From: an uncultured virus (IMG/VR IMGVR_UViG_3300010353_000982)
Lineage: Duplodnaviria; Heunggongvirae; Uroviricota; Caudoviricetes
Length of the DNA stretch: 64,000 nucleotides
Virus record (IMG/VR): IMGVR_UViG_3300010353_000982
Strand: one strand, 5' to 3'
In this document: positions 1 through 64,000 of the stretch, piece by piece
Position numbering within the stretch: position 1 is the stretch's first letter
Layout: each line of letters starts with the position of its first letter
Made by a program: the position numbers and the translations under genes
Notes under the pieces: model-generated
The model's database searches: none
What the model was told of the DNA's origin: nothing
Seen by the model: the letters and a program-made list of their open reading frames with translations, nothing else

Positions 1-26
1 AAAGGCCGCATGGAGGAGTGATTGAA

Positions 27-188
27 ATGGCAAAACCAATAGAATTTGAATTACATCTACATGGTGAAGATGCTCGGGCATTTCAGGAATATATGGATAG
101 CCCTGCAGACAAATCCTCTCCAGAAGCACGCGATATTATGAGGGAAGCGGTTGGACTTTCGAAACGTCTTGACCGTATTCTCTTATGA
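27..188 (+). CDS. Small 53-aa protein (MAKPIEFELHLHGEDARAFQEYMDSP...), possibly antitoxin-like
   Basis: ORF translated by hand, GGAGGAG RBS upstream; from memory resembles small methanogen proteins beside GNAT toxins (unverified). Confidence 0.55.
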   Translation: MAKPIEFELHLHGEDARAFQEYMDSPADKSSPEARDIMREAVGLSKRLDRILL

Positions 189-231
189 AAATACCTTTTT
201 CTGAGTTAAAATTTAAAATTCTTGATGTACC

Positions 232-450
232 ATGAAAGTCTATTGCCAATGGGTTGACAAAATTGTCGACGAAAAAGAGGTATCGCAGAAATACTGTATG
301 CCTCATGTGAGGGACAGAATGCCCCCAGGCGTCGACGGTATCGTCAGTTGCGAGCGATGCGGAAAAAGCCCCCAGTTACGGCTTGCTTCCGAAAAGATTG
401 AGAAGAAAAAAGATGAACTTCTTGGTCAATTACGGGAGTCTGATCAGTAA
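232..450 (+). CDS. Hypothetical Cys-containing (Zn-ribbon-like) protein
   Basis: ORF track; CxxC motif; stop overlaps next start (TAATG). Confidence 0.6.
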   Translation: MKVYCQWVDKIVDEKEVSQKYCMPHVRDRMPPGVDGIVSCERCGKSPQLRLASEKIEKKKDELLGQLRESDQ

Positions 451-863
451 TGATTACCGATGAATGGGCGACAAAATTTGCGCGTATTATCGCCGACCAT
501 ATTCTTCCAGAGAGAGGATATATTGGTCTGTGTCGAGATGTGAGTTATCTGACTGGTGAAGTAAAGGGCGAGCCATGCATAGGCCCGAAGACAAATTATT
601 ATCGCATACCATATGTGCGCGATGATGATTTTTACTCCGTGAAAAAGGGCAGAGTTTATATTCTTTGCAATAGCAGAGACCTTTATTTTACTTCAGTCGG
701 TAAAAAGCCATGGAAAAACATTGAATATATGTTTATTTCCGATACCGCCGACAGGCCAGTTGCGAAGTGCTATCAGCGAATATGGAACTGTCCTGTTACC
801 ATGTTTAATGGTGATACGGCGTTATTTGTTGAAGGAGATTTGGAAATCACTCTTGATTTCTAA
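450..863 (+). CDS. Hypothetical protein
   Basis: ORF track; translationally coupled to upstream ORF. Confidence 0.65.
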   Translation: MITDEWATKFARIIADHILPERGYIGLCRDVSYLTGEVKGEPCIGPKTNYYRIPYVRDDDFYSVKKGRVYILCNSRDLYFTSVGKKPWKNIEYMFISDTADRPVAKCYQRIWNCPVTMFNGDTALFVEGDLEITLDF

Positions 864-945
864 TTTTTCCCGTTAAGCCTATCGGTAAACAGTGATACCT
901 ATATAAAGGTATCAGTGATAACCGTTAGGCGCGGAGAAAAAAATG
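864..945 (+). promoter_or_regulatory. Intergenic long hairpin overlapping RBS (family B, copy 1)
   Basis: TTTTTCCCGTTAAGCCTA...TAGGCGCGGAGAAAAAAATG with inner TGATACCT/AGGTATCA stem. Confidence 0.6.
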
Positions 946-1188
946 GCACTATCAGACATTCCAACCGAAGAACTGCGTAACGAATTACTTCGCCGCAAGT
1001 CGTTCATAGTGGGTGACGTAAAACTTTACCTCGGATTTGATAAAAATGATGTGGTTCTCAAGAGTGAAAAGAACCAGTTTACACAAATCGAGATTCGGTT
1101 TTGCGCCTATTCACAGCGAGAAAAGCCCGTTGCAATTTACGGGACAAAGAACACACACTTTGAATGGTTTGATGACGTTTACGGGTGA
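943..1188 (+). CDS. Hypothetical protein
   Basis: ORF track, GGAG RBS. Confidence 0.65.
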   Translation: MALSDIPTEELRNELLRRKSFIVGDVKLYLGFDKNDVVLKSEKNQFTQIEIRFCAYSQREKPVAIYGTKNTHFEWFDDVYG

Positions 1189-1191
1189 GGT

Positions 1192-2850
1192 ATGAAACAG
1201 CGCACGATAAGAGTTTCTTTGTCTGGTGATAAGTTCTATGACCATCTTGCTATTGTAAAATCGTGCGATGGAAGGGCATATGATAAAGGCTCGAAGCAGT
1301 GGGTTATTCCTCTTACCGAGGATAATGTTCAAAGGTTGTCCCTCATTCCATCTCTGACTGAACAGTTGGAAGTGGAAATGCAGCGGATGAAATTAGAGGA
1401 AAGCCAACTGACAAAAGATGCCCTAAAACTGAAAGAAGAGTATCCATTTCTTTTCGATTATCAGGCAATTGGTTCTTATTATGCATTAAATAAGAAATTC
1501 TTCCTGATAGCCGATGAGATGGGACTTGGAAAGACAGTTCAGTCGATGCCCCTCATTGACAAGTATATGAAAGAGGACAGGCTAGTTATCATATTGGCCC
1601 CCAAGACCCTCTTACCTCAATGGCGAGATGAAATAAAACGATTCATCGGATACAAATCTGTCATTGTGGATGGAACGAGTCGAAAAATTCAGAGATTAAC
1701 GACATATAATTCGAACATGATTATCTTATCGACATATGAATCCTTTGCAATCGATGTAAAGAGCATTGCGATAGACTGGTCGAATGTTGTCGTGATTGCT
1801 GATGAAGCATCAAAATTCAAGAATACCGCGACACAAATCTGGCGCGCATTGAATTTTATTCGTCCTCGTGTTCACTCGTTTATTGCGATGACTGGAACGC
1901 CTATAGAAAATTCTCTGCATAACTTCTTTAATATCATCACGATTATCAATCCAGAATTTATGACGGAACGGGAGTTCAGGAATAATTATTGTATCTGGGA
2001 ATCCAATGGCTATGGCTCCAGGATCGTCGGATACAAGTCGCTTGGCGCATTTTTGAAACGTGTATCTGGCATTATGATACGACGTAGGAAAAGCGATGTC
2101 ACGGAATTGCCCGAAAAGGTTGTTCAGAATCGTGTTATCGACTTGAGCCCATCGCAGAAAAGACTTATAAGTGGTATCCGATCTTACGCCGAAGCAAATT
2201 GGGGAACTGAAAATGCAATGCAGGCAATGATGCTTCTTCGTGAAGTAGTTGACTGCCCGCAGTTATTTTACAGTTCATCTTCACCACTCATTAAATCACT
2301 CAAAATGGGTAAGTATGTTCCGACTGATGTCGGTGGAGATCTCGGTGGAAAATTGCCTGAAGTTCTCGGTGTCATAGATGAACTTGGTGAGAATAAGGTA
2401 ATTATCTTTACCCAGTTCAAAACCATGGCGAGGATTATTCGTGATTATATGCTGGAGCATAATTATCGTAAGCCTCTGCTCCTGACTGGCGATAACAGTC
2501 AAGAAGAACGGATGCGTGGTATCGAGGAGTTCAAGGAAGGGAAATATCAGGTAATGATAGCGACAGAGATTTTTAGTTATGGTATGAATCTCCAGTTCGC
2601 CGATATCCTGATTAATTATGATATTCCATGGAACCCTGCTCGACTGAATCAGAGGATTGACCGTATCCACCGTATCGGAGCAACACGAGGCAAGATAATT
2701 ATCAATTTGATTGCAGAAGACATTGAAGAAAAAGTTTACGACGTAGTTAGGTCGAAGCAGGATCTGTTTGACAAGGTTGTTAACGGAGAAGCAATCGACG
2801 ATGACTCCGTAAGAAAAGAGATTCTTCAGAAACTTATTGGAGAAGATTAG
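1192..2850 (+). CDS. SNF2-family (SF2) helicase/ATPase
   Basis: ADEMGLGKT motif I, DEAS motif II, TGTPIEN motif III, WNP...QRIDRIHRIG motif VI. Confidence 0.93.
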   Translation: MKQRTIRVSLSGDKFYDHLAIVKSCDGRAYDKGSKQWVIPLTEDNVQRLSLIPSLTEQLEVEMQRMKLEESQLTKDALKLKEEYPFLFDYQAIGSYYALNKKFFLIADEMGLGKTVQSMPLIDKYMKEDRLVIILAPKTLLPQWRDEIKRFIGYKSVIVDGTSRKIQRLTTYNSNMIILSTYESFAIDVKSIAIDWSNVVVIADEASKFKNTATQIWRALNFIRPRVHSFIAMTGTPIENSLHNFFNIITIINPEFMTEREFRNNYCIWESNGYGSRIVGYKSLGAFLKRVSGIMIRRRKSDVTELPEKVVQNRVIDLSPSQKRLISGIRSYAEANWGTENAMQAMMLLREVVDCPQLFYSSSSPLIKSLKMGKYVPTDVGGDLGGKLPEVLGVIDELGENKVIIFTQFKTMARIIRDYMLEHNYRKPLLLTGDNSQEERMRGIEEFKEGKYQVMIATEIFSYGMNLQFADILINYDIPWNPARLNQRIDRIHRIGATRGKIIINLIAEDIEEKVYDVVRSKQDLFDKVVNGEAIDDDSVRKEILQKLIGED

Positions 2851-2855
2851 AGAAT

Positions 2856-3116
2856 ATGATTCAGGCTAGAATTGATTCTCGAAATGAGACCATTCTTTAT
2901 CAGGAGAATGACCATATGAAACCTGGAAATGGTCTTCAGTTTGTAAGGTTTGGCAGAAAAGAACCCTATGATATGGCGGAATTCCATCCGCAAGGGGTAT
3001 TTTTTATGCCACGAGTAAAGCCGATTTCATGGATTTGTCTATCAGTAGACGAATTTCTTGAAAACATGGAGGATATTTGCCGTAAGGAGAAGGGTTTTTT
3101 TGATCCTCCAGTATGA
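2856..3116 (+). CDS. Hypothetical protein
   Basis: ORF track, operon position. Confidence 0.6.
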   Translation: MIQARIDSRNETILYQENDHMKPGNGLQFVRFGRKEPYDMAEFHPQGVFFMPRVKPISWICLSVDEFLENMEDICRKEKGFFDPPV

Positions 3117-3119
3117 CTA

Positions 3120-3181
3120 TTTTTTCCCATAAAGCCTAATCGTGATTAGTCCTAATCGTGATTAGGCGTGGAGAAGAAATG
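3120..3181 (+). promoter_or_regulatory. Intergenic hairpin overlapping RBS (family B, copy 2) with tandem palindrome CCTAATCGTGATTAG x2
   Basis: TTTTTCCCATAAAGCCTA...TAGGCGTGGAGAAGAAATG, same flanks as 864-945. Confidence 0.6.
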
Positions 3182-3316
3182 GAAATGACATCAATGAGTC
3201 CAGATATTGTAAAGATGGTGAGCGCAATCATCGAGGTAATCGAGGACAATCATGGTTATACCGTTGATGAAATCGATTACGAGGATGGTTCGCTTACTAT
3301 CTCATTCAGCGATTGA
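3179..3316 (+). CDS. Small acidic protein, 45 aa
   Basis: Hand-translated MEMTSMSPDIVKMVSAIIEV...; GGAG RBS. Confidence 0.55.
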   Translation: MEMTSMSPDIVKMVSAIIEVIEDNHGYTVDEIDYEDGSLTISFSD

Positions 3317-3324
3317 GGAAAAAT

Positions 3325-3678
3325 ATGTCCGAAACAATCGTAATTAGCACGGAGTTGATGAACAGAATAAGGAAACTATATTTTCGTATAGTTCCAGAAC
3401 CTGTTTTAAGACAACATCCGTATGTGTCATATGATGAAATGATTTCATTGGTTTTTGAGCACTTGCAATATCAGGAAAACGCGCGCATTGCATATCTCGA
3501 TGCGTTGCAGGCGGAGGTTGAATCTTACCTCGATAACCCATGTCATCATGATGTCTGTATGACGTCTGGATTACTAAATTCAGCACAGAAAATGCTCGTA
3601 GTTCGAATAAAAAAAGATTTATTTGGAGACAGAAATGCAGTATCCAAATCTGAAAGTCAGATACCGTCGAATAAATGA
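3325..3678 (+). CDS. Hypothetical protein
   Basis: ORF track (start moved to ATG after GAGG). Confidence 0.6.
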   Translation: MSETIVISTELMNRIRKLYFRIVPEPVLRQHPYVSYDEMISLVFEHLQYQENARIAYLDALQAEVESYLDNPCHHDVCMTSGLLNSAQKMLVVRIKKDLFGDRNAVSKSESQIPSNK

Positions 3679-3907
3679 AGATGATCAGGTAAAACTCGAC
3701 TCGATTGTTGACCTGAAGCAGCAGGGAGCGGATGTTCTTTACGTTATCCGCTTCTTCAAATCGACGAAAAAGTATTACCTTGCGAAAACACATTGGAAAC
3801 CCGACGTAAAGAAATTTGTCGTCGATATGTCCAAGGGAGATTATATTCTGTTTCATTCAAATCTTGATATTCTGAAGCAGAATATTCCACTGGAAGGTGT
3901 GTTTTGA
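3623..3907 (+). CDS. Hypothetical protein
   Basis: ORF track; true start may be ATG a few codons in. Confidence 0.55.
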   Translation: METEMQYPNLKVRYRRINEDDQVKLDSIVDLKQQGADVLYVIRFFKSTKKYYLAKTHWKPDVKKFVVDMSKGDYILFHSNLDILKQNIPLEGVF

Positions 3908-4320
3908 AGTTTCTGAATATGACCCAGCATGTCATACGGCTGATTACCGAGGACGATAAAGTTATTCGACTTCAGCCGTGTGGCACGGTTGTAAGAGTTA
4001 TTCCGAAATTCAAACCTGCAGAACTTGGTGTTATCAAAGGCATTCCAGTTATTCAGACATCATTTCATACCGACGAGGGTGAATTAAGCATAACTGGCCT
4101 CGATGTAAACAATCTTGATAAGGATATAATTTACATCGTATCCACAATTGCCGCGCAGGTAATAAGAAAGCCCAATGTGGTTTCGCCTGCTACCATCGAT
4201 GAATGGGTTGTCAGATATACAGACAATCACGAAGAGGCAGAGAAATCTCCCTTCAGAATTTACTGGCCCCAATGTTTCGGTCAGGTTTATGGAGTGCGCG
4301 CACTCCAGTCATTCAAGTGA
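3904..4320 (+). CDS. Conserved viral hypothetical protein (N-terminal NxTxH family)
   Basis: MKFLNMTQHVI...PCGTVVRV and YIVS motifs recall a widespread small phage family. Confidence 0.65.
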   Translation: MKFLNMTQHVIRLITEDDKVIRLQPCGTVVRVIPKFKPAELGVIKGIPVIQTSFHTDEGELSITGLDVNNLDKDIIYIVSTIAAQVIRKPNVVSPATIDEWVVRYTDNHEEAEKSPFRIYWPQCFGQVYGVRALQSFK

Positions 4321-4330
4321 GGTAAAGAAA

Positions 4331-4528
4331 ATGATTGAGATGAAATATCCGATTCCCGAGGAAATGTTCAATATTCCGTCGCATTCTACTAACAGGGCAT
4401 TCTTTATAAGAATCAGTCGTGTTGATAATGAGACGATGAAACTTGAACTTCTCGAAAACAGAAAAGACAGGAATTTGAATACTATCTACGAATCGACGTG
4501 GAAAGAAAAACTCGTAAAGGTGGATTGA
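4331..4528 (+). CDS. Hypothetical protein
   Basis: GAGGT RBS, ATG 4331, coupled to next gene. Confidence 0.55.
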   Translation: MIEMKYPIPEEMFNIPSHSTNRAFFIRISRVDNETMKLELLENRKDRNLNTIYESTWKEKLVKVD

Positions 4529-4992
4529 TGGGTAGAATAGATCCCGATGATTATGTATTTTATTGCATTGCGTCGTTGATATTAATAATGTTCGCGGCGG
4601 CGTATGTAATTGATACGTCGGAACTTCCGACTGTCTATGGCTTTGGTGACGATCCCCAAGGTGCTTTAGATGCAGCATGGTCAATACGTTCCGAACCTAT
4701 CGAGCATCTTATTATTGTCGACGATGAAACTGGAGAAATTCTTGCACAATTCGTCGGTAATGAGTCGTCAGCATCGGTTCCAGGAGAATACCTTTATTTA
4801 GTAGAAGGAGCAATTGTTATACATAATCATCCGCCACCATGGGGAGCCGCACGATTTTCTGATGCAGATCTGGAGTTCCTTAATTCTACCAAATGTGATG
4901 AACTTTGGGTTGCGACAGAAAAATCATGCACTTCCATCGACTCGGATGGTTATATCGAGAGACAATATTGGAGTTCGTTAGGATATGGATGA
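4528..4992 (+). CDS. Membrane-anchored JAB/MPN-like metalloenzyme domain protein
   Basis: N-terminal TM helix; E...HNHP...FSDADL JAB-type motif. Confidence 0.65.
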   Translation: MGRIDPDDYVFYCIASLILIMFAAAYVIDTSELPTVYGFGDDPQGALDAAWSIRSEPIEHLIIVDDETGEILAQFVGNESSASVPGEYLYLVEGAIVIHNHPPPWGAARFSDADLEFLNSTKCDELWVATEKSCTSIDSDGYIERQYWSSLGYG

Positions 4993-5413
4993 TAGAATCA
5001 GCGCATACAAAACACTTCTTTTTCTCGAAAAGAGAAACGAGGATGGGGAGTGTGTTGATCATCAGTGTCATGAGGAATGTCTCAAGGCACTGCATGGTGT
5101 TATAGCCGCTGGTGAATTAAAACATTCTCAAAGCGATCTGAAGAATTTCGATGGCTTGGTCTGGATAGAATTTATCGGCGAGCGGATGAGATATGGGAAC
5201 AAAAAAATGATGCAGTATAAGGAAGATATGGAAAAAGGACTTCCAGTCGTATCTGCATATAATTTCTGGCTTGCTTACACACAGTTCTATACCATTCTCT
5301 TTGATGAATTGGGCGATATGTTATGCCACGATTACAATTCTATTCCAAGAGAAGCGGCCAATGGACTAGAACAAGCCTTTAAAGACCTTATTGAGTTCTC
5401 TCATAAGCAGTAA
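4985..5413 (+). CDS. Hypothetical protein
   Basis: ORF track. Confidence 0.6.
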   Translation: MDDRISAYKTLLFLEKRNEDGECVDHQCHEECLKALHGVIAAGELKHSQSDLKNFDGLVWIEFIGERMRYGNKKMMQYKEDMEKGLPVVSAYNFWLAYTQFYTILFDELGDMLCHDYNSIPREAANGLEQAFKDLIEFSHKQ

Positions 5414-5446
5414 ATTATATATACTTTTAATCATATATATGTATAT

Positions 5447-5719
5447 ATGGTAAAAGCGGTTACGAAAACACAGGGAACCACTTTCCCTGACTTCTTTAAT
5501 TCAGTGCCCTTTGGTTCTGAAAATTCAGAGAGCGCTAGGTCTCTTTGGATAAAGAGTCGAATGAAAGTATCCTATGACACTTACAATCGTATCATTGGAA
5601 AACTTTGCCTTGTTGACGTGCATGGTGAACCTCTTATTCACCGTCGAAAGTCTGGGGTATCGTTTCTTTACTGGAGAGAACTAAAAGAATTTCCAGTCGA
5701 TGTGAGATATATCGAATGA
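5447..5719 (+). CDS. Hypothetical, possible winged-helix DNA-binding protein
   Basis: ORF track; AT-rich TATA-like upstream, likely leaderless. Confidence 0.55.
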   Translation: MVKAVTKTQGTTFPDFFNSVPFGSENSESARSLWIKSRMKVSYDTYNRIIGKLCLVDVHGEPLIHRRKSGVSFLYWRELKEFPVDVRYIE

Positions 5720-5904
5720 ATTACGATACGGCAAATGGAATAATCTTGATTGCACTGATGATTATTGCGTTGGTAGCATGGTCTTCTATCGTTCTACTGT
5801 TCCTGCTGTTTATCGTGTCATTACTGGCATGGTGGCAGTGGCTTGTAATTGGAATTCTTACGACAGCAGCAATTGCAATTATAAGTGCAAATCAGTGGAG
5901 GTAA
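5716..5904 (+). CDS. Small membrane protein
   Basis: Almost entirely hydrophobic 62 aa; ATGA overlap. Confidence 0.65.
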   Translation: MNYDTANGIILIALMIIALVAWSSIVLLFLLFIVSLLAWWQWLVIGILTTAAIAIISANQWR

Positions 5905-5908
5905 CAAA

Positions 5909-6508
5909 ATGTCAGACGTATCATTATCAGCAAAGAAAGAAACAGGGGTTCTTGAGACCAACAACACCCCAATGAAACTCGACGAGTCAAAACTCAATGA
6001 AGAACAGAAGAAAATGCTTGCAGAGTTCCGTAAAAAGAATGCGCGCAAGATTCCAGTAGACGTTATTGAGGGTTGGTTTGCCGAGATTGCAGAAATGGAC
6101 GAGGAAAAATTCCCAGCCTTCATGGAAAAACTGCTCAATGCAGACCATGATTACCATTCAACAACGGCGGCCTGCGTATGTCTGGCCCTCGCTACAACAA
6201 AGGCTTTCAACAGACGTCATATCTTTACGGAGAAAGATCAGGGGCTCAAGATTGCCAATGGTATTTATGCTTCGATGACTGGCATCGGAGATGACCCGTT
6301 CCGAGTCTATGAGTTCTATTCTATTCTCGATCCGAACTGCGACGGACAGATTGTATCAATTCCACCGCAGATTTTTGCCGTGCTTCGGACAAAGGCAAGT
6401 CAACTTCTCAAAGAACAGCCCGATGCTCCCGATGCGCTCAAGAAGCGCTGGAAGCAGGTGGCCAATGGGAAGTTGCCCGAACCATGGGTAGTAAGAGAAT
6501 CCAATTAA
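5909..6508 (+). CDS. Hypothetical protein
   Basis: GGAGGT RBS before ATG 5909. Confidence 0.7.
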   Translation: MSDVSLSAKKETGVLETNNTPMKLDESKLNEEQKKMLAEFRKKNARKIPVDVIEGWFAEIAEMDEEKFPAFMEKLLNADHDYHSTTAACVCLALATTKAFNRRHIFTEKDQGLKIANGIYASMTGIGDDPFRVYEFYSILDPNCDGQIVSIPPQIFAVLRTKASQLLKEQPDAPDALKKRWKQVANGKLPEPWVVRESN

Positions 6509-6569
6509 ACCCCTTTTTATTCTCTTACCTTATTAATTAATTATCATAGAGAGCAATATTATAGCGGGG

Positions 6570-7208
6570 ATGATCGAGATGGACTGGAAGAAACTGGCTA
6601 TAATGTTTCTATTCATTATTTTTCTGCAATGTGGTCTTTATTTTGGCCTTGGATATTATCATTATACTCATAAAGTTACTGTAGTTGAGAACAAAACTGG
6701 CAAGTCTACAGAACACATCAAGATCTACGATGTAATGGTTTTAGAAAAGTCTGACGAAGAGCGTGTAAGGCGCGCGCTAATGCTTGCTCCTAATGCATAT
6801 GGATTTAATTTCATCGAGCCAAACGAATCTCGTTATTACCTAGACACCAATGGAGTCCCATTTCCCAATGAGAATGAGACATTTATGGTAATTGTGGCAC
6901 ATGAGGAAAATTATCCTAATGCCGATTGCGCTGGTTATACGATGTATAATTCGGAGCGTGTAGTCGTCCTGGTGAAAGAATCTTATCCAGACATGATTAT
7001 TATGAACATAATTGTGCATGAATGCACTCATAATTTAGAGGGCGATGAGAATACCATTGATAAACTTTACATCTATGAGTCCGAGGTTAATTACTGGGGC
7101 ACGCAGCAGTGGTATTTTACCGACAGGGAATTGTCAGGTAATGGTATGTCTGGGATGTTCAGCCTGATGGTAATCGATAATTACATGATTACCAATCCCA
7201 AATACTAA
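6570..7208 (+). CDS. Membrane-anchored zincin-like metalloprotease
   Basis: N-terminal TM segment; HExxH motif (VHECTH). Confidence 0.7.
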   Translation: MIEMDWKKLAIMFLFIIFLQCGLYFGLGYYHYTHKVTVVENKTGKSTEHIKIYDVMVLEKSDEERVRRALMLAPNAYGFNFIEPNESRYYLDTNGVPFPNENETFMVIVAHEENYPNADCAGYTMYNSERVVVLVKESYPDMIIMNIIVHECTHNLEGDENTIDKLYIYESEVNYWGTQQWYFTDRELSGNGMSGMFSLMVIDNYMITNPKY

Positions 7209-7295
7209 TTTCTCCTAATCTATGCTAATTTAGTAGTCGTTACCTCGTTTATTTTTATATTTTGAAATTAAATTACTATAAACAGGAGACGACAT

Positions 7296-8015
7296 ATGAA
7301 GAAATTTGCCATTATGGTTATTGCCCTTATGATGCTTGTTATAGGTTTTGCAATGGCAGACTCCAGTTATTCTATGCAGATGACTGGGATTTGTTCTGGC
7401 ACAGCAAAAATATCCGAGGATTCGGTTATGAAAACTTCGGAAGGACTGTTCTCTTCGAAGGTAAATACCTTTGATATGAATGGCATCAATGGTGCAACGC
7501 AGTATGCAAGAATCGTCGAGGGAAAAAGTTCTGGTTATGACAATTCGATAATGTCTTCTACCGCCGTAGCATATGACAATGGTGGCTTTGGTGGCAGGCT
7601 TATTGGTGGCGAAGGTGTTTATTCAATGATGTCTTCGCAGGGAGATTTTTTCTACGCCGCACCATTCAGTGAGCAGGCATCGTCAGAATTTACTGTTGAT
7701 CTGAACAGGGGAATGTTTGCTTCGGAAACTTCGATGTCCAGTGCAATTCAGCCGAACCTGACCAATGGGGTATCTCTTACCGCTATGATATCTGATGCAG
7801 ATGGTTCGATGAGAGCACGCTCTTCGATATCATCTATCGAGGGATATAACAAGTGCAGCGACAACTCGACAATTTCAATTCCGACGTCTGAATCGTCTTA
7901 TTCATCTCGCATAAGTATGAATGGACAGTTCTCCAATTCATTCAGTTTCAATTATGCATCTACCCATGGAAACATTACTTCAACATTTCCATCGACAAGG
8001 TTAGCACCTTGTTGA
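7296..8015 (+). CDS. Secreted Ser/Gly-rich protein
   Basis: MKK + hydrophobic signal peptide ending AMA; AGGAG RBS; T-run after stop. Confidence 0.7.
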   Translation: MKKFAIMVIALMMLVIGFAMADSSYSMQMTGICSGTAKISEDSVMKTSEGLFSSKVNTFDMNGINGATQYARIVEGKSSGYDNSIMSSTAVAYDNGGFGGRLIGGEGVYSMMSSQGDFFYAAPFSEQASSEFTVDLNRGMFASETSMSSAIQPNLTNGVSLTAMISDADGSMRARSSISSIEGYNKCSDNSTISIPTSESSYSSRISMNGQFSNSFSFNYASTHGNITSTFPSTRLAPC

Positions 8016-8041
8016 GGATAACTTTTTTTCTCAAAAAAGAA

Positions 8042-8461
8042 TTAACGGAATTTCCACGCCGCAATGAAATCTTCTGGATGCATTATTATGATTCCAGGAG
8101 ACGTCAGGTAAGGATCGACAACGACCTTCATAGGCAGAAATGGTATTGATTTTATATCTGCCGAGGCGATATTGTGATCACGGGCCACCTCCAAAATCTT
8201 ACGGAGGATGGAAAAGTAGGTGGCCGACAATTGTGTTTTGACAAGTTCTGGATCTTGAGCAAGCAATTCTCTGCTTAAGGAGAAATTGCGTTGGAATGTC
8301 AGATTCATTGAGAACTTCGGAAGATAATTCCATGCTGCAATGTTCGCATTGTCATATGGTATTATCTGCAGACTCTTTGCGAGTTCTGCATCCTTGGAAT
8401 TAATTGGATAATACTTTTCAACGATTATCTCTTTCATTTCTTCAGCGGTCAAAAGATGCAT
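8042..8461 (-). CDS. Hypothetical protein
   Basis: ORF track, coupled to thyA. Confidence 0.65.
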   Translation of the reverse strand: MHLLTAEEMKEIIVEKYYPINSKDAELAKSLQIIPYDNANIAAWNYLPKFSMNLTFQRNFSLSRELLAQDPELVKTQLSATYFSILRKILEVARDHNIASADIKSIPFLPMKVVVDPYLTSPGIIIMHPEDFIAAWKFR

Positions 8462-9156
8462 TAGTATTTCCTCCCACGCACTTCATTAAAAAAAGCATCG
8501 ACGTCATTTATCTCTGGCATGAATTTTGTCAATTCTGCAATGTCTCTCTTGAAGTAGACATGGGCACTGACAGAGGTATCAGAATACCATCCGACATGAA
8601 CGCCAAGGGTGCGCGCGACCATTTCCTGCATTCGTGTCAGGGCATACATATTTGGCCCCATGGCAGAAAGAATGTCGCGGCTCCTGAACTCGACGCTCAT
8701 ATTCAGTTTGCCACCACGGATGAGGAATTGGATGCGCTGAAGGCAAGGTGGTTCTTTGCTCCGCAGATCAATTTCAGGAACCCATGTGATTGCTTGCGCG
8801 CGCCTAGTCATAGGATTGCGCTTCAGAGCGACTAGAACCTCGTTCATCTGGTCGAGGACAAGATTATCGCGCATGAGTGGATAAGCGAAAAGTCTGTCGT
8901 GGTAAGTGTATACGAATTCCTTATCGCTTCCATTGAGCAAGTCACTGACGTATTGTTCCATGGCATTCTCTCGGAACATGCAAGAAGGAGAAATGCGTGG
9001 CTGTTCCAGGGGGTTAGGAATAAACACGTTGAGGGGCTCTTCGAGTTCAAGTGTTTCCTCGTTATCTTCAGTCTTCAGATACATGCCGCGCTTTACTACG
9101 CGCTCAACAGCCCTTCCATGGGCCGTACCAACTGAAAAGTCTCTTATGATTTGCAT
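8461..9156 (-). CDS. thyA: Archaeal-type thymidylate synthase
   Basis: YTYHDRL, RRA, catalytic PPCL, FRSRD...N, SAHVY motifs. Confidence 0.9.
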   Translation of the reverse strand: MQIIRDFSVGTAHGRAVERVVKRGMYLKTEDNEETLELEEPLNVFIPNPLEQPRISPSCMFRENAMEQYVSDLLNGSDKEFVYTYHDRLFAYPLMRDNLVLDQMNEVLVALKRNPMTRRAQAITWVPEIDLRSKEPPCLQRIQFLIRGGKLNMSVEFRSRDILSAMGPNMYALTRMQEMVARTLGVHVGWYSDTSVSAHVYFKRDIAELTKFMPEINDVDAFFNEVRGRKY

Positions 9157-9158
9157 AA

Positions 9159-9686
9159 TTATTCCCCAATGTAATCTTCGTCTTCGGTCTTCTTACCTGC
9201 GAAGATAGCGAATCCTTCCTTGGTAATTTCAGTTCCATTCACGTTGCAGATCCTGACATACATTCTGTGCAATTCATCGTTAGTGACAGTTGCAGGACGA
9301 ATGAATTTCGCATTATTATCAAGGGTGTTCGGTGGTCTTATGAAATATCCTGCGATGAGAGCCTGATCAACAAAGTATTGTGCTTTGTTTCTTCCAATGC
9401 CGAGAGCATCTGCAACGATAAATCCAAAGTCAGTTTTGAGTATTGCCCTTGCATTGAAAAGTTCGGTTCTCATGGCCATATTATTAGTAACGCGCTCGTC
9501 GTTAACAAATACATCGGCCATCATGCAGGAGATTGCTTCAATGGACATGTTCTTACCATGCTTCTCGAAGAGTTCAGAATAAGGCATGTCGATATACTGA
9601 TAGACGGAACATTCTTTCAAGACCCTCGCCAGGCGTGGATTTCTTGATTTAATAAGGTCGTAAACCTCCTCTTTTATGGTTTTCAT
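9159..9686 (-). CDS. Hypothetical protein
   Basis: ORF track, first gene of thyA operon. Confidence 0.65.
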   Translation of the reverse strand: MKTIKEEVYDLIKSRNPRLARVLKECSVYQYIDMPYSELFEKHGKNMSIEAISCMMADVFVNDERVTNNMAMRTELFNARAILKTDFGFIVADALGIGRNKAQYFVDQALIAGYFIRPPNTLDNNAKFIRPATVTNDELHRMYVRICNVNGTEITKEGFAIFAGKKTEDEDYIGE

Positions 9687-9802
9687 ACAAACTTATTAGT
9701 TTTGAGAACTATTTAATAATTATGGTTCTTCCATAAATGTCGGAGTAATCAGGGGGAAGTATTAAATATGTTATGGGAGTAATATATAATGAGGAGATAG
9801 CC

Positions 9803-10291
9803 ATGGAAGGTATTGATATTTCTCTGATCAAAAATAAGAATATTAAGGGATGTATTATTTGTCAGAATCCCAAAATTGCCGCAATCGTTGATCCAGCAAT
9901 TTTTAACGCAGAATGTGATTTCAAAACTCTCAAAGAACGCCTTGCTTCTGATGGTTTTTACGTTGAAATCGGTGTAATTTCCAACCATGCCAAGCATGTT
10001 TTTTACGACGACAATCAGGAAATCATACCCGCGCCAGTTGATATTTCGTTGGAAATGGTTTCTATCGAGAATCTCACAAATATCGATATCGTCAAAGAAG
10101 GTATTGCTAATTTGATGAGAGCGGAAAAGAAAATGCTGGCTGAAGGTAAGGAGGGCACAAAGGGCTATCTCGAAGTTATTGTTGAGAAGCGCAGACTCAT
10201 TGAACTTAAGGCCAAGCTTGAAGGAGAACTTCAGGAAAATGATGGAGATAAGACAATTATTATCCCGTCCTATATTCAGAAACTGGAGTAA
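9803..10291 (+). CDS. Putative terminase small subunit
   Basis: Directly upstream of TerL; N-terminal CxxC, helical C-terminus; GAGGAG RBS. Confidence 0.55.
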   Translation: MEGIDISLIKNKNIKGCIICQNPKIAAIVDPAIFNAECDFKTLKERLASDGFYVEIGVISNHAKHVFYDDNQEIIPAPVDISLEMVSIENLTNIDIVKEGIANLMRAEKKMLAEGKEGTKGYLEVIVEKRRLIELKAKLEGELQENDGDKTIIIPSYIQKLE

Positions 10292-12730
10292 ATGGCGTCT
10301 ATTGTTTATCATGGGAAACAACTTTCCCTTTACAATATAGCAAAATATATTCTTGAGTATGATAAATTAGGCCCAAAACATAAAGAATGGTGTGACCGTT
10401 ACGAGGAAATCAAGAAATCGGGACGTCAGCGTATCCTTTTGATGAAGCCTCGTGGAACTTACAAGACAACCATTTACTCCGTTGCCAATATCATTGATAT
10501 TCTCATGGAAGATTGGGTTGCTACTGGTGGAACTTTTGATAAGCGTATTCTTCTTACCTCGTCTACAGAAGACATGGCAATTCAGATTCTTTCCGAGGTA
10601 AGGCAGCATCTGAAGAACAATCCGAATCTGAAAGAGTTCTTCGGGTATGATCCCGTCGAATCTTACAATCAAAGAGAAATTCAATTGTTTCCGCGCTCTG
10701 TTCACAAAGAGCCCAGTATCAAAGCGAAAGGAGCAATGAGCGCCATTGTGTCGGAACACTATGATGTAATCATTGTTGATGATCTTTGCTTTGATAAAGA
10801 AACAGAGGTTTTAACAAAGGAAGGATGGAAGTATTTTAAAGACGTGGGAATGAATGACCAATTCGCTACCATTGATGACGAAGACAATATGTATTATGAA
10901 TCACCAACACGACTTATAAAGAAACCATATAAGGGCGAAATGATTGGTGTAAATCATAAGCATTGTAATTTCCTCGTAACTCCAGACCACAATATGCTTT
11001 TTAAGAAAGGCCATTCTAATGATTATGAAAAATATCCTGCATCTGAAATAGAAGGAATGTATGGTAAATTCAAAAAGACATTTAATTGGACTGGTGTGCG
11101 ACAAGAATTTTTCGTCTTGGAAGCTGCTGAATATAGGAATGGGGCGAAAGAAACAGAGAAAGTTATTCCCATGGATGATTTTCTCCCCTTCCTTGGACTC
11201 TATCTTTCCGAGGGATGTATTCAAGCAAGATGGACTAAACCTAGTCGAATAATGATAACACATTCGTATGTAAAGAATCCAGAGACATGCGAATATATTC
11301 GTAAAGTAATGTCAAAACTTCCTTATAAGGTAAAAGAATACAAGAGTGCTGAAAATATTAATTTTACTATCAATTCTACTGTGCTTGCTACCTATTTGCA
11401 CCAGTTTGGTCATTATGCAATAGAGAAATTTATACCTCGGTTTATTTTTGATCTTCCTAAAGAACAAATTGATTTATTCCTAGAAGCATATTTTATTGGT
11501 GATGGTTATTGGTCATCACACAATGAACGTATATTTGGTACATCTTCACCAAAAATGGCCGATGATCTCCATGAGTTATGTTTGAAAGCAGGCAAAAATG
11601 CTTCAAAACGCACATATAATTCTTATACCGTAACACCAGATGGAAAAGAACATGATACTATTGTATATAGAGTAGGCGAGACCAAAGAAAAATTTAATGA
11701 GGCGTGTGTAAGAAATAAACATTGGTATCGCCAAGAATACGATGATTACGTCTACTGTGTGGAAATTCCGAACCATAAAATCCTTATTAGGCGAAACGGA
11801 GTCCAATGCTGGCTTTTCAATTGCAACAACGATGATAGAGAGTCTTTTGCTGTAAGGGAGCGAAAGAAGCGGTGGTTCATTGATTTGATCTCAATTCTCA
11901 ATCCGACTGGTCTTCTCCTGGTCGTTGGCACTCGCTGGCATTTGGATGATGTATATCAGTATATTCTGACAAACAACCCTAACCTGCCGCAGAAAGATCA
12001 ATATCATATTGAAATTGAGGCTATTTATGATAAGGACACAGGACAACCTCTTTTCCCATCAATCTATTCTATGGAGGATATTGATCGTCTAAAGGTGGAG
12101 AAAGGTCTCGTCGAATTTTATTCACAATATATGAACGATCCGCTCCCTGCAGAGACCCATCTCTTCAAAATAGAAGAGTTTAAGTTCTATACCGATTACG
12201 ATAAAGACTTCGAAGATGCAAAGCATGTTATCTATGTCGACCCTGCACTTGGTCGAGAGTTGGATTACAGTGTAATTATTGTAGGTGCAATCAAAGATAA
12301 CAAGTTCTATCTTCGAGACGTATTCGCTTCAAACATCATCACACCTGATAAACTCATTGTTCAGATTGAGTTTTTTTTCCATCGATATAATGCTCATATC
12401 GTTGGAATTGAGGCCAACCAGTTCCAGACATTATTTGCCCAGTCTGTTAAGCGCCGTGGTATACCAGTCCATGAGGTAAAGAACTTCAAGAAGAAACAAC
12501 TTCGTATCGAGGGGCTTGCACCTTATGTTACGTCTGGTGTAGTTTTATTCCGTGACGACTGGATGCAACACAGAGACTATCAGGAGGCAATTGAGCAATT
12601 AGTTAAGTATCCAGTTCACAAACACGATGATGCGCCAGATGCGCTTGAAGGTGCTGTGAGATTAGGATTACGAAATCGTGGTATCTATACTTCAATCGCA
12701 GGTTTGCTGCTGGGGGCAAAGCGAAAATGA
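10292..12730 (+). CDS. terL: Terminase large subunit with intein
   Basis: PRGTYKTT Walker A, IIVDD Walker B, GTRWH motif, RNase H-like DPA...D and HDDAPDALE. Confidence 0.93.
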   Translation: MASIVYHGKQLSLYNIAKYILEYDKLGPKHKEWCDRYEEIKKSGRQRILLMKPRGTYKTTIYSVANIIDILMEDWVATGGTFDKRILLTSSTEDMAIQILSEVRQHLKNNPNLKEFFGYDPVESYNQREIQLFPRSVHKEPSIKAKGAMSAIVSEHYDVIIVDDLCFDKETEVLTKEGWKYFKDVGMNDQFATIDDEDNMYYESPTRLIKKPYKGEMIGVNHKHCNFLVTPDHNMLFKKGHSNDYEKYPASEIEGMYGKFKKTFNWTGVRQEFFVLEAAEYRNGAKETEKVIPMDDFLPFLGLYLSEGCIQARWTKPSRIMITHSYVKNPETCEYIRKVMSKLPYKVKEYKSAENINFTINSTVLATYLHQFGHYAIEKFIPRFIFDLPKEQIDLFLEAYFIGDGYWSSHNERIFGTSSPKMADDLHELCLKAGKNASKRTYNSYTVTPDGKEHDTIVYRVGETKEKFNEACVRNKHWYRQEYDDYVYCVEIPNHKILIRRNGVQCWLFNCNNDDRESFAVRERKKRWFIDLISILNPTGLLLVVGTRWHLDDVYQYILTNNPNLPQKDQYHIEIEAIYDKDTGQPLFPSIYSMEDIDRLKVEKGLVEFYSQYMNDPLPAETHLFKIEEFKFYTDYDKDFEDAKHVIYVDPALGRELDYSVIIVGAIKDNKFYLRDVFASNIITPDKLIVQIEFFFHRYNAHIVGIEANQFQTLFAQSVKRRGIPVHEVKNFKKKQLRIEGLAPYVTSGVVLFRDDWMQHRDYQEAIEQLVKYPVHKHDDAPDALEGAVRLGLRNRGIYTSIAGLLLGAKRK
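10787..11821 (+). mobile_element. Intein (345 aa) with LAGLIDADG homing endonuclease in TerL
   Basis: Starts CFDKETEVLT, block B VTPDH, LGLYLSEG and FIGDG endonuclease motifs, ends WLFN before Cys+1. Confidence 0.9.
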
Positions 12731-12921
12731 AAGAAACGCCCCTTGAATACAGACTTTATGTTCTTCTCGGTAAGCTTAAAAGGGAGGGAAAACAAAAGAT
12801 TGAGGTAAGAGAATTAATGAAGATTCTTAAGATAAGACACCACGAACCAGACGTAATCTTATATGTTATCAGAAAAGTAATTGAATTGGGTTATAAGGTG
12901 AATATCTATGGCAGAGACTGA
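12727..12921 (+). CDS. Small basic protein, possible HTH
   Basis: ORF track; overlaps both neighbours. Confidence 0.55.
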   Translation: MKETPLEYRLYVLLGKLKREGKQKIEVRELMKILKIRHHEPDVILYVIRKVIELGYKVNIYGRD

Positions 12922-14404
12922 AACAACAAAACAAAAGCGCCCATCCGTTGAGGATGCAGATGTTATCATCGGGCGCGAAGGCAGAAAGTATATGCTTGCT
13001 GCCGATTCCGCCACCAGAGTTAATCAGGTAACGCAGGCTGGAGCATGGCAGGGATTTGAACCGACTACAGGGAATAGATTTATTCTCTATGAACAAATCG
13101 GAGATCTTAATCCGCACATTTCTATACCGCTGACAAAATTGTCACTATCATTGGTGAAGGGCATTCGCTTTACCTCTGGTGATCCGAAAGTACCAGTTGA
13201 TGAAGATCTCATCAAGGACTTCGAAGCATGGTCGAAAGAGATTAACTTTAGATCAAAACTTCAGACCATGACCCGACTGATTGTAAAAAACGGAACATTC
13301 GTCGGAAAAGTTGAAGAGACAAAATCAGCAACTGCAGAAGGCGGCAAAGTATTTGATTTCCAGCCAGTTATGATGAAATACACGACTCTTTTGCCAAAAG
13401 GAGTAAAACCTGGCGACAAACCAGATACGGTATTAATGCCTCCAATTGTCACGGCCTATATTAATGAGGGTGATGAGAAGCTGCAGCAGCAAATCAAGGA
13501 AGACAAATTGATTTATGCAGCCATATTCCCCTATGACAAGCCGTTTGTTGATATTTATGGTCGTGAGACATATGGTATTTATGGACTGTCCTTACTCGAT
13601 GCAATCCATGATACATTCATGCGGTATCTCGATCTGGTGAAAGGATACACCGAGTATATCAGAAAATACGGAGTTGGCCGCTATTTCTACAATTATTCTT
13701 CTCTTGAAGAAATTCTGAAAGATGGAGATATTGATACCGTAAAGAAACTCATCGCCGAGCTTCGTGATACCGTCCAGTATATTCAGGAGAATGAGGATAT
13801 CGTCGGTTGTGGTTTTGACATCAAAAATCTCGACCAGAGTGGAACCAACATTGATATCGTCAACTTCAAGAATTCACTTGAAACTGATATTCAGGTAGGA
13901 TTGATGCAGCAGCCCTTGACCATGGGGCGGGCCGAAGGAACTACCTATGCATCTGGATATGTATCCGAAGCTGACCGTCTTATTGTGCTGGAAGGATTGC
14001 AGGAAATGATTCAGGATCTTGTCAATAAACAGATTATTGATAAGCGTCTCGTCTCGATGAGCAAGGAACCTGGCCTCGTAAAAGTTGTCTTTGAGGAACT
14101 GTCCCAGCCGTCCATCGTATTCAAAGACCTATTGCTGGCCTATGAGGATGGTATTATTGCACGGAAAGAAATCAGAACCCGCGCTGGTCTTGAAGGAGAT
14201 GTATCTGATCAAGACATCATGGAAGGCCGAGAACTAATCTTTACAGTGCAGCAATCGGCAATGGGCGCGGTTAAGAGTGGAGATGAATCAAATCAAGACA
14301 AAGATGCAATTGGAATGGAAGCCAGAAAAAGTTCTCGTCTAGGAACTGCCATGGATGAGAAGACCACTCCAACCGCTCCGAAGAACCAGACACGTTCAAA
14401 TTGA
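12908..14404 (+). CDS. Portal protein
   Basis: ~500 aa after TerL; YGLSLL, GTTYASG and EIRTRAGL portal-type motifs. Confidence 0.75.
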   Translation: MAETETTKQKRPSVEDADVIIGREGRKYMLAADSATRVNQVTQAGAWQGFEPTTGNRFILYEQIGDLNPHISIPLTKLSLSLVKGIRFTSGDPKVPVDEDLIKDFEAWSKEINFRSKLQTMTRLIVKNGTFVGKVEETKSATAEGGKVFDFQPVMMKYTTLLPKGVKPGDKPDTVLMPPIVTAYINEGDEKLQQQIKEDKLIYAAIFPYDKPFVDIYGRETYGIYGLSLLDAIHDTFMRYLDLVKGYTEYIRKYGVGRYFYNYSSLEEILKDGDIDTVKKLIAELRDTVQYIQENEDIVGCGFDIKNLDQSGTNIDIVNFKNSLETDIQVGLMQQPLTMGRAEGTTYASGYVSEADRLIVLEGLQEMIQDLVNKQIIDKRLVSMSKEPGLVKVVFEELSQPSIVFKDLLLAYEDGIIARKEIRTRAGLEGDVSDQDIMEGRELIFTVQQSAMGAVKSGDESNQDKDAIGMEARKSSRLGTAMDEKTTPTAPKNQTRSN

Positions 14405-14410
14405 TTGAAC

Positions 14411-14422
14411 CGAAACCTTTAT
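14411..14422 (+). promoter_or_regulatory. Archaeal BRE-TATA promoter (CGAAACCTTTAT)
   Basis: ~28 nt before ATG 14450; AACCTTTAT recurs near 16526, 53911 and 58693. Confidence 0.6.
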
Positions 14423-14449
14423 CTTTTTTTATCACTAATATTGTAGTGC

Positions 14450-14788
14450 ATGAATGCTCTTACAGAAACTTCTCGTCAGAAACGTATTCAGGAGCATCTC
14501 ATTTCACTCGGGTATGTATGGGTTAAACATCCGAAGTTCAATGAATTTTATACCAGAGGAAATATTGCCATCGTTGTTACCTATAAGATGGTTCAATTTT
14601 TCATCTACGATAGAGAACGAAAACAAACAGATGATATGATCTGTCGGTTTAGTAAGTCTCTCGATGAAGCACTCTGGAAAAAGTTCGCTGAAGATCTTTT
14701 GAATTATCCGATTGATGAGTGCTTTGAAATGATGTATTCGGAGATTGAAAAGACTATTAACGAAGGTAAGATACTCCTTCAGAGGTAG
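14450..14788 (+). CDS. Hypothetical protein
   Basis: ORF track; likely leaderless. Confidence 0.65.
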   Translation: MNALTETSRQKRIQEHLISLGYVWVKHPKFNEFYTRGNIAIVVTYKMVQFFIYDRERKQTDDMICRFSKSLDEALWKKFAEDLLNYPIDECFEMMYSEIEKTINEGKILLQR

Positions 14789-14792
14789 CCAT

Positions 14793-16292
14793 ATGGAAGA
14801 AACAGAAACTAAAACAATTATGCAGGAACTTGCTGATCTCTGTCAGGAAATTTACGAGAAGTCATATCATGATGTATTTGACTTTGGTGAATATTCTGAC
14901 GAAGAACTGCAGGAACAAAAAGCAATGCTTCTTCGTAAAAAGGAGTTATTGGCTAACCTTCACCTCGAAACGATTGTTGAACAAAAAGAAATCCCCGAGC
15001 CCAATGGAGAAGACTTCTTCACGCTTTGGAACAGATTATGGGATATGCGAATTGAATCGCAGCCAGTCCTGCGTGAAATCTACTCCGTGGTAGCATTATC
15101 ACAGATCTTCAAGAAAGTGAAGATTTATCGTGGTTCTGTTGAAGAAGATATTCGTGTTCATTCCTGCGTTATTATGCCATCAGGAACAGGTAAGTCAGAG
15201 GGTAATGATTTCCTTTACCAGTTCGCAATGCGAAATGGAAAAAAGTATTATTCTATTGAGCGATTTACCGATGCTATCCTGACTGGTTCTATCAAGCGCG
15301 GGATATTGGATAGAAATACTTCGAAGGGATTAAAAGAGGGAGATATTGGATGGAAAGACCCGACCACTCCATCGGTATTGACGACGTATGATTATGTGGT
15401 CTCTGATGAAGGAGAGTCGATCCTAAAATCATCCCGCCAGACCGAGGGCGCTCAAAGGCTTCTACAGAAGGCCATGAACCGTTATGGTAGTGAGGGGAAC
15501 CTGCTGACGAATAATCTGGTTGATGGTGAAATAACCGCACGTCCAGACTGTTCTATTGCTATTACCTCGTATTACCTCGACGAGTTTAAGGACACACTCC
15601 TTGAACGTGGTCTCCTGCAGCGTATGATCGTCTATATCCAGGAGGAGAACGAAGACCGCAGAACGAAGATTATTGACAGAATTATCGGTGACATTGCATC
15701 CTTTACTGATAACAAAGATGAAGCATACGCCGAAATCTTTGAACGTAAAGATCTTGTCGATGGTTATTATGCTCATCTTGTGGCAGAAGTAAATCGACTG
15801 AAGAAGATTCATCAGGACACGGAATACGTCGTCATGATGGATGAATCGAAACCGATTCTTCGTAACAGTATCGATGAGCTCCGTAACATCATGCCGATGC
15901 TCGTTGGCCAGAAACAGATTTGGGAATCAATGATTTCACGTCTTACGGTGAATATCTTGAAGATCAGTGCCATTTATGCGCTGGCCGATGGCCGCGATTA
16001 TATAATGGCAAAGGATACTACAAAGGCCAGTTCATTGATGATGGAGACCATGCGCTCTGTAGCATTCTTCCTGAAGGATAATGTACAGACGAAAATGGAT
16101 AATCGCACGGTGCAGGTTCATGCTCGATTGAAAGCCAAGAAAGGTGGTTATTTCTTATCTGAAAAGGAATGGGTTGAATATCTCGTCAAAGAGATGGGAT
16201 TCTCGGAACAACAAGGCAAGATATTAATCAAGAATTTCATCGACAACGGTAAAATGTCTTATCGTGCAGACAAAAAGTTGGTGTTATCATGA
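14793..16292 (+). CDS. AAA+ ATPase, putative divergent MCM-like replicative helicase
   Basis: PSGTGKS Walker A, VSDE Walker B, GLLQR arginine finger, C-terminal wHTH-like region; replication context. Confidence 0.65.
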   Translation: MEETETKTIMQELADLCQEIYEKSYHDVFDFGEYSDEELQEQKAMLLRKKELLANLHLETIVEQKEIPEPNGEDFFTLWNRLWDMRIESQPVLREIYSVVALSQIFKKVKIYRGSVEEDIRVHSCVIMPSGTGKSEGNDFLYQFAMRNGKKYYSIERFTDAILTGSIKRGILDRNTSKGLKEGDIGWKDPTTPSVLTTYDYVVSDEGESILKSSRQTEGAQRLLQKAMNRYGSEGNLLTNNLVDGEITARPDCSIAITSYYLDEFKDTLLERGLLQRMIVYIQEENEDRRTKIIDRIIGDIASFTDNKDEAYAEIFERKDLVDGYYAHLVAEVNRLKKIHQDTEYVVMMDESKPILRNSIDELRNIMPMLVGQKQIWESMISRLTVNILKISAIYALADGRDYIMAKDTTKASSLMMETMRSVAFFLKDNVQTKMDNRTVQVHARLKAKKGGYFLSEKEWVEYLVKEMGFSEQQGKILIKNFIDNGKMSYRADKKLVLS

Positions 16293-16519
16293 GCAAACCA
16301 GATCCATTTATCAACACACTTTGTTTTAATGGTTTCAAATGCAGAGGAAATCATTGTAAGGCATGGAATGGAGGAGAAAATGATTGTGAATTTATCATGG
16401 CTGCGCGCGAACAACACTATGCATCTCGTGGGATAGTTAATATAGTGCCGCAGAAATTGGTTTCAGAATCAAATACTTCTCCGTCGACCACAAAACCCAT
16501 AAAAGCGAAGAAGAAATAA
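16289..16519 (+). CDS. Small Cys-rich protein
   Basis: C...C...CxAW...C pattern; ATGA overlap. Confidence 0.6.
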   Translation: MSKPDPFINTLCFNGFKCRGNHCKAWNGGENDCEFIMAAREQHYASRGIVNIVPQKLVSESNTSPSTTKPIKAKKK

Positions 16520-16523
16520 ACCC

Positions 16524-16537
16524 AAAACCTTTATTTA
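16524..16537 (+). promoter_or_regulatory. BRE-TATA promoter of replication operon
   Basis: AAAACCTTTATTTA ~25 nt upstream of tRNA-like element E1. Confidence 0.6.
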
Positions 16538-16562
16538 GTATTATTGCCATATATATTGCAAA

Positions 16563-16631
16563 GAGTGCCGCAGGCAGCGCGTGGCGGGTATCCAATCCCC
16601 CATGGCAGGAGGTTCAATTCCTCTCGCACTC
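16563..16631 (+). ncRNA. tRNA-like element E1 (degenerate cloverleaf)
   Basis: GAGTGC/GCACTC stem, CGC-AGGCA-GCG D-like arm, GGAGG-TTCAATT-CCTCT T arm; followed by TCCC-TTCG-GGGA hairpin and RBS. Confidence 0.7.
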
Positions 16632-16665
16632 CTCCCTTCGGGGAAAAAACAATGGAGTTCAATCC

Positions 16666-17730
16666 ATGTCTGTAAACATCAAAAAGGGTATCAAGGAAAT
16701 GAGCCAGAAGCTCGGCAAGTCCGAGGAAGAGCTCATCGCTGAAATGGCGAAGTTTGAATCCGATCTCTCGGCTATTTTCGACGATACCGAAGAGGTAAAG
16801 CAGGCCGCATTCAAGCAGCTTCGTGGCGCATACCGCGCACAGATGAAGTCGAATGCCAAGATGTTTGAGGGATTTTTCTTTGCTATGCAGCCTGTTCGTA
16901 ATGAGAATGACTTTCCGATCAAAGAGGCCGACAAGGAGTTTAAGAAACTCTCCGACGAAGTTGGTCGTGAGGAGGCCGTCGCCCAGTGGCAGGGTCTCGG
17001 AAAGATGAATGAGAATGAACAGTATCTGTTCAATGCCGACAACACTACCGATGCAATGAAGTGGAAGCGTGGTAAGGTTATCGAGCGCTTTGTGCCTGTC
17101 AGGGAATGCTACGGTTTCTTCAAGGAGCCCGACGTCCAGGGGAGCAAGATCCGCTTCGGTATTGTGACCATGCGCCACGAGCCCGAGAAATTCATTCCAG
17201 AGATGCTCAAGGTTTATTCCTTCAGGGCCACTGGTAAACCCGAGAACACACCGCTCCGTCTGAATGGAACGTCTGTGACTTCTCTTACCGATACTGGAGT
17301 CACTATCGATTTCGACATCTTCGTTAAGATGATTGGACAGGATATGCCAAAGAATGTCAAGTCATTCGATGATGTCTACAATCTTGACAAGGGTGTCTGC
17401 AAGGTTCCCGAGAACCCAAGGTTCTTTATCACGAAGGCCACGATTTCTCGTCTAAACGTGACTGACAAACCCGATCTGAATATCGATTTTGCCGATATAA
17501 CAGATCTTGTTGGTGACTTCGATCCTGTCTCGATGACAGTCTCCAAAGATCTCGGTGGTATTTATGAGAATGCCATTGGTATTGCAGTATATGCTCCGTA
17601 TATCAAGACCAAGGACAATACTGCTGCAGGAAACCTTTACGGGTTTATCACTGCCGACAATGCACCGAAACCAGCGCCTGTTGCCAAGAAAGCAGCAGCA
17701 AAGAAGAACACCGATGAAAATTGGGAGTGA
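16666..17730 (+). CDS. Putative ssDNA-binding/replication protein
   Basis: Beta-rich core, flexible tail ending acidic (TDENWE), upstream of recombination ATPase; function inferred. Confidence 0.45.
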   Translation: MSVNIKKGIKEMSQKLGKSEEELIAEMAKFESDLSAIFDDTEEVKQAAFKQLRGAYRAQMKSNAKMFEGFFFAMQPVRNENDFPIKEADKEFKKLSDEVGREEAVAQWQGLGKMNENEQYLFNADNTTDAMKWKRGKVIERFVPVRECYGFFKEPDVQGSKIRFGIVTMRHEPEKFIPEMLKVYSFRATGKPENTPLRLNGTSVTSLTDTGVTIDFDIFVKMIGQDMPKNVKSFDDVYNLDKGVCKVPENPRFFITKATISRLNVTDKPDLNIDFADITDLVGDFDPVSMTVSKDLGGIYENAIGIAVYAPYIKTKDNTAAGNLYGFITADNAPKPAPVAKKAAAKKNTDENWE

Positions 17731-17738
17731 ATTAATCA

Positions 17739-18671
17739 ATGGCAAAAGCAAAGGATACTGACTGGAACAATGCAGATAACGGTGGAGAATCCACCGATGA
17801 ATCTGCTGCCGCAGAAGTAGCGCTCAAAGGAACAGGAAAAGTATCCAAAGCCTTGAAAGAAAATCTCATTCGAGACAAGGTAATGGAACTGAAGCGGGAT
17901 AGAGATGACGACATCATGCCCGACTTCGATCTGGACAGTGCTCTTATGGATACGAGTAGCAGTAAGAAAGTATTTACTGTTTATGGACACAAGAATGACG
18001 CCAAGACTACGACTGCAATGGGAGTAGCAAAGAAGGGCGACAAGGTTGCCGTCCTGTCATTCGATTTGAAATCTGACCGTCCAACCGACCTCGATTTCAT
18101 AAAGAAAAGCGGTGTAGATTACAAGGTTTTCAATGCTATCCTTTACCTTGACAAGTCAACGCCTGACCTGTATCAGACCACTGCCGAGAAGACCTATGTC
18201 TTCGTGCTGAAGCTTCTTGATGGAATCAAGGAGAAATATAAGCCCGATTGGGTAATCATTGACGGTTCTGAATTCCTGAACAAGATTCTTGAACAGGTAA
18301 TGAGGAAGCGCAACGGCGTAATGCCGTATCAGGGAGTCGCTAACCAGAACATCTGGAAGGAGCGTACCCAGTATATCGATGATGTTCACAAGCAGGCCAT
18401 GGACGCCGCAACCAAGGGAATTATGTATACGACGTATGTATCCAAAGATTCCGTGGTAAAGGACGGCGTAGTAGTTCAGCAGAAAGACATGCCGAAGTGG
18501 TTAGGCGATGTCATGTCGCAGACCGATGTCATCATTCGTGTTATCACCGACGTAAGTGGCGGTAAGACCGAATACAAGGCTGTCATTGAGTCCTCAAAAT
18601 TCCCGAGGGAGTTCCCTCCAGGAGAATATGTAATCACCAACAAGCGTCTTTACGACGTAATCAACAAGTGA
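17739..18671 (+). CDS. RecA-fold ATPase (Sak4/AAA_24-like)
   Basis: Atypical Walker A GHKNDAKTT, Walker B WVIIDG, TDVIIR strand. Confidence 0.6.
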   Translation: MAKAKDTDWNNADNGGESTDESAAAEVALKGTGKVSKALKENLIRDKVMELKRDRDDDIMPDFDLDSALMDTSSSKKVFTVYGHKNDAKTTTAMGVAKKGDKVAVLSFDLKSDRPTDLDFIKKSGVDYKVFNAILYLDKSTPDLYQTTAEKTYVFVLKLLDGIKEKYKPDWVIIDGSEFLNKILEQVMRKRNGVMPYQGVANQNIWKERTQYIDDVHKQAMDAATKGIMYTTYVSKDSVVKDGVVVQQKDMPKWLGDVMSQTDVIIRVITDVSGGKTEYKAVIESSKFPREFPPGEYVITNKRLYDVINK

Positions 18672-19394
18672 GTGACCAAGATGAAGATTGGTATCGACCA
18701 ACTGAAACGGTTCATCGATATCGCGGGTGTGAATAAAGATGGTTTTGAAGCCATTGCTTCGGCTGGCACATTAACATCCAATGTAATGAACGACGACAGA
18801 AATGTTGTTGTTATCGTTGAGATGCAGACAAAAGCTGGCGACGAAGCAAAATTCCGCCTGCAAAGAGATATTTTTCTCAAATATCTCCGAAATATCGATG
18901 GTAAAATGGTCGATATGACTTCAGATGATACCCTTATCACTGTCGAGGGTGAGGATGTAAAACTCTTCATCCCTCAAGTGGTTTCTGCTATTACCGACAA
19001 AACCAAAAAGCCATTACCACAATCGATGAGTAACTGGGAAATGCAGTCAAGGCTTACTTTTTCCCCAGTTAAAATTAAAAAGATTTTATCGGTAGTGGAT
19101 AATGTCGGTGAACGTGTTATTACCCTCGTGATAAGTGGTGGTAAAATCACGGCGAAGATAAAGAAAAGGGCGATTGTAAAAGATATCGGTGAAGTAACCG
19201 ATGGTGAGACCGATTTTACTATTTCTTACCATATTGGTGCGTTCAACGATGCATTTCAGGGTGCTTTAGATAAACCTGTTTTTGTCACGATATATTCTCC
19301 GATAGAGAATGATCGCCCGCCTTCGTCGTTCAATTATTCATCTGGAGACTTATTGATCAGTGGACTTCTCGCCGATTGGAGGGAAAAAGAATGA
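18672..19394 (+). CDS. Putative sliding clamp (PCNA/gp45-like)
   Basis: 240 aa two-domain pattern directly upstream of clamp loader. Confidence 0.6.
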   Translation: MTKMKIGIDQLKRFIDIAGVNKDGFEAIASAGTLTSNVMNDDRNVVVIVEMQTKAGDEAKFRLQRDIFLKYLRNIDGKMVDMTSDDTLITVEGEDVKLFIPQVVSAITDKTKKPLPQSMSNWEMQSRLTFSPVKIKKILSVVDNVGERVITLVISGGKITAKIKKRAIVKDIGEVTDGETDFTISYHIGAFNDAFQGALDKPVFVTIYSPIENDRPPSSFNYSSGDLLISGLLADWREKE

Positions 19395-20296
19395 TTTATG
19401 AACATATGTTCACCGAAAAGTATCGACCAAAATCTCTCAAAGAGGTTATCGGGGGAGATGAGATTCGTGGTCTTTATGAAGGAATTATAAACGACCCATG
19501 GACTCTTCCTAATATTCTTCTATCAACTCGTTCTGCAGGTACTGGCAAAACGTCAATTGCCAAGGCAATCATAGCTGACATTGGTGCTGATAGTTTGTTT
19601 TTGAATGCTAGTGACGACAGGGGAATCAATACCATTCGAGAACAGGTAAAGGAATTTGCCATGACGCAGGGATTCACGCGCAATATTCCGAAGGTGGTGC
19701 ATCTCGATGAGGCCGATGGTCTTACCAAGGAGGCCCAAGAAAGTCTTCGAAGCATCATGGAGCGGTATTCGTCAAACTGCAGATTTATATTTACCTGCAA
19801 CAACGAGTCCAAGATTATTGAGCCGATAAAGAGTCGATGCATTCAAATCAGTCTCAATAAACCGCCGAAGGACAAAATCCATGAGAGACTTCGATTCATT
19901 GTAGATCAGGAAAGTATGAATATTAAGGATGAAGAAATTGATGATATCATCGAGTTCTTTTATCCTGACATTCGTCTGATGATTAATGAAATCGAATACC
20001 TGAAAACATTCGGAAAAAGCAACAGGCGTAATATTGCCGATGAAGTTTACGCTCTCCTGAAAAAGAGGAAGTTTACCGAGGCACGCAAGTTATGGATCGC
20101 TGAACAGACAAGCCCTCGTCTTCTTGTAAAGGAAATATTTACAAGACTAATGTCAGACGATACTCTTTCCAAAGAGCAGGTTGTTGTGGGTGTTGAATAC
20201 GTTGCTGAAACGGATTTCAGAATAGCAATGGGTTCCGATGCAGAAATTACACTTGCCAACCTTACCATTAAGCTTGTTAGCGCCGTATTTAAGTAA
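19391..20296 (+). CDS. Clamp loader ATPase subunit (RFC-S/gp44-like)
   Basis: EKYRPK, AGTGKT, NASDDRG, LDEADG, SRC motif. Confidence 0.93.
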   Translation: MIYEHMFTEKYRPKSLKEVIGGDEIRGLYEGIINDPWTLPNILLSTRSAGTGKTSIAKAIIADIGADSLFLNASDDRGINTIREQVKEFAMTQGFTRNIPKVVHLDEADGLTKEAQESLRSIMERYSSNCRFIFTCNNESKIIEPIKSRCIQISLNKPPKDKIHERLRFIVDQESMNIKDEEIDDIIEFFYPDIRLMINEIEYLKTFGKSNRRNIADEVYALLKKRKFTEARKLWIAEQTSPRLLVKEIFTRLMSDDTLSKEQVVVGVEYVAETDFRIAMGSDAEITLANLTIKLVSAVFK

Positions 20297-20327
20297 TAAC
20301 AAGACAAATAATCATGGTGGAGAAACA

Positions 20328-20570
20328 ATGACACGCAAACCAACCGACAATCTGCATGATTACATCAATATTTTGTATACCATGTCAGATACTGTTGAAA
20401 GACAGACCATTGCAGCGGTTGACGCGGATTTCTCCGATATGAAGGGTGAAGTTATCAAATCATTCCCCGATCAAGTTGCCGAACAGATAAGATTTATCAA
20501 CGAACAGGCAAAGGCTGTTTTGGCACAACAGGGTAATGAGATGATAGAAGAAGATGATGAGGAATATTAA
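20328..20570 (+). CDS. Hypothetical acidic protein
   Basis: GGTGGAG RBS before ATG 20328. Confidence 0.6.
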   Translation: MTRKPTDNLHDYINILYTMSDTVERQTIAAVDADFSDMKGEVIKSFPDQVAEQIRFINEQAKAVLAQQGNEMIEEDDEEY

Positions 20571-20701
20571 TGGCAAGAGAAATGACTTTACGCTGCAAGG
20601 CAAAGAACTGTGACCACGACAGACTTGAAGGCCAGTTCCTTTTTCAAAAATGCCTTCGTTGTCCTGATTTCGAATTCGGCCCCAAAGGAAATGGTAAATG
20701 A
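20570..20701 (+). CDS. Small Cys-rich protein, 43 aa
   Basis: Hand-translated MAREMTLRCKAKNC...CLRC; coupled at both ends. Confidence 0.55.
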   Translation: MAREMTLRCKAKNCDHDRLEGQFLFQKCLRCPDFEFGPKGNGK

Positions 20702-21273
20702 GCATTTTAGTTGATCACGAAATACGTGATTTATGCAGAGATGCAGAACTGATATCTCCGTACTACGAAAGAAACATCAATCCAAATTCTTACGATATTA
20801 CACTCGCAGACGATTTTGTCTGGTATCGTAAACCTGGCCTCGGAGAGCCAATGTTCATTGATCCATTTGATCGAAAGACTGTTGAACTTTGCGTAGTCGA
20901 AGAAAAAGCGCTGGCAATCAAAATTGGCCAGAACGAATTTGCTCTAGGACGGACAGTTGAAACAATCAACCTTCCTTCCAATATAGCAGCCGTTCTTATG
21001 GGCAAGTCATCGCTTGCACGACTAGGAATAACCATTCATCAAACAGGAGGATTTATCGACAGTGGTTTTAAAGGAACGCTCACACTTGAAATTGGAAATA
21101 TCAACCCGAGGCATATTGTCCTCCACGCTGGAATGACTATCGGTCAGCTTGTATTCCACAAGTTACCAAATGCCCCTGACGTGACATATGGTGAAAAGAA
21201 AACATCAAAGTATCAGGGACAGATAGCACCGACGTTATCTCGTTACCATATGAATGAATGTATAAGGAGGTGA
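20698..21273 (+). CDS. dcd: dCTP deaminase
   Basis: PNSYD, GKSSLARLG, GFIDSGFKGTLTLE, YQGQ motifs. Confidence 0.93.
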   Translation: MSILVDHEIRDLCRDAELISPYYERNINPNSYDITLADDFVWYRKPGLGEPMFIDPFDRKTVELCVVEEKALAIKIGQNEFALGRTVETINLPSNIAAVLMGKSSLARLGITIHQTGGFIDSGFKGTLTLEIGNINPRHIVLHAGMTIGQLVFHKLPNAPDVTYGEKKTSKYQGQIAPTLSRYHMNECIRR

Positions 21274-21277
21274 AACA

Positions 21278-21406
21278 TTGCCGTTTGCTGGCTATACAAA
21301 CTTTGAGGACTGTGTTCAAAAAGTAATGGCAAAGAAAGGCTGGAGCAGAGACCGTGCTTCAGCCTACTGTGCTGAAATTCAGCGTAAGACAGAGGGGAAG
21401 AGATGA
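21278..21406 (+). CDS. Small 42-aa two-Cys protein (MPFAGYTNFEDCV...SAYCAEI)
   Basis: AGGAGGTGA RBS, TTG start, stop overlaps next ATG. Confidence 0.65.
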   Translation: MPFAGYTNFEDCVQKVMAKKGWSRDRASAYCAEIQRKTEGKR

Positions 21407-21852
21407 CATCCTCCCCTTTCGACGCTATGAAAAAAGTGGTCTATTCGAAGGACATGATTGATCCTGACCAGATCAAAGGGATTGAAGTTCTCGTCGCAAA
21501 AGCGCTGGGATTTATTGACCCCGATTCTGGCTCGCGGGCATCACAATATTGGGCTGTAATTGACCCTGACATCTACAGGGGATATCTTGCCTGTCAACTC
21601 GCGCGCCATGGACGAATGCCTTCATGGATTAAAAAGCCCCAGATGGAAAAACCAGATGAACTCGATAAATTGATAGATCGGTATTTCGAGCTTTATCCAG
21701 TTGACAAACGTCCAACAGGCAATGCATATATCGTCTTTCGAAAAATAGTTAACGATAACATTAAAGAATTCCTAATACAAATATGTGCTGAAGAGAAAGT
21801 CTTCAAGAAATTCAAAGTCGAAATAACGTCAGGCAATTCGACTTTGATATGA
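21403..21852 (+). CDS. Putative clamp loader small subunit (T4 gp62-like)
   Basis: SPFD N-terminus, KAL...D and WIKK motifs, size and context. Confidence 0.5.
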   Translation: MTSSPFDAMKKVVYSKDMIDPDQIKGIEVLVAKALGFIDPDSGSRASQYWAVIDPDIYRGYLACQLARHGRMPSWIKKPQMEKPDELDKLIDRYFELYPVDKRPTGNAYIVFRKIVNDNIKEFLIQICAEEKVFKKFKVEITSGNSTLI

Positions 21853-21864
21853 AAAGGTGATCGA

Positions 21865-24189
21865 TTGATCAACATTGAGCCAATGGGCAAAGATTTCGTC
21901 ATCTTTGGGAGAGATGGCGACGGTAAAAGATATCGGCGTGAAGTCACAGACTTCTTTCCCTACTTTTATGTTCCTAATGAACATGGCAAGTATGTATCAC
22001 TTTACGGAGACAAACTTCGAAAGGTTGAAGTCAACCATCCTGCAGAAATCAAGAAACAGCGTGAGAACTTTCATAGGACTTACGAGGCCGATGTTTCATA
22101 CGTCAATCGTTATCTTATCGACTCATTTAAGGAAATCCCACAGGAACCAGTACGATCCTGTTTCATTGATATTGAAGTAAGAGATGATGGTGCATTTCCT
22201 GACGTAACCAAGGCCGACAAAGAAATTTTGTCTATTTCCTGTTACGACAACTTCAATGGAAAATTCTACGTCTTTGTCACTGACCCGAACCACGAGGTAA
22301 ACGAAAAGTCTCGTTACCAGTTCGAAGGCATTGATGTGCTGCAGTTTACTTTACCGAGGGAAGAGGAGCTGCTTTTAAAGTTCATTGAATTTGTCAACGA
22401 TTTCGATTTTGACCTGTTCCTTGCATGGAATGGTGACGGCTTCGACTATCCTTACCTGTTTCACCGTATGCATCATTTTGGCATTAGGCCAGAGACATTA
22501 TCACCAGTAGAAAAACTTGACTTCCATAGTGAGAAACCACGAGGCAGGACATGGCTCGATCTTATGCGAGCATATAGGAAACTATCGACGCATGAACTGG
22601 AATCCTATGGCCTCGACTACGTTGCCAATGACGAATTAGGTAGGGGTAAGCTCGGTAAGGGGAGCACAGGAACCGTCTATGAGCTTTACAACACTGACCT
22701 CGAAACCTTCCTGAAGTATAACATCAACGATGTATGGCTGATGGTCAAGATCGAGGAGAAGCGCGGTATTGTCGGCTATTTTGATTCTGTACGGAGATTG
22801 ACGTTTTCCACCTGGTACGATGTATTTTTCAATTCTCGCGTGCTGGACTTTTATTTTCTGAAGAAAGCCAAGGAATATGGTTTTATCCTTCCGACCAAGC
22901 GGAATCTCGGCGATGACTATATTCCTGTTGAGGGTGCTCGGGTAATTCAGCCGACAGTTGGCATGAAGGAATGGATAGGCGTAGGCGATGTCAGGTCGCT
23001 GTATCCGACGGCCATCCTGACCTGCAATATGAGCCCCGAGACTCGTGTTGGCGTTACCGAGGCAGACAAGCCCTATGATGGCCCGTTTGTTAAGGTTGGC
23101 CCGACGGTTTTCAGAACCGATGTTCGTGGTTTTATTCCTCGCGTCGTTGAAGATGTATGGAATTTCCGTCAGGAACTGAAATCGAAAATGAAAGGTTATC
23201 CAATCGGAAGCCCAGACTATAACAAATACAACGACATGCAGACCGTGGCGAAGTTCCTATTGAATTCGATCTATGGTGTTATGCTTGCTCCATTCTTCCG
23301 TCTTTTTTCACGAGAGGTGGGGGCAGCCGTCACATATTTTGGCCGAGAGGCTAACATGTGGATGGAGAATGAAATCAAGAAAATCGGAGCTGATGTTATA
23401 GCAGGCGATACCGATTCGATTTTCTTTAAGATTAACAAGGAGAATGTTGATGATGCATCCAAGCTCGGAGAAGAAATTATCAACCACGTTAACGGAACTC
23501 TCGATTTCTTTTGCATCGATAAATTCGGCGATGCAAAATACAATCGAATGTATATCGAGTTTGAAAAGATCTATCGTAGAGTTCTTTTCGTTGGTGATGA
23601 AGATGGTATTGCGCTTAAAAAGCGCTATGCTGGTCTTGTCATCTGGAACGAAGGAACGCTGCCAGAACCCATCCTCGATGTCAAGGGGTTTGAGACAAAG
23701 AGAAGCGATACACCAAGTCTCTATCGAAAAATGCAGAAAGATCTCCTCTACGCTATCGTTTCATCCGACGACCAGGAGGAAGCACGAAAAGAAATTGTCG
23801 ACTTAATCCGTAAGATGAAAAGCGATATCATCAACGGAGTTATTCCAGTAGAAGATATCGCCATTCCGAAGGGCATGAGCAAGCCCATTCACGAATACAC
23901 AAAGAACGTCGGAGCGCATATTTATGGTGCGATATATTTCAACAAATTCTTCGGTGGTAATATCAAGAAAGAGAAAGTGAAATATGTCTATGTCACTCGT
24001 GCGCCTCTAGGACTACCACACACACATGTAATTTCTTTCGTCGATAAATGTCCCGAAGGATTTGAAATCGACTACGAGAAAATGGCAAATCTGCTCATCA
24101 ATGATAAAATCAAGACGATTTTCTTCTCTCTCGGATGGAATATATCTGATATCGAGACGAAAAACAACACTTTGGAGAAATGGTTATGA
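21865..24189 (+). CDS. polB: Family B DNA polymerase
   Basis: Exo DIE, NGDGFD, YNIND; pol DVRSLYPT, KFLLNSIYG, GDTDS, KKRY; C-terminal PIP-like NTLEKWL. Confidence 0.96.
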   Translation: MINIEPMGKDFVIFGRDGDGKRYRREVTDFFPYFYVPNEHGKYVSLYGDKLRKVEVNHPAEIKKQRENFHRTYEADVSYVNRYLIDSFKEIPQEPVRSCFIDIEVRDDGAFPDVTKADKEILSISCYDNFNGKFYVFVTDPNHEVNEKSRYQFEGIDVLQFTLPREEELLLKFIEFVNDFDFDLFLAWNGDGFDYPYLFHRMHHFGIRPETLSPVEKLDFHSEKPRGRTWLDLMRAYRKLSTHELESYGLDYVANDELGRGKLGKGSTGTVYELYNTDLETFLKYNINDVWLMVKIEEKRGIVGYFDSVRRLTFSTWYDVFFNSRVLDFYFLKKAKEYGFILPTKRNLGDDYIPVEGARVIQPTVGMKEWIGVGDVRSLYPTAILTCNMSPETRVGVTEADKPYDGPFVKVGPTVFRTDVRGFIPRVVEDVWNFRQELKSKMKGYPIGSPDYNKYNDMQTVAKFLLNSIYGVMLAPFFRLFSREVGAAVTYFGREANMWMENEIKKIGADVIAGDTDSIFFKINKENVDDASKLGEEIINHVNGTLDFFCIDKFGDAKYNRMYIEFEKIYRRVLFVGDEDGIALKKRYAGLVIWNEGTLPEPILDVKGFETKRSDTPSLYRKMQKDLLYAIVSSDDQEEARKEIVDLIRKMKSDIINGVIPVEDIAIPKGMSKPIHEYTKNVGAHIYGAIYFNKFFGGNIKKEKVKYVYVTRAPLGLPHTHVISFVDKCPEGFEIDYEKMANLLINDKIKTIFFSLGWNISDIETKNNTLEKWL

Positions 24190-24329
24190 GTAAAACTATC
24201 GTATTGCAGTGTGCTCTGTGCCATGGTACAGGCACAAAGGATAATGGAGACACATGTCTCTGTTATCTGTTTGGTGGCCCAATCAAGCGCTTTGACGGCG
24301 ATCTTTGGGAGGTAAAGAACGATGACTGA
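24186..24329 (+). CDS. Small Zn-finger protein (CxxCxGxG)
   Basis: Hand-translated MSKTIVLQCALCHGTG...CLC; overlaps both neighbours. Confidence 0.5.
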   Translation: MSKTIVLQCALCHGTGTKDNGDTCLCYLFGGPIKRFDGDLWEVKNDD

Positions 24330-27300
24330 AGATATGGTCGACGCAGTAATCGCCGCACGATATCTTAATAAGGGCGAGCGTGTTTGGGAAGACGTATGCA
24401 ACAGAGTATCTACCTTCGTGGCCAACGATGAAGGACAGCGTGAACAGTTCTTTGAACTCATGCTAACAGGAAAGTTCCTTCCAAATTCTCCGACGCTTAT
24501 GAATGCAGGAACTGATATTGGTCAATTATCAGCCTGCTTCGTCTTACCTGTTGATGATGATATGCAGGGAATTTTCGACGCTGTAAAGTGGACGGCCATG
24601 ATTCATAAGTCAGGCGGCGGAACAGGATTCAATTTCTCAAACCTGCGTGCCGAGGGATCACCAGTTGGATCTACTAATGGTGTTGCATCTGGCCCCCTGT
24701 CCTTCATGAAAGTATTCAATGAGGCGACAGAGACGGTAAAGCAAGGAGGTAAGCGACGTGGCGCGAACATGGGCATTCTGAACTGTACCCATCCTGACAT
24801 CAAGAAGTTCATCGTTGCCAAGAAAACCGAGGGCCAACTTGCCAACTTTAATTTCTCCGTAATGATAAATGATGACTTTATGAAGAAGGCTACCGATGCA
24901 GGCTACACTGGTGAGGAAAAAGAAATCTTCGATATGATAATTGATAACCAGTGGAATAACGGAGAACCGTCTTTTTTGTTCTACGATAATATCAACAAAA
25001 ATCCACATACTCCTGCCCTTGGCCCCATCGAGGCAACCAATCCCTGTGTTACTGGAGATACTCTTCTCCTGACAGAGATTGGTTATGAGCCAATTGAACA
25101 ACAGGTAGGACGAAAGATACATATCTGGAATGGATACGAGTGGTCAGAAGTCACTCCATGTAAAACAGGCACTAATCAAAAGATAATGAAGCTTACATTT
25201 ACAGATGGTAGTGAATTAAAATGTACCCCGTATCACAAATTTGTTTGCACGCTTAATGGAAAAGAATACCGAGTAGAAGCAAAAGATATCCATGTCGGAG
25301 AATCGATTGTAAAGTTTGATTTCCCTGTGATTCATGGATGGTTCAAGCTTGCAAATGCATATACCCATGGATTCTTCTCTGGCGACGGTCATATCGATGC
25401 TCGTGGTCGTAGTTTAATCTATCTTTACGGAGAAAAGAAAAATCTCGTCGATGTAATCTCATACAAATCCATTTGGAATTGTAATGGAAGAGATGTTTTA
25501 CAACTCGATAATGAAACTATCTGGAATAAGACATTTGTTCCCGATGCTTTCTACGACGTTGAATCAAGACTTATGTGGTTGAATGGTCTTATCGATTCCG
25601 ATGGATGTAATAACACTGGCGCTATCCAGATATCGTCGGTGGATCGTGACTTCCTGCAGAGAGTAAAGTATATGCTTCATACTCTCGGCGTAACTGGCGT
25701 TATTTCGATAATGAAGAAAGCCTGTTGCAAGATGATGCCCGATGGCAAAGGAGGACAGAAAGAATATAATTGTAAGGAGTGCTATCGCATATCGATTTCT
25801 TCTGGCGATGTAATGAAATTATATAATCTCGGCCTTGATACGCATCGTATAAAGATAACAACAATTCCACAGCGTAGTGTAAAACAATTCATTAGAATCA
25901 AGTCTATTGAGATGCTTGAAGAATTGGAAGATGTTTATTGTCTAACAGAGCCAAAGAATCACACGATGATTTTAAACGGCATATTGACGTCGAACTGCGG
26001 AGAGCAGCCCTTATATCCCTTCGAATCGTGTAATCTCGGTAGTATAAATTTATCCAAGTTTGTAGATGAAAGTGGTCAGTTCGATTACAATGGTCTACAA
26101 GAAACAGTTGTCGCCGCAGTACAGTTCCTCGATAATATCATCGACAAGAACAAATTCCCCCTGCCACAGATTGAGAAGGCCACGAAGAGAACACGAAAGA
26201 TTGGCCTCGGCGTGATGGGATTCCACGACGCACTTATCATGATGGGTGTTCCTTATGATTCAAGACGTGCAGTCGAGATAGCCAATTCTATCATGGAAAA
26301 TATCGAGACTGTAGCCAAGGACACATCAGAAACTATGGCAATGGAACTTGGTGTTGCTCCGTATTATGAACAATACCCAGACTCAACCGAGGATCGTCGC
26401 CGCAATGTTTGTCTTACCTGTATTGCCCCGACAGGTTCAATTTCTATCCTCGCAAAGTGCTGGTCAGGAATTGAGCCCGCGATATGGGTAATGCAAAGAA
26501 ATAATACCGTCGGAAAGTCTTTCTTTATCGTGCATCCGCTCTTCGAAAAGATGCTTCGTGAAGAAGCTGACGAGCGCGGCATTGACGAGGATGGTATTCA
26601 GAAGGCCATTGCTGACGTCCATGCATCAGGATCTATCGAGGTAATCGATTGGCTGCCGAAGAAAATCAAGCGGCTCTACAAATCAGCCTTTGATCTGACA
26701 TGGAAGCAGCACCTTGATATTGTTATAGCTTTCCAGAATCATGTTGACGCGGCGGTTTCAAAAACCGTGAACATGCCCGCTGAATCTACCAAGCGCGATT
26801 TCATGGACGCTGTTATCTATGCATGGAAAAATGGACTGAAAGGAATTACTCTCTACAGGACTGGAAGTCGTGAGGACGAAGTTCTTACGCTGGCCAAGGA
26901 AACCGCACAAGAGAAAACAAAAAGGATGTCTGACACATGCAAGAGAATGCCATTCTTCGATGAGAAGACACAAGAATGGCGCTGGCTGCCAAAGCGACCC
27001 GATATTCTCCCGACGTATGGATTAAAGAAAATGCGCTCTGGTTGTGGAGATCTTCTTATTGACATCAGCGAGATGGAAGGCAGACCGTATGAATGTCTCG
27101 GCGATTATACTCTTGGTGGCGGAGGTTGTGATGCAATGCTCCGTACGACGAGAGTTCTCCTGGGGCTTTGTTTCCGCTGGGGAGTTCCAACGTGGGATAT
27201 TGTAAAGAATCTCAAGGCCATCAAATGCGACGTTGCGCGAGAAAAATACAGGCGTGGTGAGGCCGACGGTATTTCGTGTGCAAATTGTATTGGTCGTTAT

Positions 27301-27522
27301 CTCGAAGAAAACATTCCTGACGATATGGAGGAACTTGCTTATCCATTCAAGAATGGTAATAAGGAAAAATTCCTCAAAGAAATTGGGCTCATATTTGGCT
27401 CACAACCATTAGACGTGAAGCTCGTCAAGGAAGAAATGATATCATGTCCCGAATGCGGCTCCGAGATTCTCAAAGAAGAAGGATGTCGTAAATGTCATAA
27501 CTGTGGATGGAGTCAGTGCTAA
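24322..27522 (+). CDS. nrdJ: Class II (B12-dependent) ribonucleotide reductase with intein and C-terminal Zn-ribbon domain
   Basis: PNSPTLMNAG, LSACFV, GGKRRGANM, NP|CGEQ, APTGSIS, SKTVN; CPEC...CHNC tail. Confidence 0.95.
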   Translation: MTEDMVDAVIAARYLNKGERVWEDVCNRVSTFVANDEGQREQFFELMLTGKFLPNSPTLMNAGTDIGQLSACFVLPVDDDMQGIFDAVKWTAMIHKSGGGTGFNFSNLRAEGSPVGSTNGVASGPLSFMKVFNEATETVKQGGKRRGANMGILNCTHPDIKKFIVAKKTEGQLANFNFSVMINDDFMKKATDAGYTGEEKEIFDMIIDNQWNNGEPSFLFYDNINKNPHTPALGPIEATNPCVTGDTLLLTEIGYEPIEQQVGRKIHIWNGYEWSEVTPCKTGTNQKIMKLTFTDGSELKCTPYHKFVCTLNGKEYRVEAKDIHVGESIVKFDFPVIHGWFKLANAYTHGFFSGDGHIDARGRSLIYLYGEKKNLVDVISYKSIWNCNGRDVLQLDNETIWNKTFVPDAFYDVESRLMWLNGLIDSDGCNNTGAIQISSVDRDFLQRVKYMLHTLGVTGVISIMKKACCKMMPDGKGGQKEYNCKECYRISISSGDVMKLYNLGLDTHRIKITTIPQRSVKQFIRIKSIEMLEELEDVYCLTEPKNHTMILNGILTSNCGEQPLYPFESCNLGSINLSKFVDESGQFDYNGLQETVVAAVQFLDNIIDKNKFPLPQIEKATKRTRKIGLGVMGFHDALIMMGVPYDSRRAVEIANSIMENIETVAKDTSETMAMELGVAPYYEQYPDSTEDRRRNVCLTCIAPTGSISILAKCWSGIEPAIWVMQRNNTVGKSFFIVHPLFEKMLREEADERGIDEDGIQKAIADVHASGSIEVIDWLPKKIKRLYKSAFDLTWKQHLDIVIAFQNHVDAAVSKTVNMPAESTKRDFMDAVIYAWKNGLKGITLYRTGSREDEVLTLAKETAQEKTKRMSDTCKRMPFFDEKTQEWRWLPKRPDILPTYGLKKMRSGCGDLLIDISEMEGRPYECLGDYTLGGGGCDAMLRTTRVLLGLCFRWGVPTWDIVKNLKAIKCDVAREKYRRGEADGISCANCIGRYLEENIPDDMEELAYPFKNGNKEKFLKEIGLIFGSQPLDVKLVKEEMISCPECGSEILKEEGCRKCHNCGWSQC
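25045..25995 (+). mobile_element. Intein (317 aa) with LAGLIDADG endonuclease in NrdJ active-site loop
   Basis: Starts CVTGDT, CTPYH block B, GFFSGDG and GLIDSDG, ends ILTSN before catalytic Cys. Confidence 0.92.
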
Positions 27523-27926
27523 TGGATCGAATGGAAATAGAAAATATGGACATTCCATATCCTCTTGAAAATGGTGTTGATGGTGTTTGTGCCGACGCTG
27601 GATCGGCCCTCGCCAACATCCTTGGATTCACAGATGAATTATTCTTTGGACATATCGAAGTATGTCAGGACAGAAAAACCGATAGAGAAATCATCTATCT
27701 ACATTATATTAACAGCAGACATCCCCGTCGTGGAAATGTTAAGAAGCTGTTAAGATCGTGGATTGATGCAGGTTTTCGTGTCAGGATAATCAGGCCAGAA
27801 CCAGAGATGCAGAATATCATTGAACCCATGGGATTTAAGATATACTTCGAATACAAGAATGGAACTGTCCCAAAAGGCTTACCTGCTGACATATGGAGAA
27901 TACCATCGGATGAGGAATCAACATAG
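27522..27926 (+). CDS. Hypothetical protein, possible GNAT-like fold
   Basis: IYLHYINS...RRGN and MGF patterns; weak. Confidence 0.5.
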   Translation: MDRMEIENMDIPYPLENGVDGVCADAGSALANILGFTDELFFGHIEVCQDRKTDREIIYLHYINSRHPRRGNVKKLLRSWIDAGFRVRIIRPEPEMQNIIEPMGFKIYFEYKNGTVPKGLPADIWRIPSDEEST

Positions 27927-27948
27927 GGGTTCAACTCCCCTTTCCGAT
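27905..27948 (+). ncRNA. tRNA-like element E2
   Basis: ATCGGA/TCCGAT stem, TGA-GGAA-TCA hairpin, AGGGG-TTCAACT-CCCCT T arm; then TCCC-CTCG-GGGA hairpin and RBS. Confidence 0.7.
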
Positions 27949-27987
27949 TTCCCCTCGGGGAGAAAAATTACAACTAGGAGGAGGTAA

Positions 27988-28713
27988 TTGACAGAAAAGA
28001 AACAAATCATCAGCCGACAGTTCAGCAAATCGAAGATTAACGACTTCAAAAATTGCCCACGGAAATATTATTTCCAGAACAGAACGAGTCTCGGCAGATC
28101 GATTAACGAATCAACAAATACCAAGGCGTATCTTGGTAATGTAGTTCATAAACTCATTGAACTATATAACAATCCTTCCATCGACAGAGAATGCATCGAT
28201 GATCATCTGGTTGGAATGGAAACTAACGACGAGGGTGTTGATTTCTGTCAGAAGAATATTAACACTTTCTTCAAGTTGTTAGAAAAGTATGGTCTTGGTC
28301 AGGCGTCTTACTACGAACAACGTGTAGAAGACGACGAGCTTGATTTGTCGGGCTATATTGACGCTATCTACGAAACAGATGAAGGATATTGGGTTATTGA
28401 TTACAAGACAGGCGAATTCTACAAGAATAAAATGGATGATTATATCTTCGAAATTTACATCTATGCAATTCTTGCAAAGCGTTGTCTTGACATTACGCCA
28501 GCAAAACTGGGAATGTTTTTTACCAATCACCCGAGAAGTTCGTTTGTTATCGACTTTAGTCAATCAAAGTACGACGAGACCTACGAACAGTTACTCGACT
28601 ATATGATGCAGATGAAAGGTGACAATTTCCCTCGTCAGAGATCAAGACTCTGCGGATATTGTAAGTTCGTCAATCTCTGCGACGCATATACCGATGAAAT
28701 AATAAAGGATTGA
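27988..28713 (+). CDS. Cas4-like/RecB-family PD-(D/E)XK exonuclease
   Basis: CPRKY, H, GYID, DYKTG and C-terminal CxxC...C Fe-S motif. Confidence 0.85.
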   Translation: MTEKKQIISRQFSKSKINDFKNCPRKYYFQNRTSLGRSINESTNTKAYLGNVVHKLIELYNNPSIDRECIDDHLVGMETNDEGVDFCQKNINTFFKLLEKYGLGQASYYEQRVEDDELDLSGYIDAIYETDEGYWVIDYKTGEFYKNKMDDYIFEIYIYAILAKRCLDITPAKLGMFFTNHPRSSFVIDFSQSKYDETYEQLLDYMMQMKGDNFPRQRSRLCGYCKFVNLCDAYTDEIIKD

Positions 28714-28716
28714 AAG

Positions 28717-29742
28717 TTGATGTACGATATGCTTTATTCATCATTCCCAAGACAAATAGCATATCCGTACCGCAAGACAGTTGATGAAGATGAATTCTTC
28801 AAAATCATCAATCGACTGAATGGTAAGGTAAGGATATTCACATCGGTCTACAATTTCACCGCAAAACCAGTCTTCGACAAGATTAATCTCGATCTTGACA
28901 AGATATTCTTTGATTTTGACGGTGACAATGCCCTGGAGAATACCAAGTTTCTTGCCTTTCACCTGAAAAAGATGGATTTGAAACATCTTATCTTTTTCTC
29001 GGGCGGCGGATTTCATGTCTACTTGTTTACGACTGGGTATAACTGTCTGAAGAATAAGAAAGCCTGTCTTACCAACGTCCACAAATACTTTATCACGGAG
29101 TATAAAGTTGATGTTGACAAGGCAGTCGTGGGAGATATTGCGAGGGTAGCCACGATACCGAATACATGGAATACGAAAAGACAACGATATTGTATTCCAA
29201 TAACCATGAACGATTTGTCCATGGGTTATGAACATATCTCCAAACTAGCAAAGAAACAACGGTTCGATTTTGAGCCATGTGGATCAAAATTGTTCGACGT
29301 TTCATCATTTGATGGAACGGAGGATTATGGATACGCCGAAGTTACCGTATCTGAAGAAATAAAGGAGCAGATCAATGCCGATGAGATATTGTCAAAACTC
29401 CCTCCATGTCTTGCGACCATGCTCGCTAATGCCAATAGCGGAACTCGTGTCGGATGGAGAGGAAGATTTCTCTTACTTGTTTATTTGCGAGATAGAGGAA
29501 CGCTATACGGGAACGCCTGTGACATTATTAATGCATATCTCAAAAACACCAAAGGAGGAGTTGTTGAGTCCCATCATTGCCTTCGAGATGAGCAGCAAGC
29601 CAGACGAATCTACGAGCGCGATGAAAGTATGTTTCCGAGCTGTGAACAACTTAAAAGAGAAGGAATATGCACCACTGGCAGCTTTTGTTCTTTCGCAAAG
29701 AAAGGCGATCACGGAAGCCATATCCAAACAATCTACCGTTGA
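28717..29742 (+). CDS. Archaeo-eukaryotic primase with fused PriL-like C-terminal domain
   Basis: FDFD motif I, SGGGFH motif II, D..R motif III; PPC and further Cys. Confidence 0.82.
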   Translation: MMYDMLYSSFPRQIAYPYRKTVDEDEFFKIINRLNGKVRIFTSVYNFTAKPVFDKINLDLDKIFFDFDGDNALENTKFLAFHLKKMDLKHLIFFSGGGFHVYLFTTGYNCLKNKKACLTNVHKYFITEYKVDVDKAVVGDIARVATIPNTWNTKRQRYCIPITMNDLSMGYEHISKLAKKQRFDFEPCGSKLFDVSSFDGTEDYGYAEVTVSEEIKEQINADEILSKLPPCLATMLANANSGTRVGWRGRFLLLVYLRDRGTLYGNACDIINAYLKNTKGGVVESHHCLRDEQQARRIYERDESMFPSCEQLKREGICTTGSFCSFAKKGDHGSHIQTIYR

Positions 29743-29835
29743 TTTATGGGTAAATGTTTCAGAACGCAGACGCCGTGGTATTGGATATTTGCAGACAATG
29801 TATGAACGATGGAGGTTGGGAGGTGAAAAGATTCG

Positions 29836-30507
29836 ATGTTATTAATTGATAATCGTGAACAGGACATGGTGGCTCGCGTCGTAAAGCGGGCCAAGAAAGA
29901 AGAGGTTGAACATGAAGTTCTCGAAATGGAAACGGGTGATTACTGTTGGACAAAAGACGATACCATGGAGTGTGATATATGCATTGAGCGTAAGAAGGTA
30001 GGAGATCTCATCCAGTCGAAGCGCAACGGACGCCTCGACAATCAATTGAAGAGAATGAATGCCAGCTTCCCATTCTCTTACCTGTTTATCGTCGGCAAAT
30101 TCGAGAACATTTATATGTCTGACAAATACATCAAGGGATGGACTGCAGAACATACCATAGGACTCAAGGCCAGCATCTCGGCGAAATATCCTTACGTGCA
30201 TATCATTGAACTGCCGAATGATACCCAATTGATCGATATGATTTTTGTCATGAAACAAAAATTCGATGAACACAAAGAACTTCGAGAGGCATCATGTATT
30301 GATTTGAAATTCAAAAAGAAGCGCATTAATGAACTGAATCCAAATTTCGTTCATTATTGCCAGATGGCAGGCATAGGAGAAAAGAAAGCCGAGGAAATTC
30401 ATGAGGAGTATCCATCATTCCTGGAATTTCTCACCGATGCAAAGAATGGTAAATTGAAAGTCAAAGTACCGTCGAAAACTCACGAATGGATAAAAAGGAT
30501 GTGCTAA
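29836..30507 (+). CDS. ERCC4/XPF-family nuclease
   Basis: IDNRE, GDY, IERK..DL..S..GRL; HhH GIGEK. Confidence 0.9.
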   Translation: MLLIDNREQDMVARVVKRAKKEEVEHEVLEMETGDYCWTKDDTMECDICIERKKVGDLIQSKRNGRLDNQLKRMNASFPFSYLFIVGKFENIYMSDKYIKGWTAEHTIGLKASISAKYPYVHIIELPNDTQLIDMIFVMKQKFDEHKELREASCIDLKFKKKRINELNPNFVHYCQMAGIGEKKAEEIHEEYPSFLEFLTDAKNGKLKVKVPSKTHEWIKRMC

Positions 30508-30509
30508 AA

Positions 30510-31124
30510 ATGTTATTCACTATCGAAGGAATTGATGGTGTTGGTAAGACAACCGTCATCAACACCTTGAAAGGAATGCTCGTTGACTACAAAGATGTTA
30601 TCTTCACGAAGGAACCGCAGTATTTTACCACCGAACAAAAACATGCTTTGGTCAAAATGGAAGACCCCGTGGAGAAGCTTGCTACCTTCTTCCTCGACCA
30701 CACAAAACACACGAGAGAAGTCCTCGATCCAAATATCGAAGACAAGATTATCATCTGTGACCGTTATATTCATTCACGAATTGCATATCAGGCACTGGAA
30801 ATTTCTCGCTTGTATGAAATGCCACTCGATGATGTAATTGATTATATCGAGGGAATGCATTATTTCTCATACTGGCCCGACAAAGTTTATGTCATCTGGT
30901 CAGACGAAGAACTGTTGGCCAAGAGACTACGAGCTCGTCATGATGATATGGACATCTCCGATATGAACAGATTGCTTGCAACCGAAGAAGTGCTTTGTCA
31001 TGTCCTGACACGAGGCGATCCATATTCGGTTCCCTATGTTGGTGTTGAGATGGATGAGGATGGTTTCAATTACAGTGCTATGGAAATATACCAGAACATT
31101 GTAGAAACTATAGACAACTCCTAA
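30510..31124 (+). CDS. tmk: Thymidylate kinase
   Basis: EGIDGVGKTT, KEP, DRYIHSRIAYQ. Confidence 0.92.
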   Translation: MLFTIEGIDGVGKTTVINTLKGMLVDYKDVIFTKEPQYFTTEQKHALVKMEDPVEKLATFFLDHTKHTREVLDPNIEDKIIICDRYIHSRIAYQALEISRLYEMPLDDVIDYIEGMHYFSYWPDKVYVIWSDEELLAKRLRARHDDMDISDMNRLLATEEVLCHVLTRGDPYSVPYVGVEMDEDGFNYSAMEIYQNIVETIDNS

Positions 31125-31228
31125 CATCAATTCCTAGGGGGGTAGGATTAATTCTGTTGGACTTTAATCCTTTTTTCGTACACTTGTCTGCGTGAAAAGA
31201 GATGCTTGTTAAAACGCTAATATGAGGC
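31119..31228 (+). repeat. Imperfect inverted repeat, left arm (partner 56087-56197)
   Basis: TCCTAACATCAATT..GGGGGGTAGGATT.ATTCTGT and TTAAAACGC.AATATGAGGC match reverse complement of partner. Confidence 0.85.
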
Positions 31229-31284
31229 TCAAAATTGACCTCTCCGTCGTAAAAAAATATTAGATAGGCGTAGAATTGAGGAGG

Positions 31285-31587
31285 TTATTTTTCCACAATT
31301 TCCCATCTGTCCCATATCTCTTTCTCCACTGCAAGACCCCAGTGCTTTGAAGTAGCACCCCATTCAACATAGGCTTGGAAAGTCCAAATTCCTATTTCAT
31401 CAATATCTCCTGCAACGGATGTATAGGTAATTATAGTCGTCGTGCCATACTGAACTGCCGTCCAAGTAACAATTGTACCAGACGGCTTTTTGGCCTGAAT
31501 TTCCATCTTGGTAGCGCCCGCAAGGGATGTACCAACATCAAGTCGAAATTCTACGCCTACCGCATTTACATAAATATCGTCAGTCAT
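31285..31587 (-). CDS. BppU-N/Ig-like virion protein
   Basis: KPSG...W...Y...GDID..G.W..Q pattern at end of tail module. Confidence 0.6.
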   Translation of the reverse strand: MTDDIYVNAVGVEFRLDVGTSLAGATKMEIQAKKPSGTIVTWTAVQYGTTTIITYTSVAGDIDEIGIWTFQAYVEWGATSKHWGLAVEKEIWDRWEIVEK

Positions 31588-34500
31588 CAGGAATCACCGA
31601 GTCTATATTAATTATCTTTGTAATGGTAGATAAGATTACTGGCGCACGAGTAATTGTGCTGTCAAACTCGACTACTTTTGTAATTGTCGAGTCCATTTCT
31701 GGAATTTCTTTTCCAGGAACGTCAGTATATAATTTCACAGCCGATACATTGCTCGTTGCAGTAACTGTGCCTGCTAACGATGCATCATAGGCAAGTTCGG
31801 CACTTACACTTGAAACTGCAGATACCTGACCAACAAGTCCATAGGTAACGGACATCACACCAGTTATTGATGAACTTGCGGCTGCAGAGCCAGACATTAA
31901 GAACCAACTTGTCAACGAAGCAGATGCAGAACTCGTCGCTGCAACTGATCCCGTTAGACCCATGTCTATCGAGAGTGTTGCCGATGCAGAGGACTGGGCT
32001 GTTACTGAACCATTAATAGGTGTCTCAACAGCAAGTGAACCACTTACAGAAGATAAGGCAACAACTTCCCCTGTAATGGACTTATCCACTACAAGATCAC
32101 CGTAAACATCTGCCTGCCCTTCTGCAAGTCCAGTGAATGCCTGATCTATCGAAAGAAGACCAGTTGCACTCGACGTGGCTGCAACCGTGCTATATAAATC
32201 TTGAATACCTTCAAGTTCCCCGATTGCGCTGCTTTGTGCCGAAACACTTCCAGCCAGACCAATATCAAGGTAAAGAGAACCAGAAACGGCTGATTGTGCG
32301 GTGACAGAACCAGTAAAACCAGATTCTACTGTTAATTCACTTATTGCAGTAGAAATGGCACTTACCGTCGTTGTCATTCCCATATCGAGAGTAATAATAA
32401 CGGAAGTTATTGTAAAGGCGTCAACCGTTCCAGTAATTGCCCTATCGACTGAAAGATGGCCAAGTGATGTTGATGTTACCCCAATTGCCGATGTTAATGA
32501 TAAATCAACACCAAGAGTTCCACTGACCGAAGATAATGCACTTACAGTCGTGGTCATTCCCATGTCTAATGTTAACCCAGCATATGTGTAAACATATCCA
32601 TCGACGGTGGCTGATAACATTATGTTAACACTTAACTGACCACTTGCAGACGACGTTGCGGCTACAGAACCATTTAATGATTTATATCCAAGAGTATAGG
32701 TAACGCAGTCGACATTAGATGTTGAGCCACCGCCGACAGACTTGTAAACGTAGTAACAATACTCATGGCCATTGGTTAAATCATAATCGTCGTAATATCC
32801 GTCTTCAATTAATGCAGTGGTTAATTGAGTAAATCCACCGCCATTATCGCTTCGATATATTACAAGTTCGTCGTCTGGTTCTGGTACTGTTTCATCTGTC
32901 CAAGAAATTCTGATATATTCATTTGGTTCAGAATATGTCACGTCGATATATATGACATAGAATTGACCAGTCGCTGTGGAAACCGCATTGACTGTTGAAA
33001 CCATTCCCATGTCGATAGACAGGATTGCATCGGAACTTGAAAAGACATCTACTCCACCTTCGAGTGGAATATCGACTGTCATTATTCCGCTTACCGTGCT
33101 TACAGCCGCGACTGTGGAAACAAGTCCCTGTTGTACATCGAGGATACCAGAAACACCTGACAATCCTGCTACCGAGAATGTCATTCCCCAATCGAGAGAA
33201 AGGAAGCCGTCAACATCAGAATATGCTGTTACCGATGAAGCAAGTCCAATATCAATAGATAATGTTCCCGAAGCAGAGGAATTTGCTGCAGCCGATCCAG
33301 CAAATGCTGGCTGAATATCGATAGATCCTGAAACGGACGATAATGCAGCAACACTGCCTATCAAACTTTGCTGTAAGTCTAGGATTCCAGAAACCTGGGC
33401 CGTGCCAGCGGTGGTTCCTGATAATGACAAGTCAATGGATAGCAATCCCGAAACGGAGGAACTAGCTGCAAGCGATCCAGTTATTATTAGTTCAGACGAG
33501 ATTGATATTTCTCCGTCGATGTCTGACAATGCATTGACAGTTCCTGTCATTCCCATATCTAATACAAGAATACCAGATACTGAAGATGTTGCGTCGACAG
33601 TTCCAGTTAAACCCTGCTGAACATCAAGAATACCAGATATGGAAGATGTCGCATCGATAGTTCCTGTTAATGCTTGCTGCAAATCAAGAATACCAGTTGC
33701 ACTCGAAGAAGCAGCAAGTGAACCATCGAGATTAATAGTAGCACCGACAGAAAGCTCACCACTTACGGAGGCTGAACACGCTATTGATCCTACAAGACCC
33801 TGTTGTACATCAAGAGCGGAGAATGTTGCAGATTGACCAGCAGCAGTCCCTGTAAGCGGTATTTCGACGGTAAGAGAAGCGCTTGCTTGCGAAGTTGCAG
33901 CAATAGAACCAACAAGTCCCTGTTGGGTATCAAGTGAACCAGAAGCCGACGATAATGCATCGACAGAAGAGGTAAGATAATGCCAGAAAGTAAGTTCACC
34001 TGTGAGCGATGCAGCGCCACCAATGAGACCCTGAATTATTATATCGAGGCTCATATTTGCTGCTGCGGTGGATGTTACTGTTACTGTAGACGTAAGAGTT
34101 GGTTGTAAGTCGATTGTTGTTGCCGAGGCGGTAGAAGTGACTGTGACAGAACCAGTAAGACCAATGTCTATAGCCAGATATGGCCCAGAGGCACTTGAAG
34201 TTGCATCGACGGTTCCTGTTAATGCCTGCTGAAGATCGAAAGTAGTTAAAGAAGCGCTTGATGTTGCTGAAACTGTTCCATCGAGTAATATTTCTCGAAA
34301 GATTGAAAGGCTCCCAGATACTGCTGATTGCGCGGCGACTGTGCCCGCAAGTGGGGGTTGTCGATCTATTGTCCCTGCCGATGCCGATGATGTTGCTCCG
34401 CAGGTAGCATCCATTGTGACATACGTTGCACTCTTGTATGATACGATATCTTCATTTCCAGCACTGGCCGATTCTACTCCGTTGAGAATTACAAATCCAC

Positions 34501-35116
34501 GGTAATAATAATCTGTACCATTTGAAAATGTGCTTCCATCCTGATATGTTCCTGTGGCAAAACTTTCAGTCGTTAAAGTACCATATGAACCACCAGAACC
34601 AGTTTTTTTCTCCAGTCGTATTTGATAAATATCATTGAGGCAAGTGGCAAGATATGAATTAGCATGAACAAATTGATACTTATGCGCTATTTTAGTGCTG
34701 CTATTTCTTACAATAATCGCAATACGGAGTCTGTCTGATGCATTACCTGCTGTCCAGTCTTTTGAATCAATTTCAAATACTTTGTATCCAGTAGTGCCTA
34801 ATGACTGTTCTGTCGTAGTAGTAGATGATTCTTGAAGTGTGCCAGATGAATTTACACGATCAATTCTTATTGACAAATAAAGAGAAGAATTAGCATAATT
34901 ATTATAAATAACAAATAATGCTGGCCCAGTCTGCCAGTCGGCATTATTTGGATAACTAGATGGTGTAAAAAAATACGAAGTTTCGGTTGCCGATTTTGCA
35001 ACTAAATATAATGATGATGCAGAACCAGTAGTGGGTGACATTCCAAGTGCTAAATTAAAATCAGCACCACCAGATAAATCACTAGCAGAATCTGAACCAT
35101 AAAATCGCATGGCCAT
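31580..35116 (-). CDS. Long repetitive tail fibre/adhesin with FN3-like domains
   Basis: Dozens of ~22-aa G-x-V-x-A-x-S-x-x-S-G-x-L repeats; start at TAATG overlap. Confidence 0.75.
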   Translation of the reverse strand: MAMRFYGSDSASDLSGGADFNLALGMSPTTGSASSLYLVAKSATETSYFFTPSSYPNNADWQTGPALFVIYNNYANSSLYLSIRIDRVNSSGTLQESSTTTTEQSLGTTGYKVFEIDSKDWTAGNASDRLRIAIIVRNSSTKIAHKYQFVHANSYLATCLNDIYQIRLEKKTGSGGSYGTLTTESFATGTYQDGSTFSNGTDYYYRGFVILNGVESASAGNEDIVSYKSATYVTMDATCGATSSASAGTIDRQPPLAGTVAAQSAVSGSLSIFREILLDGTVSATSSASLTTFDLQQALTGTVDATSSASGPYLAIDIGLTGSVTVTSTASATTIDLQPTLTSTVTVTSTAAANMSLDIIIQGLIGGAASLTGELTFWHYLTSSVDALSSASGSLDTQQGLVGSIAATSQASASLTVEIPLTGTAAGQSATFSALDVQQGLVGSIACSASVSGELSVGATINLDGSLAASSSATGILDLQQALTGTIDATSSISGILDVQQGLTGTVDATSSVSGILVLDMGMTGTVNALSDIDGEISISSELIITGSLAASSSVSGLLSIDLSLSGTTAGTAQVSGILDLQQSLIGSVAALSSVSGSIDIQPAFAGSAAANSSASGTLSIDIGLASSVTAYSDVDGFLSLDWGMTFSVAGLSGVSGILDVQQGLVSTVAAVSTVSGIMTVDIPLEGGVDVFSSSDAILSIDMGMVSTVNAVSTATGQFYVIYIDVTYSEPNEYIRISWTDETVPEPDDELVIYRSDNGGGFTQLTTALIEDGYYDDYDLTNGHEYCYYVYKSVGGGSTSNVDCVTYTLGYKSLNGSVAATSSASGQLSVNIMLSATVDGYVYTYAGLTLDMGMTTTVSALSSVSGTLGVDLSLTSAIGVTSTSLGHLSVDRAITGTVDAFTITSVIITLDMGMTTTVSAISTAISELTVESGFTGSVTAQSAVSGSLYLDIGLAGSVSAQSSAIGELEGIQDLYSTVAATSSATGLLSIDQAFTGLAEGQADVYGDLVVDKSITGEVVALSSVSGSLAVETPINGSVTAQSSASATLSIDMGLTGSVAATSSASASLTSWFLMSGSAAASSSITGVMSVTYGLVGQVSAVSSVSAELAYDASLAGTVTATSNVSAVKLYTDVPGKEIPEMDSTITKVVEFDSTITRAPVILSTITKIINIDSVIPDD

Positions 35117-36318
35117 TATGAACCACCTAGTTGTTCTTCCCAATCGATATCAATATGCGTTCCATCTTGAACTGCGTCGACAGTAGCCAATGGTTCGGTG
35201 AGAACAAGTGCTATAAATTTTAGATATCGTATTGATTCACTTATTGAAGAAGTCTCAACAGCAAAACCAAGCATCATATCAGACCATCGACCTGTAGTTG
35301 CTTGACTTACCAACGTCATTCCGTGGGCTGGTATTATATCATCGGCACTAGCATGTCGAAAAAGATAAGTAGCATAATAATAAGTAGAACCGTCATATAT
35401 TAATCCAGCCGTTTTTCCACCATATGTAGGCGAATTTATTGAAATCGATGAACTAAAAAAAACCAATGTTGGGGTTTTTGGTTTAATTTTTGCTAATGTA
35501 TTGGCCGCATAAACTGTTATTGTTGTATCGGTTATATTTGTTCCAGGATCTGATTCTCCTCCAGTCCAATCGTTAAAATTATCCATTTTTAATCCAACTA
35601 CCCATGCGTCTTTTATTGACATTTGAGCCCCAGAATAAAGACGATAAAAAATTCCAAGGTCATATGTTGAATTTGCAATATTATCAATACGATGACCGCC
35701 AGCCATAAATCTATCAGTAGTTGAAGTCGTTTTTACTCTATCAACTGGTGATCGACCAGTGGTATCGATAAGAATAAGAGAATCAATTATTGAAGTGCTT
35801 TCGCTGCTAGTATAAATAGTGCAACTTGTTATGGTGCAGAAATATCCTGTGCTACCTGCATCTACCGTAACCTTTGCATAAAGTGTTCCGACATCAGTAG
35901 TTGATGATTCTGTTACCGAGGAATTGAATACATCACCAGATTCAAGTCGAAGAGCAATAAAATTAATCTGATCAATTGATATAGTTCCACCAGAATCTGT
36001 ATGAACCTGAATCTTATAAGTTTGCGACGATGGACTTGATCCAGCAGACAATACTATCATGAAATGCTGCTGTATTATATCTTTAGAGTTACTGAAAACT
36101 TTAATTGATTCTTGCTTTGTGGCAGAACCAGTATAATCATAAAGTCTCACATAAGAATTATGTGATGTACTTCCAGTCCAAACAGTAAAAGAACAATAAA
36201 TCATGTAATTTGCGCTGGCATCGGGAGTAAACTTCAAGGTAGCAACATCGACATACGAGGTGTCGGTTTTGTCCTGCTGGGTATTGTTTTGATACCAATA
36301 ATACTGCCTATTTGCCAT
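35116..36318 (-). CDS. Virion/tail-associated beta-rich protein
   Basis: Ser/Thr-rich, tail module, AT-richer than neighbours. Confidence 0.65.
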   Translation of the reverse strand: MANRQYYWYQNNTQQDKTDTSYVDVATLKFTPDASANYMIYCSFTVWTGSTSHNSYVRLYDYTGSATKQESIKVFSNSKDIIQQHFMIVLSAGSSPSSQTYKIQVHTDSGGTISIDQINFIALRLESGDVFNSSVTESSTTDVGTLYAKVTVDAGSTGYFCTITSCTIYTSSESTSIIDSLILIDTTGRSPVDRVKTTSTTDRFMAGGHRIDNIANSTYDLGIFYRLYSGAQMSIKDAWVVGLKMDNFNDWTGGESDPGTNITDTTITVYAANTLAKIKPKTPTLVFFSSSISINSPTYGGKTAGLIYDGSTYYYATYLFRHASADDIIPAHGMTLVSQATTGRWSDMMLGFAVETSSISESIRYLKFIALVLTEPLATVDAVQDGTHIDIDWEEQLGGS

Positions 36319-36365
36319 TTCTGCGCTCCGATGTATTTTTTAAAAAATAAGATTAGAAGTCTCGA

Positions 36366-36767
36366 TCAGTCGAGAGTGATGTCGAGATCGCCAATGTTGA
36401 ACTTCGGCGTGTCGCCAGTTCCAACGGCTTTCGACGTTCCAAGAGAACCATGCACCAGCATGTTAGTTCCCGCATTGTCGAAGATTGCGAAATGCGTGAT
36501 AGTTCCCCATGAACCGCTAGCAGTCGGGAACGTGATAGCGGTCTTGTTCGCGGTTGCACCGTTTACTGCAGTGTCCCAATTCGTTCCACTGTTGGTAACA
36601 CTCACACGAGCGTAGTTGTTACCAGACGGCTCTGAAAGCCCGAGACCCGTATCGAGGGGGTCTGCGGTTGAGAGCGCGACCTTGACGGTTGTTTCGGCAG
36701 TATATTCAGTCACTCCGAAAATGTGGTCAAGGATTTTATTTTCCAGATAATTTGAAAACGATCCCAT
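36366..36767 (-). CDS. Conserved phage tail-fibre-associated protein
   Basis: SNYLENKILDH...YARV...FPTA..SWGTITH family signature. Confidence 0.8.
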   Translation of the reverse strand: MGSFSNYLENKILDHIFGVTEYTAETTVKVALSTADPLDTGLGLSEPSGNNYARVSVTNSGTNWDTAVNGATANKTAITFPTASGSWGTITHFAIFDNAGTNMLVHGSLGTSKAVGTGDTPKFNIGDLDITLD

Positions 36768-36781
36768 TCCTGTTCACTCCT

Positions 36782-37114
36782 TTACTTTGGCGTTTCAGTC
36801 ACAATGGCTGCAGGGCACTCGATGGCAACCTGTTCCTTGGTTGGCTTTGCAAACATAAACCCAAAGAGCTTTGCAAAGAAATCTTCCCCGATTTCGCGCT
36901 TGATTACTTCCGCGATCTCCTTGGCTTCGTCGGGAGTGATAGTCCCATCCTCGGCCTTTTCGAGAACACAGTCAATGATAGCGTCTACCTTCCGCAGAGC
37001 GGGAACGAAGGCTACGCGACCAATCAAAACAGTCGCACCAGCACCAATGGCCAGATAGAGAATCCCCGTTTCGGTGAGGAAACTTAAGGTTCTAGTAATA
37101 ATTGTGATGTCCAT
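36782..37114 (-). CDS. Membrane protein with DG.IT..E motif (holin-like candidate)
   Basis: One TM helix; GTGAGGT RBS. Confidence 0.5.
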   Translation of the reverse strand: MDITIITRTLSFLTETGILYLAIGAGATVLIGRVAFVPALRKVDAIIDCVLEKAEDGTITPDEAKEIAEVIKREIGEDFFAKLFGFMFAKPTKEQVAIECPAAIVTETPK

Positions 37115-37181
37115 TACCTCACCCACATAACTATTGGTGTTGCTTATAATTAACCGTTGTTAGGACATTGAAAAAAAAGGT

Positions 37182-38789
37182 TTAAATGACCCGCTTTGTA
37201 ATATATTCGGTTATAGTTGGCTTATTATATGAATCAAACAGCAAATGCTTGTAATTTGTCGTCGTATATCCTGTAAGCGGAACAATACAGAAGAATCCAT
37301 CTTCAGTCGATGTTGAAGCAATCATATCACTACCTTCGACGGTCAATGTAGTATTCCAACCTTTGAAAGCCAGTCCATTGTTGGTAATCCCTATTCGATA
37401 ATCTGATACTGCTTCGTTTTTGAAGACTTCCAGACGAAACATCAGAGGATCGACAATTACATTCGTCTTTACAATACCAAAATCACCAACTTTTGCACTT
37501 GTCAATTGAATATAATGCGGCGTAACTTCAGTAAGATGAAGATCTGGATAATTGGTTTCATACGATTCAGACCAAAGATATCTTGCAGTTGTCGGAGAAT
37601 CACGAAGTATAAGATTTCCAGTATTTGCCCATGTCTTCGTCGAATCAACACGCCATGACATCAATTCATTTTGAACAACAATATCGCCGATAAATTTGTG
37701 ACGCAACGAGTGAACCTGTTTCCATTTCGTCGGAGAATCTAATATATCGTCAGTATGGTAAATGGTATCAAAAACCTTCACTGGGCCAAGACCATTCTCT
37801 GAAGATAAATCGTAATGAACCATTACCGTAAATTGTGAATTAAGTCCGACGTAATCGATTAAAACTTCGTTGGCTGGAGAATTTAATTTACTTACAGTAA
37901 TGGTAATTTCCTCGTGCGTAGTAAATGATATTGTTGCTGTTTCATAAATACGATATGTCGACGGCCCATTAAATTTTAACGAGGCGATTGATCCCGAAAC
38001 AGACCCAACAATATCGAGCTGAATATCTTGTACATCAGTAGATTCTTTTGCTCTGAATTTTACCTTGTAAGAACCACGAGGAACATCCGTCCCTATCAAT
38101 AATTTCCATTCAACATATTGTCCAGTTGTATCAAGTTTCATAACTGTTCCGTCGAGAGATTCTGAATCGGATTCCCAGGAGCCAGTAAATGCCGTGTAAT
38201 TTTCATGATAAAGGAGCGGAAAAGGACGGTAAATTGGTATAATATTCGATGGTATTGCTTCTCCGTCGTTAATATATCCAATTGGCGTCAAAGGAATAAT
38301 ATCAATCGAGCTCGATAAATGCACATTAAATGCATTTTGATTCAGCGTAAACATTCGAGGGTAATTATAATATAACCCATTGTCGTCATATCGATCTCCA
38401 CGATAGGTAAGAGCATGTTGATAAACGGAGAATGGGAAAAATTTGCCGTGTATTTCATACGGTCTTATTTGCGCGCTTCTGAAATCATTCGGGCACATTA
38501 CCCTGATATTTGTCAAAAAACCAATCGTATCCCCATAGTTTATGTAATTGAAAACCGAATCCCGTTCCTCTATGGCCATGAGATCTTCTGCATAGTCGTT
38601 TGCATTTTTAGGATCAGTCGTGGCCTTGTAAAGAAATCCTCGTATTGTAATTGGGTTTGCGTCGGTCTTTACACCAGACACGGGCATAATATAATCGGTA
38701 TTTAATCCACGAACCAGATAATCTTCTTTCTCTGCATTTTTTGAAGAAAGCTCGGAAACAGTAGGAATATAGATATTTCCAACGAACAT
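37182..38789 (-). CDS. Minor tail protein with carbohydrate-binding-like insert
   Basis: Position; GQYVEW...GSYKV...IDYV CBM-like pattern. Confidence 0.55.
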   Translation of the reverse strand: MFVGNIYIPTVSELSSKNAEKEDYLVRGLNTDYIMPVSGVKTDANPITIRGFLYKATTDPKNANDYAEDLMAIEERDSVFNYINYGDTIGFLTNIRVMCPNDFRSAQIRPYEIHGKFFPFSVYQHALTYRGDRYDDNGLYYNYPRMFTLNQNAFNVHLSSSIDIIPLTPIGYINDGEAIPSNIIPIYRPFPLLYHENYTAFTGSWESDSESLDGTVMKLDTTGQYVEWKLLIGTDVPRGSYKVKFRAKESTDVQDIQLDIVGSVSGSIASLKFNGPSTYRIYETATISFTTHEEITITVSKLNSPANEVLIDYVGLNSQFTVMVHYDLSSENGLGPVKVFDTIYHTDDILDSPTKWKQVHSLRHKFIGDIVVQNELMSWRVDSTKTWANTGNLILRDSPTTARYLWSESYETNYPDLHLTEVTPHYIQLTSAKVGDFGIVKTNVIVDPLMFRLEVFKNEAVSDYRIGITNNGLAFKGWNTTLTVEGSDMIASTSTEDGFFCIVPLTGYTTTNYKHLLFDSYNKPTITEYITKRVI

Positions 38790-38843
38790 GTTATTCCACT
38801 CCTACTAATAATTGGTGTGGCTAATATAAAAATAGATATGGCC

Positions 38844-41800
38844 TTATCCAAACGAATCGACTTTGTTGACCTGTTGCCGAATAGTGTCAACATAATCAGA
38901 GAATTTGACTCTGTTATTATCAAGCCCGAGCCACATTCCTGTCTGTGTTAACTCGATTGTCTTCACACGATATTCTCCATCGTAGAATCCTTTGCCACTT
39001 AATGTCACCCACTGACCAAGATAAATTCTATTTGTCGTCGTTCCCCACATATATCGGTCAGGGTCAACACGGACTTTAATTTGTTTTACCGTCGATGCAT
39101 TTTGATATGCATTCATGGCCAACGCACGCGCTTCATCCTTACCAGTAACCGCCCTATCTCTGATAAGCATAACTGGCTTGGTTATCGACGTGGAATTCCA
39201 GAGCGACATTGATTCGCCTTCAACACTGAAATCGCCGAAGTATGCCATAATTCTCGGCGTGATTTTTCCATAATAAGCGGTTGCCGAGGTGATGGTAAAT
39301 CCAGCATCGGCAGTAAGTCCAACTGTTCCAAAGTCGCTGGCAAGATTCACCGATGAATAATCAATCAATGCCGTATCAACATCAGGATTGGGCATTGCAT
39401 CCTTATCAAACCATACCTTTATCCTCGGAACAGTTCCATCTTTATCCCACCTGACAACAATGTAATTCGTCGATGCAAGATTCAAGATTTCAGTCGTAAC
39501 GGTAAGAGTATAAGATTCAAGTTCCGTCGTTCCTTCATAGAGAATCAGGTAATAAGTATAGGTTGCGTTGGCCCTGTTCTCCTTGATTACGGCTCGATAC
39601 ATTTTCTGGAAATTGCCCGCATCATTTCCACCACCGAAAATCAGTCCTACCTCTTTCCAATATGAAGTATCTGTCGCACCATCGAGCACTGCATCATTAC
39701 GCACCGAGACCATTATTGTCGCGGCCTCGTCGGTAGAAAGAACAAGTGACGGATGATAGATATTACAATAAACTGGAATATGATAATTCGGGTTAAGCAT
39801 TTCAATATATGCTCCCATATTTGATCCAGTCGTATTGATCGTTGCCCGTACCGCGCCAGCATAATTTGGTTCACAAATTACATTTGACATCTCATCGCAT
39901 TTTGCTTGCGTCGTGAAATCATTTGAATAACTCACCGATATCGGGCGCGCAAGATAATTCTTTCTTCCTGCTCCAGTTCCACTGCCATCGAGGACAATTG
40001 CATTCGTATAATCGATCATATTGACTGATGTTTTCGACACATCCCAAGTATAATCGGAAATATCTGCACTTCTCTTTGTAAAAAATCCTTCATAATCGGG
40101 ATCGGTTCCTGCAATGGTTGTACCTGCAGGCATAATGTAAATTTCACCTGCATAATTAATAACAACATTCATCTTGTCAATGATAGTATCACTCGATGCA
40201 TCTGTCGTTGCCATGAGATGTGATGTTGAATAATCCGAATCGTCGTTAACAGAGAAAGACAAATTCCTGGCGATTTCATAGAGCCATTGCGTCTTTGAAA
40301 GCCATTCTCCTTTGATTTTAATCAAGGTATGTGGACAATATTTCACTCTGAAACGAGAAGCACACGAACCATCAATAATTCTGGAAAGCAATTCGTCGGC
40401 GTAAATTCCATTCTCCGAGTGATCGACAAAACCATTCGTTCCTTCCATGTAATATCCAAAGGTACGCCAGAGATCAATTACATGGCCTTGAAGTGTCATG
40501 TTCATGATGGTATTATTCTTATCCTTCGCTATCTCCAGATCCTTAAGAATGAATTTTTCCACTTCGTCTTCACTACACGAATAAAATTCAAAGTATTCAG
40601 CGAATTTTATTTTCTGAATATATTTTCCGAGATCAGATACTGGTCTCTGGAATATTCTTGTTCCCGCCGTAATAATATTATCAAAAAGTCCATATACGGC
40701 ATATATATCCGTTTCGTAATTCATGCTATGAACAAGTGTCCATGTCGAACCGTCGTCCGATTCAAATAGTTCCGAGTAATTTAATACTGCATAAATCATA
40801 TCACTCGAAGCCCACATTGAATAACAAATCCCAGTATTCGTGGTATTTGAATATAAACCAGTTACGTGTGACCACGTTGATGAGTCGCCAGTCGTTGATC
40901 TCCATACTGGTTCAAAGTCACTTGCCCAATATCCACCGACATAAATGTAAGAACCAAATGATACCATCGTGGTAATTGCATTGTATGTCGACGTAATACC
41001 CGATTGAGTATATGTCCACGATGTTCCGTTTGATGTCCTGCCAACAATAAGTTTGCTTTTCGACGAGCCACCTCCACCAAAGAACAGGTAAGAACCATGG
41101 ATACAAAGGCAATAAACATAATGTTTCGTTGTATCACCAGTAGTTGAAACACTTGACCACGACGTTCCATTTGATGATCGATAAACTGCCCCAGCCTTTC
41201 CGCTCGACGAATAGCTACATGCAGCATACATATAACTGTCATAACTCCAATACAACAAATCCTTGATCGAATCGAAAGAAGACGTCCACATTAATGTCCA
41301 ATCTCTTCCCGATAAAGATCTGTAAACCTTGGCTGCACCTGCCGCCGATTCACTCATGTAGAGATAATTACCCCATATGCCGAATGCAGTAATATTTCTC
41401 GACGCAGTATCATTTTCCCACACCTTTTCCCATCGAATACCATCAGAACTTCTCAAGATAAGTGAACCAGTAGATGTTGATTTTCCGCCAGCATAAATAT
41501 AATTATTGAATACAATCATTTTCTGAACATAACTCAATTGTTCAAACCCATGGTCAATTTCTCTTGCAAGCACCGAATTAATATATTTATAGAGACCAGC
41601 AGCACCACCAGATACATATCCACCGATATACATATCAATACCAAACGGACTCATGCTCATTACCTTGGTATCTGGCGTCGGTATCGTTGCTTCATGAACC
41701 CATGTTAACGTCGAATGGCTTGTTGAATTATAAATCTTGCCGTCGGCAAATCCAACGTACCACTTTGCATTATAATAGGTAAGAGCTAATGCCTCAACAG

Positions 41801-43562
41801 AGCCATTTGGAGTATTCAAATACCACGACGTACTTATCTTATAAGCAAACCATCCATTGCTTGAAACAAAAGCAACGAGAATATTGCTCGGCCCCCCTGG
41901 AGTAATTAGAATATCGTTAATTGCTGCACCGACTGCAATACCTTCAGATACCCACGTCGATGTTGAATCGTAACAAGTCCAAAGTGTATTACCTGTATCG
42001 GTAGTTCCAGCATATACAATTACTTCTCCTGTATCTTTCGACATACATTTTACAGTACGACCAAGAGAACCAACGGTTGCCCATGAAATTCCATCTGAAG
42101 AACGATAAACATTGGCTCCATCACCAGCAACCCAGATATATCCAGTCGTAATACCGATAGCATAAAGATTAGAATACGACGTATCAAGGACAATATTCCA
42201 ATCAACACCATCTGCTGATCGCAAAACCAGCCCATGTGTTCCCGTTACGATGTAAATATAATTTTTAAATGTGGCTACGTCGTGAATATATTGTTCTGGA
42301 TAACCATAATAACCATACATATACTCGGTACTTTCTGGCACTCCGTTGATGTAACCCATAAAACCATCATTTATATAAGAAGTGCCACCACCGACGAGCG
42401 ATATTGGACCGATAAACATCGTAAGAACATTTTTAAAATGTGCCAGTGCATATACTGAATTGTCAGTAGTTCTTACCGAAGCATAAGTATAAGATCCTCC
42501 AGAACCAGAAATTCTGCATATATTATAATTATCCGTTCCGACGTAAAGATACGTTGTTCCTTTTGTCATACAAAGTGCCTTACCAGTCGAATATGTTGCC
42601 GTATCAATGATTGCAGACCACGTTCCATTATCTCCAGTACCATCGCTAGAATAATAAATTTTTCCGTCAGCACAAAGAATCCATGGTTTATTATCGTAAG
42701 TACAAAGATTTGCCTTTCCCCAAGATCCAACTCCAGCAGAAAGAGTTCCCACAGTAGTAACAGTCCATGAAGTATTTACTCTTACAAGTCGTCCTTTGGT
42801 GCATGTCACATAAAGATTAGAACCATATACTCCTCCAAAATTCGGCATTCCAAAATAATTTATACTATATGAATATGTAAAATTAGAACCGCCGTCTGTT
42901 GAATAATGAATACATCCAGAATAACTATTGAAAAGTACAATAGCCGAATTAAAGTATGTGAGCCAGTAAATTTCTTTCCCGAGAATAGTTGCTGGATAAT
43001 CGGCAGTATAAGGAATATCTGTCCACGTCGTTATAGCCGATTCTGATGCCCTGTAAAGTTTTGAACCAATTGCTACGAAAACATAGTTGGTTCCACTGAT
43101 ATAACACGACATAATACAATTTGGAGACGTTCCACCCGAGAGAGAAGCTACCTGTGTCCACGACGAACCTGAAGTAGAATAATAGACTTTGCTACTCGAC
43201 GCGCAAATAAAATATAAAGCAGAGCCAGATGCTCCCATTATAAGTTGTTTTGGTGTTTCAGCAAGTCCTTCTCCCTCGTAACAGGGCTCCCAAAATTGTT
43301 CATCAACATATCGATAAACTCTTCCTGGATTTCCAGAACCAATAGAAGAACCACAAAAATACATATCTCCACCAAATTCTGTAATGCCAGTATTACTTAC
43401 ATTGGTCGTACCACAACCATTTTCAATAACAGATACATCAGAAACAGTTCCCGAGGGGATAATGGAAGAAGCCGTCAAAAGAGCAGGCTTTTCCAAATCC
43501 CACTTTAAATTAAAGTCTGTAATGTAATATTCTGTCCCAAAAGAGTCTTTCATCTGTGCCAT
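38844..43562 (-). CDS. Large tail tip/baseplate hub protein with multiple beta-propeller repeats
   Basis: Follows tape measure; many S-x-D-G-x-x-W (BNR/Asp-box) repeats; hub-like C-terminus. Confidence 0.75.
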   Translation of the reverse strand: MAQMKDSFGTEYYITDFNLKWDLEKPALLTASSIIPSGTVSDVSVIENGCGTTNVSNTGITEFGGDMYFCGSSIGSGNPGRVYRYVDEQFWEPCYEGEGLAETPKQLIMGASGSALYFICASSSKVYYSTSGSSWTQVASLSGGTSPNCIMSCYISGTNYVFVAIGSKLYRASESAITTWTDIPYTADYPATILGKEIYWLTYFNSAIVLFNSYSGCIHYSTDGGSNFTYSYSINYFGMPNFGGVYGSNLYVTCTKGRLVRVNTSWTVTTVGTLSAGVGSWGKANLCTYDNKPWILCADGKIYYSSDGTGDNGTWSAIIDTATYSTGKALCMTKGTTYLYVGTDNYNICRISGSGGSYTYASVRTTDNSVYALAHFKNVLTMFIGPISLVGGGTSYINDGFMGYINGVPESTEYMYGYYGYPEQYIHDVATFKNYIYIVTGTHGLVLRSADGVDWNIVLDTSYSNLYAIGITTGYIWVAGDGANVYRSSDGISWATVGSLGRTVKCMSKDTGEVIVYAGTTDTGNTLWTCYDSTSTWVSEGIAVGAAINDILITPGGPSNILVAFVSSNGWFAYKISTSWYLNTPNGSVEALALTYYNAKWYVGFADGKIYNSTSHSTLTWVHEATIPTPDTKVMSMSPFGIDMYIGGYVSGGAAGLYKYINSVLAREIDHGFEQLSYVQKMIVFNNYIYAGGKSTSTGSLILRSSDGIRWEKVWENDTASRNITAFGIWGNYLYMSESAAGAAKVYRSLSGRDWTLMWTSSFDSIKDLLYWSYDSYMYAACSYSSSGKAGAVYRSSNGTSWSSVSTTGDTTKHYVYCLCIHGSYLFFGGGGSSKSKLIVGRTSNGTSWTYTQSGITSTYNAITTMVSFGSYIYVGGYWASDFEPVWRSTTGDSSTWSHVTGLYSNTTNTGICYSMWASSDMIYAVLNYSELFESDDGSTWTLVHSMNYETDIYAVYGLFDNIITAGTRIFQRPVSDLGKYIQKIKFAEYFEFYSCSEDEVEKFILKDLEIAKDKNNTIMNMTLQGHVIDLWRTFGYYMEGTNGFVDHSENGIYADELLSRIIDGSCASRFRVKYCPHTLIKIKGEWLSKTQWLYEIARNLSFSVNDDSDYSTSHLMATTDASSDTIIDKMNVVINYAGEIYIMPAGTTIAGTDPDYEGFFTKRSADISDYTWDVSKTSVNMIDYTNAIVLDGSGTGAGRKNYLARPISVSYSNDFTTQAKCDEMSNVICEPNYAGAVRATINTTGSNMGAYIEMLNPNYHIPVYCNIYHPSLVLSTDEAATIMVSVRNDAVLDGATDTSYWKEVGLIFGGGNDAGNFQKMYRAVIKENRANATYTYYLILYEGTTELESYTLTVTTEILNLASTNYIVVRWDKDGTVPRIKVWFDKDAMPNPDVDTALIDYSSVNLASDFGTVGLTADAGFTITSATAYYGKITPRIMAYFGDFSVEGESMSLWNSTSITKPVMLIRDRAVTGKDEARALAMNAYQNASTVKQIKVRVDPDRYMWGTTTNRIYLGQWVTLSGKGFYDGEYRVKTIELTQTGMWLGLDNNRVKFSDYVDTIRQQVNKVDSFG

Positions 43563-46500
43563 TTATACTACCTCGTCACTTGAATATTTTTCTCCTAGTT
43601 TTTCTTCGACAATAGTCGTAATTTGGTCTCCGAGAGCATTGATTTCCGCTGCATCCATGGCCTGCTTCGGATAAACATTCGTAGTAATGTTGAAGTAATT
43701 CTGAACATTCATCACACCCGCAGCCGCAGCAACGGCGGGAGAAGTAGCCAATGCGCTTTCAAGGTAAGATGAGCCAGCAGTCGCTGCGGCAGTCGGAACG
43801 AGCTGGCCAGTGGTAGAAAGTTCCGTCGGCTGAATGCTGGATGCATAATAACCCTTCGGCGGAACTGTTGCCATTATATCAACAAGATTACGATAATCTC
43901 CGTCGGTACTCTTCTCACCTGCAACAGCAGCATTGATTTGTGACATCGAATAAAGCTTGCCACCAACTTCGGTCAATTGCGCGATAGTTGCTTCTTTCCA
44001 TGTATAAAGTTGTCTTTCTGAAGCACTGGTATCAAAGTCTGGTATTGTGAGATTTCCAATTTCTCCCTCTGATTCCTTGATTTTATTAATATAATCCAGC
44101 AGAGTTTCAGTCATTCCCAGTCCGAGATTATCTCCGATATCTGTTCCGAGGTCAAAAGCATCACTGGTTAATATTTCATAATTATCACCAGAAAGAAGCT
44201 CGGTAAGAGCAGAGTAATCACCATCTTCGATTGCCTTCGTAATCTTGGCCTGTATTTCATCGGCCCCCTCTGCAAGACCATCACCAGTCGCCTCGCCAGC
44301 CTTTTTGCCTTCTTTCTTGAACTGGTCTATCGGTATTATTCCAGCAATGGTAACGCCAGTAGCATCAGTGCCCAATTTCAACGGCGTAGCATTGAAAGTC
44401 AATTTCGATGCCGTGCTGTTATTAATTTCCTTGGTAAGATCTGCAATTAGATTTGATTCCTTGTATGCAGCCATTCCGAAAGTATTCTCGGCCTTTGTAG
44501 ATTCTTCAGTCGACTTGGTAGATGTTTTCATTGCTTCGGAATATTCATAATGACTGTCACGAATCCTGTCGATATATGCTTGTGTGTAAACCAACTGTCC
44601 CGTTTCATCGTCGAGTGTCTTCGCACCACCAGAATAACCTTCGATAAGACCCTTTGCTGCCGACTGCCCGAGCTTTGTAGTATTAATAACACCCTGCATC
44701 TTTCTGTCAAATTCACCGAGAGCATCGCCACCAATCATTCCGACGAGAATGGCTGACATAATTGCATCACCAATTCCCTCAAAGACAATACCCATATCTT
44801 TGATTGCGGCGGAAATAGCACCGAGCATCTTTGCTACCCCATATGAAATCTCATATGGATCTACCTCAATAAGCCCATGGATAATAGACTTGCCACCAGA
44901 GATAGTCTGATATGCCTCATCCTTCAGACGCTGCAGCGCAGGTAATATTTCATTATCGATCTGTTCATTTAATTCCTGCCCTGCCACTTTCGTCCTCGTG
45001 GCAATTCCATCCCAGTCTGTTTTCCAAGCGGCATAAAGCAAATATGCGGCGATACCAAGGACGGCAAGCCAAGGTAAGGCAGCCATAATCATAGTCGACA
45101 GACTTCCAACACCCACGGCTGCAGTCTCTGCACCCACACCAACGAGCGTATATCCCTGTGCAGCCGCCACCGAAGAGGCCGTAGACCCAGCCGCAGCCCC
45201 TGATGTGAGGCCGAGAGCCGCAAACAAGCCACCAACAGAGGATGTTGCAAGAATAGATGTCGATCCCATTACAGCCAACGACTTAACGAAGTTATAAATA
45301 ACATAGATTACTTCACCTGCACGTCGACCAAGACCAATAATCGAAGCAGTTCCCCATGAGAGAGCACCAATATAGAGTAATATCGGGCCTACGGCGGCAA
45401 GAAACACGGCAGAACTGGTAACAATACCAACAATCATCTTTTGTGTGCCTTCTTTCAAACCAGTGAACCAATCGATAAGACCCTGAAGATATCCAAGCAT
45501 ACGCTGCAGAGGAGGCAGCATTCCGTCGATAATCATCCGCACGAGCTCTTTCAAGGTATCCATATTATTGAGAAGCCACTCGTTTATCTCCTTAATGATC
45601 GGAGCAAGGGCCATATAACCCTCGATACGGAGCTGATTCATCGCCTCGGTGAGTTGTTTTACCTGAAATGCCGTCGATTGCATCTGAATAGCTGCCTGTT
45701 CCTGTGCAGCCAACTTCGTCTCGACGATACCCATCATTTCATTGAAATAATCGTTATTCTCCCGATATATATCGGTAAGAGCAATCATTGCACCCGCAGA
45801 CTGTTTTCCAAATACCTCGTACATCTCGGCAGCAGTCATGCTACTATCTGCAATCTCTGCAATGATTTTGCTAAATGGTAAAAGGCCAGTGACGGTTGTA
45901 TTGTCAAGCTGGGTTCCGAGATCTTCAACTAATTGTCTCTGTTCTGCTATTAATGCCGAACTTACTTTCTGATCACCATTCAGAATGGCATACGTCGTTT
46001 TTAACTTGGCATTTGCAACAGCCAAAGCCTCGGCGTCGGTAACATTGCCTGCCAGCCGTGCCTGCGAGATAAGAGCATTATTCGTCTGAATTTCCGCAGA
46101 AAGCCCAGCAAGTTCTGTTTTGTTACCTAGAGTACCACGTTCCATGTAATCGAGTGCTTTTCGTGCATCGTTATATGCCTTGGCTACTCCATTTATCTGC
46201 TCCTGATTGGTATAAAGTTCCAAATTATATTTTTCAAGCACAGCCCTGCTGCTATCCGTCGGAGCAATAATATCCGCAAAAGTATCACGGATAACACGGC
46301 CAGCCTGTTGCCCCTTGAAACCACGGTCAGTAAGAACACCGAGTAATACAAGCATCTCGGAAAGTTCCATATCGAGTGAATGTGCCGTCGGCAGAACGTA
46401 TTTCAGGCCATTCTTTAAATCATCCATCGACAAGTTGAACTGGGTGGCCGCTGCAGCAAGCATATTCGTAACTTTACCAGAATCCTCGGCTTCGAGATTA

Positions 46501-47066
46501 TATGACTTGAGCACGGAGTTTACAATCCCGAATGTCTGGGCAAGATCATATTGCTGCGCCGTGGCAAGTTCAAGAATTGGCTGTGTAGTAGCATACACGT
46601 CGGCAAGTGTATAACCTGCCTGCCCCATGATATACATGGTTTCGAGAACTTCTTCACCCGAGAACTGACTCTTCAAAGCCAGTGCCTGTGAAAATTCTTT
46701 CAGTTCATCAGTTAAGGAAGCGACAGGATGTTCTGCGTCGGCAAAAAGTGATGTTACTCGATAGAGCTGTGTTTCAAATTCTGTTCCAGCGGTTGTTAAG
46801 CTTTTCAGCCCGAGAATAAGAGGTAAAGTAAATGTACCAGTAAGAGCACCACCAGCACCAACGAGAGTGTTACCGAGACGACGGAAACTTTCTTCGACTC
46901 CTTTTACAGAATCGTTAATCGTATTGAATCGTGATCCAACAGTGCTTGCTACGTTTGTGGCAGCAGAGTTAACACTATTTTGCACGGAGGCAAGTCCAGG
47001 CCCCGTCGCATTTACTACCGTGAAACGGAAAACAACATCCCCGTCTCCTCCCGTTGTTGATACCAT
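43563..47066 (-). CDS. Tail tape measure protein (TP901-type core)
   Basis: 1167 aa, Ala/Gly-rich, LATA...D and G.KG.QAG core, TM region. Confidence 0.92.
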   Translation of the reverse strand: MVSTTGGDGDVVFRFTVVNATGPGLASVQNSVNSAATNVASTVGSRFNTINDSVKGVEESFRRLGNTLVGAGGALTGTFTLPLILGLKSLTTAGTEFETQLYRVTSLFADAEHPVASLTDELKEFSQALALKSQFSGEEVLETMYIMGQAGYTLADVYATTQPILELATAQQYDLAQTFGIVNSVLKSYNLEAEDSGKVTNMLAAAATQFNLSMDDLKNGLKYVLPTAHSLDMELSEMLVLLGVLTDRGFKGQQAGRVIRDTFADIIAPTDSSRAVLEKYNLELYTNQEQINGVAKAYNDARKALDYMERGTLGNKTELAGLSAEIQTNNALISQARLAGNVTDAEALAVANAKLKTTYAILNGDQKVSSALIAEQRQLVEDLGTQLDNTTVTGLLPFSKIIAEIADSSMTAAEMYEVFGKQSAGAMIALTDIYRENNDYFNEMMGIVETKLAAQEQAAIQMQSTAFQVKQLTEAMNQLRIEGYMALAPIIKEINEWLLNNMDTLKELVRMIIDGMLPPLQRMLGYLQGLIDWFTGLKEGTQKMIVGIVTSSAVFLAAVGPILLYIGALSWGTASIIGLGRRAGEVIYVIYNFVKSLAVMGSTSILATSSVGGLFAALGLTSGAAAGSTASSVAAAQGYTLVGVGAETAAVGVGSLSTMIMAALPWLAVLGIAAYLLYAAWKTDWDGIATRTKVAGQELNEQIDNEILPALQRLKDEAYQTISGGKSIIHGLIEVDPYEISYGVAKMLGAISAAIKDMGIVFEGIGDAIMSAILVGMIGGDALGEFDRKMQGVINTTKLGQSAAKGLIEGYSGGAKTLDDETGQLVYTQAYIDRIRDSHYEYSEAMKTSTKSTEESTKAENTFGMAAYKESNLIADLTKEINNSTASKLTFNATPLKLGTDATGVTIAGIIPIDQFKKEGKKAGEATGDGLAEGADEIQAKITKAIEDGDYSALTELLSGDNYEILTSDAFDLGTDIGDNLGLGMTETLLDYINKIKESEGEIGNLTIPDFDTSASERQLYTWKEATIAQLTEVGGKLYSMSQINAAVAGEKSTDGDYRNLVDIMATVPPKGYYASSIQPTELSTTGQLVPTAAATAGSSYLESALATSPAVAAAAGVMNVQNYFNITTNVYPKQAMDAAEINALGDQITTIVEEKLGEKYSSDEVV

Positions 47067-47067
47067 T

Positions 47068-47412
47068 TTATTTTCCTCCTATACCTTTTCCATGCTTTTT
47101 AGTATTCTTTGCCTTTTCTCGTTCTGCTTCCTCATGTTTCGATTTAAGACTCAAAATTCTACCAAGCGATAGAAAAGTTCTTTCTGGAACATCGTTTAGT
47201 TCCTCCCATGACCATCCCATGCTTTTCATGATGGTGATGTCGAGAAACATCGTATCGTCACCCCTTCCATCACGAATCATTCGTTTCCATGTGACGATCT
47301 TTCTTTCTGCCTTTTCAGTAAGAAAGTTTTTTAAGAGGGTTGGTCTGGGGTTTTGTTCTCGGTCTGCTCTTTCTCTATCGGTGGTGAACTCATAGTCGAG
47401 ATCCCGAAAAAA
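47068..47412 (-). CDS. Tail assembly chaperone, -1 frameshift extension (gpGT-like)
   Basis: -1 frame open from slippery T TTT TTC (47412-47406) into ORF 47280-47068. Confidence 0.8.
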   Translation of the reverse strand, partial: FFRDLDYEFTTDRERADREQNPRPTLLKNFLTEKAERKIVTWKRMIRDGRGDDTMFLDITIMKSMGWSWEELNDVPERTFLSLGRILSLKSKHEEAEREKAKNTKKHGKGIGGK

Positions 47413-47777
47413 CCTGTAGCATCACTTCCAATATGCTCACGACATGTTTTGAGGAGCGACACATATTCAGATTCTTTCAATTCATAGAAGTCCTCTGGAA
47501 CCCATACTTTACCTGTTGCAAGCGAGACAACAGATACTTCGAGGAAATCTTCCATTTTTTCATTGTAATCAGACATACCGTCTGGATCTATTTCCGCGAT
47601 TGCAACCATCGCATCCTGAATAGAAACATTCTCTCCAAGTTCTTCGAGAGTCTTTTTATATTTCATCAGGAAGTTGACGGATATTTTCTTCTGTTTCTTG
47701 CGAATATCACGAACTACACCATGGAGAGGTTCTTCGGTCAGTTCGTATTCTTTGCCTTTAATAGTAACGGTTTGCAT
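47331..47777 (-). CDS. Tail assembly chaperone (gpG-like)
   Basis: Between tail tube and tape measure; in-frame slippery heptamer. Confidence 0.82.
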   Translation of the reverse strand: MQTVTIKGKEYELTEEPLHGVVRDIRKKQKKISVNFLMKYKKTLEELGENVSIQDAMVAIAEIDPDGMSDYNEKMEDFLEVSVVSLATGKVWVPEDFYELKESEYVSLLKTCREHIGSDATGFFGISTMSSPPIEKEQTENKTPDQPS

Positions 47778-47820
47778 ATCAAGATCATCCTTTATATTTC
47801 AAAAAAATAAATTAATAGGT

Positions 47821-48855
47821 TTATGCTGCCCTCGTGGTCGCAACACCGATAGGTGCAAGTGTTGCCGAACCCTCGATAGGCAGGGAGGTGAGTTTCTCGC
47901 CCATGATACCCTCAAGAGAGTAATCAAAGGGAAGTTCGGGGAACTTCAGTCCGACGAGACTAATATAGAGATCAGTGGTTCCACACTCGACGAGGAACGA
48001 CAGATCATACGACTGGAAGGCAATAATGTCATCCAGTGCGAAGTATGTCTTGTTCGGCGTCGGAGCTTTGGTGAAATCGTAGTAGTCCACGTCGAGTGAC
48101 ACAGTAATGTCACGCGAGGTAAGGACAGCCGCATTGATCTTCGACGTGGCGGTTGAGTTAAGATCCTTTGCGAACTCGATGTTGTTCGACATCTTAATCT
48201 CAACACCATTGAGAATATCCTGCAGAGCAGCCCATGTCCCACCAGTCGATCTCATCTGTATCCCGCTGATGTGCGAAGCACCCAGCGGAACAGCGTTAAG
48301 CTCGGAGGCATGTGAACCAGTGCCAACATATGTCGTGGTACTCGTGGTAAGAGACTTACCGACGAGCGTGGCATTACAACGGCAAGCAGTTCCAACTTCG
48401 ACGGAAAACGTGAAGTCCTGAACCATCATACCATTATAGACCATGAACTCCTTTCCACCAGTCCCTGCATCAGTCCACTTATCGATAACACCGATGGTGT
48501 ACGACGGGATTGTGTCGTCTGGTGCAAACGGAGCCGCTACATCGTTGGAAAACGCACCAGTAAAGAAACTGGGAGTCGTTGACCAATTGAACATATTCCC
48601 AACCTGCGGGATATATTCGATGTCGAGCTGAACTTCTTCTCCTGTCTGTACATTTTTGTGCGAGTCGGGGCGACCAGTTGTTGCTGCATTCGACTTCAGA
48701 TACTTAATATCCTCCGTGAGAAGCTTGTGCCCGTTCTTTGCCGACTGCACATAACCAATCCACTGCATCGCAGGGTTGGTCGGGGTTGTTCCGTAAGTTG
48801 CTTCTACAACCGCCTCGACAGCCCCCAGATATTGTCCATGTGCTCCTGATGCCAT
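47821..48855 (-). CDS. Major tail tube protein
   Basis: E.TYGTTP N-terminus, Y.G..V..F.F motif, synteny. Confidence 0.82.
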   Translation of the reverse strand: MASGAHGQYLGAVEAVVEATYGTTPTNPAMQWIGYVQSAKNGHKLLTEDIKYLKSNAATTGRPDSHKNVQTGEEVQLDIEYIPQVGNMFNWSTTPSFFTGAFSNDVAAPFAPDDTIPSYTIGVIDKWTDAGTGGKEFMVYNGMMVQDFTFSVEVGTACRCNATLVGKSLTTSTTTYVGTGSHASELNAVPLGASHISGIQMRSTGGTWAALQDILNGVEIKMSNNIEFAKDLNSTATSKINAAVLTSRDITVSLDVDYYDFTKAPTPNKTYFALDDIIAFQSYDLSFLVECGTTDLYISLVGLKFPELPFDYSLEGIMGEKLTSLPIEGSATLAPIGVATTRAA

Positions 48856-48859
48856 GTTT

Positions 48860-49258
48860 TTACCTCACTACTATCCACGAAATTTCGATGTCCATCTCAC
48901 GCTTGTAGATCTCATCCTTACCTGCTACGGCGGGAATGAGTGGACTAATCGAAAAGATTCTCCCGAAGGAAAAGTCTTCAATCGCATAGCCATACTGAAC
49001 GAAGGCGATGTAGACATCATCAAACAATTGATCGAGAGTCATTGTGTCGTCATCTACAACAGTAACACGAGCCAGACCCTTCATAAGACCACCCTCGATA
49101 AGAGGATCGGATGATGCAGACACAATGTCGACGACACAACACGGGATTACTGCATCATTTTCTGGGTAGGTAGCGAACACTTTGCCTGACAGCGATGTGA
49201 CCTTCGCTTCGATAAATGTCTTGAATGCCCGTTTTATGTCTTCGAGACTGTTCTTCAT
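48860..49258 (-). CDS. Putative tail terminator/completion protein
   Basis: Synteny; P...P..V pattern. Confidence 0.6.
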   Translation of the reverse strand: MKNSLEDIKRAFKTFIEAKVTSLSGKVFATYPENDAVIPCCVVDIVSASSDPLIEGGLMKGLARVTVVDDDTMTLDQLFDDVYIAFVQYGYAIEDFSFGRIFSISPLIPAVAGKDEIYKREMDIEISWIVVR

Positions 49259-49812
49259 TGGTATCTCTCCCCCTTTGTAAAGAGTGTCCTTGAAGCAATG
49301 TTCGTCGAAATCTTAAGAGTTCCACGCCGCCAGTTGTAGGAATATTTCCTTACCTGTAAATCACGAACAATCTGATTCTTGGTATTCCATACAATTTTCC
49401 GCACATCATGAATTATCCCACGCGCAGGATCTGGATATTTGTATGACTTTCCAGTAAGCCCCCGAGCAGTTCGAATAAAACGGCGGAAATTGATATCCAT
49501 ACCATAAACTAGGAATTTGGCATATGGTAGGCCAGAGTTGGCAATGGTATATTCATACCCAGTCTTACCAATTTTCCTCTTTGTCCGTGACCAGGATAAC
49601 TGATAATCACCCTCGTCAACTGGTGACGAATCAACAATCTCCCTGAAACATTTTTCAACTTCAGTTTCAATTGTCTCAAGCATCATCGTCGATTCAATAA
49701 ACGTATCTGGATTGAGAATAAGACGAACCTGCTCCGAAATAACAGGAGTACACCTTACATGCACTCTCTTATTAACGCTTGAAACAGGCCCAAACGTGTA
49801 GACAGACGGCAT
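49255..49812 (-). CDS. HK97 gp10-like neck/tail completion protein
   Basis: SPVDEG...SW and PYAKFL.YG motifs. Confidence 0.65.
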   Translation of the reverse strand: MPSVYTFGPVSSVNKRVHVRCTPVISEQVRLILNPDTFIESTMMLETIETEVEKCFREIVDSSPVDEGDYQLSWSRTKRKIGKTGYEYTIANSGLPYAKFLVYGMDINFRRFIRTARGLTGKSYKYPDPARGIIHDVRKIVWNTKNQIVRDLQVRKYSYNWRRGTLKISTNIASRTLFTKGERYQ

Positions 49813-50183
49813 TATGGCGCAGCCTCCAGACGTGCTTCAAAGACGTAAAATGCATCTCCGAAGACTTCTTTTGACTTCAGTTTATACCATTCCGCCTCTA
49901 CCTGAATATAATCCTCAACATCAACAGGACAGTCTTCTTGAACGACGTATACTTCTATGATTCCAAGTTCATCGACGCCAAAAGCCCGCTCCATGTGAAC
50001 GATATTCGAATGAACATCATATGTCCTTGCAGGTAAGACAACAGCATACAAAGAAACAGTAGTGTAAGTAGCAGAATTGTTCTGGTAGAAACTATCGGTG
50101 GTAGTCGGCGTGCCTGCTACCTTAAAAGTATAGGCTTTTCCGAGCTTACGCAACATTTTACCGATTTTATTATCCAGCACCAT
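49812..50183 (-). CDS. Putative head closure/stopper protein
   Basis: Synteny, size, beta-rich. Confidence 0.55.
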   Translation of the reverse strand: MVLDNKIGKMLRKLGKAYTFKVAGTPTTTDSFYQNNSATYTTVSLYAVVLPARTYDVHSNIVHMERAFGVDELGIIEVYVVQEDCPVDVEDYIQVEAEWYKLKSKEVFGDAFYVFEARLEAAP

Positions 50184-50416
50184 TATAATCCTACTCCATT
50201 TGTTATCAAAGCAGCGATCCCAGTGACAATCGCTCCAATGATTCCCAGAAGAGCACGAATTACGTTCCTATAGAACTTTTGCTGCTCTTCCAGAGTTTTC
50301 TTCTGTTCCTTCTTAAGCTCCTCGACTTCTTGCTTGAGTAACTTTATTTCGTGGTTGATAACTCCAACGGCACGATCAAACTGACCTCTACTAACATTTC
50401 TTGGTTCATCAACCAT
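50183..50416 (-). CDS. Small coiled-coil protein with C-terminal TM helix
   Basis: Heptad pattern then hydrophobic tail. Confidence 0.6.
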   Translation of the reverse strand: MVDEPRNVSRGQFDRAVGVINHEIKLLKQEVEELKKEQKKTLEEQQKFYRNVIRALLGIIGAIVTGIAALITNGVGL

Positions 50417-50418
50417 CC

Positions 50419-50799
50419 TCACTCCTCTGCTTCGTAATAATTCGCTGGGATTATATCAATAGCAGACTGCGGCGTTGAGGACAATGATGCTACCTTGTTC
50501 TTCTTGATGTAAAGTTCAGACATGCCGTCATATTTGGCGATCATGTCATCAATTTCATTAATCTGATGGGTAGCACCAATTTTGTTGGTGTAAGCCAGCT
50601 CTCCGTTGGTTTTCAGAGCTCTTAATGTGTTAGCAGCCGACAAATAAAGGACGGCGAAGCGGAGGTTAGCAGAATATGTGCTAGTCCCTGCTTTCGCCTC
50701 TATCTCCTCTTGGGCGAGGTTGACTATCTGATCGTATTCGCTATTCGTCATAGACGACTTGACCAGCGCCTTTACCTCCTTACTCGTTACCCAAGCCAT
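50419..50799 (-). CDS. Head-tail adaptor (gp6/gp15-like)
   Basis: Follows MCP; helical W.T..EV...A pattern. Confidence 0.65.
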   Translation of the reverse strand: MAWVTSKEVKALVKSSMTNSEYDQIVNLAQEEIEAKAGTSTYSANLRFAVLYLSAANTLRALKTNGELAYTNKIGATHQINEIDDMIAKYDGMSELYIKKNKVASLSSTPQSAIDIIPANYYEAEE

Positions 50800-50811
50800 G
50801 AGATAGCCTCC

Positions 50812-51660
50812 TTAAATTGCGGTCAGCTTGCAGATTGCATTAGCGTTGTAGATAACGGGTACAATGCACTCGTAGACCTGACCCCACTCGTCACGAGACT
50901 TCTGGAGAGTCTCCGTCCGAACAGTCATGTCAACAGGCATTACTGCCTCGAAGAAACCAGATCCAGGCTGTGCGAGCAGCATACCAGTATCGACGGTCTG
51001 GAACGGGGTAGAGTAAATCTGACCGCCTTCGAGCAGTTCCCTGACCATGTTAATCTCACGGTCTCCAGCGCCAGATCCGAGGACTGACACTGCAAGTTCC
51101 ATGAACTGTGTCGGGTTCAGCACGAGGTTATACGGGCCGTAGATGTCGTCGGCAATGAGCTCGGTGATTGCGAGCTGCACCTTGGCCATTGCGTTGCCTG
51201 CAGTTCCAAAGTCCTTTGCGGTTGATTCGGAATTGCCAGCGCCCTGATACAGACCATTGATGTCGTAGGTGCTACCGTCGGCAGAATACCCATTGAGCAG
51301 CATTGCGTTCTCCTGCAGCATCACTTTGTATGATGCAGAGTCGGCAGTGGATGCCTGAAGCGGGTAGCCTCCGCGCTGTGCGGCGACAATATCACGGTAG
51401 CCAATACGGAACTCCTTGTGGATCACGGGGATCGGCACATGGCTCCTTCCGAAGTCGGCGACATCTTCGCCAGTCTCGGTAAAGGCATAGGTGATCTGTG
51501 CATCACTGACTTCGGTGAGCGTGTCATAAGTCCACTGCTGCAGCCCGACGCCAGCGTTAAGAGGACGGACGCCTATGATCTGCCGCGCGATAGAGTGCTT
51601 GCGGGCATTCTTGACGATTCCTTCCTTGATTTTTATGTAGGTTTCAGGTGGAAGTACCAT
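50812..51660 (-). CDS. Major capsid protein, HK97 fold, encapsulin/linocin-M18-like
   Basis: IPVIHKEFRI..RD, EN...LNG, GPYNLVLNP motifs; between decoration and adaptor genes. Confidence 0.85.
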   Translation of the reverse strand: MVLPPETYIKIKEGIVKNARKHSIARQIIGVRPLNAGVGLQQWTYDTLTEVSDAQITYAFTETGEDVADFGRSHVPIPVIHKEFRIGYRDIVAAQRGGYPLQASTADSASYKVMLQENAMLLNGYSADGSTYDINGLYQGAGNSESTAKDFGTAGNAMAKVQLAITELIADDIYGPYNLVLNPTQFMELAVSVLGSGAGDREINMVRELLEGGQIYSTPFQTVDTGMLLAQPGSGFFEAVMPVDMTVRTETLQKSRDEWGQVYECIVPVIYNANAICKLTAI

Positions 51661-51673
51661 GTTTGTTCCCTCC

Positions 51674-52585
51674 TTAAATCAGGCTCCTGACCATAAGATC
51701 AGTGACTGCAGTGGTCGTGGTGATTACACTCTCTTCTGCAATGGCAATCGGAGCCATTCCAGCACCATCAACAACGAGGTAAATGTATCCCGCAATGTTG
51801 TGGTCAGAGGTGGTGTATGATATGGACGACGGGGTTCCATCGCAGATGTACGGCTTCGGAACATCGAAGAACAGCGGCGTGGTGTCACCAGACTTGAGTT
51901 CGAGAGCAATGAGGTCTCCGCGAGTGTTGTTGGTCTCGGTAGCATCACCGTTGACGTGTGCAACGAATCCCTTATTGGCGCAGGACTCACCATCAACAAA
52001 CCCGTCAGCGTCTCCACCAGACTCGGATGAGAGCATACCAACGTCGATTGTCGATGCAGCTACATTGGTTCCAACGTAGATGATTGCATCCCTGACAATT
52101 GCGCCTGCAGGCAGGTCAATGCCAGTGTCGTATTCGGAAGTCTTCTTGGTGAAGGGAATACGCATTGCATATCCGCCACCCATCGGGACGACGGGTATAA
52201 GAACACCGCCAGTGGTCGGCGCGAGCAAATCGCCCTTGTAGACGACAACTCCAGCAGCAAGAGCAGCTACAACCCAGAAGCCACCGCCCTTCAGGACAGG
52301 GACACGGGCGCTTGCAGCCCAGATAGTGTCGACGGTTGCGGGCCTATTGCTGGTCATCGAGGAGCTTCCGAGGAAGGACTGCTCGTACCCAATGAACCCA
52401 TGGGCCATATAGGTAACACCATCGGCAACAACAACGTCATCGTCGTTTGTTCCGCGCATTGCCGCACGACCAGCGTATGCATTAGTCGCACTCTCAAGTT
52501 TATACTCGGAGTAGAAACAGGAGTCAGTTGCGGCAATTACGATTTTGTTTGCGGGCTTCTTGAACCCAAAGTAATTCTGTGCCAT
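51674..52585 (-). CDS. Putative capsid decoration protein
   Basis: Between scaffold and MCP; KGDLL...G and IAIAEES motifs. Confidence 0.6.
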   Translation of the reverse strand: MAQNYFGFKKPANKIVIAATDSCFYSEYKLESATNAYAGRAAMRGTNDDDVVVADGVTYMAHGFIGYEQSFLGSSSMTSNRPATVDTIWAASARVPVLKGGGFWVVAALAAGVVVYKGDLLAPTTGGVLIPVVPMGGGYAMRIPFTKKTSEYDTGIDLPAGAIVRDAIIYVGTNVAASTIDVGMLSSESGGDADGFVDGESCANKGFVAHVNGDATETNNTRGDLIALELKSGDTTPLFFDVPKPYICDGTPSSISYTTSDHNIAGYIYLVVDGAGMAPIAIAEESVITTTTAVTDLMVRSLI

Positions 52586-52597
52586 TTTTCATTCCTC

Positions 52598-53758
52598 CTA
52601 TACCTTTGTGACCCACGTCACTTTGCCATCGCTGTCGACAGACGGGATACCAACAGACAGGCCACCACTCTCTTCAGGAGTCGATGCAGGATACTTCAGA
52701 CCAGCGGTCTTGTCATCCTCAACTTCCTCGGTCTTGATCGCATTCAGATTTGCGGTAAACGCAGTAATCTGCTCGGCGGTCATTCCCTCGAAGATCTTGG
52801 TGTTGATGTCCTTGATTCCGCGCTTTGTAGCTGCGGCGACATATTCACTTACTGCAGCCTCATGTGCAAGGGATGCCTTATACGCAGCAATCTGCTGGTC
52901 GGCGATTTCCTTTGCCTTCGACGCAATAAGTTCCTCCTGACTGACGGTCTTGTCGTCTTTCTTCTCGGAAGCAACCTTTTCCTCGGTCTTCTTGGAAGCG
53001 ACCTTTTCCTGTTCATCAGGCTTCTGCTCCAGCGCCTTCTTCTCAAGAGCCGCAATCTTTGCATCGCGCTCTACGAGGGCTGCCTGAAGCTGCTCCATGG
53101 TAAGAGTAGTCTCTTTCTTATCTGTATCAGCCATATTTTTACCTCCTTTCGAGTTACCAGCTACGTTTGCGTTCTTCTCTGGAGAGTTAGGAGAAGAAGC
53201 GAGCCCGCTAATAACCTGATTGAGTTCTTTTGCTGTCGGTACATACTCGATAGTCCCAAGGACGGTACGAGCTTGAGTTGAGGGTTCTGACGGTGCTGGA
53301 GCACTAACAGAGAAATTGGCAATCAAAAAAGTTTCAAAGCCGTCCTCCGAAGAGGCAAGAACATTGAAATTTGCATCGGGCCAAGCTCCCTCGGGTACGA
53401 CAGTAACATTCTTACCCTCGCACCCTGTTGCCCATCCGTCGACATTTTCTTTTGCCGCAAGACGGACGCTCCAGTTTGGCTTCCACGTCCCTTCGGAAAT
53501 CTTCCTCTGGGCAACGGAATCGGTAATCTCTGCCATTGCCTTAATTTTCTTGACAAAAGGATCATACCAAACATTGCTCATCTTACCGATCTCGGCCTTC
53601 GGGTCGAAATCGCAACCATGAGCATCGCCGTTGCGTGGACAAACGGTAAGAGCCTTGCCCTTCAACGTCGCCACGACGTTCTGAATCTCACTGTCGAGGA
53701 TGCCCCACCCATTTTTGTTCTTAACCCCAACGGGGATAATGGCTCCTGAAATAATCAT
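52598..53758 (-). CDS. Putative prohead protease/scaffold fusion
   Basis: N.NGW...H...WSV...V.EGA N-domain plus charged coiled-coil C-half; start uncertain (up to 53851). Confidence 0.65.
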   Translation of the reverse strand: MIISGAIIPVGVKNKNGWGILDSEIQNVVATLKGKALTVCPRNGDAHGCDFDPKAEIGKMSNVWYDPFVKKIKAMAEITDSVAQRKISEGTWKPNWSVRLAAKENVDGWATGCEGKNVTVVPEGAWPDANFNVLASSEDGFETFLIANFSVSAPAPSEPSTQARTVLGTIEYVPTAKELNQVISGLASSPNSPEKNANVAGNSKGGKNMADTDKKETTLTMEQLQAALVERDAKIAALEKKALEQKPDEQEKVASKKTEEKVASEKKDDKTVSQEELIASKAKEIADQQIAAYKASLAHEAAVSEYVAAATKRGIKDINTKIFEGMTAEQITAFTANLNAIKTEEVEDDKTAGLKYPASTPEESGGLSVGIPSVDSDGKVTWVTKV

Positions 53759-53945
53759 TGCACCCTCTCCACCTTTATTATCTGCGTTCATCGATATATA
53801 AACAGTACGTTGATATGTGAAATTCGTCATTAAATTGGTCAAAAACGACAAATACGGCTGTAAAACAAGGTAAAGAGAGGCAAAATAGGGCAGAAAGTGG
53901 CATGAACCACAACCTTTATAGGGTTTTACTACAATATATATTGCA

Positions 53946-54494
53946 ATGACTGGCTATAGAAATAAATACGACTGGTCTGGGGAATGTGCAGCGAGAGGAC
54001 TTAACGCCGAGGAATTTTTCGTCGTAAAAGCTCACGAACACGGCTATGATACCAAAAAGGCAGGAAAAGAAGACGATATGTACCGAAAAATCGACTTTTT
54101 CTTCAGAAAATCGCCGATTTTCCATCCAGATGCCAAAGATCTTGGCAAAATTTACTCAACTGACGTCAAGGCCATGAAGAAAATCAGCCGCCAAGACGCC
54201 GAGCCGCAGGATCAGTGGACTTGGATTGAGCTCCATGGTGTCAACGAGGGCAATAAGGGATGGCTTTATGGTGGCTGCAGCGACTTCATCGCCTTCCAGA
54301 CACGGCGCGGTTTCCTTCTTGTGCCGCGTGTTGACCTTATAGCGAAGGTGGAAGAGGTTGTAAACTTCGATGCGCGTGTCAGAACACCCATGGAGGCAGC
54401 CTATAAAGTCTACCAGCGCGCGGGCCGCGTCGATGAAGTGACTCTTATTGAGAAAAAACATCTGATGGATATCACATGGGAGGAATGGAAGTGA
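53946..54494 (+). CDS. PD-(D/E)XK nuclease-like protein
   Basis: E...ID...DVK pattern, GWLYG; TATA box at 53911-53920. Confidence 0.55.
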   Translation: MTGYRNKYDWSGECAARGLNAEEFFVVKAHEHGYDTKKAGKEDDMYRKIDFFFRKSPIFHPDAKDLGKIYSTDVKAMKKISRQDAEPQDQWTWIELHGVNEGNKGWLYGGCSDFIAFQTRRGFLLVPRVDLIAKVEEVVNFDARVRTPMEAAYKVYQRAGRVDEVTLIEKKHLMDITWEEWK

Positions 54495-54625
54495 TATGTC
54501 TCGAACAGAAAGAAACCCAAGAAACGATCATCACTGTCCCGACGGTAAGTATTGTTCGTGGTGTCACCCTAAATCAAGTCAGCGAGGAGCAGTCAGGCAA
54601 AGAAATAAGCAGGAGGCTAGGTTTT

Positions 54626-54718
54626 ATGAATGAAGAAATGTGGCGTGCTATTTTCATATGTGAAATCATGATAATTCTCACATTTCTAGCACTTATCGAC
54701 CTTTCTTTTATCAGGTGA
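54626..54718 (+). CDS. Hydrophobic micropeptide, 30 aa
   Basis: AGGAGG RBS; single TM. Confidence 0.5.
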   Translation: MNEEMWRAIFICEIMIILTFLALIDLSFIR

Positions 54719-54836
54719 ACTCGGAAAACCTTTTTTTCACGTCTGATAGTATTAAATTATCGGGTTGAAAAGCAAATATATCTGATGTCGACCACGTTTT
54801 TTGGTGGCGACACAAGGGGAAGAGGAGGTTAACAAG

Positions 54837-54920
54837 ATGGAAACCGAGACTAGGATCGTCGCCATTGTCTTTGGCGTGATCGCTATCGCCGTTGTTGCCG
54901 TCTATGTGTTCTTCATCTAA
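54837..54920 (+). CDS. Hydrophobic micropeptide, 27 aa (METETRIVAIVFGVIAIAVVAVYVFFI)
   Basis: GAGGAGGT RBS; single TM. Confidence 0.6.
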   Translation: METETRIVAIVFGVIAIAVVAVYVFFI

Positions 54921-54963
54921 ATTGACTAACGTCAATTTTCCTGAAAGCCTGACAGCGATATAA

Positions 54964-55105
54964 AGGGGAAGAACGTCGAACAAGGGGAAAAGGGGAGAAC
55001 CGAAAGTATTATTACTTCTCAAACTGAAGTAATATACAGAGAGGAAGTTGCGGGCATTTGCCCCGCATGTTTTTAACCTCTCGGAATATCTCGATGTCTT
55101 CCCCT
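54964..55105 (+). ncRNA. Candidate structured sRNA
   Basis: Closing stem AGGGGAAGA-CGTCGA/TCGATG-TCTTCCCCT with nested stems. Confidence 0.45.
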
Positions 55106-55161
55106 GACCTCGAATCACTTTTTCGAGAAAGGGTAGGTAAGCATCAAGAGCGGGGAAAAAA

Positions 55162-55227
55162 ATGTACGATTATATTCTGATGATAATCCCGATAGGATTT
55201 ATTATCGCTCTTCTGCCCGAGGTGTAA
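55162..55227 (+). CDS. Hydrophobic micropeptide, 21 aa
   Basis: MYDYILMIIPIGFIIALLPEV; weak RBS. Confidence 0.35.
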   Translation: MYDYILMIIPIGFIIALLPEV

Positions 55228-55394
55228 ATCACCATATTGGAACATGGAGAGAAAGATTCGATAGGAGGTAAAGATGGGAACAGAGTGGGATGAGACAGAC
55301 TGTGATCTGTGCGACAAACAGGGGAGTGATGATTGCCCGTATCCTTATTCGGGCTGCCTTCTTGGGTGCTCATCATTCGAGAGGAGATCTTCCA

Positions 55395-55571
55395 ATGATA
55401 CGAAACAAATCCAAGTTCGTCATGAGCAAATCAACGATTGTGCTCGAAATTGGCCTTCTGGCCCTCCAGGGGGCGGTTTTTCTCGCCATGGATTTGACCA
55501 TATCGAGTATCCTTACCTTCGTTAATGCAGGGGCATGGTTTCTTGTGTGGCACAGAAATGAGACACAATGA
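55395..55571 (+). CDS. Small two-TM membrane protein
   Basis: GAGGAG RBS; hydrophobic. Confidence 0.5.
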   Translation: MIRNKSKFVMSKSTIVLEIGLLALQGAVFLAMDLTISSILTFVNAGAWFLVWHRNETQ

Positions 55572-56016
55572 GACACAAATAGAAACAAATCGTTTCTGAA
55601 ATTGGAACAATCGAAATCTTTTTTAGTTCAGCAATAGAAATAGGTAAGAGGGGATATAATATGCCTAAAGAATTTACCGACGGCAGCGATGCCGAGCTTG
55701 GAAATGATGAGATATATTATGACAAGATTGTCGGAGCCACGCGGCGCAAGAGATTGCCTGACGGCACGCTTGTCTGGTATCCGATTGAAAAGAAATAACC
55801 ATGAACGAAGATGCTCTTGAAAAACTGAAGCGCATGGCAATGCAGCGGTGTACTGATCGAATCAAGAGCGGCGAGAAAATGCCCCAATACGGGGTAACTT
55901 CTATTTTAAAAAAGAAATACTTACTTTAAAAAAGATTAATTATTATTGCCACAAATAAACGAATGTGAGCCGCAAAACGTGTTCTATATAATATCAACTG
56001 GATAAGATATAAAGAT

Positions 56017-56086
56017 TTCGGAGGAAACTTCGGAGGAAACTTCGGAGGAAACTTCGGAGGAAACTTCGGAGGAAAGTTCGGAAAAA
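56017..56086. repeat. Tandem 12-bp repeat TTCGGAGGAAAC x5 plus partial
   Basis: Read directly. Confidence 0.95.
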
Positions 56087-56197
56087 GCCTCATATTCGCG
56101 TTTTAAGCTTCATGAAAATCAAGGTAAGAGAATAGTGCAGCAGCGGGCAGAAAGTGCCACAGAATCAATCCTACCCCCCGCCAAATTGATGTTAGGA
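56087..56197 (-). repeat. Imperfect inverted repeat, right arm (partner 31119-31228)
   Basis: Reverse complement aligns with left arm at both ends. Confidence 0.85.
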
Positions 56198-56821
56198 TAT
56201 GGCCGCTGAAAACTCTTTTTCTAGTTCAGATCTTGTCCAGTTACTTTCATATAATATTGCCCTGCACCACTTCTTCAACTCTTCATGAGTAAGCGAATGT
56301 TTCATAACATTGGCCTGAAAACAACAGAGAACCACATTTCCACGCACATAACCCTTGGACGATTTAATGCGGTCTATTGATATCGACGTAGGAAGCCCAC
56401 CTTCGATATTGAAATCTATCGACATCTGGAAACCAGTATATTTGCAGAGTCCTCCCTGCAAGGTATAGAGTTCTTTCAAGTAATCTATCGTCAGGTCGAA
56501 CTTCATTTTCTTATCCCGAGCTCTTTCCCGTGATCTTTTAATTAAATCGGCAAATTTTAAATTGAGCGGATCATCGACTTTTTTCTTTTCCCTTATCCTT
56601 TTTCTCGATGCTGCCACCCGATTCCGCTTTACTTCTGCAGACAAAGCAGCTTGAGCTTGCCTCGACCTTTCAATCTCCCGCTTTCTGTATTCAGGATGTC
56701 CATGGTAGTAGGCTTTAGAATAGGCCCGCTTACAAGCCCTACACGCCCTGCGATCTGCACACATCTCTGATTCTGGCTTTGTTTCGCCACAAGTGGCGCA
56801 TTTATACATCTGTTCTTCCAT
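56192..56821 (-). CDS. HNH-type (homing-like) endonuclease with N-terminal Zn finger
   Basis: CxxC...CxxC; SIDRI.S.KGY..GNV.LCC...N..K. Confidence 0.8.
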   Translation of the reverse strand: MEEQMYKCATCGETKPESEMCADRRACRACKRAYSKAYYHGHPEYRKREIERSRQAQAALSAEVKRNRVAASRKRIREKKKVDDPLNLKFADLIKRSRERARDKKMKFDLTIDYLKELYTLQGGLCKYTGFQMSIDFNIEGGLPTSISIDRIKSSKGYVRGNVVLCCFQANVMKHSLTHEELKKWCRAILYESNWTRSELEKEFSAAIS

Positions 56822-57223
56822 ATAACACTATACGTTGCCATAGTATATAGTTATATTGGAAAAAAATTTTTTTTTTGGAAATGCGAAAATCAAGGTAATG
56901 AAAGCAACCAAAAACGATTCACGGAGGAAACCCCCACTTACATGCACCATCATATACAAAAACACGAGGTAAGGTGTATCAAAGTAGGGGTGCTCCCTCG
57001 GGCATTGCCACAAATACGGCCATATAAGATTTGAAAAATGTCTTGTCGAGAATTTTCACTAGGCGCGACGACAGAAATATGCCCCCCGCTTCGAGATCTG
57101 GGCAAAATAAGCCCGTAAACTCGTCCGATTGTCACAGCGACGCCGCCAGGACTTCTAATTATCCTCATGAATATAAATCGTTTTCTCGACGACGCCCCGA
57201 CGTCCACGTCGTCACCCCCGAAG

Positions 57224-57266
57224 CGTCTGACATGTGTCTGCCACCTGTCTGCCACTTGTCTGACAC
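57224..57266. repeat. Tandem ~11-bp repeat TGTCTG(C/A)CAC x3-4
   Basis: Read directly. Confidence 0.8.
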
Positions 57267-57807
57267 GCCCTATGTGCCGCACCCACTCCGTGCCCCACGA
57301 CGGACACGTCGCCATCACGACGTCAAGATAAGATTTCGTTTTCATTTATATACCTTCCGCCGCGCCGCCCGCCTGACAGCGCATCCCCCCGCGCCCCTCG
57401 TTGCCACGACGTAATCCTGGCCCGACGTAAATGACGACGATAACGACGGGACGTCGACACTATAGCACCCGACGTGCCACACCTCGCCCCCCGTCGACAT
57501 TTTCTCGCCCCCACGACGTCACCGACGTCCCGCCCCTCGGCCTGTTCTCTTACCTGCAGACGACAACCACGTCGCCACCGACGGAAAACCCCCCGATTTC
57601 ACCACGATTTCCACGTCGACACGACGTTACGACGATGGTTCGCCGTTGCTACGACGTTGTCCGTCGTTCGACGAAATAACGTCTGAACGCACGCCTGACC
57701 ACGACGTTAAATTTTCAAAACCTTCACGACGGAGACACGACGAGATACGACGCATTTCTTAATTCGAATGACTTCTTAAAAAACTAAAAAGCCATTTTTG
57801 ACCCTTC

Positions 57808-57842
57808 TTAATAATAATAATAATAATAATATATATATATAG
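57808..57842. repeat. (TAA)n-(TA)n simple repeat flanked by TTCTTA motifs
   Basis: Read directly. Confidence 0.9.
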
Positions 57843-58018
57843 TAAAATATGACTTCTTAGTTTCTTAAGAAGTAGAAGAAACCGAGAAATGCGACGTACA
57901 CCGACGTTAAAATCAGGGGGATGCTATTTTCGAGATTACGTCGTGCTCCGACGTTAGCGGTTCAATTTGGGCGTTTTTGGCTAAAATAACGTTAAATCTT
58001 ATCTCGTTATCTTGTTAT

Positions 58019-58051
58019 CCCGACGACTTCCCGACGACTTCCCGACGACTT
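58019..58051. repeat. Tandem 11-bp repeat CCCGACGACTT x3
   Basis: Read directly. Confidence 0.9.
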
Positions 58052-58690
58052 CCCCTCGTTATCTCGACGATTTCCCGACATCTCGACGTCCACTCGACGT
58101 TGACTTTTCCACTGGAAATCCCGCTTTATGTCGATGGAAACCCCATATTGGCGTTTTAAGGCCAAAAAACCCCCTCCGCATACTATTGTCCGAAAAAAGA
58201 GGTAAAGCCAGCCAGAAACGCGGGAACCTACCTTAAAATCGATTTTAGGCCGATATCGTCACTTCATACCGACAACCCCTTTGGCCCGACGTGGCCCCGA
58301 CGTAAAATCGCTCCCCACTCCGCTGCCCGCTCCGACGTGGCGACCCTGCCCGCCTCCCCCGTATCCAGACGCTGCCGATGCTCTTTACCTCGTGGCTCCC
58401 TCGTGGCTCGACTGACGGCCCCATCCCTCCGCAAACCCAGCGCCCCGACGTGAAGCGCGCCCCGCCCCAACGACGGCCCCAGCCGAAGGCGACGACTGAA
58501 GCCCCTCGTTTTCGTCGTTCCGTCGTGACTTCCTCGTTACCGACGTTAAAATGGCATTTTCAACGACGGAGCAACGCCTGGAGCCTTTCCGTCGTGGTCT
58601 CGACTGAAGCCTTAACGCCTGACTCCCTCGGCAACTTTCCGACGTGAAGCCCGACGGCAACGTCTGAAACGACCCTCGCCCCGACGTAAG

Positions 58691-58703
58691 CAAACCTTTA
58701 TCA
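58691..58703 (+). promoter_or_regulatory. BRE-TATA promoter heading the structured region and early genes
   Basis: CAAACCTTTATCA, same motif as other viral promoters. Confidence 0.6.
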
Positions 58704-58721
58704 TGTCAAAGGTCAATTTTG

Positions 58722-59270
58722 TTTTGTGAAATCGCAGGGAAAAACGCCAAACGGCGCGATGCCCTGACGGTGACACGACTGATGCACGTCGTAAACAACA
58801 GGGGATAAGGCGGAGCGTTTACGACGGAAGGATTACAGGGCTCCAAGGGTTTCCTCGTTTTTTAGGAGGTTCAGACGTAAAACCGACGGGCCGTCTCTGA
58901 CGGACACCACCTGATTCCCCCGACGTATACGGCGTATGAGGTATGGGTTTTTGCTAAAGATTCTTCAGTCGATGGCGACGGCGTGGCATTCGAAGGTAAC
59001 GGAGAACACCACGGCGGATGAACTATCAGTTTACGAGACGGACACGATGAGATGTCCGACGGGGAATCGCATAGTCTTCAGTCGTTTTCCTCTCCGTATA
59101 AGTCGTTAAACGTCACAAAAAATCCCTGACGGTGACAACGATGAAGGAATGCCATTACCTTCGGAGTCACCCGTCGAAAAAAAGTCATACCGACAGGCGA
59201 AATTTCCGACGGCGCTTCAACCTTTCCAACCACGGAAGACACGGAGTGCCCGACGAAGGAACGTGATTTT
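58722..59270 (+). ncRNA. Candidate large structured ncRNA or 5' leader
   Basis: No ORF >=60 aa; many nested and crossing helices; 3' end uncertain. Confidence 0.55.
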
Positions 59271-59404
59271 TGAGTCGTAAAAATGGAAAAAATCTTGAAT
59301 TTACGAGGGGGCCGTCGAGGCTACCCCGTGCAAATTTACTCGTGGTGATAAAGTCGGCCACGTCGAGAAATCGGCGTTGTCGGCGTCAACTAGGAGTGAA
59401 AAAA

Positions 59405-60082
59405 ATGGCAATCAATTTCGATTTTTCGACTGAAGTGCAGGAGAAAATCACGGCGGGCCACGTTAGGGCTCACGATGAAAAGTTCCGCGTCACCACGTCG
59501 AAAATGACGGGAAAACTTGCAGGCATCGTCGGAATTTCGACGAACCCCCTCGCAAATCCCTTCTGTAAATCGATGCAGAACGTCGAGGGAGCCGTCTGTC
59601 AGAATTGTTACTCGTGCAGGATGCTTTTATCGTCGAGAAAGCAGGCGATAACGGCGTGGACGGCGAATACCGTCGCCCTGTCCGACGACAATCTGTCAGA
59701 TGAAATGCTCCCGTCGATACCCGACGGCGCTTATGTGCGGTTCAATCCACACGGCGAGATTACGTCGGAGGCAATGGTGCGGAATTTCTTCCGTATTGCA
59801 CGGAGGAACCCGACGGCGCACTTCGTTCTCTTTACGAAGAGATACGAACTTGTCCGTCGTTGCGCCGACGAGAAGCCCTCAAACGTGGCCCTCGTTGCCT
59901 CGGCGTATCACCTCAATAAGCCCGTCGATAGCGTCGAAGGCTTCGACACGGTTTTCCGTGTCTTTACGCCTGAATACGCCGATTCTCACGGCGTAAAAAT
60001 CAACTGCCTCCTCCGTTGCAACGACTGCAAAAAGTGCTGGTCTACCGACGGTGGACAGGTGATTAATGAGAGACTCAAATAA
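59405..60082 (+). CDS. Phage Gp88-like Cys-cluster protein
   Basis: SKMTGKL, C...CxxCY, RFNPHGE, FTKR, C...CxxCxxC; AGGAGTGA RBS. Confidence 0.7.
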   Translation: MAINFDFSTEVQEKITAGHVRAHDEKFRVTTSKMTGKLAGIVGISTNPLANPFCKSMQNVEGAVCQNCYSCRMLLSSRKQAITAWTANTVALSDDNLSDEMLPSIPDGAYVRFNPHGEITSEAMVRNFFRIARRNPTAHFVLFTKRYELVRRCADEKPSNVALVASAYHLNKPVDSVEGFDTVFRVFTPEYADSHGVKINCLLRCNDCKKCWSTDGGQVINERLK

Positions 60083-60087
60083 CCTTT

Positions 60088-60130
60088 TTCCCGACGCTTT
60101 CAGGCGTTGAAGTTCAATCTTCACGGGGAA
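60088..60130 (+). ncRNA. tRNA-like element E3
   Basis: TTCCCG/CGGGGAA stem, ACGC-TTTCAG-GCGT hairpin, TGAAG-TTCAAT-CTTCA arm. Confidence 0.7.
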
Positions 60131-60173
60131 TTCCCGACGAGACCGTCGAGTCTCCGAGGGCGGAGTTAAAAAA

Positions 60174-60509
60174 ATGGCTACAGACGCAAACAACGACGCA
60201 GTCGTCGATATGTCGGTTGAATATGACAATGTGAAGTTTCTTCACGTCGAAAAGAACGACGATAAAGTTAAATTTGTCGTCGAATTTTACGACGGTGGAA
60301 AGACAGGGCCACATTACGTCAATAAAATCGACTGGATAACCATTTTAACGGCGGCTGCCGTCGGAAGTTCGACGCTTACCATCCACGGTAACGAGGCGCA
60401 CTACACGGGCTACTCGTCGTATGGCGGTAAAGTTGTCGTCGAGGTAAAGGAACTTGAACAGTCGAAAATGCGGTTTGTTAACGTCGAAATGTCGTTACCA
60501 AACCACTAA
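60174..60509 (+). CDS. Hypothetical protein
   Basis: GGAG RBS; ORF track. Confidence 0.7.
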   Translation: MATDANNDAVVDMSVEYDNVKFLHVEKNDDKVKFVVEFYDGGKTGPHYVNKIDWITILTAAAVGSSTLTIHGNEAHYTGYSSYGGKVVVEVKELEQSKMRFVNVEMSLPNH

Positions 60510-60511
60510 TT

Positions 60512-60554
60512 TTTCTCGGCGCTATCAGGCGTTAAGTTCAATCTTTCCGAGAAA
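60512..60554 (+). ncRNA. tRNA-like element E4
   Basis: TTTCTCGG/CCGAGAAA stem, CGC-TATCAG-GCG hairpin, AAG-TTCAAT-CTT arm. Confidence 0.7.
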
Positions 60555-60598
60555 TTCCCGAGGAGCGCTCGACGTTCCGACGGAGTGAGTGATAAAAA

Positions 60599-60856
60599 AT
60601 GGCTGAAAATACGACGGTGCTCGACGCACTGGAGAAGTTGTATGTTTCTTCGACGAAATACGGCGCGCCACAATGCGCTTACCTCCGTTATGACGTCAGA
60701 AAACACGACTGGTATTGTGACTATCGTAACTCTCGACGCGACCGATATCAGGACGTCTGTGTTTACGACGACAAGACAGTCGAAAATCTCCGTAAAATCG
60801 AGCAAACCTGCCCCTGCTGGCACGACGATATTCTCGACGGTGATAACGATGATTGA
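60599..60856 (+). CDS. Small Cys-rich protein (paralog 1)
   Basis: C.YLR.D...WYC...RRD...VCV.DD...CPCW. Confidence 0.7.
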   Translation: MAENTTVLDALEKLYVSSTKYGAPQCAYLRYDVRKHDWYCDYRNSRRDRYQDVCVYDDKTVENLRKIEQTCPCWHDDILDGDNDD

Positions 60857-61025
60857 ATGCGAATATCTCCGTTTTGATTACGTCGAGCGGGAATGGTATT
60901 GTGCGTTTCGTCTGACCCGACGTGATAAGTTAAATTACGTCTGTGTTTGCGACGATGACGACGTAAAGCAGTTGATTGCCGACGAGATTTACTGCCCCTG
61001 CTGGCGTAGTCTCGACGATGAATAA
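60849..61025 (+). CDS. Small Cys-rich protein (paralog 2)
   Basis: Same motif; GGTGA RBS before ATG 60849. Confidence 0.7.
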   Translation: MIECEYLRFDYVEREWYCAFRLTRRDKLNYVCVCDDDDVKQLIADEIYCPCWRSLDDE

Positions 61026-61028
61026 ATT

Positions 61029-61072
61029 TTTCAGTCGCGCTTATGGCGTAAAGTTCAATCTTTCGGCTGAAA
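61029..61072 (+). ncRNA. tRNA-like element E5
   Basis: TTTCAGTCG/CGGCTGAAA stem, CGC-TTATG-GCG hairpin, AAAG-TTCAAT-CTTT arm. Confidence 0.7.
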
Positions 61073-61107
61073 TCCCCCGAGGAAACGACGGGGTTTAGGT
61101 GAAAAAA

Positions 61108-61269
61108 ATGGCTTTTGGAATAAACTCAATTTGCCGTCTATATCTCGACGGTGAAGTATTTCACGTATGCTGCAATCGTGAAGTAGTAGAATCGATGAAA
61201 TCCCGACTGGTTCAGGCGGGTATTTCGGCGGAACGCCTTCGAGTTACGGAGAGAATGCCGAATATCTGA
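61108..61269 (+). CDS. Hypothetical protein, 53 aa
   Basis: AGGTGA RBS; hand-translated MAFGINSICRLYLDG... Confidence 0.6.
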   Translation: MAFGINSICRLYLDGEVFHVCCNREVVESMKSRLVQAGISAERLRVTERMPNI

Positions 61270-61451
61270 ACCAATTTTTCGACGGAGCGGAATCTCACCG
61301 CCGACAACCGACGGTGGGACGCATCTGACGGAGAATCGACGGAAAATCCTGGAGAACGACGGATACCGACGACTTCACGCACCATGCGCGGAAAAAAAAA
61401 GCAGCCCAGTTTGGCCCCAGTTGGGGTATTTGGGCAGGAATTGAGTAGAAA

Positions 61452-61661
61452 ATGCAATCAGTCCAGTTTATGCACCGCGACGGGCATTGTGAAGACTTCC
61501 TCGAATTTACGGAGAGTCTTGGTTTCGATGCCAGTGCAGCACAGTCAGACGAAGATGGCATGGACTGTATCGACAACGCCCTCGAATGGCTCAACAGAGC
61601 ACACGATGGCGTGCGGTATATTCTCGCCGAGTTTGGGGTGGTGGTAGCAGTTCCCGCGTAA
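61452..61661 (+). CDS. Small acidic protein
   Basis: ORF track. Confidence 0.6.
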   Translation: MQSVQFMHRDGHCEDFLEFTESLGFDASAAQSDEDGMDCIDNALEWLNRAHDGVRYILAEFGVVVAVPA

Positions 61662-61753
61662 CGACGATTTGCTACCTGAACCCGCCCCTCACTCCTAGTT
61701 CATGCTGATACTCAACGACGGGAAGAGAAATTCATTCCCGTCTGATACCATAG

Positions 61754-61812
61754 TTTTTTATCCCGTAACGTCGTAAGGGTGCGTCCCTGCGGCGCGGAGA
61801 TAGTTAACAATG
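61754..61812 (+). promoter_or_regulatory. Intergenic hairpin overlapping RBS (family B, copy 3)
   Basis: T6-ATCCCG-TAA-CGTCGT...GCGGCG-CGGAGAT then ATG. Confidence 0.5.
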
Positions 61813-62109
61813 TTTATCGTATGTCCGTCAGTCCCATCGACTGAAATGGCAATGGAAGTTTTGCACCGTGCCCAGCGGTGTGTTAAACTGTTGGCTGACG
61901 TTTCTGCGTCGGAACAGTTAGACCCTTACCTCGAAAATGAGTTAATACGAGGGTGGGACGAAGCAGAACTTAAAGACCCGATACTGCGCGACCTGTTCCC
62001 ACGACTGTATCTTGAATCAGATTTTTTTCTGATTTACGACTTCGGTCTCGACGGTTCAGTGCGGAAGATAACGCCGATGTCACGGCGGTTATTGTATCAG
62101 GAGAAATAA
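61810..62109 (+). CDS. Hypothetical protein
   Basis: ORF track; GGAG RBS. Confidence 0.6.
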   Translation: MFIVCPSVPSTEMAMEVLHRAQRCVKLLADVSASEQLDPYLENELIRGWDEAELKDPILRDLFPRLYLESDFFLIYDFGLDGSVRKITPMSRRLLYQEK

Positions 62110-62111
62110 CG

Positions 62112-62201
62112 ATGGATATCGAGTTTTTCTTCTATATAATGCTCGGCTGTATTATCGGTGGTCTCGCCGTGAGCGCATATCTGTTCATTCAGACGTTATG
62201 A
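62112..62201 (+). CDS. Hydrophobic micropeptide, 29 aa
   Basis: MDIEFFFYIMLGCIIGGLAVSAYLFIQTL fills the intergenic gap. Confidence 0.55.
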   Translation: MDIEFFFYIMLGCIIGGLAVSAYLFIQTL

Positions 62202-62212
62202 GGTGACAAAAA

Positions 62213-62422
62213 ATGTATGCGAAGGTTAATTTCAAGTCGAAGAAAGCCTTAAAACAGGCGGTCTCCGACGGGCAGCGCATTGGGATTTATCAAGTTGGCC
62301 CCTTCGGAGGTAATGAGCCCAGCAACGGGACAGTTTACCTCGAAGGCCCATGGTATCCCGAGCCCCATCGCTGGTATGCAACGGCGGAAGTTAAAGACGG
62401 CATCATCGTAAAAGTGAAATAA
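62213..62422 (+). CDS. Conserved small viral protein
   Basis: NFKSKKALK...GPWYPEPHRWYA; GAGGTGA RBS. Confidence 0.75.
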   Translation: MYAKVNFKSKKALKQAVSDGQRIGIYQVGPFGGNEPSNGTVYLEGPWYPEPHRWYATAEVKDGIIVKVK

Positions 62423-62620
62423 ATGTCCGTCGATAATTGCCCGTTCTGCGGGGAACCGTTGATTTTCGAGGACGAATACATCTTCGGAAATCACGTCGCT
62501 GGCATGTTTTATGACGACGACAGCGAATTTCTAACGGTTCGCGCCCGCTGCCCGAGGTGCAAAGCAAATTTCCACCTGAAGTATCGCTTTAATGACTACG
62601 AGGTAACTGGCTACGATTGA
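62423..62620 (+). CDS. Zn-ribbon protein
   Basis: CPFCG...CPRC. Confidence 0.7.
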   Translation: MSVDNCPFCGEPLIFEDEYIFGNHVAGMFYDDDSEFLTVRARCPRCKANFHLKYRFNDYEVTGYD

Positions 62621-62654
62621 CGGCGTAGAGCAGGTTCGAATCCTGCAGCCAGTT
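62605..62654 (+). ncRNA. tRNA-like element E6
   Basis: AACTGGCT/AGCCAGTT stem, ACG-ATTGACGG-CGT hairpin, canonical GCAGG-TTCGAAT-CCTGC T arm. Confidence 0.78.
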
Positions 62655-62763
62655 TTCGGCGGGTAGCCGACCAGTTAACGAGAGAGAAACGGAAAGCGGG
62701 GATGACCCGTGAGAGTCAAGTTCCCTCGTGGACTGGCAACGGCTTCCGTCGTTAGGTGAAAAA

Positions 62764-62976
62764 ATGACAGTTTACAGAGTGACAACAACGTATGGTCTCG
62801 CTAGTCATACGGAGAACATGGATGGCCCATACCTCGAAGAGTGGATTAAGTATCTCAAGGAGAGACACGAGGTCTGCGAGGTAACACGGTATCCAGACTC
62901 GACGTGTGTCGATATCAAGATTGACAGGCCCATCAAGGAGATGCGAGATGTCCTTATGAACCTTCTCAATTCTTAA
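62764..62976 (+). CDS. Hypothetical protein
   Basis: AGGTGA RBS before ATG 62764. Confidence 0.65.
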   Translation: MTVYRVTTTYGLASHTENMDGPYLEEWIKYLKERHEVCEVTRYPDSTCVDIKIDRPIKEMRDVLMNLLNS

Positions 62977-63041
62977 GACTTGGCCCTTTTGGCCCTAATC
63001 TGGCCCTTTTACCTTGAGTTAACCAATGAAGGAGAATTTCG

Positions 63042-63218
63042 ATGAAGACTAAATGTAACATCTGCGGTTTTGAGATGGAGTTCGACGCGCAGCAAAACAG
63101 CCTACAATGCGGCAAAACTCTCATCATCTGTCCCATCTGTAAAAATCCACTTGTGAAGTGTGATTGCAAAATTGTCGTCGAGACAATAATGCTCAATGCA
63201 ACCAATCCCGACGACTGA
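63042..63218 (+). CDS. Zn-ribbon protein, 58 aa
   Basis: CNICG...CPIC; AGGAG RBS. Confidence 0.65.
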   Translation: MKTKCNICGFEMEFDAQQNSLQCGKTLIICPICKNPLVKCDCKIVVETIMLNATNPDD

Positions 63219-63242
63219 AACAAGAAGAAAGACGATACGATG

Positions 63243-63300
63243 GACGGTCTCGCGGCCCTGTTTGGGTAGCCGAGAAAGGGGTGCAATTCCCCTTACCGTT
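63243..63300 (+). ncRNA. tRNA-like element E7
   Basis: GACGGT/ACCGTT stem, CTCG...CGAG arm, AAGGGG-TGCAATT-CCCCTT T-like arm; then CCCTCG/CGAGGG hairpin and RBS. Confidence 0.7.
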
Positions 63301-63331
63301 TTCCCTCGAAGCGAGGGCAGGAGTTAAAACA

Positions 63332-63535
63332 ATGGCAGAAAAAAAGTTTAAGCAGTGCCTTCTGAAAATCATGCGTTCTATCGACGAGAGACTCGACGAG
63401 AGAATTAGTGAGTCCAGTGAGTATCTGTTTTTCTTCCCCAACGGAGGAGATGCAGATTATCATGAAGGACGTGTAGAGGCGCTGGAAGTTACTCGTCAGC
63501 AGATTCAAAAAATCTTTGCCGAGGAGATGAAGTAA
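63332..63535 (+). CDS. Hypothetical protein
   Basis: AGGAG RBS before ATG 63332. Confidence 0.65.
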   Translation: MAEKKFKQCLLKIMRSIDERLDERISESSEYLFFFPNGGDADYHEGRVEALEVTRQQIQKIFAEEMK

Positions 63536-63931
63536 GTGACAACAAGGGCAAATATCACCGTAATGGAAGACGGAGATATTATGATTTTCTATCAGCATTC
63601 TGATGGATATCCCGAGGGAGTTATGCCAATGCTCCGATGGTTTGTAGACTCAATGAGAGTCGGCGCTATCAGGAGAGACATTGAACTTGCCTCTGGTTGG
63701 CTTGTCATTTACGGCAGAAGAAAGATGCTGACAGACGTTCCAGCCACCGATTCACAAAGCGTTGGATACGTTATTCCCGCTGTGCATATCCACGGTGATA
63801 TAGAGTTCTATTACACCGTCGATATCAAGACGCTTACCGTCAAGGCATACGAGGTAACAGCAATTCCACCACGGAGGTTGTCAGAACTTCCGCAGAAATA
63901 CATGAGACTTGTCGAGGTATATCATGGTTGA
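63536..63931 (+). CDS. Conserved phage protein (YxHxDGYP family)
   Basis: MTTRA...YQHSDGYPEG...HGDIEF.Y. Confidence 0.75.
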   Translation: MTTRANITVMEDGDIMIFYQHSDGYPEGVMPMLRWFVDSMRVGAIRRDIELASGWLVIYGRRKMLTDVPATDSQSVGYVIPAVHIHGDIEFYYTVDIKTLTVKAYEVTAIPPRRLSELPQKYMRLVEVYHG

Positions 63932-64000
63932 AATTAAATGCACAAGATGCAAGAAAATCTTCGGATTCATGAAGGAAGAGCGCCCCGAGCATCTTAAAGT

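What the first reader, a model, noticed from the sequence alone, without database searches (positions are those of the whole stretch)
16563..63317. Dispersed family of tRNA-mimic elements at gene junctions: candidate RNase Z/RNase P punctuation system for viral mRNA
Seen: seven + strand elements (16563-16631, 27905-27948, 60088-60130, 60512-60554, 61029-61072, 62605-62654, 63243-63300) share one architecture with different stem sequences. Each has an acceptor-like closing stem, a short GG-containing D-like arm, a T arm (loops TTCAATT, TTCAACT, TTCAAT, TTCGAAT, TGCAATT) at or within 1 nt of the 3' strand, then a second hairpin and an RBS/start. None encodes CCA and six lack an anticodon arm. 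Known: RNase Z and RNase P recognise acceptor/T-arm minihelices, and a tRNA-like element directs RNase Z processing of haloarchaeal 5S rRNA. Inference: the virus uses host tRNA-processing enzymes to cut polycistronic mRNA, leaving each downstream mRNA with a protective 5' hairpin (analogous to T7 RNase III sites), and may release small tRNA decoys. I know of no description of this in archaeal viruses.
Basis: partly seen in the sequence, partly recalled or inferred. Interest (0 to 1): 0.9.

Follow-up and report, generated by a model that had tools for sequence, protein, structure and literature searches.

The report
tRNA look-alikes between phage genes
A tailed virus from wastewater carries short RNA folds between many of its early and replication genes that copy only the top half of a tRNA, most likely so that the host's tRNA-trimming enzymes cut its long messages into separate pieces.

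Summary
All seven + strand elements exist at the stated places. Each has a closing "acceptor" stem, a GG-containing linker or small arm, a T-arm-like hairpin, then a GC hairpin, a ribosome-binding site and a start codon. ARAGORN and Rfam call none of them a tRNA.

They are not chance. A strict descriptor finds 6 on + and 0 on -, against a mean of 0.9 in shuffles. The e1 and e2 orthologues in a relative with about 73% protein identity keep both stems through compensatory changes. A strain-variant contig (L052) carries four more elements of the same build. A covariance model built only from three of those recovers e2 and e6. In the 8-sequence alignment all 84 cells pair, and 10 of 11 pairs show compensatory change.

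e3-e5 are a divergent subfamily with weak T arms.

Nothing shows an archaeal host. The evidence leans towards a bacteriophage.

Metatranscriptome contigs from 4 studies begin 10-32 nt after e3, e4 and e5. That is only a weak hint of processing, and the ends are not at the predicted RNase Z site.

The best reading is t-element-like processing signals, a kind known from plant mitochondria and Haloferax. My searches found no description of them in prokaryotic viruses. Earlier notes of this scan report similar elements on other viral DNA.

The parts
16563..16631 (+). e1: 69-nt degenerate cloverleaf. Acceptor of 6 bp plus a C.C layer, a 3-bp GG arm, an anticodon-like arm with an 8-nt loop, and a T arm GGAGG/TTCAATT/CCTCT. 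It heads the replication module.
   Evidence: Fold. The orthologue in G003 keeps only the acceptor, GG linker and T arm, with 3 compensatory pairs. ARAGORN does not call it.
16633..16644 (+). Hairpin after e1 (UCCC-UUCG-GGGA), then an A-run, the SD GGAG and the ATG at 16666.
   Evidence: It is invariant in G003.
16530..16561 (+). AT-rich, near-palindromic stretch just upstream of e1. It may be a promoter or operator, in which case e1 could lie at the 5' end of its transcript.
   Evidence: Read from the sequence. Conserved in G003. No sigma-70 consensus match on the + strand. This is inference only.
27905..27948 (+). e2: acceptor ATCGGA/TCCGAT, a 14-nt GG linker that holds the upstream stop codon (TAG 27924-27926), T arm AGGGG/TTCAACT/CCCCT, and a U.U layer. 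It precedes the Cas4-like nuclease gene.
   Evidence: In the G003 lineage 4 of 11 pairs are compensatory and 100% of cells pair. Found by models built from other sequences: R1 E 0.024, R2 E 7e-8.
27949..27962 (+). Hairpin after e2 (UUCCC-CUCG-GGGAG), then an A-run, the SD AGGAGGAGG and the start at 27988.
60087..60130 (+). e3: acceptor of 7 bp, hairpin ACGC/GCGT, T arm TGAAG/TTCAAT/CTTCA with a 6-nt loop.
   Evidence: It is a paralogue of e4 and e5, with different closing stems that still pair.
60135..60165 (+). Two small hairpins after e3, then the SD GGAG and the ATG at 60174.
   Evidence: RNA-run contigs of three studies begin at 60144, 60148 and 60162.
60512..60554 (+). e4: acceptor of 8 bp, hairpin CGC/GCG, and a weak T arm (3 bp, 6-nt loop).
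   Evidence: The T arm is not formed in the minimum-energy fold.
60558..60583 (+). Hairpin after e4, then the SD and the ATG at 60599.
   Evidence: Contigs of three studies begin at 60567, 60571 and 60571, one of them carrying adapter sequence.
61029..61072 (+). e5: acceptor of 9 bp, a small hairpin, and a T arm of 4 bp with a 6-nt loop.
   Evidence: The closing stem is absent from the minimum-energy fold.
61075..61093 (+). Hairpin after e5, then the SD AGGTGA and the ATG at 61108.
   Evidence: Contigs begin at 61082 (with adapter), 61089 and 61105.
62605..62654 (+). e6: the most tRNA-like element. Acceptor of 8 bp, a true D arm (4 bp, loop AUUGACGG), T arm GCAGG/TTCGAAT/CCTGC, and no anticodon arm. 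It overlaps the upstream stop codon (TGA 62618-62620).
   Evidence: z -2.77 with flank, 0 of 200 shuffles as good. R1 E 0.0012, R2 E 7.5e-6. Both models aligned only 62622-62650.
62656..62760 (+). Hairpin (62656-62670) and about 90 nt of further predicted structure between e6 and the ATG at 62764.
   Evidence: Not conserved elsewhere that I could see.
63242..63301 (+). e7: acceptor of 7 bp (two G.U), one long internal hairpin, T arm AGGGG/TGCAATT/CCCCT. Its T loop departs from the tRNA consensus: G at the second position, and A in a strain variant.
   Evidence: Identical in L052. G63283>A in runs X10 and X11. Only a weak match to R2 (E 1.8).
63303..63317 (+). Hairpin after e7 (CCCUCG-AAG-CGAGGG), then the SD GGAG and the ATG at 63332.

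Best explanation
The elements are cis-acting RNA signals of the t-element kind. Each is transcribed as part of a long + strand message. Each folds into the upper half of a tRNA: an acceptor stem stacked on a T arm (11-14 layers in all), with a T loop and a GG linker that can form the tRNA 'elbow'. It is then recognised by the host's tRNA-end-processing nucleases.

I think the main cut is on the 3' side, by RNase Z or the host's equivalent. That cut would separate the downstream cistron (hairpin, SD, AUG) from the upstream one. A 5' cut by RNase P is possible where the element starts after the upstream stop codon.

The effect would be to uncouple the stability and translation of neighbouring early and replication genes that share one transcript.

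Shown: the fold, its conservation, its strand and its position. Inferred: recognition and cleavage by tRNA-processing enzymes, and their identity, because the host is unknown.
For: 1. Structure under selection.
- The e2 orthologues keep 11 of 11 acceptor and T pairs, with 4 compensatory pairs. Two of those compensate synonymous changes in the overlapping upstream codons.
- The e1 orthologue has lost its D and anticodon arms but keeps the acceptor and T arm, with 3 compensatory pairs.
- In the 8-sequence alignment A10, 84 of 84 cells pair and 10 of 11 pairs show compensatory change. 0 of 500 shuffles reach this, and slid controls pair at about 50%. A10 was fitted to the model, so it leans towards the structure.

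2. tRNA-specific features.
- GGTTCRANYCC is present in e1, e2 and e6, in all four L052 elements, and in both G003 orthologues.
- The loop-closing G-C pair is invariant, and GG is present in all 7 fully aligned linkers.
- A mismatch layer (A.A, U.U or C.C) between the 6-bp acceptor and the 5-bp T stem gives 12 stacked layers, as in a tRNA.

3. Not tRNAs. ARAGORN finds 0. Rfam gives no tRNA match even at E up to 5. No element encodes CCA.

4. Position.
- All 11 elements are on the coding strand at gene junctions, and each has a hairpin 0-4 nt downstream followed by an SD and a start codon.
- In the window, 5 of 13 junctions between 59.3 and 64 kb carry one.
- None lies among the - strand structural genes.

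5. No sigma-70 promoter or intrinsic terminator lies at any element. Counts in the region are at shuffle level. This fits long transcripts that need processing.

6. Weak hint from RNA. In contigs of 4 RNA runs from 4 studies, pieces begin within 5-23 nt of each other just downstream of the elements:
- e3: 60144, 60148, 60162
- e4: 60567, 60571, 60571
- e5: 61082, 61089, 61105
Two of these carry adapter sequence. One contig ends 11 nt before e6. No DNA run was laid for comparison, and contigs cannot prove ends.

7. Precedent. t-elements with the same motif direct RNase Z and RNase P cuts in plant mitochondria (PMC1920247, passages read) and in Haloferax (PMC4326828, passages read).
Against: - No cleavage has been shown.
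- The contig starts lie 10-32 nt past the element, in or just after the loop of the next hairpin, not at the discriminator where RNase Z would cut.
- e7 is bridged by contigs in 2 runs and e3 in 1 run, so cutting is at best partial, or those contigs come from carried-over DNA.
- Four of 11 elements (e2, e6, L052 2344, L052 3207) overlap the upstream stop codon. An RNase P cut there would leave a message without a stop.
- e3-e5 have weak T arms with 6-nt loops and are not found by either covariance model.
- The T loop of e7 is off-consensus and varies between strains.
- Folding energies are mostly no better than shuffles.
- Only two diverged lineages and one strain variant were available, so the covariation rests on few independent events.
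- The host, and therefore its enzyme set, is unknown.
Confidence: 0.5

Rival explanations
1. The elements are structural modules of the untranslated regions that work without being cut. A stable tRNA-shaped fold at the end of one cistron would block 3'-to-5' exonucleases. Alternatively, the fold and the following hairpin before the next cistron would tune ribosome loading or bind a tRNA-elbow-binding factor.
For: - Conserved structure.
- Fixed distance of 31-45 nt to the start codon in 6 of 7 window elements.
- Overlap with upstream stop codons in 4 of 11 is harmless if nothing is cut.
- e7 and e3 are bridged by RNA-run contigs.
Against: - A generic roadblock would not need a tRNA-type T loop, an invariant GG and 12-layer geometry.
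- Contig starts cluster just downstream of e3-e5 in several studies (weak).
Confidence: 0.2
2. The excised 40-70-nt tRNA-like RNAs are themselves the product. They would be small decoys or sponges for host factors that bind the acceptor/T-arm half of tRNAs, such as defence nucleases, the CCA-adding enzyme or modification enzymes. Their position at gene junctions would only be a convenient way to express them.
For: - At least 11 different copies exist in one lineage, with varied stems but constant tRNA-elbow features.
- The phage has no real tRNA genes.
Against: - Without an anticodon arm they cannot mimic the usual targets of anticodon nucleases. This rests on recalled knowledge.
- Nothing shows that they accumulate.
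- The tight coupling to a downstream hairpin, SD and AUG suggests a role in the message.
Confidence: 0.1
3. The elements are PeSL-like mobile regulatory cassettes, as in T4-type phages: repeated intergenic DNA that combines a promoter and a stem-loop and serves as a crossover point for swapping small early genes.
For: - e3-e5 are about 75% identical repeats flanking small genes in a variable region.
- In strain variants a cassette is replaced, with its right border 6 nt before e7 in the RNA-run contigs (61798-63235). In L052 the replaced stretch is 61798-63023.
- The replisome genes are T4-like.
- The PeSL concept comes from PMC4122927 (abstract read).
Against: - No sigma-70 promoter and no stem-plus-U-tract terminator lies at any element.
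- Most members share structure but not sequence, so they are poor substrates for homologous recombination.
- Compensatory changes point to selection on RNA pairing.
Confidence: 0.08
4. The elements are decaying remnants of former tRNA genes with no present function, or chance hairpins.
For: - e1 looks like a degraded cloverleaf, and its orthologue has lost two arms.
- Folding z-scores are modest.
Against: - Stems are kept by compensatory change across lineages.
- The strand bias is strict and the downstream architecture constant.
- The strict descriptor finds 6 against a shuffle mean of 0.9.
Confidence: 0.05

Closest known systems
t-elements of plant mitochondria (Forner et al. 2007, PMC1920247; passages read)
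   Same: - tRNA-like folds with a conserved GGTTCRANYCC T arm that are not tRNAs.
- They lie next to mRNA 5' or 3' ends and are held to direct RNase Z and RNase P cuts.
- Some overlap reading-frame ends.
   Different: - They belong to an organelle genome, not a virus.
- Ends were mapped experimentally there and not here.
- The phage elements are shorter (39-69 nt), and each is followed by a small hairpin and an SD.
t-elements of Haloferax volcanii (Hoelzle et al. 2008 and 2012, as cited and described in PMC4326828; passages of PMC4326828 read, the two original papers not seen)
   Same: A prokaryotic tRNA-like structure processed by tRNase Z and RNase P to release a neighbouring RNA (5S rRNA, or engineered crRNA).
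   Different: - It is a cellular, archaeal element that releases stable RNAs.
- Here the elements form a dispersed viral family between protein genes, and the host is probably bacterial.
tRNA punctuation of animal mitochondrial transcripts (recalled; only search listings seen)
   Same: Long polycistronic transcripts are cut at tRNA-shaped structures between genes.
   Different: There the punctuation marks are functional tRNAs. Here none is a tRNA.
tRNA-like/miRNA units of murine gammaherpesvirus 68, cut by tRNase Z (recalled; only the listing of PMC3482243 seen)
   Same: A DNA virus uses tRNA-like folds so that host tRNase Z releases the adjacent RNA.
   Different: That is a eukaryotic virus with Pol III units that release miRNAs, not mRNA cistrons.
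PeSLs of T4-type phages (Comeau et al. 2014, PMC4122927; abstract read)
   Same: Repeated short intergenic modules that flank small variable early genes and mark cassette borders.
   Different: PeSLs are promoter-plus-terminator DNA motifs. Here no promoter or terminator consensus was found, and what is conserved is RNA pairing and tRNA features.
tRNA-like domain of tmRNA and RNase P substrates of phages P1/P7 (C4 RNA) and P4 (CI RNA) (recalled, no call)
   Same: An acceptor stem, T arm and D-loop analogue without an anticodon arm. Phage RNAs matured by host RNase P.
   Different: Those are single regulatory RNAs, and Rfam found no such family here. They are not a dispersed set at gene junctions.

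Membership tests
t-element (tRNA-like processing signal) | Acceptor-like stem closed over a T arm with a tRNA-type T loop (GGTTCRANYCC or close) | tested here: met
   The exact motif is in e1, e2 and e6, in 4 of 4 L052 elements, and in both G003 orthologues. e7 is one base off. e3-e5 have only AGTTCAATCT with a 6-nt loop.
t-element (tRNA-like processing signal) | Not a functional tRNA (no proper anticodon arm, not called by tRNA finders) | tested here: met
   ARAGORN finds 0 genes. Rfam gives no tRNA match at the gathering threshold or at E up to 5.
t-element (tRNA-like processing signal) | Structure conserved by compensatory change | tested here: met
   This rests on few independent lineages, and the alignment for one search was fitted to the model.
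t-element (tRNA-like processing signal) | Mature RNA ends coincide with the element's borders | tested here: inconclusive
   Only contigs of RNA runs were available. Pieces start 10-32 nt after e3-e5. e7 and e3 are bridged in some runs.
t-element (tRNA-like processing signal) | Cleavage by RNase P and/or RNase Z | not testable with these tools
   Needs an enzyme assay or end mapping.
Canonical tRNA gene | Cloverleaf with a 7-nt anticodon loop, detectable by tRNA finders | tested here: not met
   e1 has four arms, but an 8-nt loop and a 3-bp D arm.
PeSL (promoter-early stem-loop cassette) | Sigma-70-type early promoter plus terminator stem-loop in the repeat | tested here: not met
   No promoter-like or terminator-like site overlaps any element. 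Counts in 58.5-64 kb are at shuffle level.
PeSL (promoter-early stem-loop cassette) | Lies at the borders of insertions, deletions or replacements between close relatives | tested here: inconclusive
   One cassette swap has its right border 6 nt before e7 in the RNA-run contigs. In L052 the right border lies at 63023, about 220 nt before e7. The left border (61797) is not at an element.
Intrinsic terminator | GC stem-loop followed by a U tract | tested here: not met
   The elements and their hairpins are followed by A-rich stretches, not U tracts.
tmRNA / bacterial Y RNA tRNA-like modules | Match to the Rfam family models | tested here: not met
   No match.

The most novel reading that the evidence does not exclude
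A tailed phage runs a genome-wide 'tRNA punctuation' system without any tRNA. At least 11 different tRNA top-half mimics are placed between early and replication genes. They recruit the host's RNase Z and RNase P to cut polycistronic messages into single-gene mRNAs, each starting with its own hairpin. As a by-product the cuts release a set of small tRNA-shaped RNAs that may occupy host tRNA-binding factors. Within what I could search, this would be the first mRNA punctuation system of this kind in a virus of prokaryotes.
Probability: 0.4. Interest if true: 0.8.

Novelty: new variant of a known kind. Interest (0 to 1): 0.65.

Why it matters
Phage mRNA processing is known mainly from RNase III sites in T7 and from RNase E and RegB in T4. 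A phage that borrows the tRNA-maturation machinery to cut its messages would add a new route of post-transcriptional control.

It would show that 'tRNA punctuation' evolved outside organelles. It would also give annotators a simple signature to search for: an acceptor/T-arm minihelix, then a hairpin, then an SD.

There is a practical side as well. Engineered t-elements of the Haloferax type have been used to release a crRNA in vivo in Haloferax (PMC4326828). A natural set of 39-44-nt elements with many different stems would be a ready parts list for bacteria.

Earlier notes of this scan suggest similar elements in other uncultured viruses, so the phenomenon may be widespread. I did not test that.

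Tried and rejected
- One covariance model of all seven copies was not possible. MAFFT anchors on the T loop and does not put the acceptor strands in common columns, and I cannot supply a hand alignment. I used a script descriptor instead, plus models built from the three equal-length L052 elements (R1) and from their hits (R2).
- R1 and R2 do not find e3-e5, and find e1 and e7 only at E 1.8-4.8.
- The relaxed descriptor (T stem of at least 3) gives 25 hits on + and 16 on -. That is noise and was not used.
- Relatives of the 59-64 kb region were scarce. The gp88-like protein and ORF 60174-60509 have no relatives in viral contigs.
- The pattern GGCGTN{1,2}AAGTTCAATCTT gave 15 loci, none with the element's stems.
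- blastn of 59900-63500 against phages gave no match.
- PolB-based searches found only the window lineage, the G003 lineage and one 30% relative (L051) with no convincing element.
- Stretches without cover in the RNA contigs: no contig covers e4 or e5 in any of the 4 runs, or e3 in 3 of 4.
- Strand and 5'-end reading from the adapter letters at contig ends rests on my recalled knowledge of Illumina adapters. I treat it only as a hint that the + strand is the RNA sense.
- Host assignment stayed open. The 99% identical contig in G001 is titled a Bacteroidetes MAG. However, 43 of 62 genes have an SD-like motif against a 15% background. From recalled knowledge that is unusual for that phylum, and the MAG has 9% contamination. 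The protein atlas gave only 'Viruses'.
- In G001, R2 also hit a real tRNA-Leu, which is a false positive, and one similar element on an unrelated AT-rich contig.
- Archaeal TATA-like and sigma-70-like readings of the stretch before e1 both place a start near 16560-16565. Neither is decisive.
- Earlier-findings look-ups by place and by sequence returned nothing for this genome.

Full report
**What the window is.** The 64-kb window is almost the whole genome of a tailed virus. It encodes:
- a terminase and a ribonucleotide reductase, both interrupted by inteins;
- a Mu-type portal and an HK97/encapsulin-like capsid protein;
- a tail tube and a tape measure;
- a family B polymerase and an RFC/gp44-like clamp loader;
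- a Cas4-like nuclease, an ERCC4 nuclease, and thymidylate and dCTP enzymes.

The + strand carries the replication genes (about 16.6-31 kb) and a cluster of very small genes (59.3-64 kb). The structural genes lie on the - strand (31.5-53.9 kb).

**The observation.** Each has a closing stem of 6-9 pairs. Next comes either an unpaired GG-containing linker (e2), a small hairpin (e3-e6), one long hairpin (e7) or two arms (e1). A hairpin with a tRNA-type T loop follows, and then, after 0-1 nt, the 3' strand of the closing stem. No element is followed by CCA.

A GC hairpin begins 0-4 nt after every element. It is followed by an A-rich stretch, a Shine-Dalgarno motif and a start codon. The start codon lies 31-45 nt after the element, or 110 nt after e6.

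ARAGORN finds no tRNA or tmRNA in the window. Rfam finds nothing at gathering scores. Over 58.6-63.4 kb it finds no tRNA-like family even at E up to 5.

**Weak points of the observation.** Thermodynamics alone is not impressive. The z-scores run from -0.8 to -2.8. The minimum-energy fold does not form the T arm of e4 or the closing stem of e5. e3-e5 have AU-rich T stems of 3-5 pairs and 6-nt loops.

**More than chance.**
- A strict descriptor (T[TG]C[AG]A loop of 6-7 nt, T stem of at least 5, closing stem of at least 6, insert of at most 40) finds 6 sites on the + strand and none on the - strand. In 200 dinucleotide shuffles the mean is 0.9 and the maximum 4.
- One of the six (26740-26775) is inside the reductase gene and is probably chance. 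e4 is missed.
- The plant t-element motif GGTTCRANYCC occurs 4 times against 0.43 expected. Three of the four are e1, e2 and e6. The fourth lies antisense inside the portal gene, with no closing stem.
- AAGTTCAATCTT occurs exactly three times, once each in e3-e5.

**Conservation in a relative.** A relative, G003, is a 49-kb IMG/VR contig with about 73% protein identity. It is collinear with window 5.4-52 kb and has orthologues of e1 and e2 at the same junctions.
- For e2, all 11 acceptor and T pairs are kept and 4 changed on both sides. Two of these compensate synonymous changes in the last codons of the upstream gene, which runs into the element.
- For e1, the relative has lost the D-like and anticodon-like arms. 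It keeps the acceptor, a GG linker and the T arm, with 3 compensatory pairs and a one-pair shift of register.
- So what is conserved is exactly the tRNA top half.

**More members in a strain variant.** L052 (G007, 22 kb) is a strain-variant contig, 96-99% identical where it overlaps the window. It runs past the window's end. It carries e7 plus four further elements on the same strand, at 869-907, 2344-2385, 3207-3249 and 5721-5759. The first lies in a cassette that replaces window 61798-63023.

All four have the same build:
- 6-9 acceptor pairs;
- a 6-9-nt GG linker;
- a 5-bp T stem with loop TTCGACT or TTCGAGT;
- one unpaired base;
- then a CCC...GGG hairpin and an SD, followed in three of the four by a start codon 28-45 nt downstream.

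**Covariance models.** R1 was built only from three of the L052 elements. With filters off it finds e6 (E 0.0012) and e2 (E 0.024) as the two best hits in the window. It also finds the G003 orthologues.

In the resulting 8-sequence alignment:
- 84 of 84 cells pair;
- 10 of 11 pairs show changes on both sides;
- 0 of 500 shuffles reach this, and slid controls pair at about 50%;
- the loop-closing G-C pair is invariant, and GG is present in all seven fully aligned linkers.

That alignment was fitted to the model, which favours the structure. It also holds few independent lineages.

The second model, R2, scores e2 at 7e-8 and e6 at 7.5e-6. It scores e7 at only 1.8 and the e1 T arm at 4.8, and it does not find e3-e5. 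The family therefore has a core (e2, e6, the L052 four, the G003 two), two looser members (e1, e7) and a divergent paralogous subfamily (e3-e5).

**Geometry.** In most members a 6-bp acceptor, one mismatch layer (A.A, U.U or C.C) and a 5-bp T stem make 12 stacked layers, as in a tRNA. In e3-e5 the acceptor lengthens (7, 8, 9 pairs) as the T stem shortens (5, 3-4, 4 pairs). That the tRNA-processing nucleases read this 12-layer stack is recalled knowledge, not a result of any call.

**Host.** I found nothing archaeal.
- A 99% identical 17-kb contig sits in G001. G001 has a bacterial 16S rRNA, and its record title calls it a Bacteroidetes MAG. It has 9% contamination.
- The polymerase and clamp loader are closest to gp43 and gp44 of T4-like cyanophages, at 29-36% identity.
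- The capsid protein weakly matches Brevundimonas phages and one Halorubrum virus.
- The 59.3-63.95 kb stretch is held in 20 listed runs of 10 studies, from wastewater, activated sludge and sludge. Fifteen are on record as RNA.
- SD-like motifs precede 43 of 62 genes, against a 15% background. From recalled knowledge that does not fit Bacteroidota well.

I take the host to be an unknown bacterium, at roughly three to one against an archaeon.

**RNA evidence.** Only assembled contigs could be laid, from 4 RNA runs of 4 studies. Depths differ strongly between neighbouring pieces (3 to 295), which suggests RNA rather than carried-over DNA.

| Element | Pieces begin at | Other observations |
|---|---|---|
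| e3 | 60144, 60148, 60162 | bridged in one run (59919-60459) |
| e4 | 60567, 60571, 60571 | one start carries adapter sequence |
| e5 | 61082, 61089, 61105 | one start carries adapter sequence |
| e6 | - | one contig ends at 62594, 11 nt before e6 |
| e7 | - | bridged in two runs |

The starts are 10-32 nt past the elements, in or just after the loop of the next hairpin. An RNase Z cut would fall at the base of that hairpin. By the tool's own standard this is a weak hint of discontinuity. It gives no support for the 'protective 5' hairpin' detail.

**Promoters and terminators.** No sigma-70-type promoter and no intrinsic terminator coincides with any element. Counts in 58.5-64 kb equal those of shuffles. 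This argues against PeSL-like promoter/terminator cassettes and for long transcripts.

**Mechanism.** I think the elements are t-element-type processing signals. The T loop, GG linker and 12-layer stack mimic what RNase P and RNase Z read on a pre-tRNA.

Four of the 11 elements overlap the upstream stop codon (e2, e6, L052 2344, L052 3207). A 5' cut by RNase P cannot be the rule there. A single 3' cut would leave the upstream cistron capped by a tRNA-shaped 3' end. It would release the downstream cistron with its hairpin, SD and AUG. All of this is inference.

The rivals are an uncut structural UTR module, small-RNA decoys, recombination cassettes and dead tRNA genes. They are set out in the Rival explanations section.

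**Comparison with what is known.**
- t-elements with the same T-arm motif direct RNase Z and RNase P cuts at mRNA ends in plant mitochondria (PMC1920247, passages read).
- A tRNA-like element is processed by tRNase Z and RNase P in Haloferax, and has been used there to release a crRNA (PMC4326828, passages read).
- PeSLs are the known repeated intergenic modules of T4-type phages (PMC4122927, abstract read).
- Six full-text searches for tRNA-like elements in phage or archaeal-virus mRNA processing found no such description. Subscription-journal papers are mostly outside that library.
- Earlier AI notes of this scan report similar minihelices in other uncultured viruses. I did not test those notes.

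**Verdict.** The host claim is not supported. I rate it a new variant of a known kind, of good interest, and it awaits end mapping.

Noticed in passing
window 57040-58930: About 1.7-1.9 kb with no convincing ORF, packed with CGACGT/CGACG motifs (about 30 of the window's 90 CGACGT sites; 26 expected for the whole window), including tandem CCCGACGACTT units at 58012-58060. It may be an origin or a regulatory array. The same motif recurs in the hairpins after e3-e5.
   Followed up: partly
window 58738-59287: A discrete piece of about 550 nt that is very abundant in all four RNA runs (depth 29-295, against 3-45 for neighbouring genes), with adapter letters at both ends in one run. It has no ORF with a good SD, no Rfam match, and a folding z-score of only -1.58. 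In one run it is joined to 3.4 kb of other sequence. It may be a viral non-coding RNA.
   Followed up: partly
window 61798-63235 (and L052 254-1229): Strain variants replace this block of small genes, including e6, with other DNA: 544 nt in runs X10 and X11, and 976 nt in L052 carrying a different tRNA-like element. In the RNA-run contigs the right border lies 6 nt before e7; in L052 it lies at 63023.
   Followed up: partly
window 16540-16561 and L009 (G003): An AT-rich near-palindrome (TTGCCATATATATTGCAA; perfect in G003) directly upstream of e1. It may be an operator or promoter for the replication module.
   Followed up: no
window 16649-16669: The SD and start codon of the gene after e1 sit in a small hairpin (AUGG-AGUUCAAU-CCAU) whose loop again contains GUUCAAU. 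It is identical in G003. The gene product (354 aa, acidic aromatic tail) might be a single-strand-binding protein, which would fit translational self-control.
   Followed up: no
window 10292-12730 and 24322-27522: Both the large terminase and the ribonucleotide reductase carry LAGLIDADG-type intein insertions.
   Followed up: no
window 60599-60856 and 60849-61025: Two adjacent small Cys-rich proteins are paralogues (shared WYC...RRD...VCV.DD...CPCW pattern). They overlap by 8 nt.
   Followed up: no
L061 (G001:C239:5190-5228, - strand): A 39-nt element of the same build (acceptor, GG linker, GGTTCGATTCC T arm) on an unrelated AT-rich contig of the same MAG. ARAGORN does not call it a tRNA, and tblastx finds no similarity to the window.
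   Followed up: partly
window 62977-63041: An intergenic spacer with three GGCCC(T)TTT-type repeats (cttggcccttttggccctaatctggccctttt) before the gene at 63042. It has no tRNA-like fold.
   Followed up: no
window 13052-13062 (- strand): A fourth exact GGTTCRANYCC match lies antisense inside the portal gene. No closing stem was found, so it is probably chance.
   Followed up: partly

Follow-up and report, generated by a model that had tools for sequence, protein, structure and literature searches.

To our knowledge, few large non-coding RNAs have been described in phages, and for the majority no function is known. Among transcripts of early and origin regions, the T7 early leader runs from promoters A1–A3 to the RNase III site R0.3 and is an untranslated, abundant, separate species of a few hundred nt, whereas ColE1 RNA II, T4 ori(uvsY) and T7 phi1.1 act as R-loop or primer RNA. 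P4 CI and P1 c4 are antisense immunity RNAs located in an early leader, and packaging RNAs of the phi29 type, ~120–174 nt long, belong to phages with a protein-primed family B polymerase. GOLLD and ROOL are described as large ornate RNAs that are often borne by phages or prophages (Rfam; bioRxiv 10.1101/2024.12.08.627333; PMC5737381).

Here we analyze a candidate RNA of ~550 nt from an uncultured tailed phage. It resembles GOLLD and ROOL in being several hundred nt long, non-coding and phage-borne, in combining conserved hairpins with variable expansions, and in having had no known function at discovery. Unlike them, it matches neither covariance model even at E up to 10, both in the phage and in a distant relative described below (locus L024). 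It also differs in its position, which is not beside tRNA genes (ARAGORN finds no tRNA or tmRNA gene in the window), and in having two supported hairpins only, the ornate or multimeric fold being a property of GOLLD and ROOL.

An ORF-poor gap ahead of the early genes

The window, by which we mean the whole stretch of 64,000 nucleotides that was analyzed (IMG/VR record IMGVR_UViG_3300010353_000982), is nearly the whole genome of this phage. It encodes structural proteins (an HK97/encapsulin-like capsid protein, a tail tube and a tape measure), a large terminase and a ribonucleotide reductase that each carry a LAGLIDADG intein, replication proteins (a family B DNA polymerase, an RFC-like clamp loader, an ERCC4-type nuclease and a SNF2 helicase) and proteins of nucleotide metabolism that are thymidylate-synthase-like, dCTP-deaminase-like and dNMP-kinase-like. 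The majority of the phage proteins have no match in Pfam or PHROGs. Genes point rightward over 1–31000, leftward over 31000–56800 and rightward again from 59405, and ~2.4 kb without a credible ORF lie between the leftward block and this last rightward block. The candidate RNA occupies the right-hand quarter of that gap. A preliminary description made from the sequence alone had called it ORF-free; it is ORF-poor, the longest ORF inside it being 57 aa. The features of the gap and its right border are as follows.

57000..58737, no strand assigned: ORF-free, repeat-laden, origin-like control region with dense CGACG/CGTCG sites (31 per kb)
~57734–57910, both strands: AT-rich palindrome with (TAA)7(TA)n in the control region, hairpin-type matches on both strands
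58018–58079, no strand assigned: 11-bp tandem array TCCCGACGACT x5.6 in the control region
58738..59290, plus strand: candidate non-coding RNA of ~550 nt, delimited by contigs of RNA runs X19 and X20, with no conserved peptide and no Rfam match
59338..59404, plus strand: promoter-like block TGATAAAGTC, then leader and Shine-Dalgarno of the Gp88-like gene; TGATAAAGTC is 10/10 identical at L024 4007–4016
59405..60082, plus strand: Gp88-like gene (Pfam PF17338, E 1.6e-12), neighbor of the candidate RNA

Homologues of the Gp88-like protein are 99, 80, 61 and 60% identical to it. The copy number of the repeats in the control region differs between strains.

The candidate RNA marks the border of a zone enriched in CGACG. 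This word occurs 20–26 times per kb in 57001–59000 and 60001–61000 compared with 0–5 times elsewhere, CGTCG is raised as well, and over 57000–62000 these mutually complementary words are ~10–20 times enriched. The 122 CGACG/CGTCG sites in 57000–62000 favor spacings of 8–12, 18–23 and 29–34 bp and almost never lie 13–17 bp apart, and the array extends over genes, mostly as nnC-GAC-Gnn and nnC-GTC-Gnn. L024 carries 98 such sites in its positions 1500–6000 with the same spacing preference. Together with the 11-bp iterons and the AT-rich palindrome, this phasing suggests that the early end of the genome may be bound cooperatively by a protein that follows one face of the DNA.

It could be argued that the candidate is itself a DNA-level element only, namely part of a protein-binding array of CGACG, CGACTGAAG and palindromes, in which the hairpins are inverted-repeat sites and any RNA is incidental. 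Nine CGACG/CGTCG sites do fall inside the RNA, the array continues on both sides of it with 10–11-bp phasing, and five of the nine exact CGACTGAAG copies in the window are found within 58493–59435, in both orientations. However, these sites are least dense inside the RNA (16 per kb, compared with 31 and 22), and the stems described below vary in sequence with their pairing kept and contain conserved G-U pairs, which fit RNA and not duplex DNA. We regard a role confined to DNA as very improbable.

A bounded contig in RNA libraries

The interval 56800–60200 is wholly or partly present in 20 of 24 listed public runs, which come from 13 studies of activated sludge, wastewater and digesters, and 8 of those runs are recorded as RNA. 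We compared the contigs of three RNA runs (X17, X19 and X20) and one DNA run (X14) over 56000–61000, X19 and X20 being metatranscriptomes of two different studies. The X19 contig is 565 nt long, spans 58738–59287 at a mean word depth of 178 and has adapter letters directly at both ends, while the X20 contig spans 58745–59291. The next contigs start at 59362 (X19) and 59365 (X20), and then at 60148/60144. The DNA run X14 is unbroken over 58081–61000, across both borders of the candidate. X19 and X20 have no contigs over 56000–58737 or 59292–59361, a coverage hole that carries no weight as proof, and other X19 contigs nearby have depths of 11.8, 17.5 and 2.5, with the caveat that contig depth cannot rank genes.

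The borders shared by two studies are a weak hint of RNA ends, as they are those of assembled contigs and not of reads, and contigs do not establish the ends, strand or level of an RNA. The X20 contig does not stop at 59291: another 3.4 kb of unlike sequence follow, and the piece therefore cannot count as a bounded molecule in that run. This run-on sequence is present neither in the window nor in any retrieved locus; a 14-nt word taken from it has one match with 2 mismatches in the window, which is at chance level, and is absent from the retrieved loci. The order of the adapter types on the X19 contig would presumably indicate plus-strand RNA if the library is of the dUTP kind, which is a weak argument.

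These borders bear on whether the element is instead the 5′ leader of the early operon, released or attenuated. An early promoter would then read ~550 nt of hairpin-rich untranslated sequence that is cut or terminated before the first gene, and the role of this sequence would be in cis only, as a processing site, in antitermination or in transcription-driven DNA entry. The element does lie directly upstream of early genes on the same strand, it heads the early gene block in L024 too, though the gene order behind it differs there, and the oligo-dT library X17 bridges 59291–59361. As X17 also covers the repeat region, it probably contains DNA. The T7 early leader likewise heads the early genes and adjoins a non-coding repeat region. 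Unlike in T7, where RNase III processes the leader, a separate conserved promoter-like block, TGATAAAGTC, stands between the RNA and the first gene; it is kept in L024, where it recurs before early genes, and the X19 and X20 contigs restart just past it. In addition, two compensated hairpins and a set of invariant blocks suggest more than a spacer. A leader of this kind is the main alternative reading of the element, and we consider it unlikely though still credible.

Searches for known families, peptides and homologues

The preliminary description had suggested a comparison with Rfam. Among the 4227 models of Rfam 15, which include GOLLD, ROOL, RNase P, 6S, tmRNA, group I/II introns and HEARO, there were 0 gathering-score matches in the whole window. 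At E up to 10 only chance-level matches appeared, 5 of them to microRNA/snoRNA models in 56800–59500 and 3 in L024 1200–4200. Judged by its letters, the candidate RNA belongs to no described RNA family (Rfam 15).

Three functional assignments did not hold. The first is a small protein: no conserved reading frame was found, with the best of 31 translated segments reaching 23.9 bits against L024, over the DNA of hairpin H1 (Gp88, the positive control, gives E 3e-90), and a natural 29-nt deletion in X19 (59023–59051) shifts the frame of the longest ORF. The second is a CsrB-like sponge presenting repeated ACGGA words. Here the GGA words examined fall in predicted stems, and ACGGA is found in the RNA because of the CGACGG DNA word. 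The third, a packaging RNA of the phi29 type, disagrees with the ~550-nt length and with the polymerase, which matches PF00136/PF03104 and not the protein-primed type.

Several searches found no homologue of the RNA itself. A DNA search of GenBank phages with 56800–59420 in distant mode gave no match. The nearest available genome (G001) and virus record (G002) contain other parts of the phage but not the RNA region, and 152 genomes of the G001 family yielded one 33-nt chance match that lies within a coding region and is not a CRISPR spacer. No homologue was found in IMG/VR with two exact 20-mers, the Gp88-like protein, an HNH protein or the Gp88 alignment. The capsid protein retrieved 8 IMG/VR loci, none extending to the RNA region, and 5 records of these capsid-matched loci held only 14–17 nt chance matches to the RNA. 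GTDB genomes had no match to an exact 20-mer. In the literature on phage non-coding RNA in sludge metatranscriptomes and on CGACG repeats we found nothing on the RNA or the motif.

Complementary strings and folding energy

The preliminary description had listed ten complementary pairs and two internal repeats, and all of them are present at or beside the positions given there. Examples are listed here.

58722 and 59113: complementary pair TTTTGTGA/TCACAAAA
58787 and 58817: complementary pair CGTCGTAAAC/GTTTACGACG, the longest perfect stem of the RNA
58913 and 59061: complementary pair GATTCCCC/GGGGAATC
58762 and 59124: internal repeat CCCTGACGGTGACA
58962 and 59075: internal repeat TCTTCAGTCG

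Perfect stems of at least 8 bp number 7 in 58738–59290, compared with 2.7 ± 1.6 in shuffled sequences, and 0 of 40 dinucleotide shuffles reach 7. The folding energy of 58691–59270 has z = −2.41 on the plus strand, where 1 of 100 shuffles is as good, and z = −1.29 on the minus strand, where 13 of 100 are; for 58738–59290 z = −1.99. Same-size windows in the downstream coding DNA fold at z values of −5.09, −4.78 and −4.17, and those in the upstream repeat region at −1.6, −0.04 and −0.27. Since the coding windows have lower z values and the neighborhood is rich in mutually complementary CGACG/CGTCG, energy alone does not set the candidate apart, and many of the pairings are a by-product of this bias. 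The preliminary description had itself raised such a bias as a possible explanation of the pairings. That caveat holds.

A further complementarity recalls the P4 CI and P1 c4 RNAs. Two copies of CUUCAGUCG are complementary to CGACUGAAG, which is found on the same strand at 58493, 58601 and 59427. Unlike in those immunity systems, the complementarity spans only 9 nt and is not kept in L024, and the RNA is ~8 times longer.

Natural variation in close relatives

A protein-anchored scan of metagenome contigs gave 6 loci from 165 candidate stretches, and 4 of these (L007–L010) span the RNA. They are near-identical to the window over it, the only variable positions being 58795, 58818, 58839, 59213, 59231 and 59265. 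In an alignment of the window with 3 loci, 7 columns vary in 58532–59531 compared with 130 in 57532–58531, the latter mostly through insertions and deletions of repeat copies.

The changes 58795 A>G and 58818 T>C are never seen apart: both are present in all 4 related loci as well as in runs X14, X19 and X20, and the two positions are pairing partners in the stem CGTCGTAAAC/GTTTACGACG. The chance that 7 random SNPs of the same types yield one such compensated pair in any perfect stem of at least 8 bp is 0.006. As whole sets, the natural SNPs are not more fold-preserving than 150 random sets, 10% of which are as stabilizing. The X19 deletion removes only the tip of a long predicted hairpin and leaves 153 of 153 other base pairs in place in the predicted fold. 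In each of the 4 related loci the change 58839 G>T disrupts the GCCCTG/CAGGGC helix of the preliminary description.

A distant relative keeps a chain of blocks and two hairpins

A scan with the Gp88 alignment, using one genome per species, returned one locus, L024, from 19 candidate stretches. Its early proteins are 41–72% identical to those of the window, but its genes are ordered differently. Between its non-coding region and the Gp88-like gene there is ~1 kb that holds at least 2 other genes, and synteny does not support the partnership with the adjacent Gp88-like protein that had been proposed for the RNA.

BLASTN detected no match to the RNA in L024. Global alignment combined with a diagonal search recovered a colinear chain of blocks that, in both phages, spans the interval between the promoter block ahead of the RNA and the promoter that follows. 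It begins with the upstream words AAGCAAA..TTTAT and GTCRATTT, which are followed by hairpin H1, GGT..AAAACCGACG, GATTCCCCCGACG (13/13), TATGGGTTTT (10/10), AAAATCCCTG (10/10) and a 3′ hairpin, and its last blocks, ahead of the next gene, are CCGTGCAAATTT and TGATAAAGTC. Each lineage has insertions of its own between the blocks, ~220 nt after H1 in L024 and 58952–59118 in the window. The parts of the RNA are these.

58744..58757, plus strand: small 5′-proximal hairpin (CGCC-AAAC-GGCG core); on the minus strand it reads as a terminator-like hairpin followed by T5
58787..58826, plus strand: hairpin H1, a 10-bp stem with a 20-nt loop containing GGGGATA, with compensatory changes
58868..58951, plus strand: conserved blocks GGTTCAGACGTAAAACCGACG, GATTCCCCCGACG and TATGGGTTTT from the comparison of the window with L024
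58952..59118, plus strand: lineage-specific long-hairpin domain, replaced by ~50 nt in L024, containing the X19 deletion
59211..59250, plus strand: two-tier 3′ hairpin (59211-18/59243-50 and 59223-27/59234-38), with compensatory changes

The counterpart of H1 in L024, at 3315–3354, has identical geometry, the GGGGATA loop and the same flanks with a different stem sequence. H1 is paired in 29 of 30 cells, both partners have changed in 3 of its 10 pairs, and one of the pairs takes the forms AU, GC and UA. Its score is reached by 11 of 500 shuffles, and sliding the partners by 1–3 columns reduces pairing to 27–33%. With a covariance model of H1, a single copy is found in each genome, on the plus strand. 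The 3′ hairpin, which is absent from the list in the preliminary description, is paired in 51 of 52 cells, and both partners have changed in 5 of its 13 pairs; its score is equaled by 2 of 500 shuffles and the slid controls pair at 42–69%. It was proposed by RNAalifold from the same alignment that was used for its pair counts, and the comparative support for both hairpins comes from two lineages only. Within that scope, the sequence comparison indicates that the two hairpins (58787–58826 and 59211–59250) have been kept by compensatory substitutions across two phage lineages.

The other helices fared less well. Covariation favors CGTCGTAAAC/GTTTACGACG and none of the remaining helices on the preliminary list: TTTTGTGA/TCACAAAA and ATCGC/GCGAT have 5′ arms upstream of the 5′ border of the RNA contigs, and apart from H1 no listed pair has both arms in L024, even with one mismatch allowed. 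Likewise, 14 of 50 predicted plus-strand pairs are broken in L024. The pseudoknots and the ribozyme activity put forward in the preliminary description are speculative. What stands of the large RNA element first described is an apparently discrete, non-coding and conserved element with RNA-level features, almost exactly at the place noted, but without most of the helices assigned to it. Its DNA is conserved, it coincides with a bounded contig in RNA libraries, it contains no conserved ORF, and its other parts are lineage-specific expansions.

The strand of the transcript

The element could in principle be read in the opposite direction, as a minus-strand RNA with its start near 59290 and its end at the hairpin-plus-T5 (58757–58739). 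This terminator-like site falls precisely on the left border of the two RNA-library contigs, and a −10-like TAAATT is present at 59303–59298. Terminator-like sites occur at chance frequency, however (9, versus 9.3 in shuffles), and this one is not kept in L024, where the hairpin at the matching place lacks a minus-strand T-run and contains a G-U pair that works on the plus strand only, becoming A-C on the minus. The start would fall on T, the fold on this strand has the weaker z value given above (−1.29), and AAGGTCAATTTT, 18–27 nt behind which contigs start, resembles a word of the plus-strand early genes. Finally, the 3′ hairpin has three or four G-U pairs per sequence, so that its minus strand pairs at only 39 of 52 cells. 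The RNAalifold totals of compensatory pairs are similar on the two strands (11 of 50 on plus and 12 of 52 on minus) and lower in a coding control (4 of 53), and thus do not tell the strands apart. On balance we find a minus-strand RNA improbable and conclude that the RNA is quite likely on the plus strand.

The plus-strand assignment bears in turn on a possible origin transcript, that is, an RNA that would activate or prime replication at the adjacent iteron/AT-rich region. The element adjoins a 1.7-kb array with 11-bp tandem iterons, the AT-rich palindrome and the cumulative GC-skew minimum, and as a folded transcript of ~550 nt beside an origin-like region it resembles phage origin transcripts and ColE1 RNA II, to which it is also close in length. 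Yet transcription on the favored strand would lead away from the AT-rich core, the change in gene orientation confounds the GC-skew minimum, and the origin is itself only putative; the RNA-DNA hybrid and RNase H processing are features of RNA II. An origin transcript is in our estimate distinctly improbable.

The upstream block, promoter type and host

Immediately upstream of the candidate is a block that L024 also keeps.

58689..58725, plus strand: conserved upstream block with two promoter candidates, AAGCAAACCTTTATCAT and AAGGTCAATTTT, aligning with L024 ~3216–3250

AAGCAAACCTTTATCAT is the sequence that the preliminary description had named BRE-TATA, a name that implies an archaeal host. 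Archaeal promoters have a TATA-like octamer centered ~26–27 nt before the start and a purine-rich BRE just upstream of it. The TATA-like word TTTATCAT (58697–58704) is kept in L024 as TTTATATA, a better TATA-like word, where it is preceded by GCAAAG, and this conserved upstream combination looks archaeal. The RNA contigs begin 34–41 nt after TTTATCAT, and a second conserved word, GGTCAATTTT, is centered 22–30 nt before the contig starts; in neither case are contig ends transcription starts. With 2 mismatches, AAGGTCAATTTT (at 58709) resembles the 12-mer AAGTTCAATCTT, which is found exactly at 60110, 60534 and 61051 before three plus-strand early genes, and RNA-library contigs start 18–27 nt past the point where each of these words ends. 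The conserved early-gene words are centered ~26 nt before contig starts, a geometry that looks more like that of a TATA box than that of a −35/−10 pair. The upstream block of the BRE-TATA claim is conserved; given a spacing beyond the usual ~26 and bacterial genome bins, the archaeal promoter type is only a candidate.

The sole genome bins that contain the phage or a relative are bacterial. G001 holds window positions 12377–20000 at 100% identity and has an SSU rRNA that scores 1248 bits with the bacterial model versus 862 with the archaeal one. L024 is in a bin titled uncultured Acholeplasma (a bacterium), although bins can be wrong. The family B polymerase, the RFC-like clamp loader and the ERCC4 nuclease would be compatible with either a bacterial or an archaeal host.

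Implications for the phage and its relatives

The best reading of the locus is a new phage early non-coding RNA or released leader beside an origin-like array of phased CGACG sites. Between these we lean, with modest confidence, towards an independent early non-coding RNA that represents a new family, with hairpins that would display conserved single-stranded blocks to a protein partner. Such an RNA would be a single-copy plus-strand unit, ~58738–59290, placed between the repeat-laden origin-like region and the first early protein genes. Transcription would start at a promoter of its own, one of the type that the neighboring early genes have, and the transcript would end ahead of the next promoter. 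That it is among the first transcripts, as had been suggested, is plausible from position only. It would act as RNA, its hairpin scaffold presenting the invariant blocks GGGGAUA (in the H1 loop), GAUUCCCCCGACG, UAUGGGUUUU and AAAAUCCCUG. In a trans-acting step, these blocks may be offered to a host or phage protein early in infection, with the RNA serving as decoy or scaffold.

A far wider reading is that the RNA founds a new class of large structured phage RNAs and acts with the 5-kb phased CGACG array, which covers coding and non-coding early DNA and is conserved in L024, as an undescribed system for take-over, genome entry or the start of replication in widespread wastewater phages with partly archaeal-looking replication and promoter signals. 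We hold this to be quite unlikely. If the RNA is only a leader, the locus would represent ordinary phage early-region anatomy in a very poorly annotated lineage. The CGACG zone of ~5 kb, with its 10–11-bp phasing that continues inside genes, may point to an unknown DNA-binding or DNA-marking system. The RNA itself is testable, with expression hints from two studies, presence in 13 studies of sludge and wastewater, and two covariation-supported hairpins that can be targeted by mutagenesis.

The CGACG/CGTCG array of the early region

Across window 57000-62000 we found CGACG/CGTCG to be enriched ~10-20 times over 5 kb, in coding and non-coding DNA alike, with the distances between sites showing maxima at 8-12, 18-23 and 29-34 bp and an almost empty interval at 13-17 bp. 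This pattern of peaks and near-gap indicates that the sites are helically phased. The same enrichment and phasing were observed at 1500-6000 of L024, a distant relative. A wider consensus around the sites did not emerge beyond [C/A][C/A]CGACG[not C].

Three stretches of early protein-coding DNA folded far better than their dinucleotide shuffles (36 for each stretch), with the following z values:

59400-59952, early coding DNA, z = -5.09
59960-60512, early coding DNA, z = -4.78
61080-61632, early coding DNA, z = -4.17

The CGACG/CGTCG pairs probably account for this strong folding.

Repeated words and elements around the candidate RNA and early genes

Two kinds of repeat were located near the candidate non-coding RNA (58738-59290, plus strand) and the early genes that follow it:

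58493, 58601 and 59427 (plus strand), 58963 and 59076 (minus strand), exact copies of CGACTGAAG
60085-60179, 60510-60604 and 61020-61100, a repeated intergenic element of ~97 nt, preceding three early genes

Five of the nine exact CGACTGAAG copies in the window fall within 1 kb around or inside the RNA, in both orientations, and when up to one mismatch was allowed 32 matches were obtained vs 14.2 expected. The word was also looked for in L024, where it is not kept. Separately, in an AT-rich portion of the non-coding region of L024 (2450-2850) the palindrome (C)ATGATTAATCAT(G) occurs several times, and these copies look operator-like.

Copies of the ~97-nt element are 79% identical and contain the exact 12-mer AAGTTCAATCTT together with a GGAATTCC-like word, and T5 runs stand immediately after the stop codons of the genes that precede it. 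Contigs from RNA libraries start 23-27 nt downstream of the 12-mer.

Origin-like region and strain differences

Upstream of the RNA the following features were observed:

56017-56082, perfect 12-bp tandem repeat TTCGGAGGAAAC x5.5, within the short gap before the HNH gene
56203-56860, HNH/endonuclease VII-like gene, 209 aa
57734-57910, AT-rich palindrome with (TAA)7(TA)n and inverted repeats on its flanks
58018-58079, 11-bp tandem array TCCCGACGACT x5.6, near the palindrome

The palindrome and the TCCCGACGACT array, whose copy number differs between strains, coincide with the cumulative GC-skew minimum, and their architecture looks origin-like. Contigs from X14 (a DNA run) and X17 (an RNA-library run) have 12 letters in place of the HNH/endonuclease VII-like gene, which is also missing from the near-identical metagenome loci L007-L009; the gene is a mobile homing-endonuclease insertion.

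At the 3' border of the RNA, a contig from the RNA-library run X20 departs from the window sequence at exactly 59291 and continues for a further 3.4 kb, for which a search of the window and the loci gave no match. The departure marks a mosaic junction or, alternatively, a chimera made in assembly.

Other genes of the phage

Elsewhere in the window we noted the following:

8461-9156, thymidylate-synthase-like protein
20698-21273, dCTP-deaminase-like protein
30486-31124, dNMP-kinase-like protein
10292-12730 and 24322-27522, LAGLIDADG/intein domains in the large terminase and ribonucleotide reductase

The phage encodes the first three together, and such a set is often associated with phage DNA in which one base is replaced or modified.
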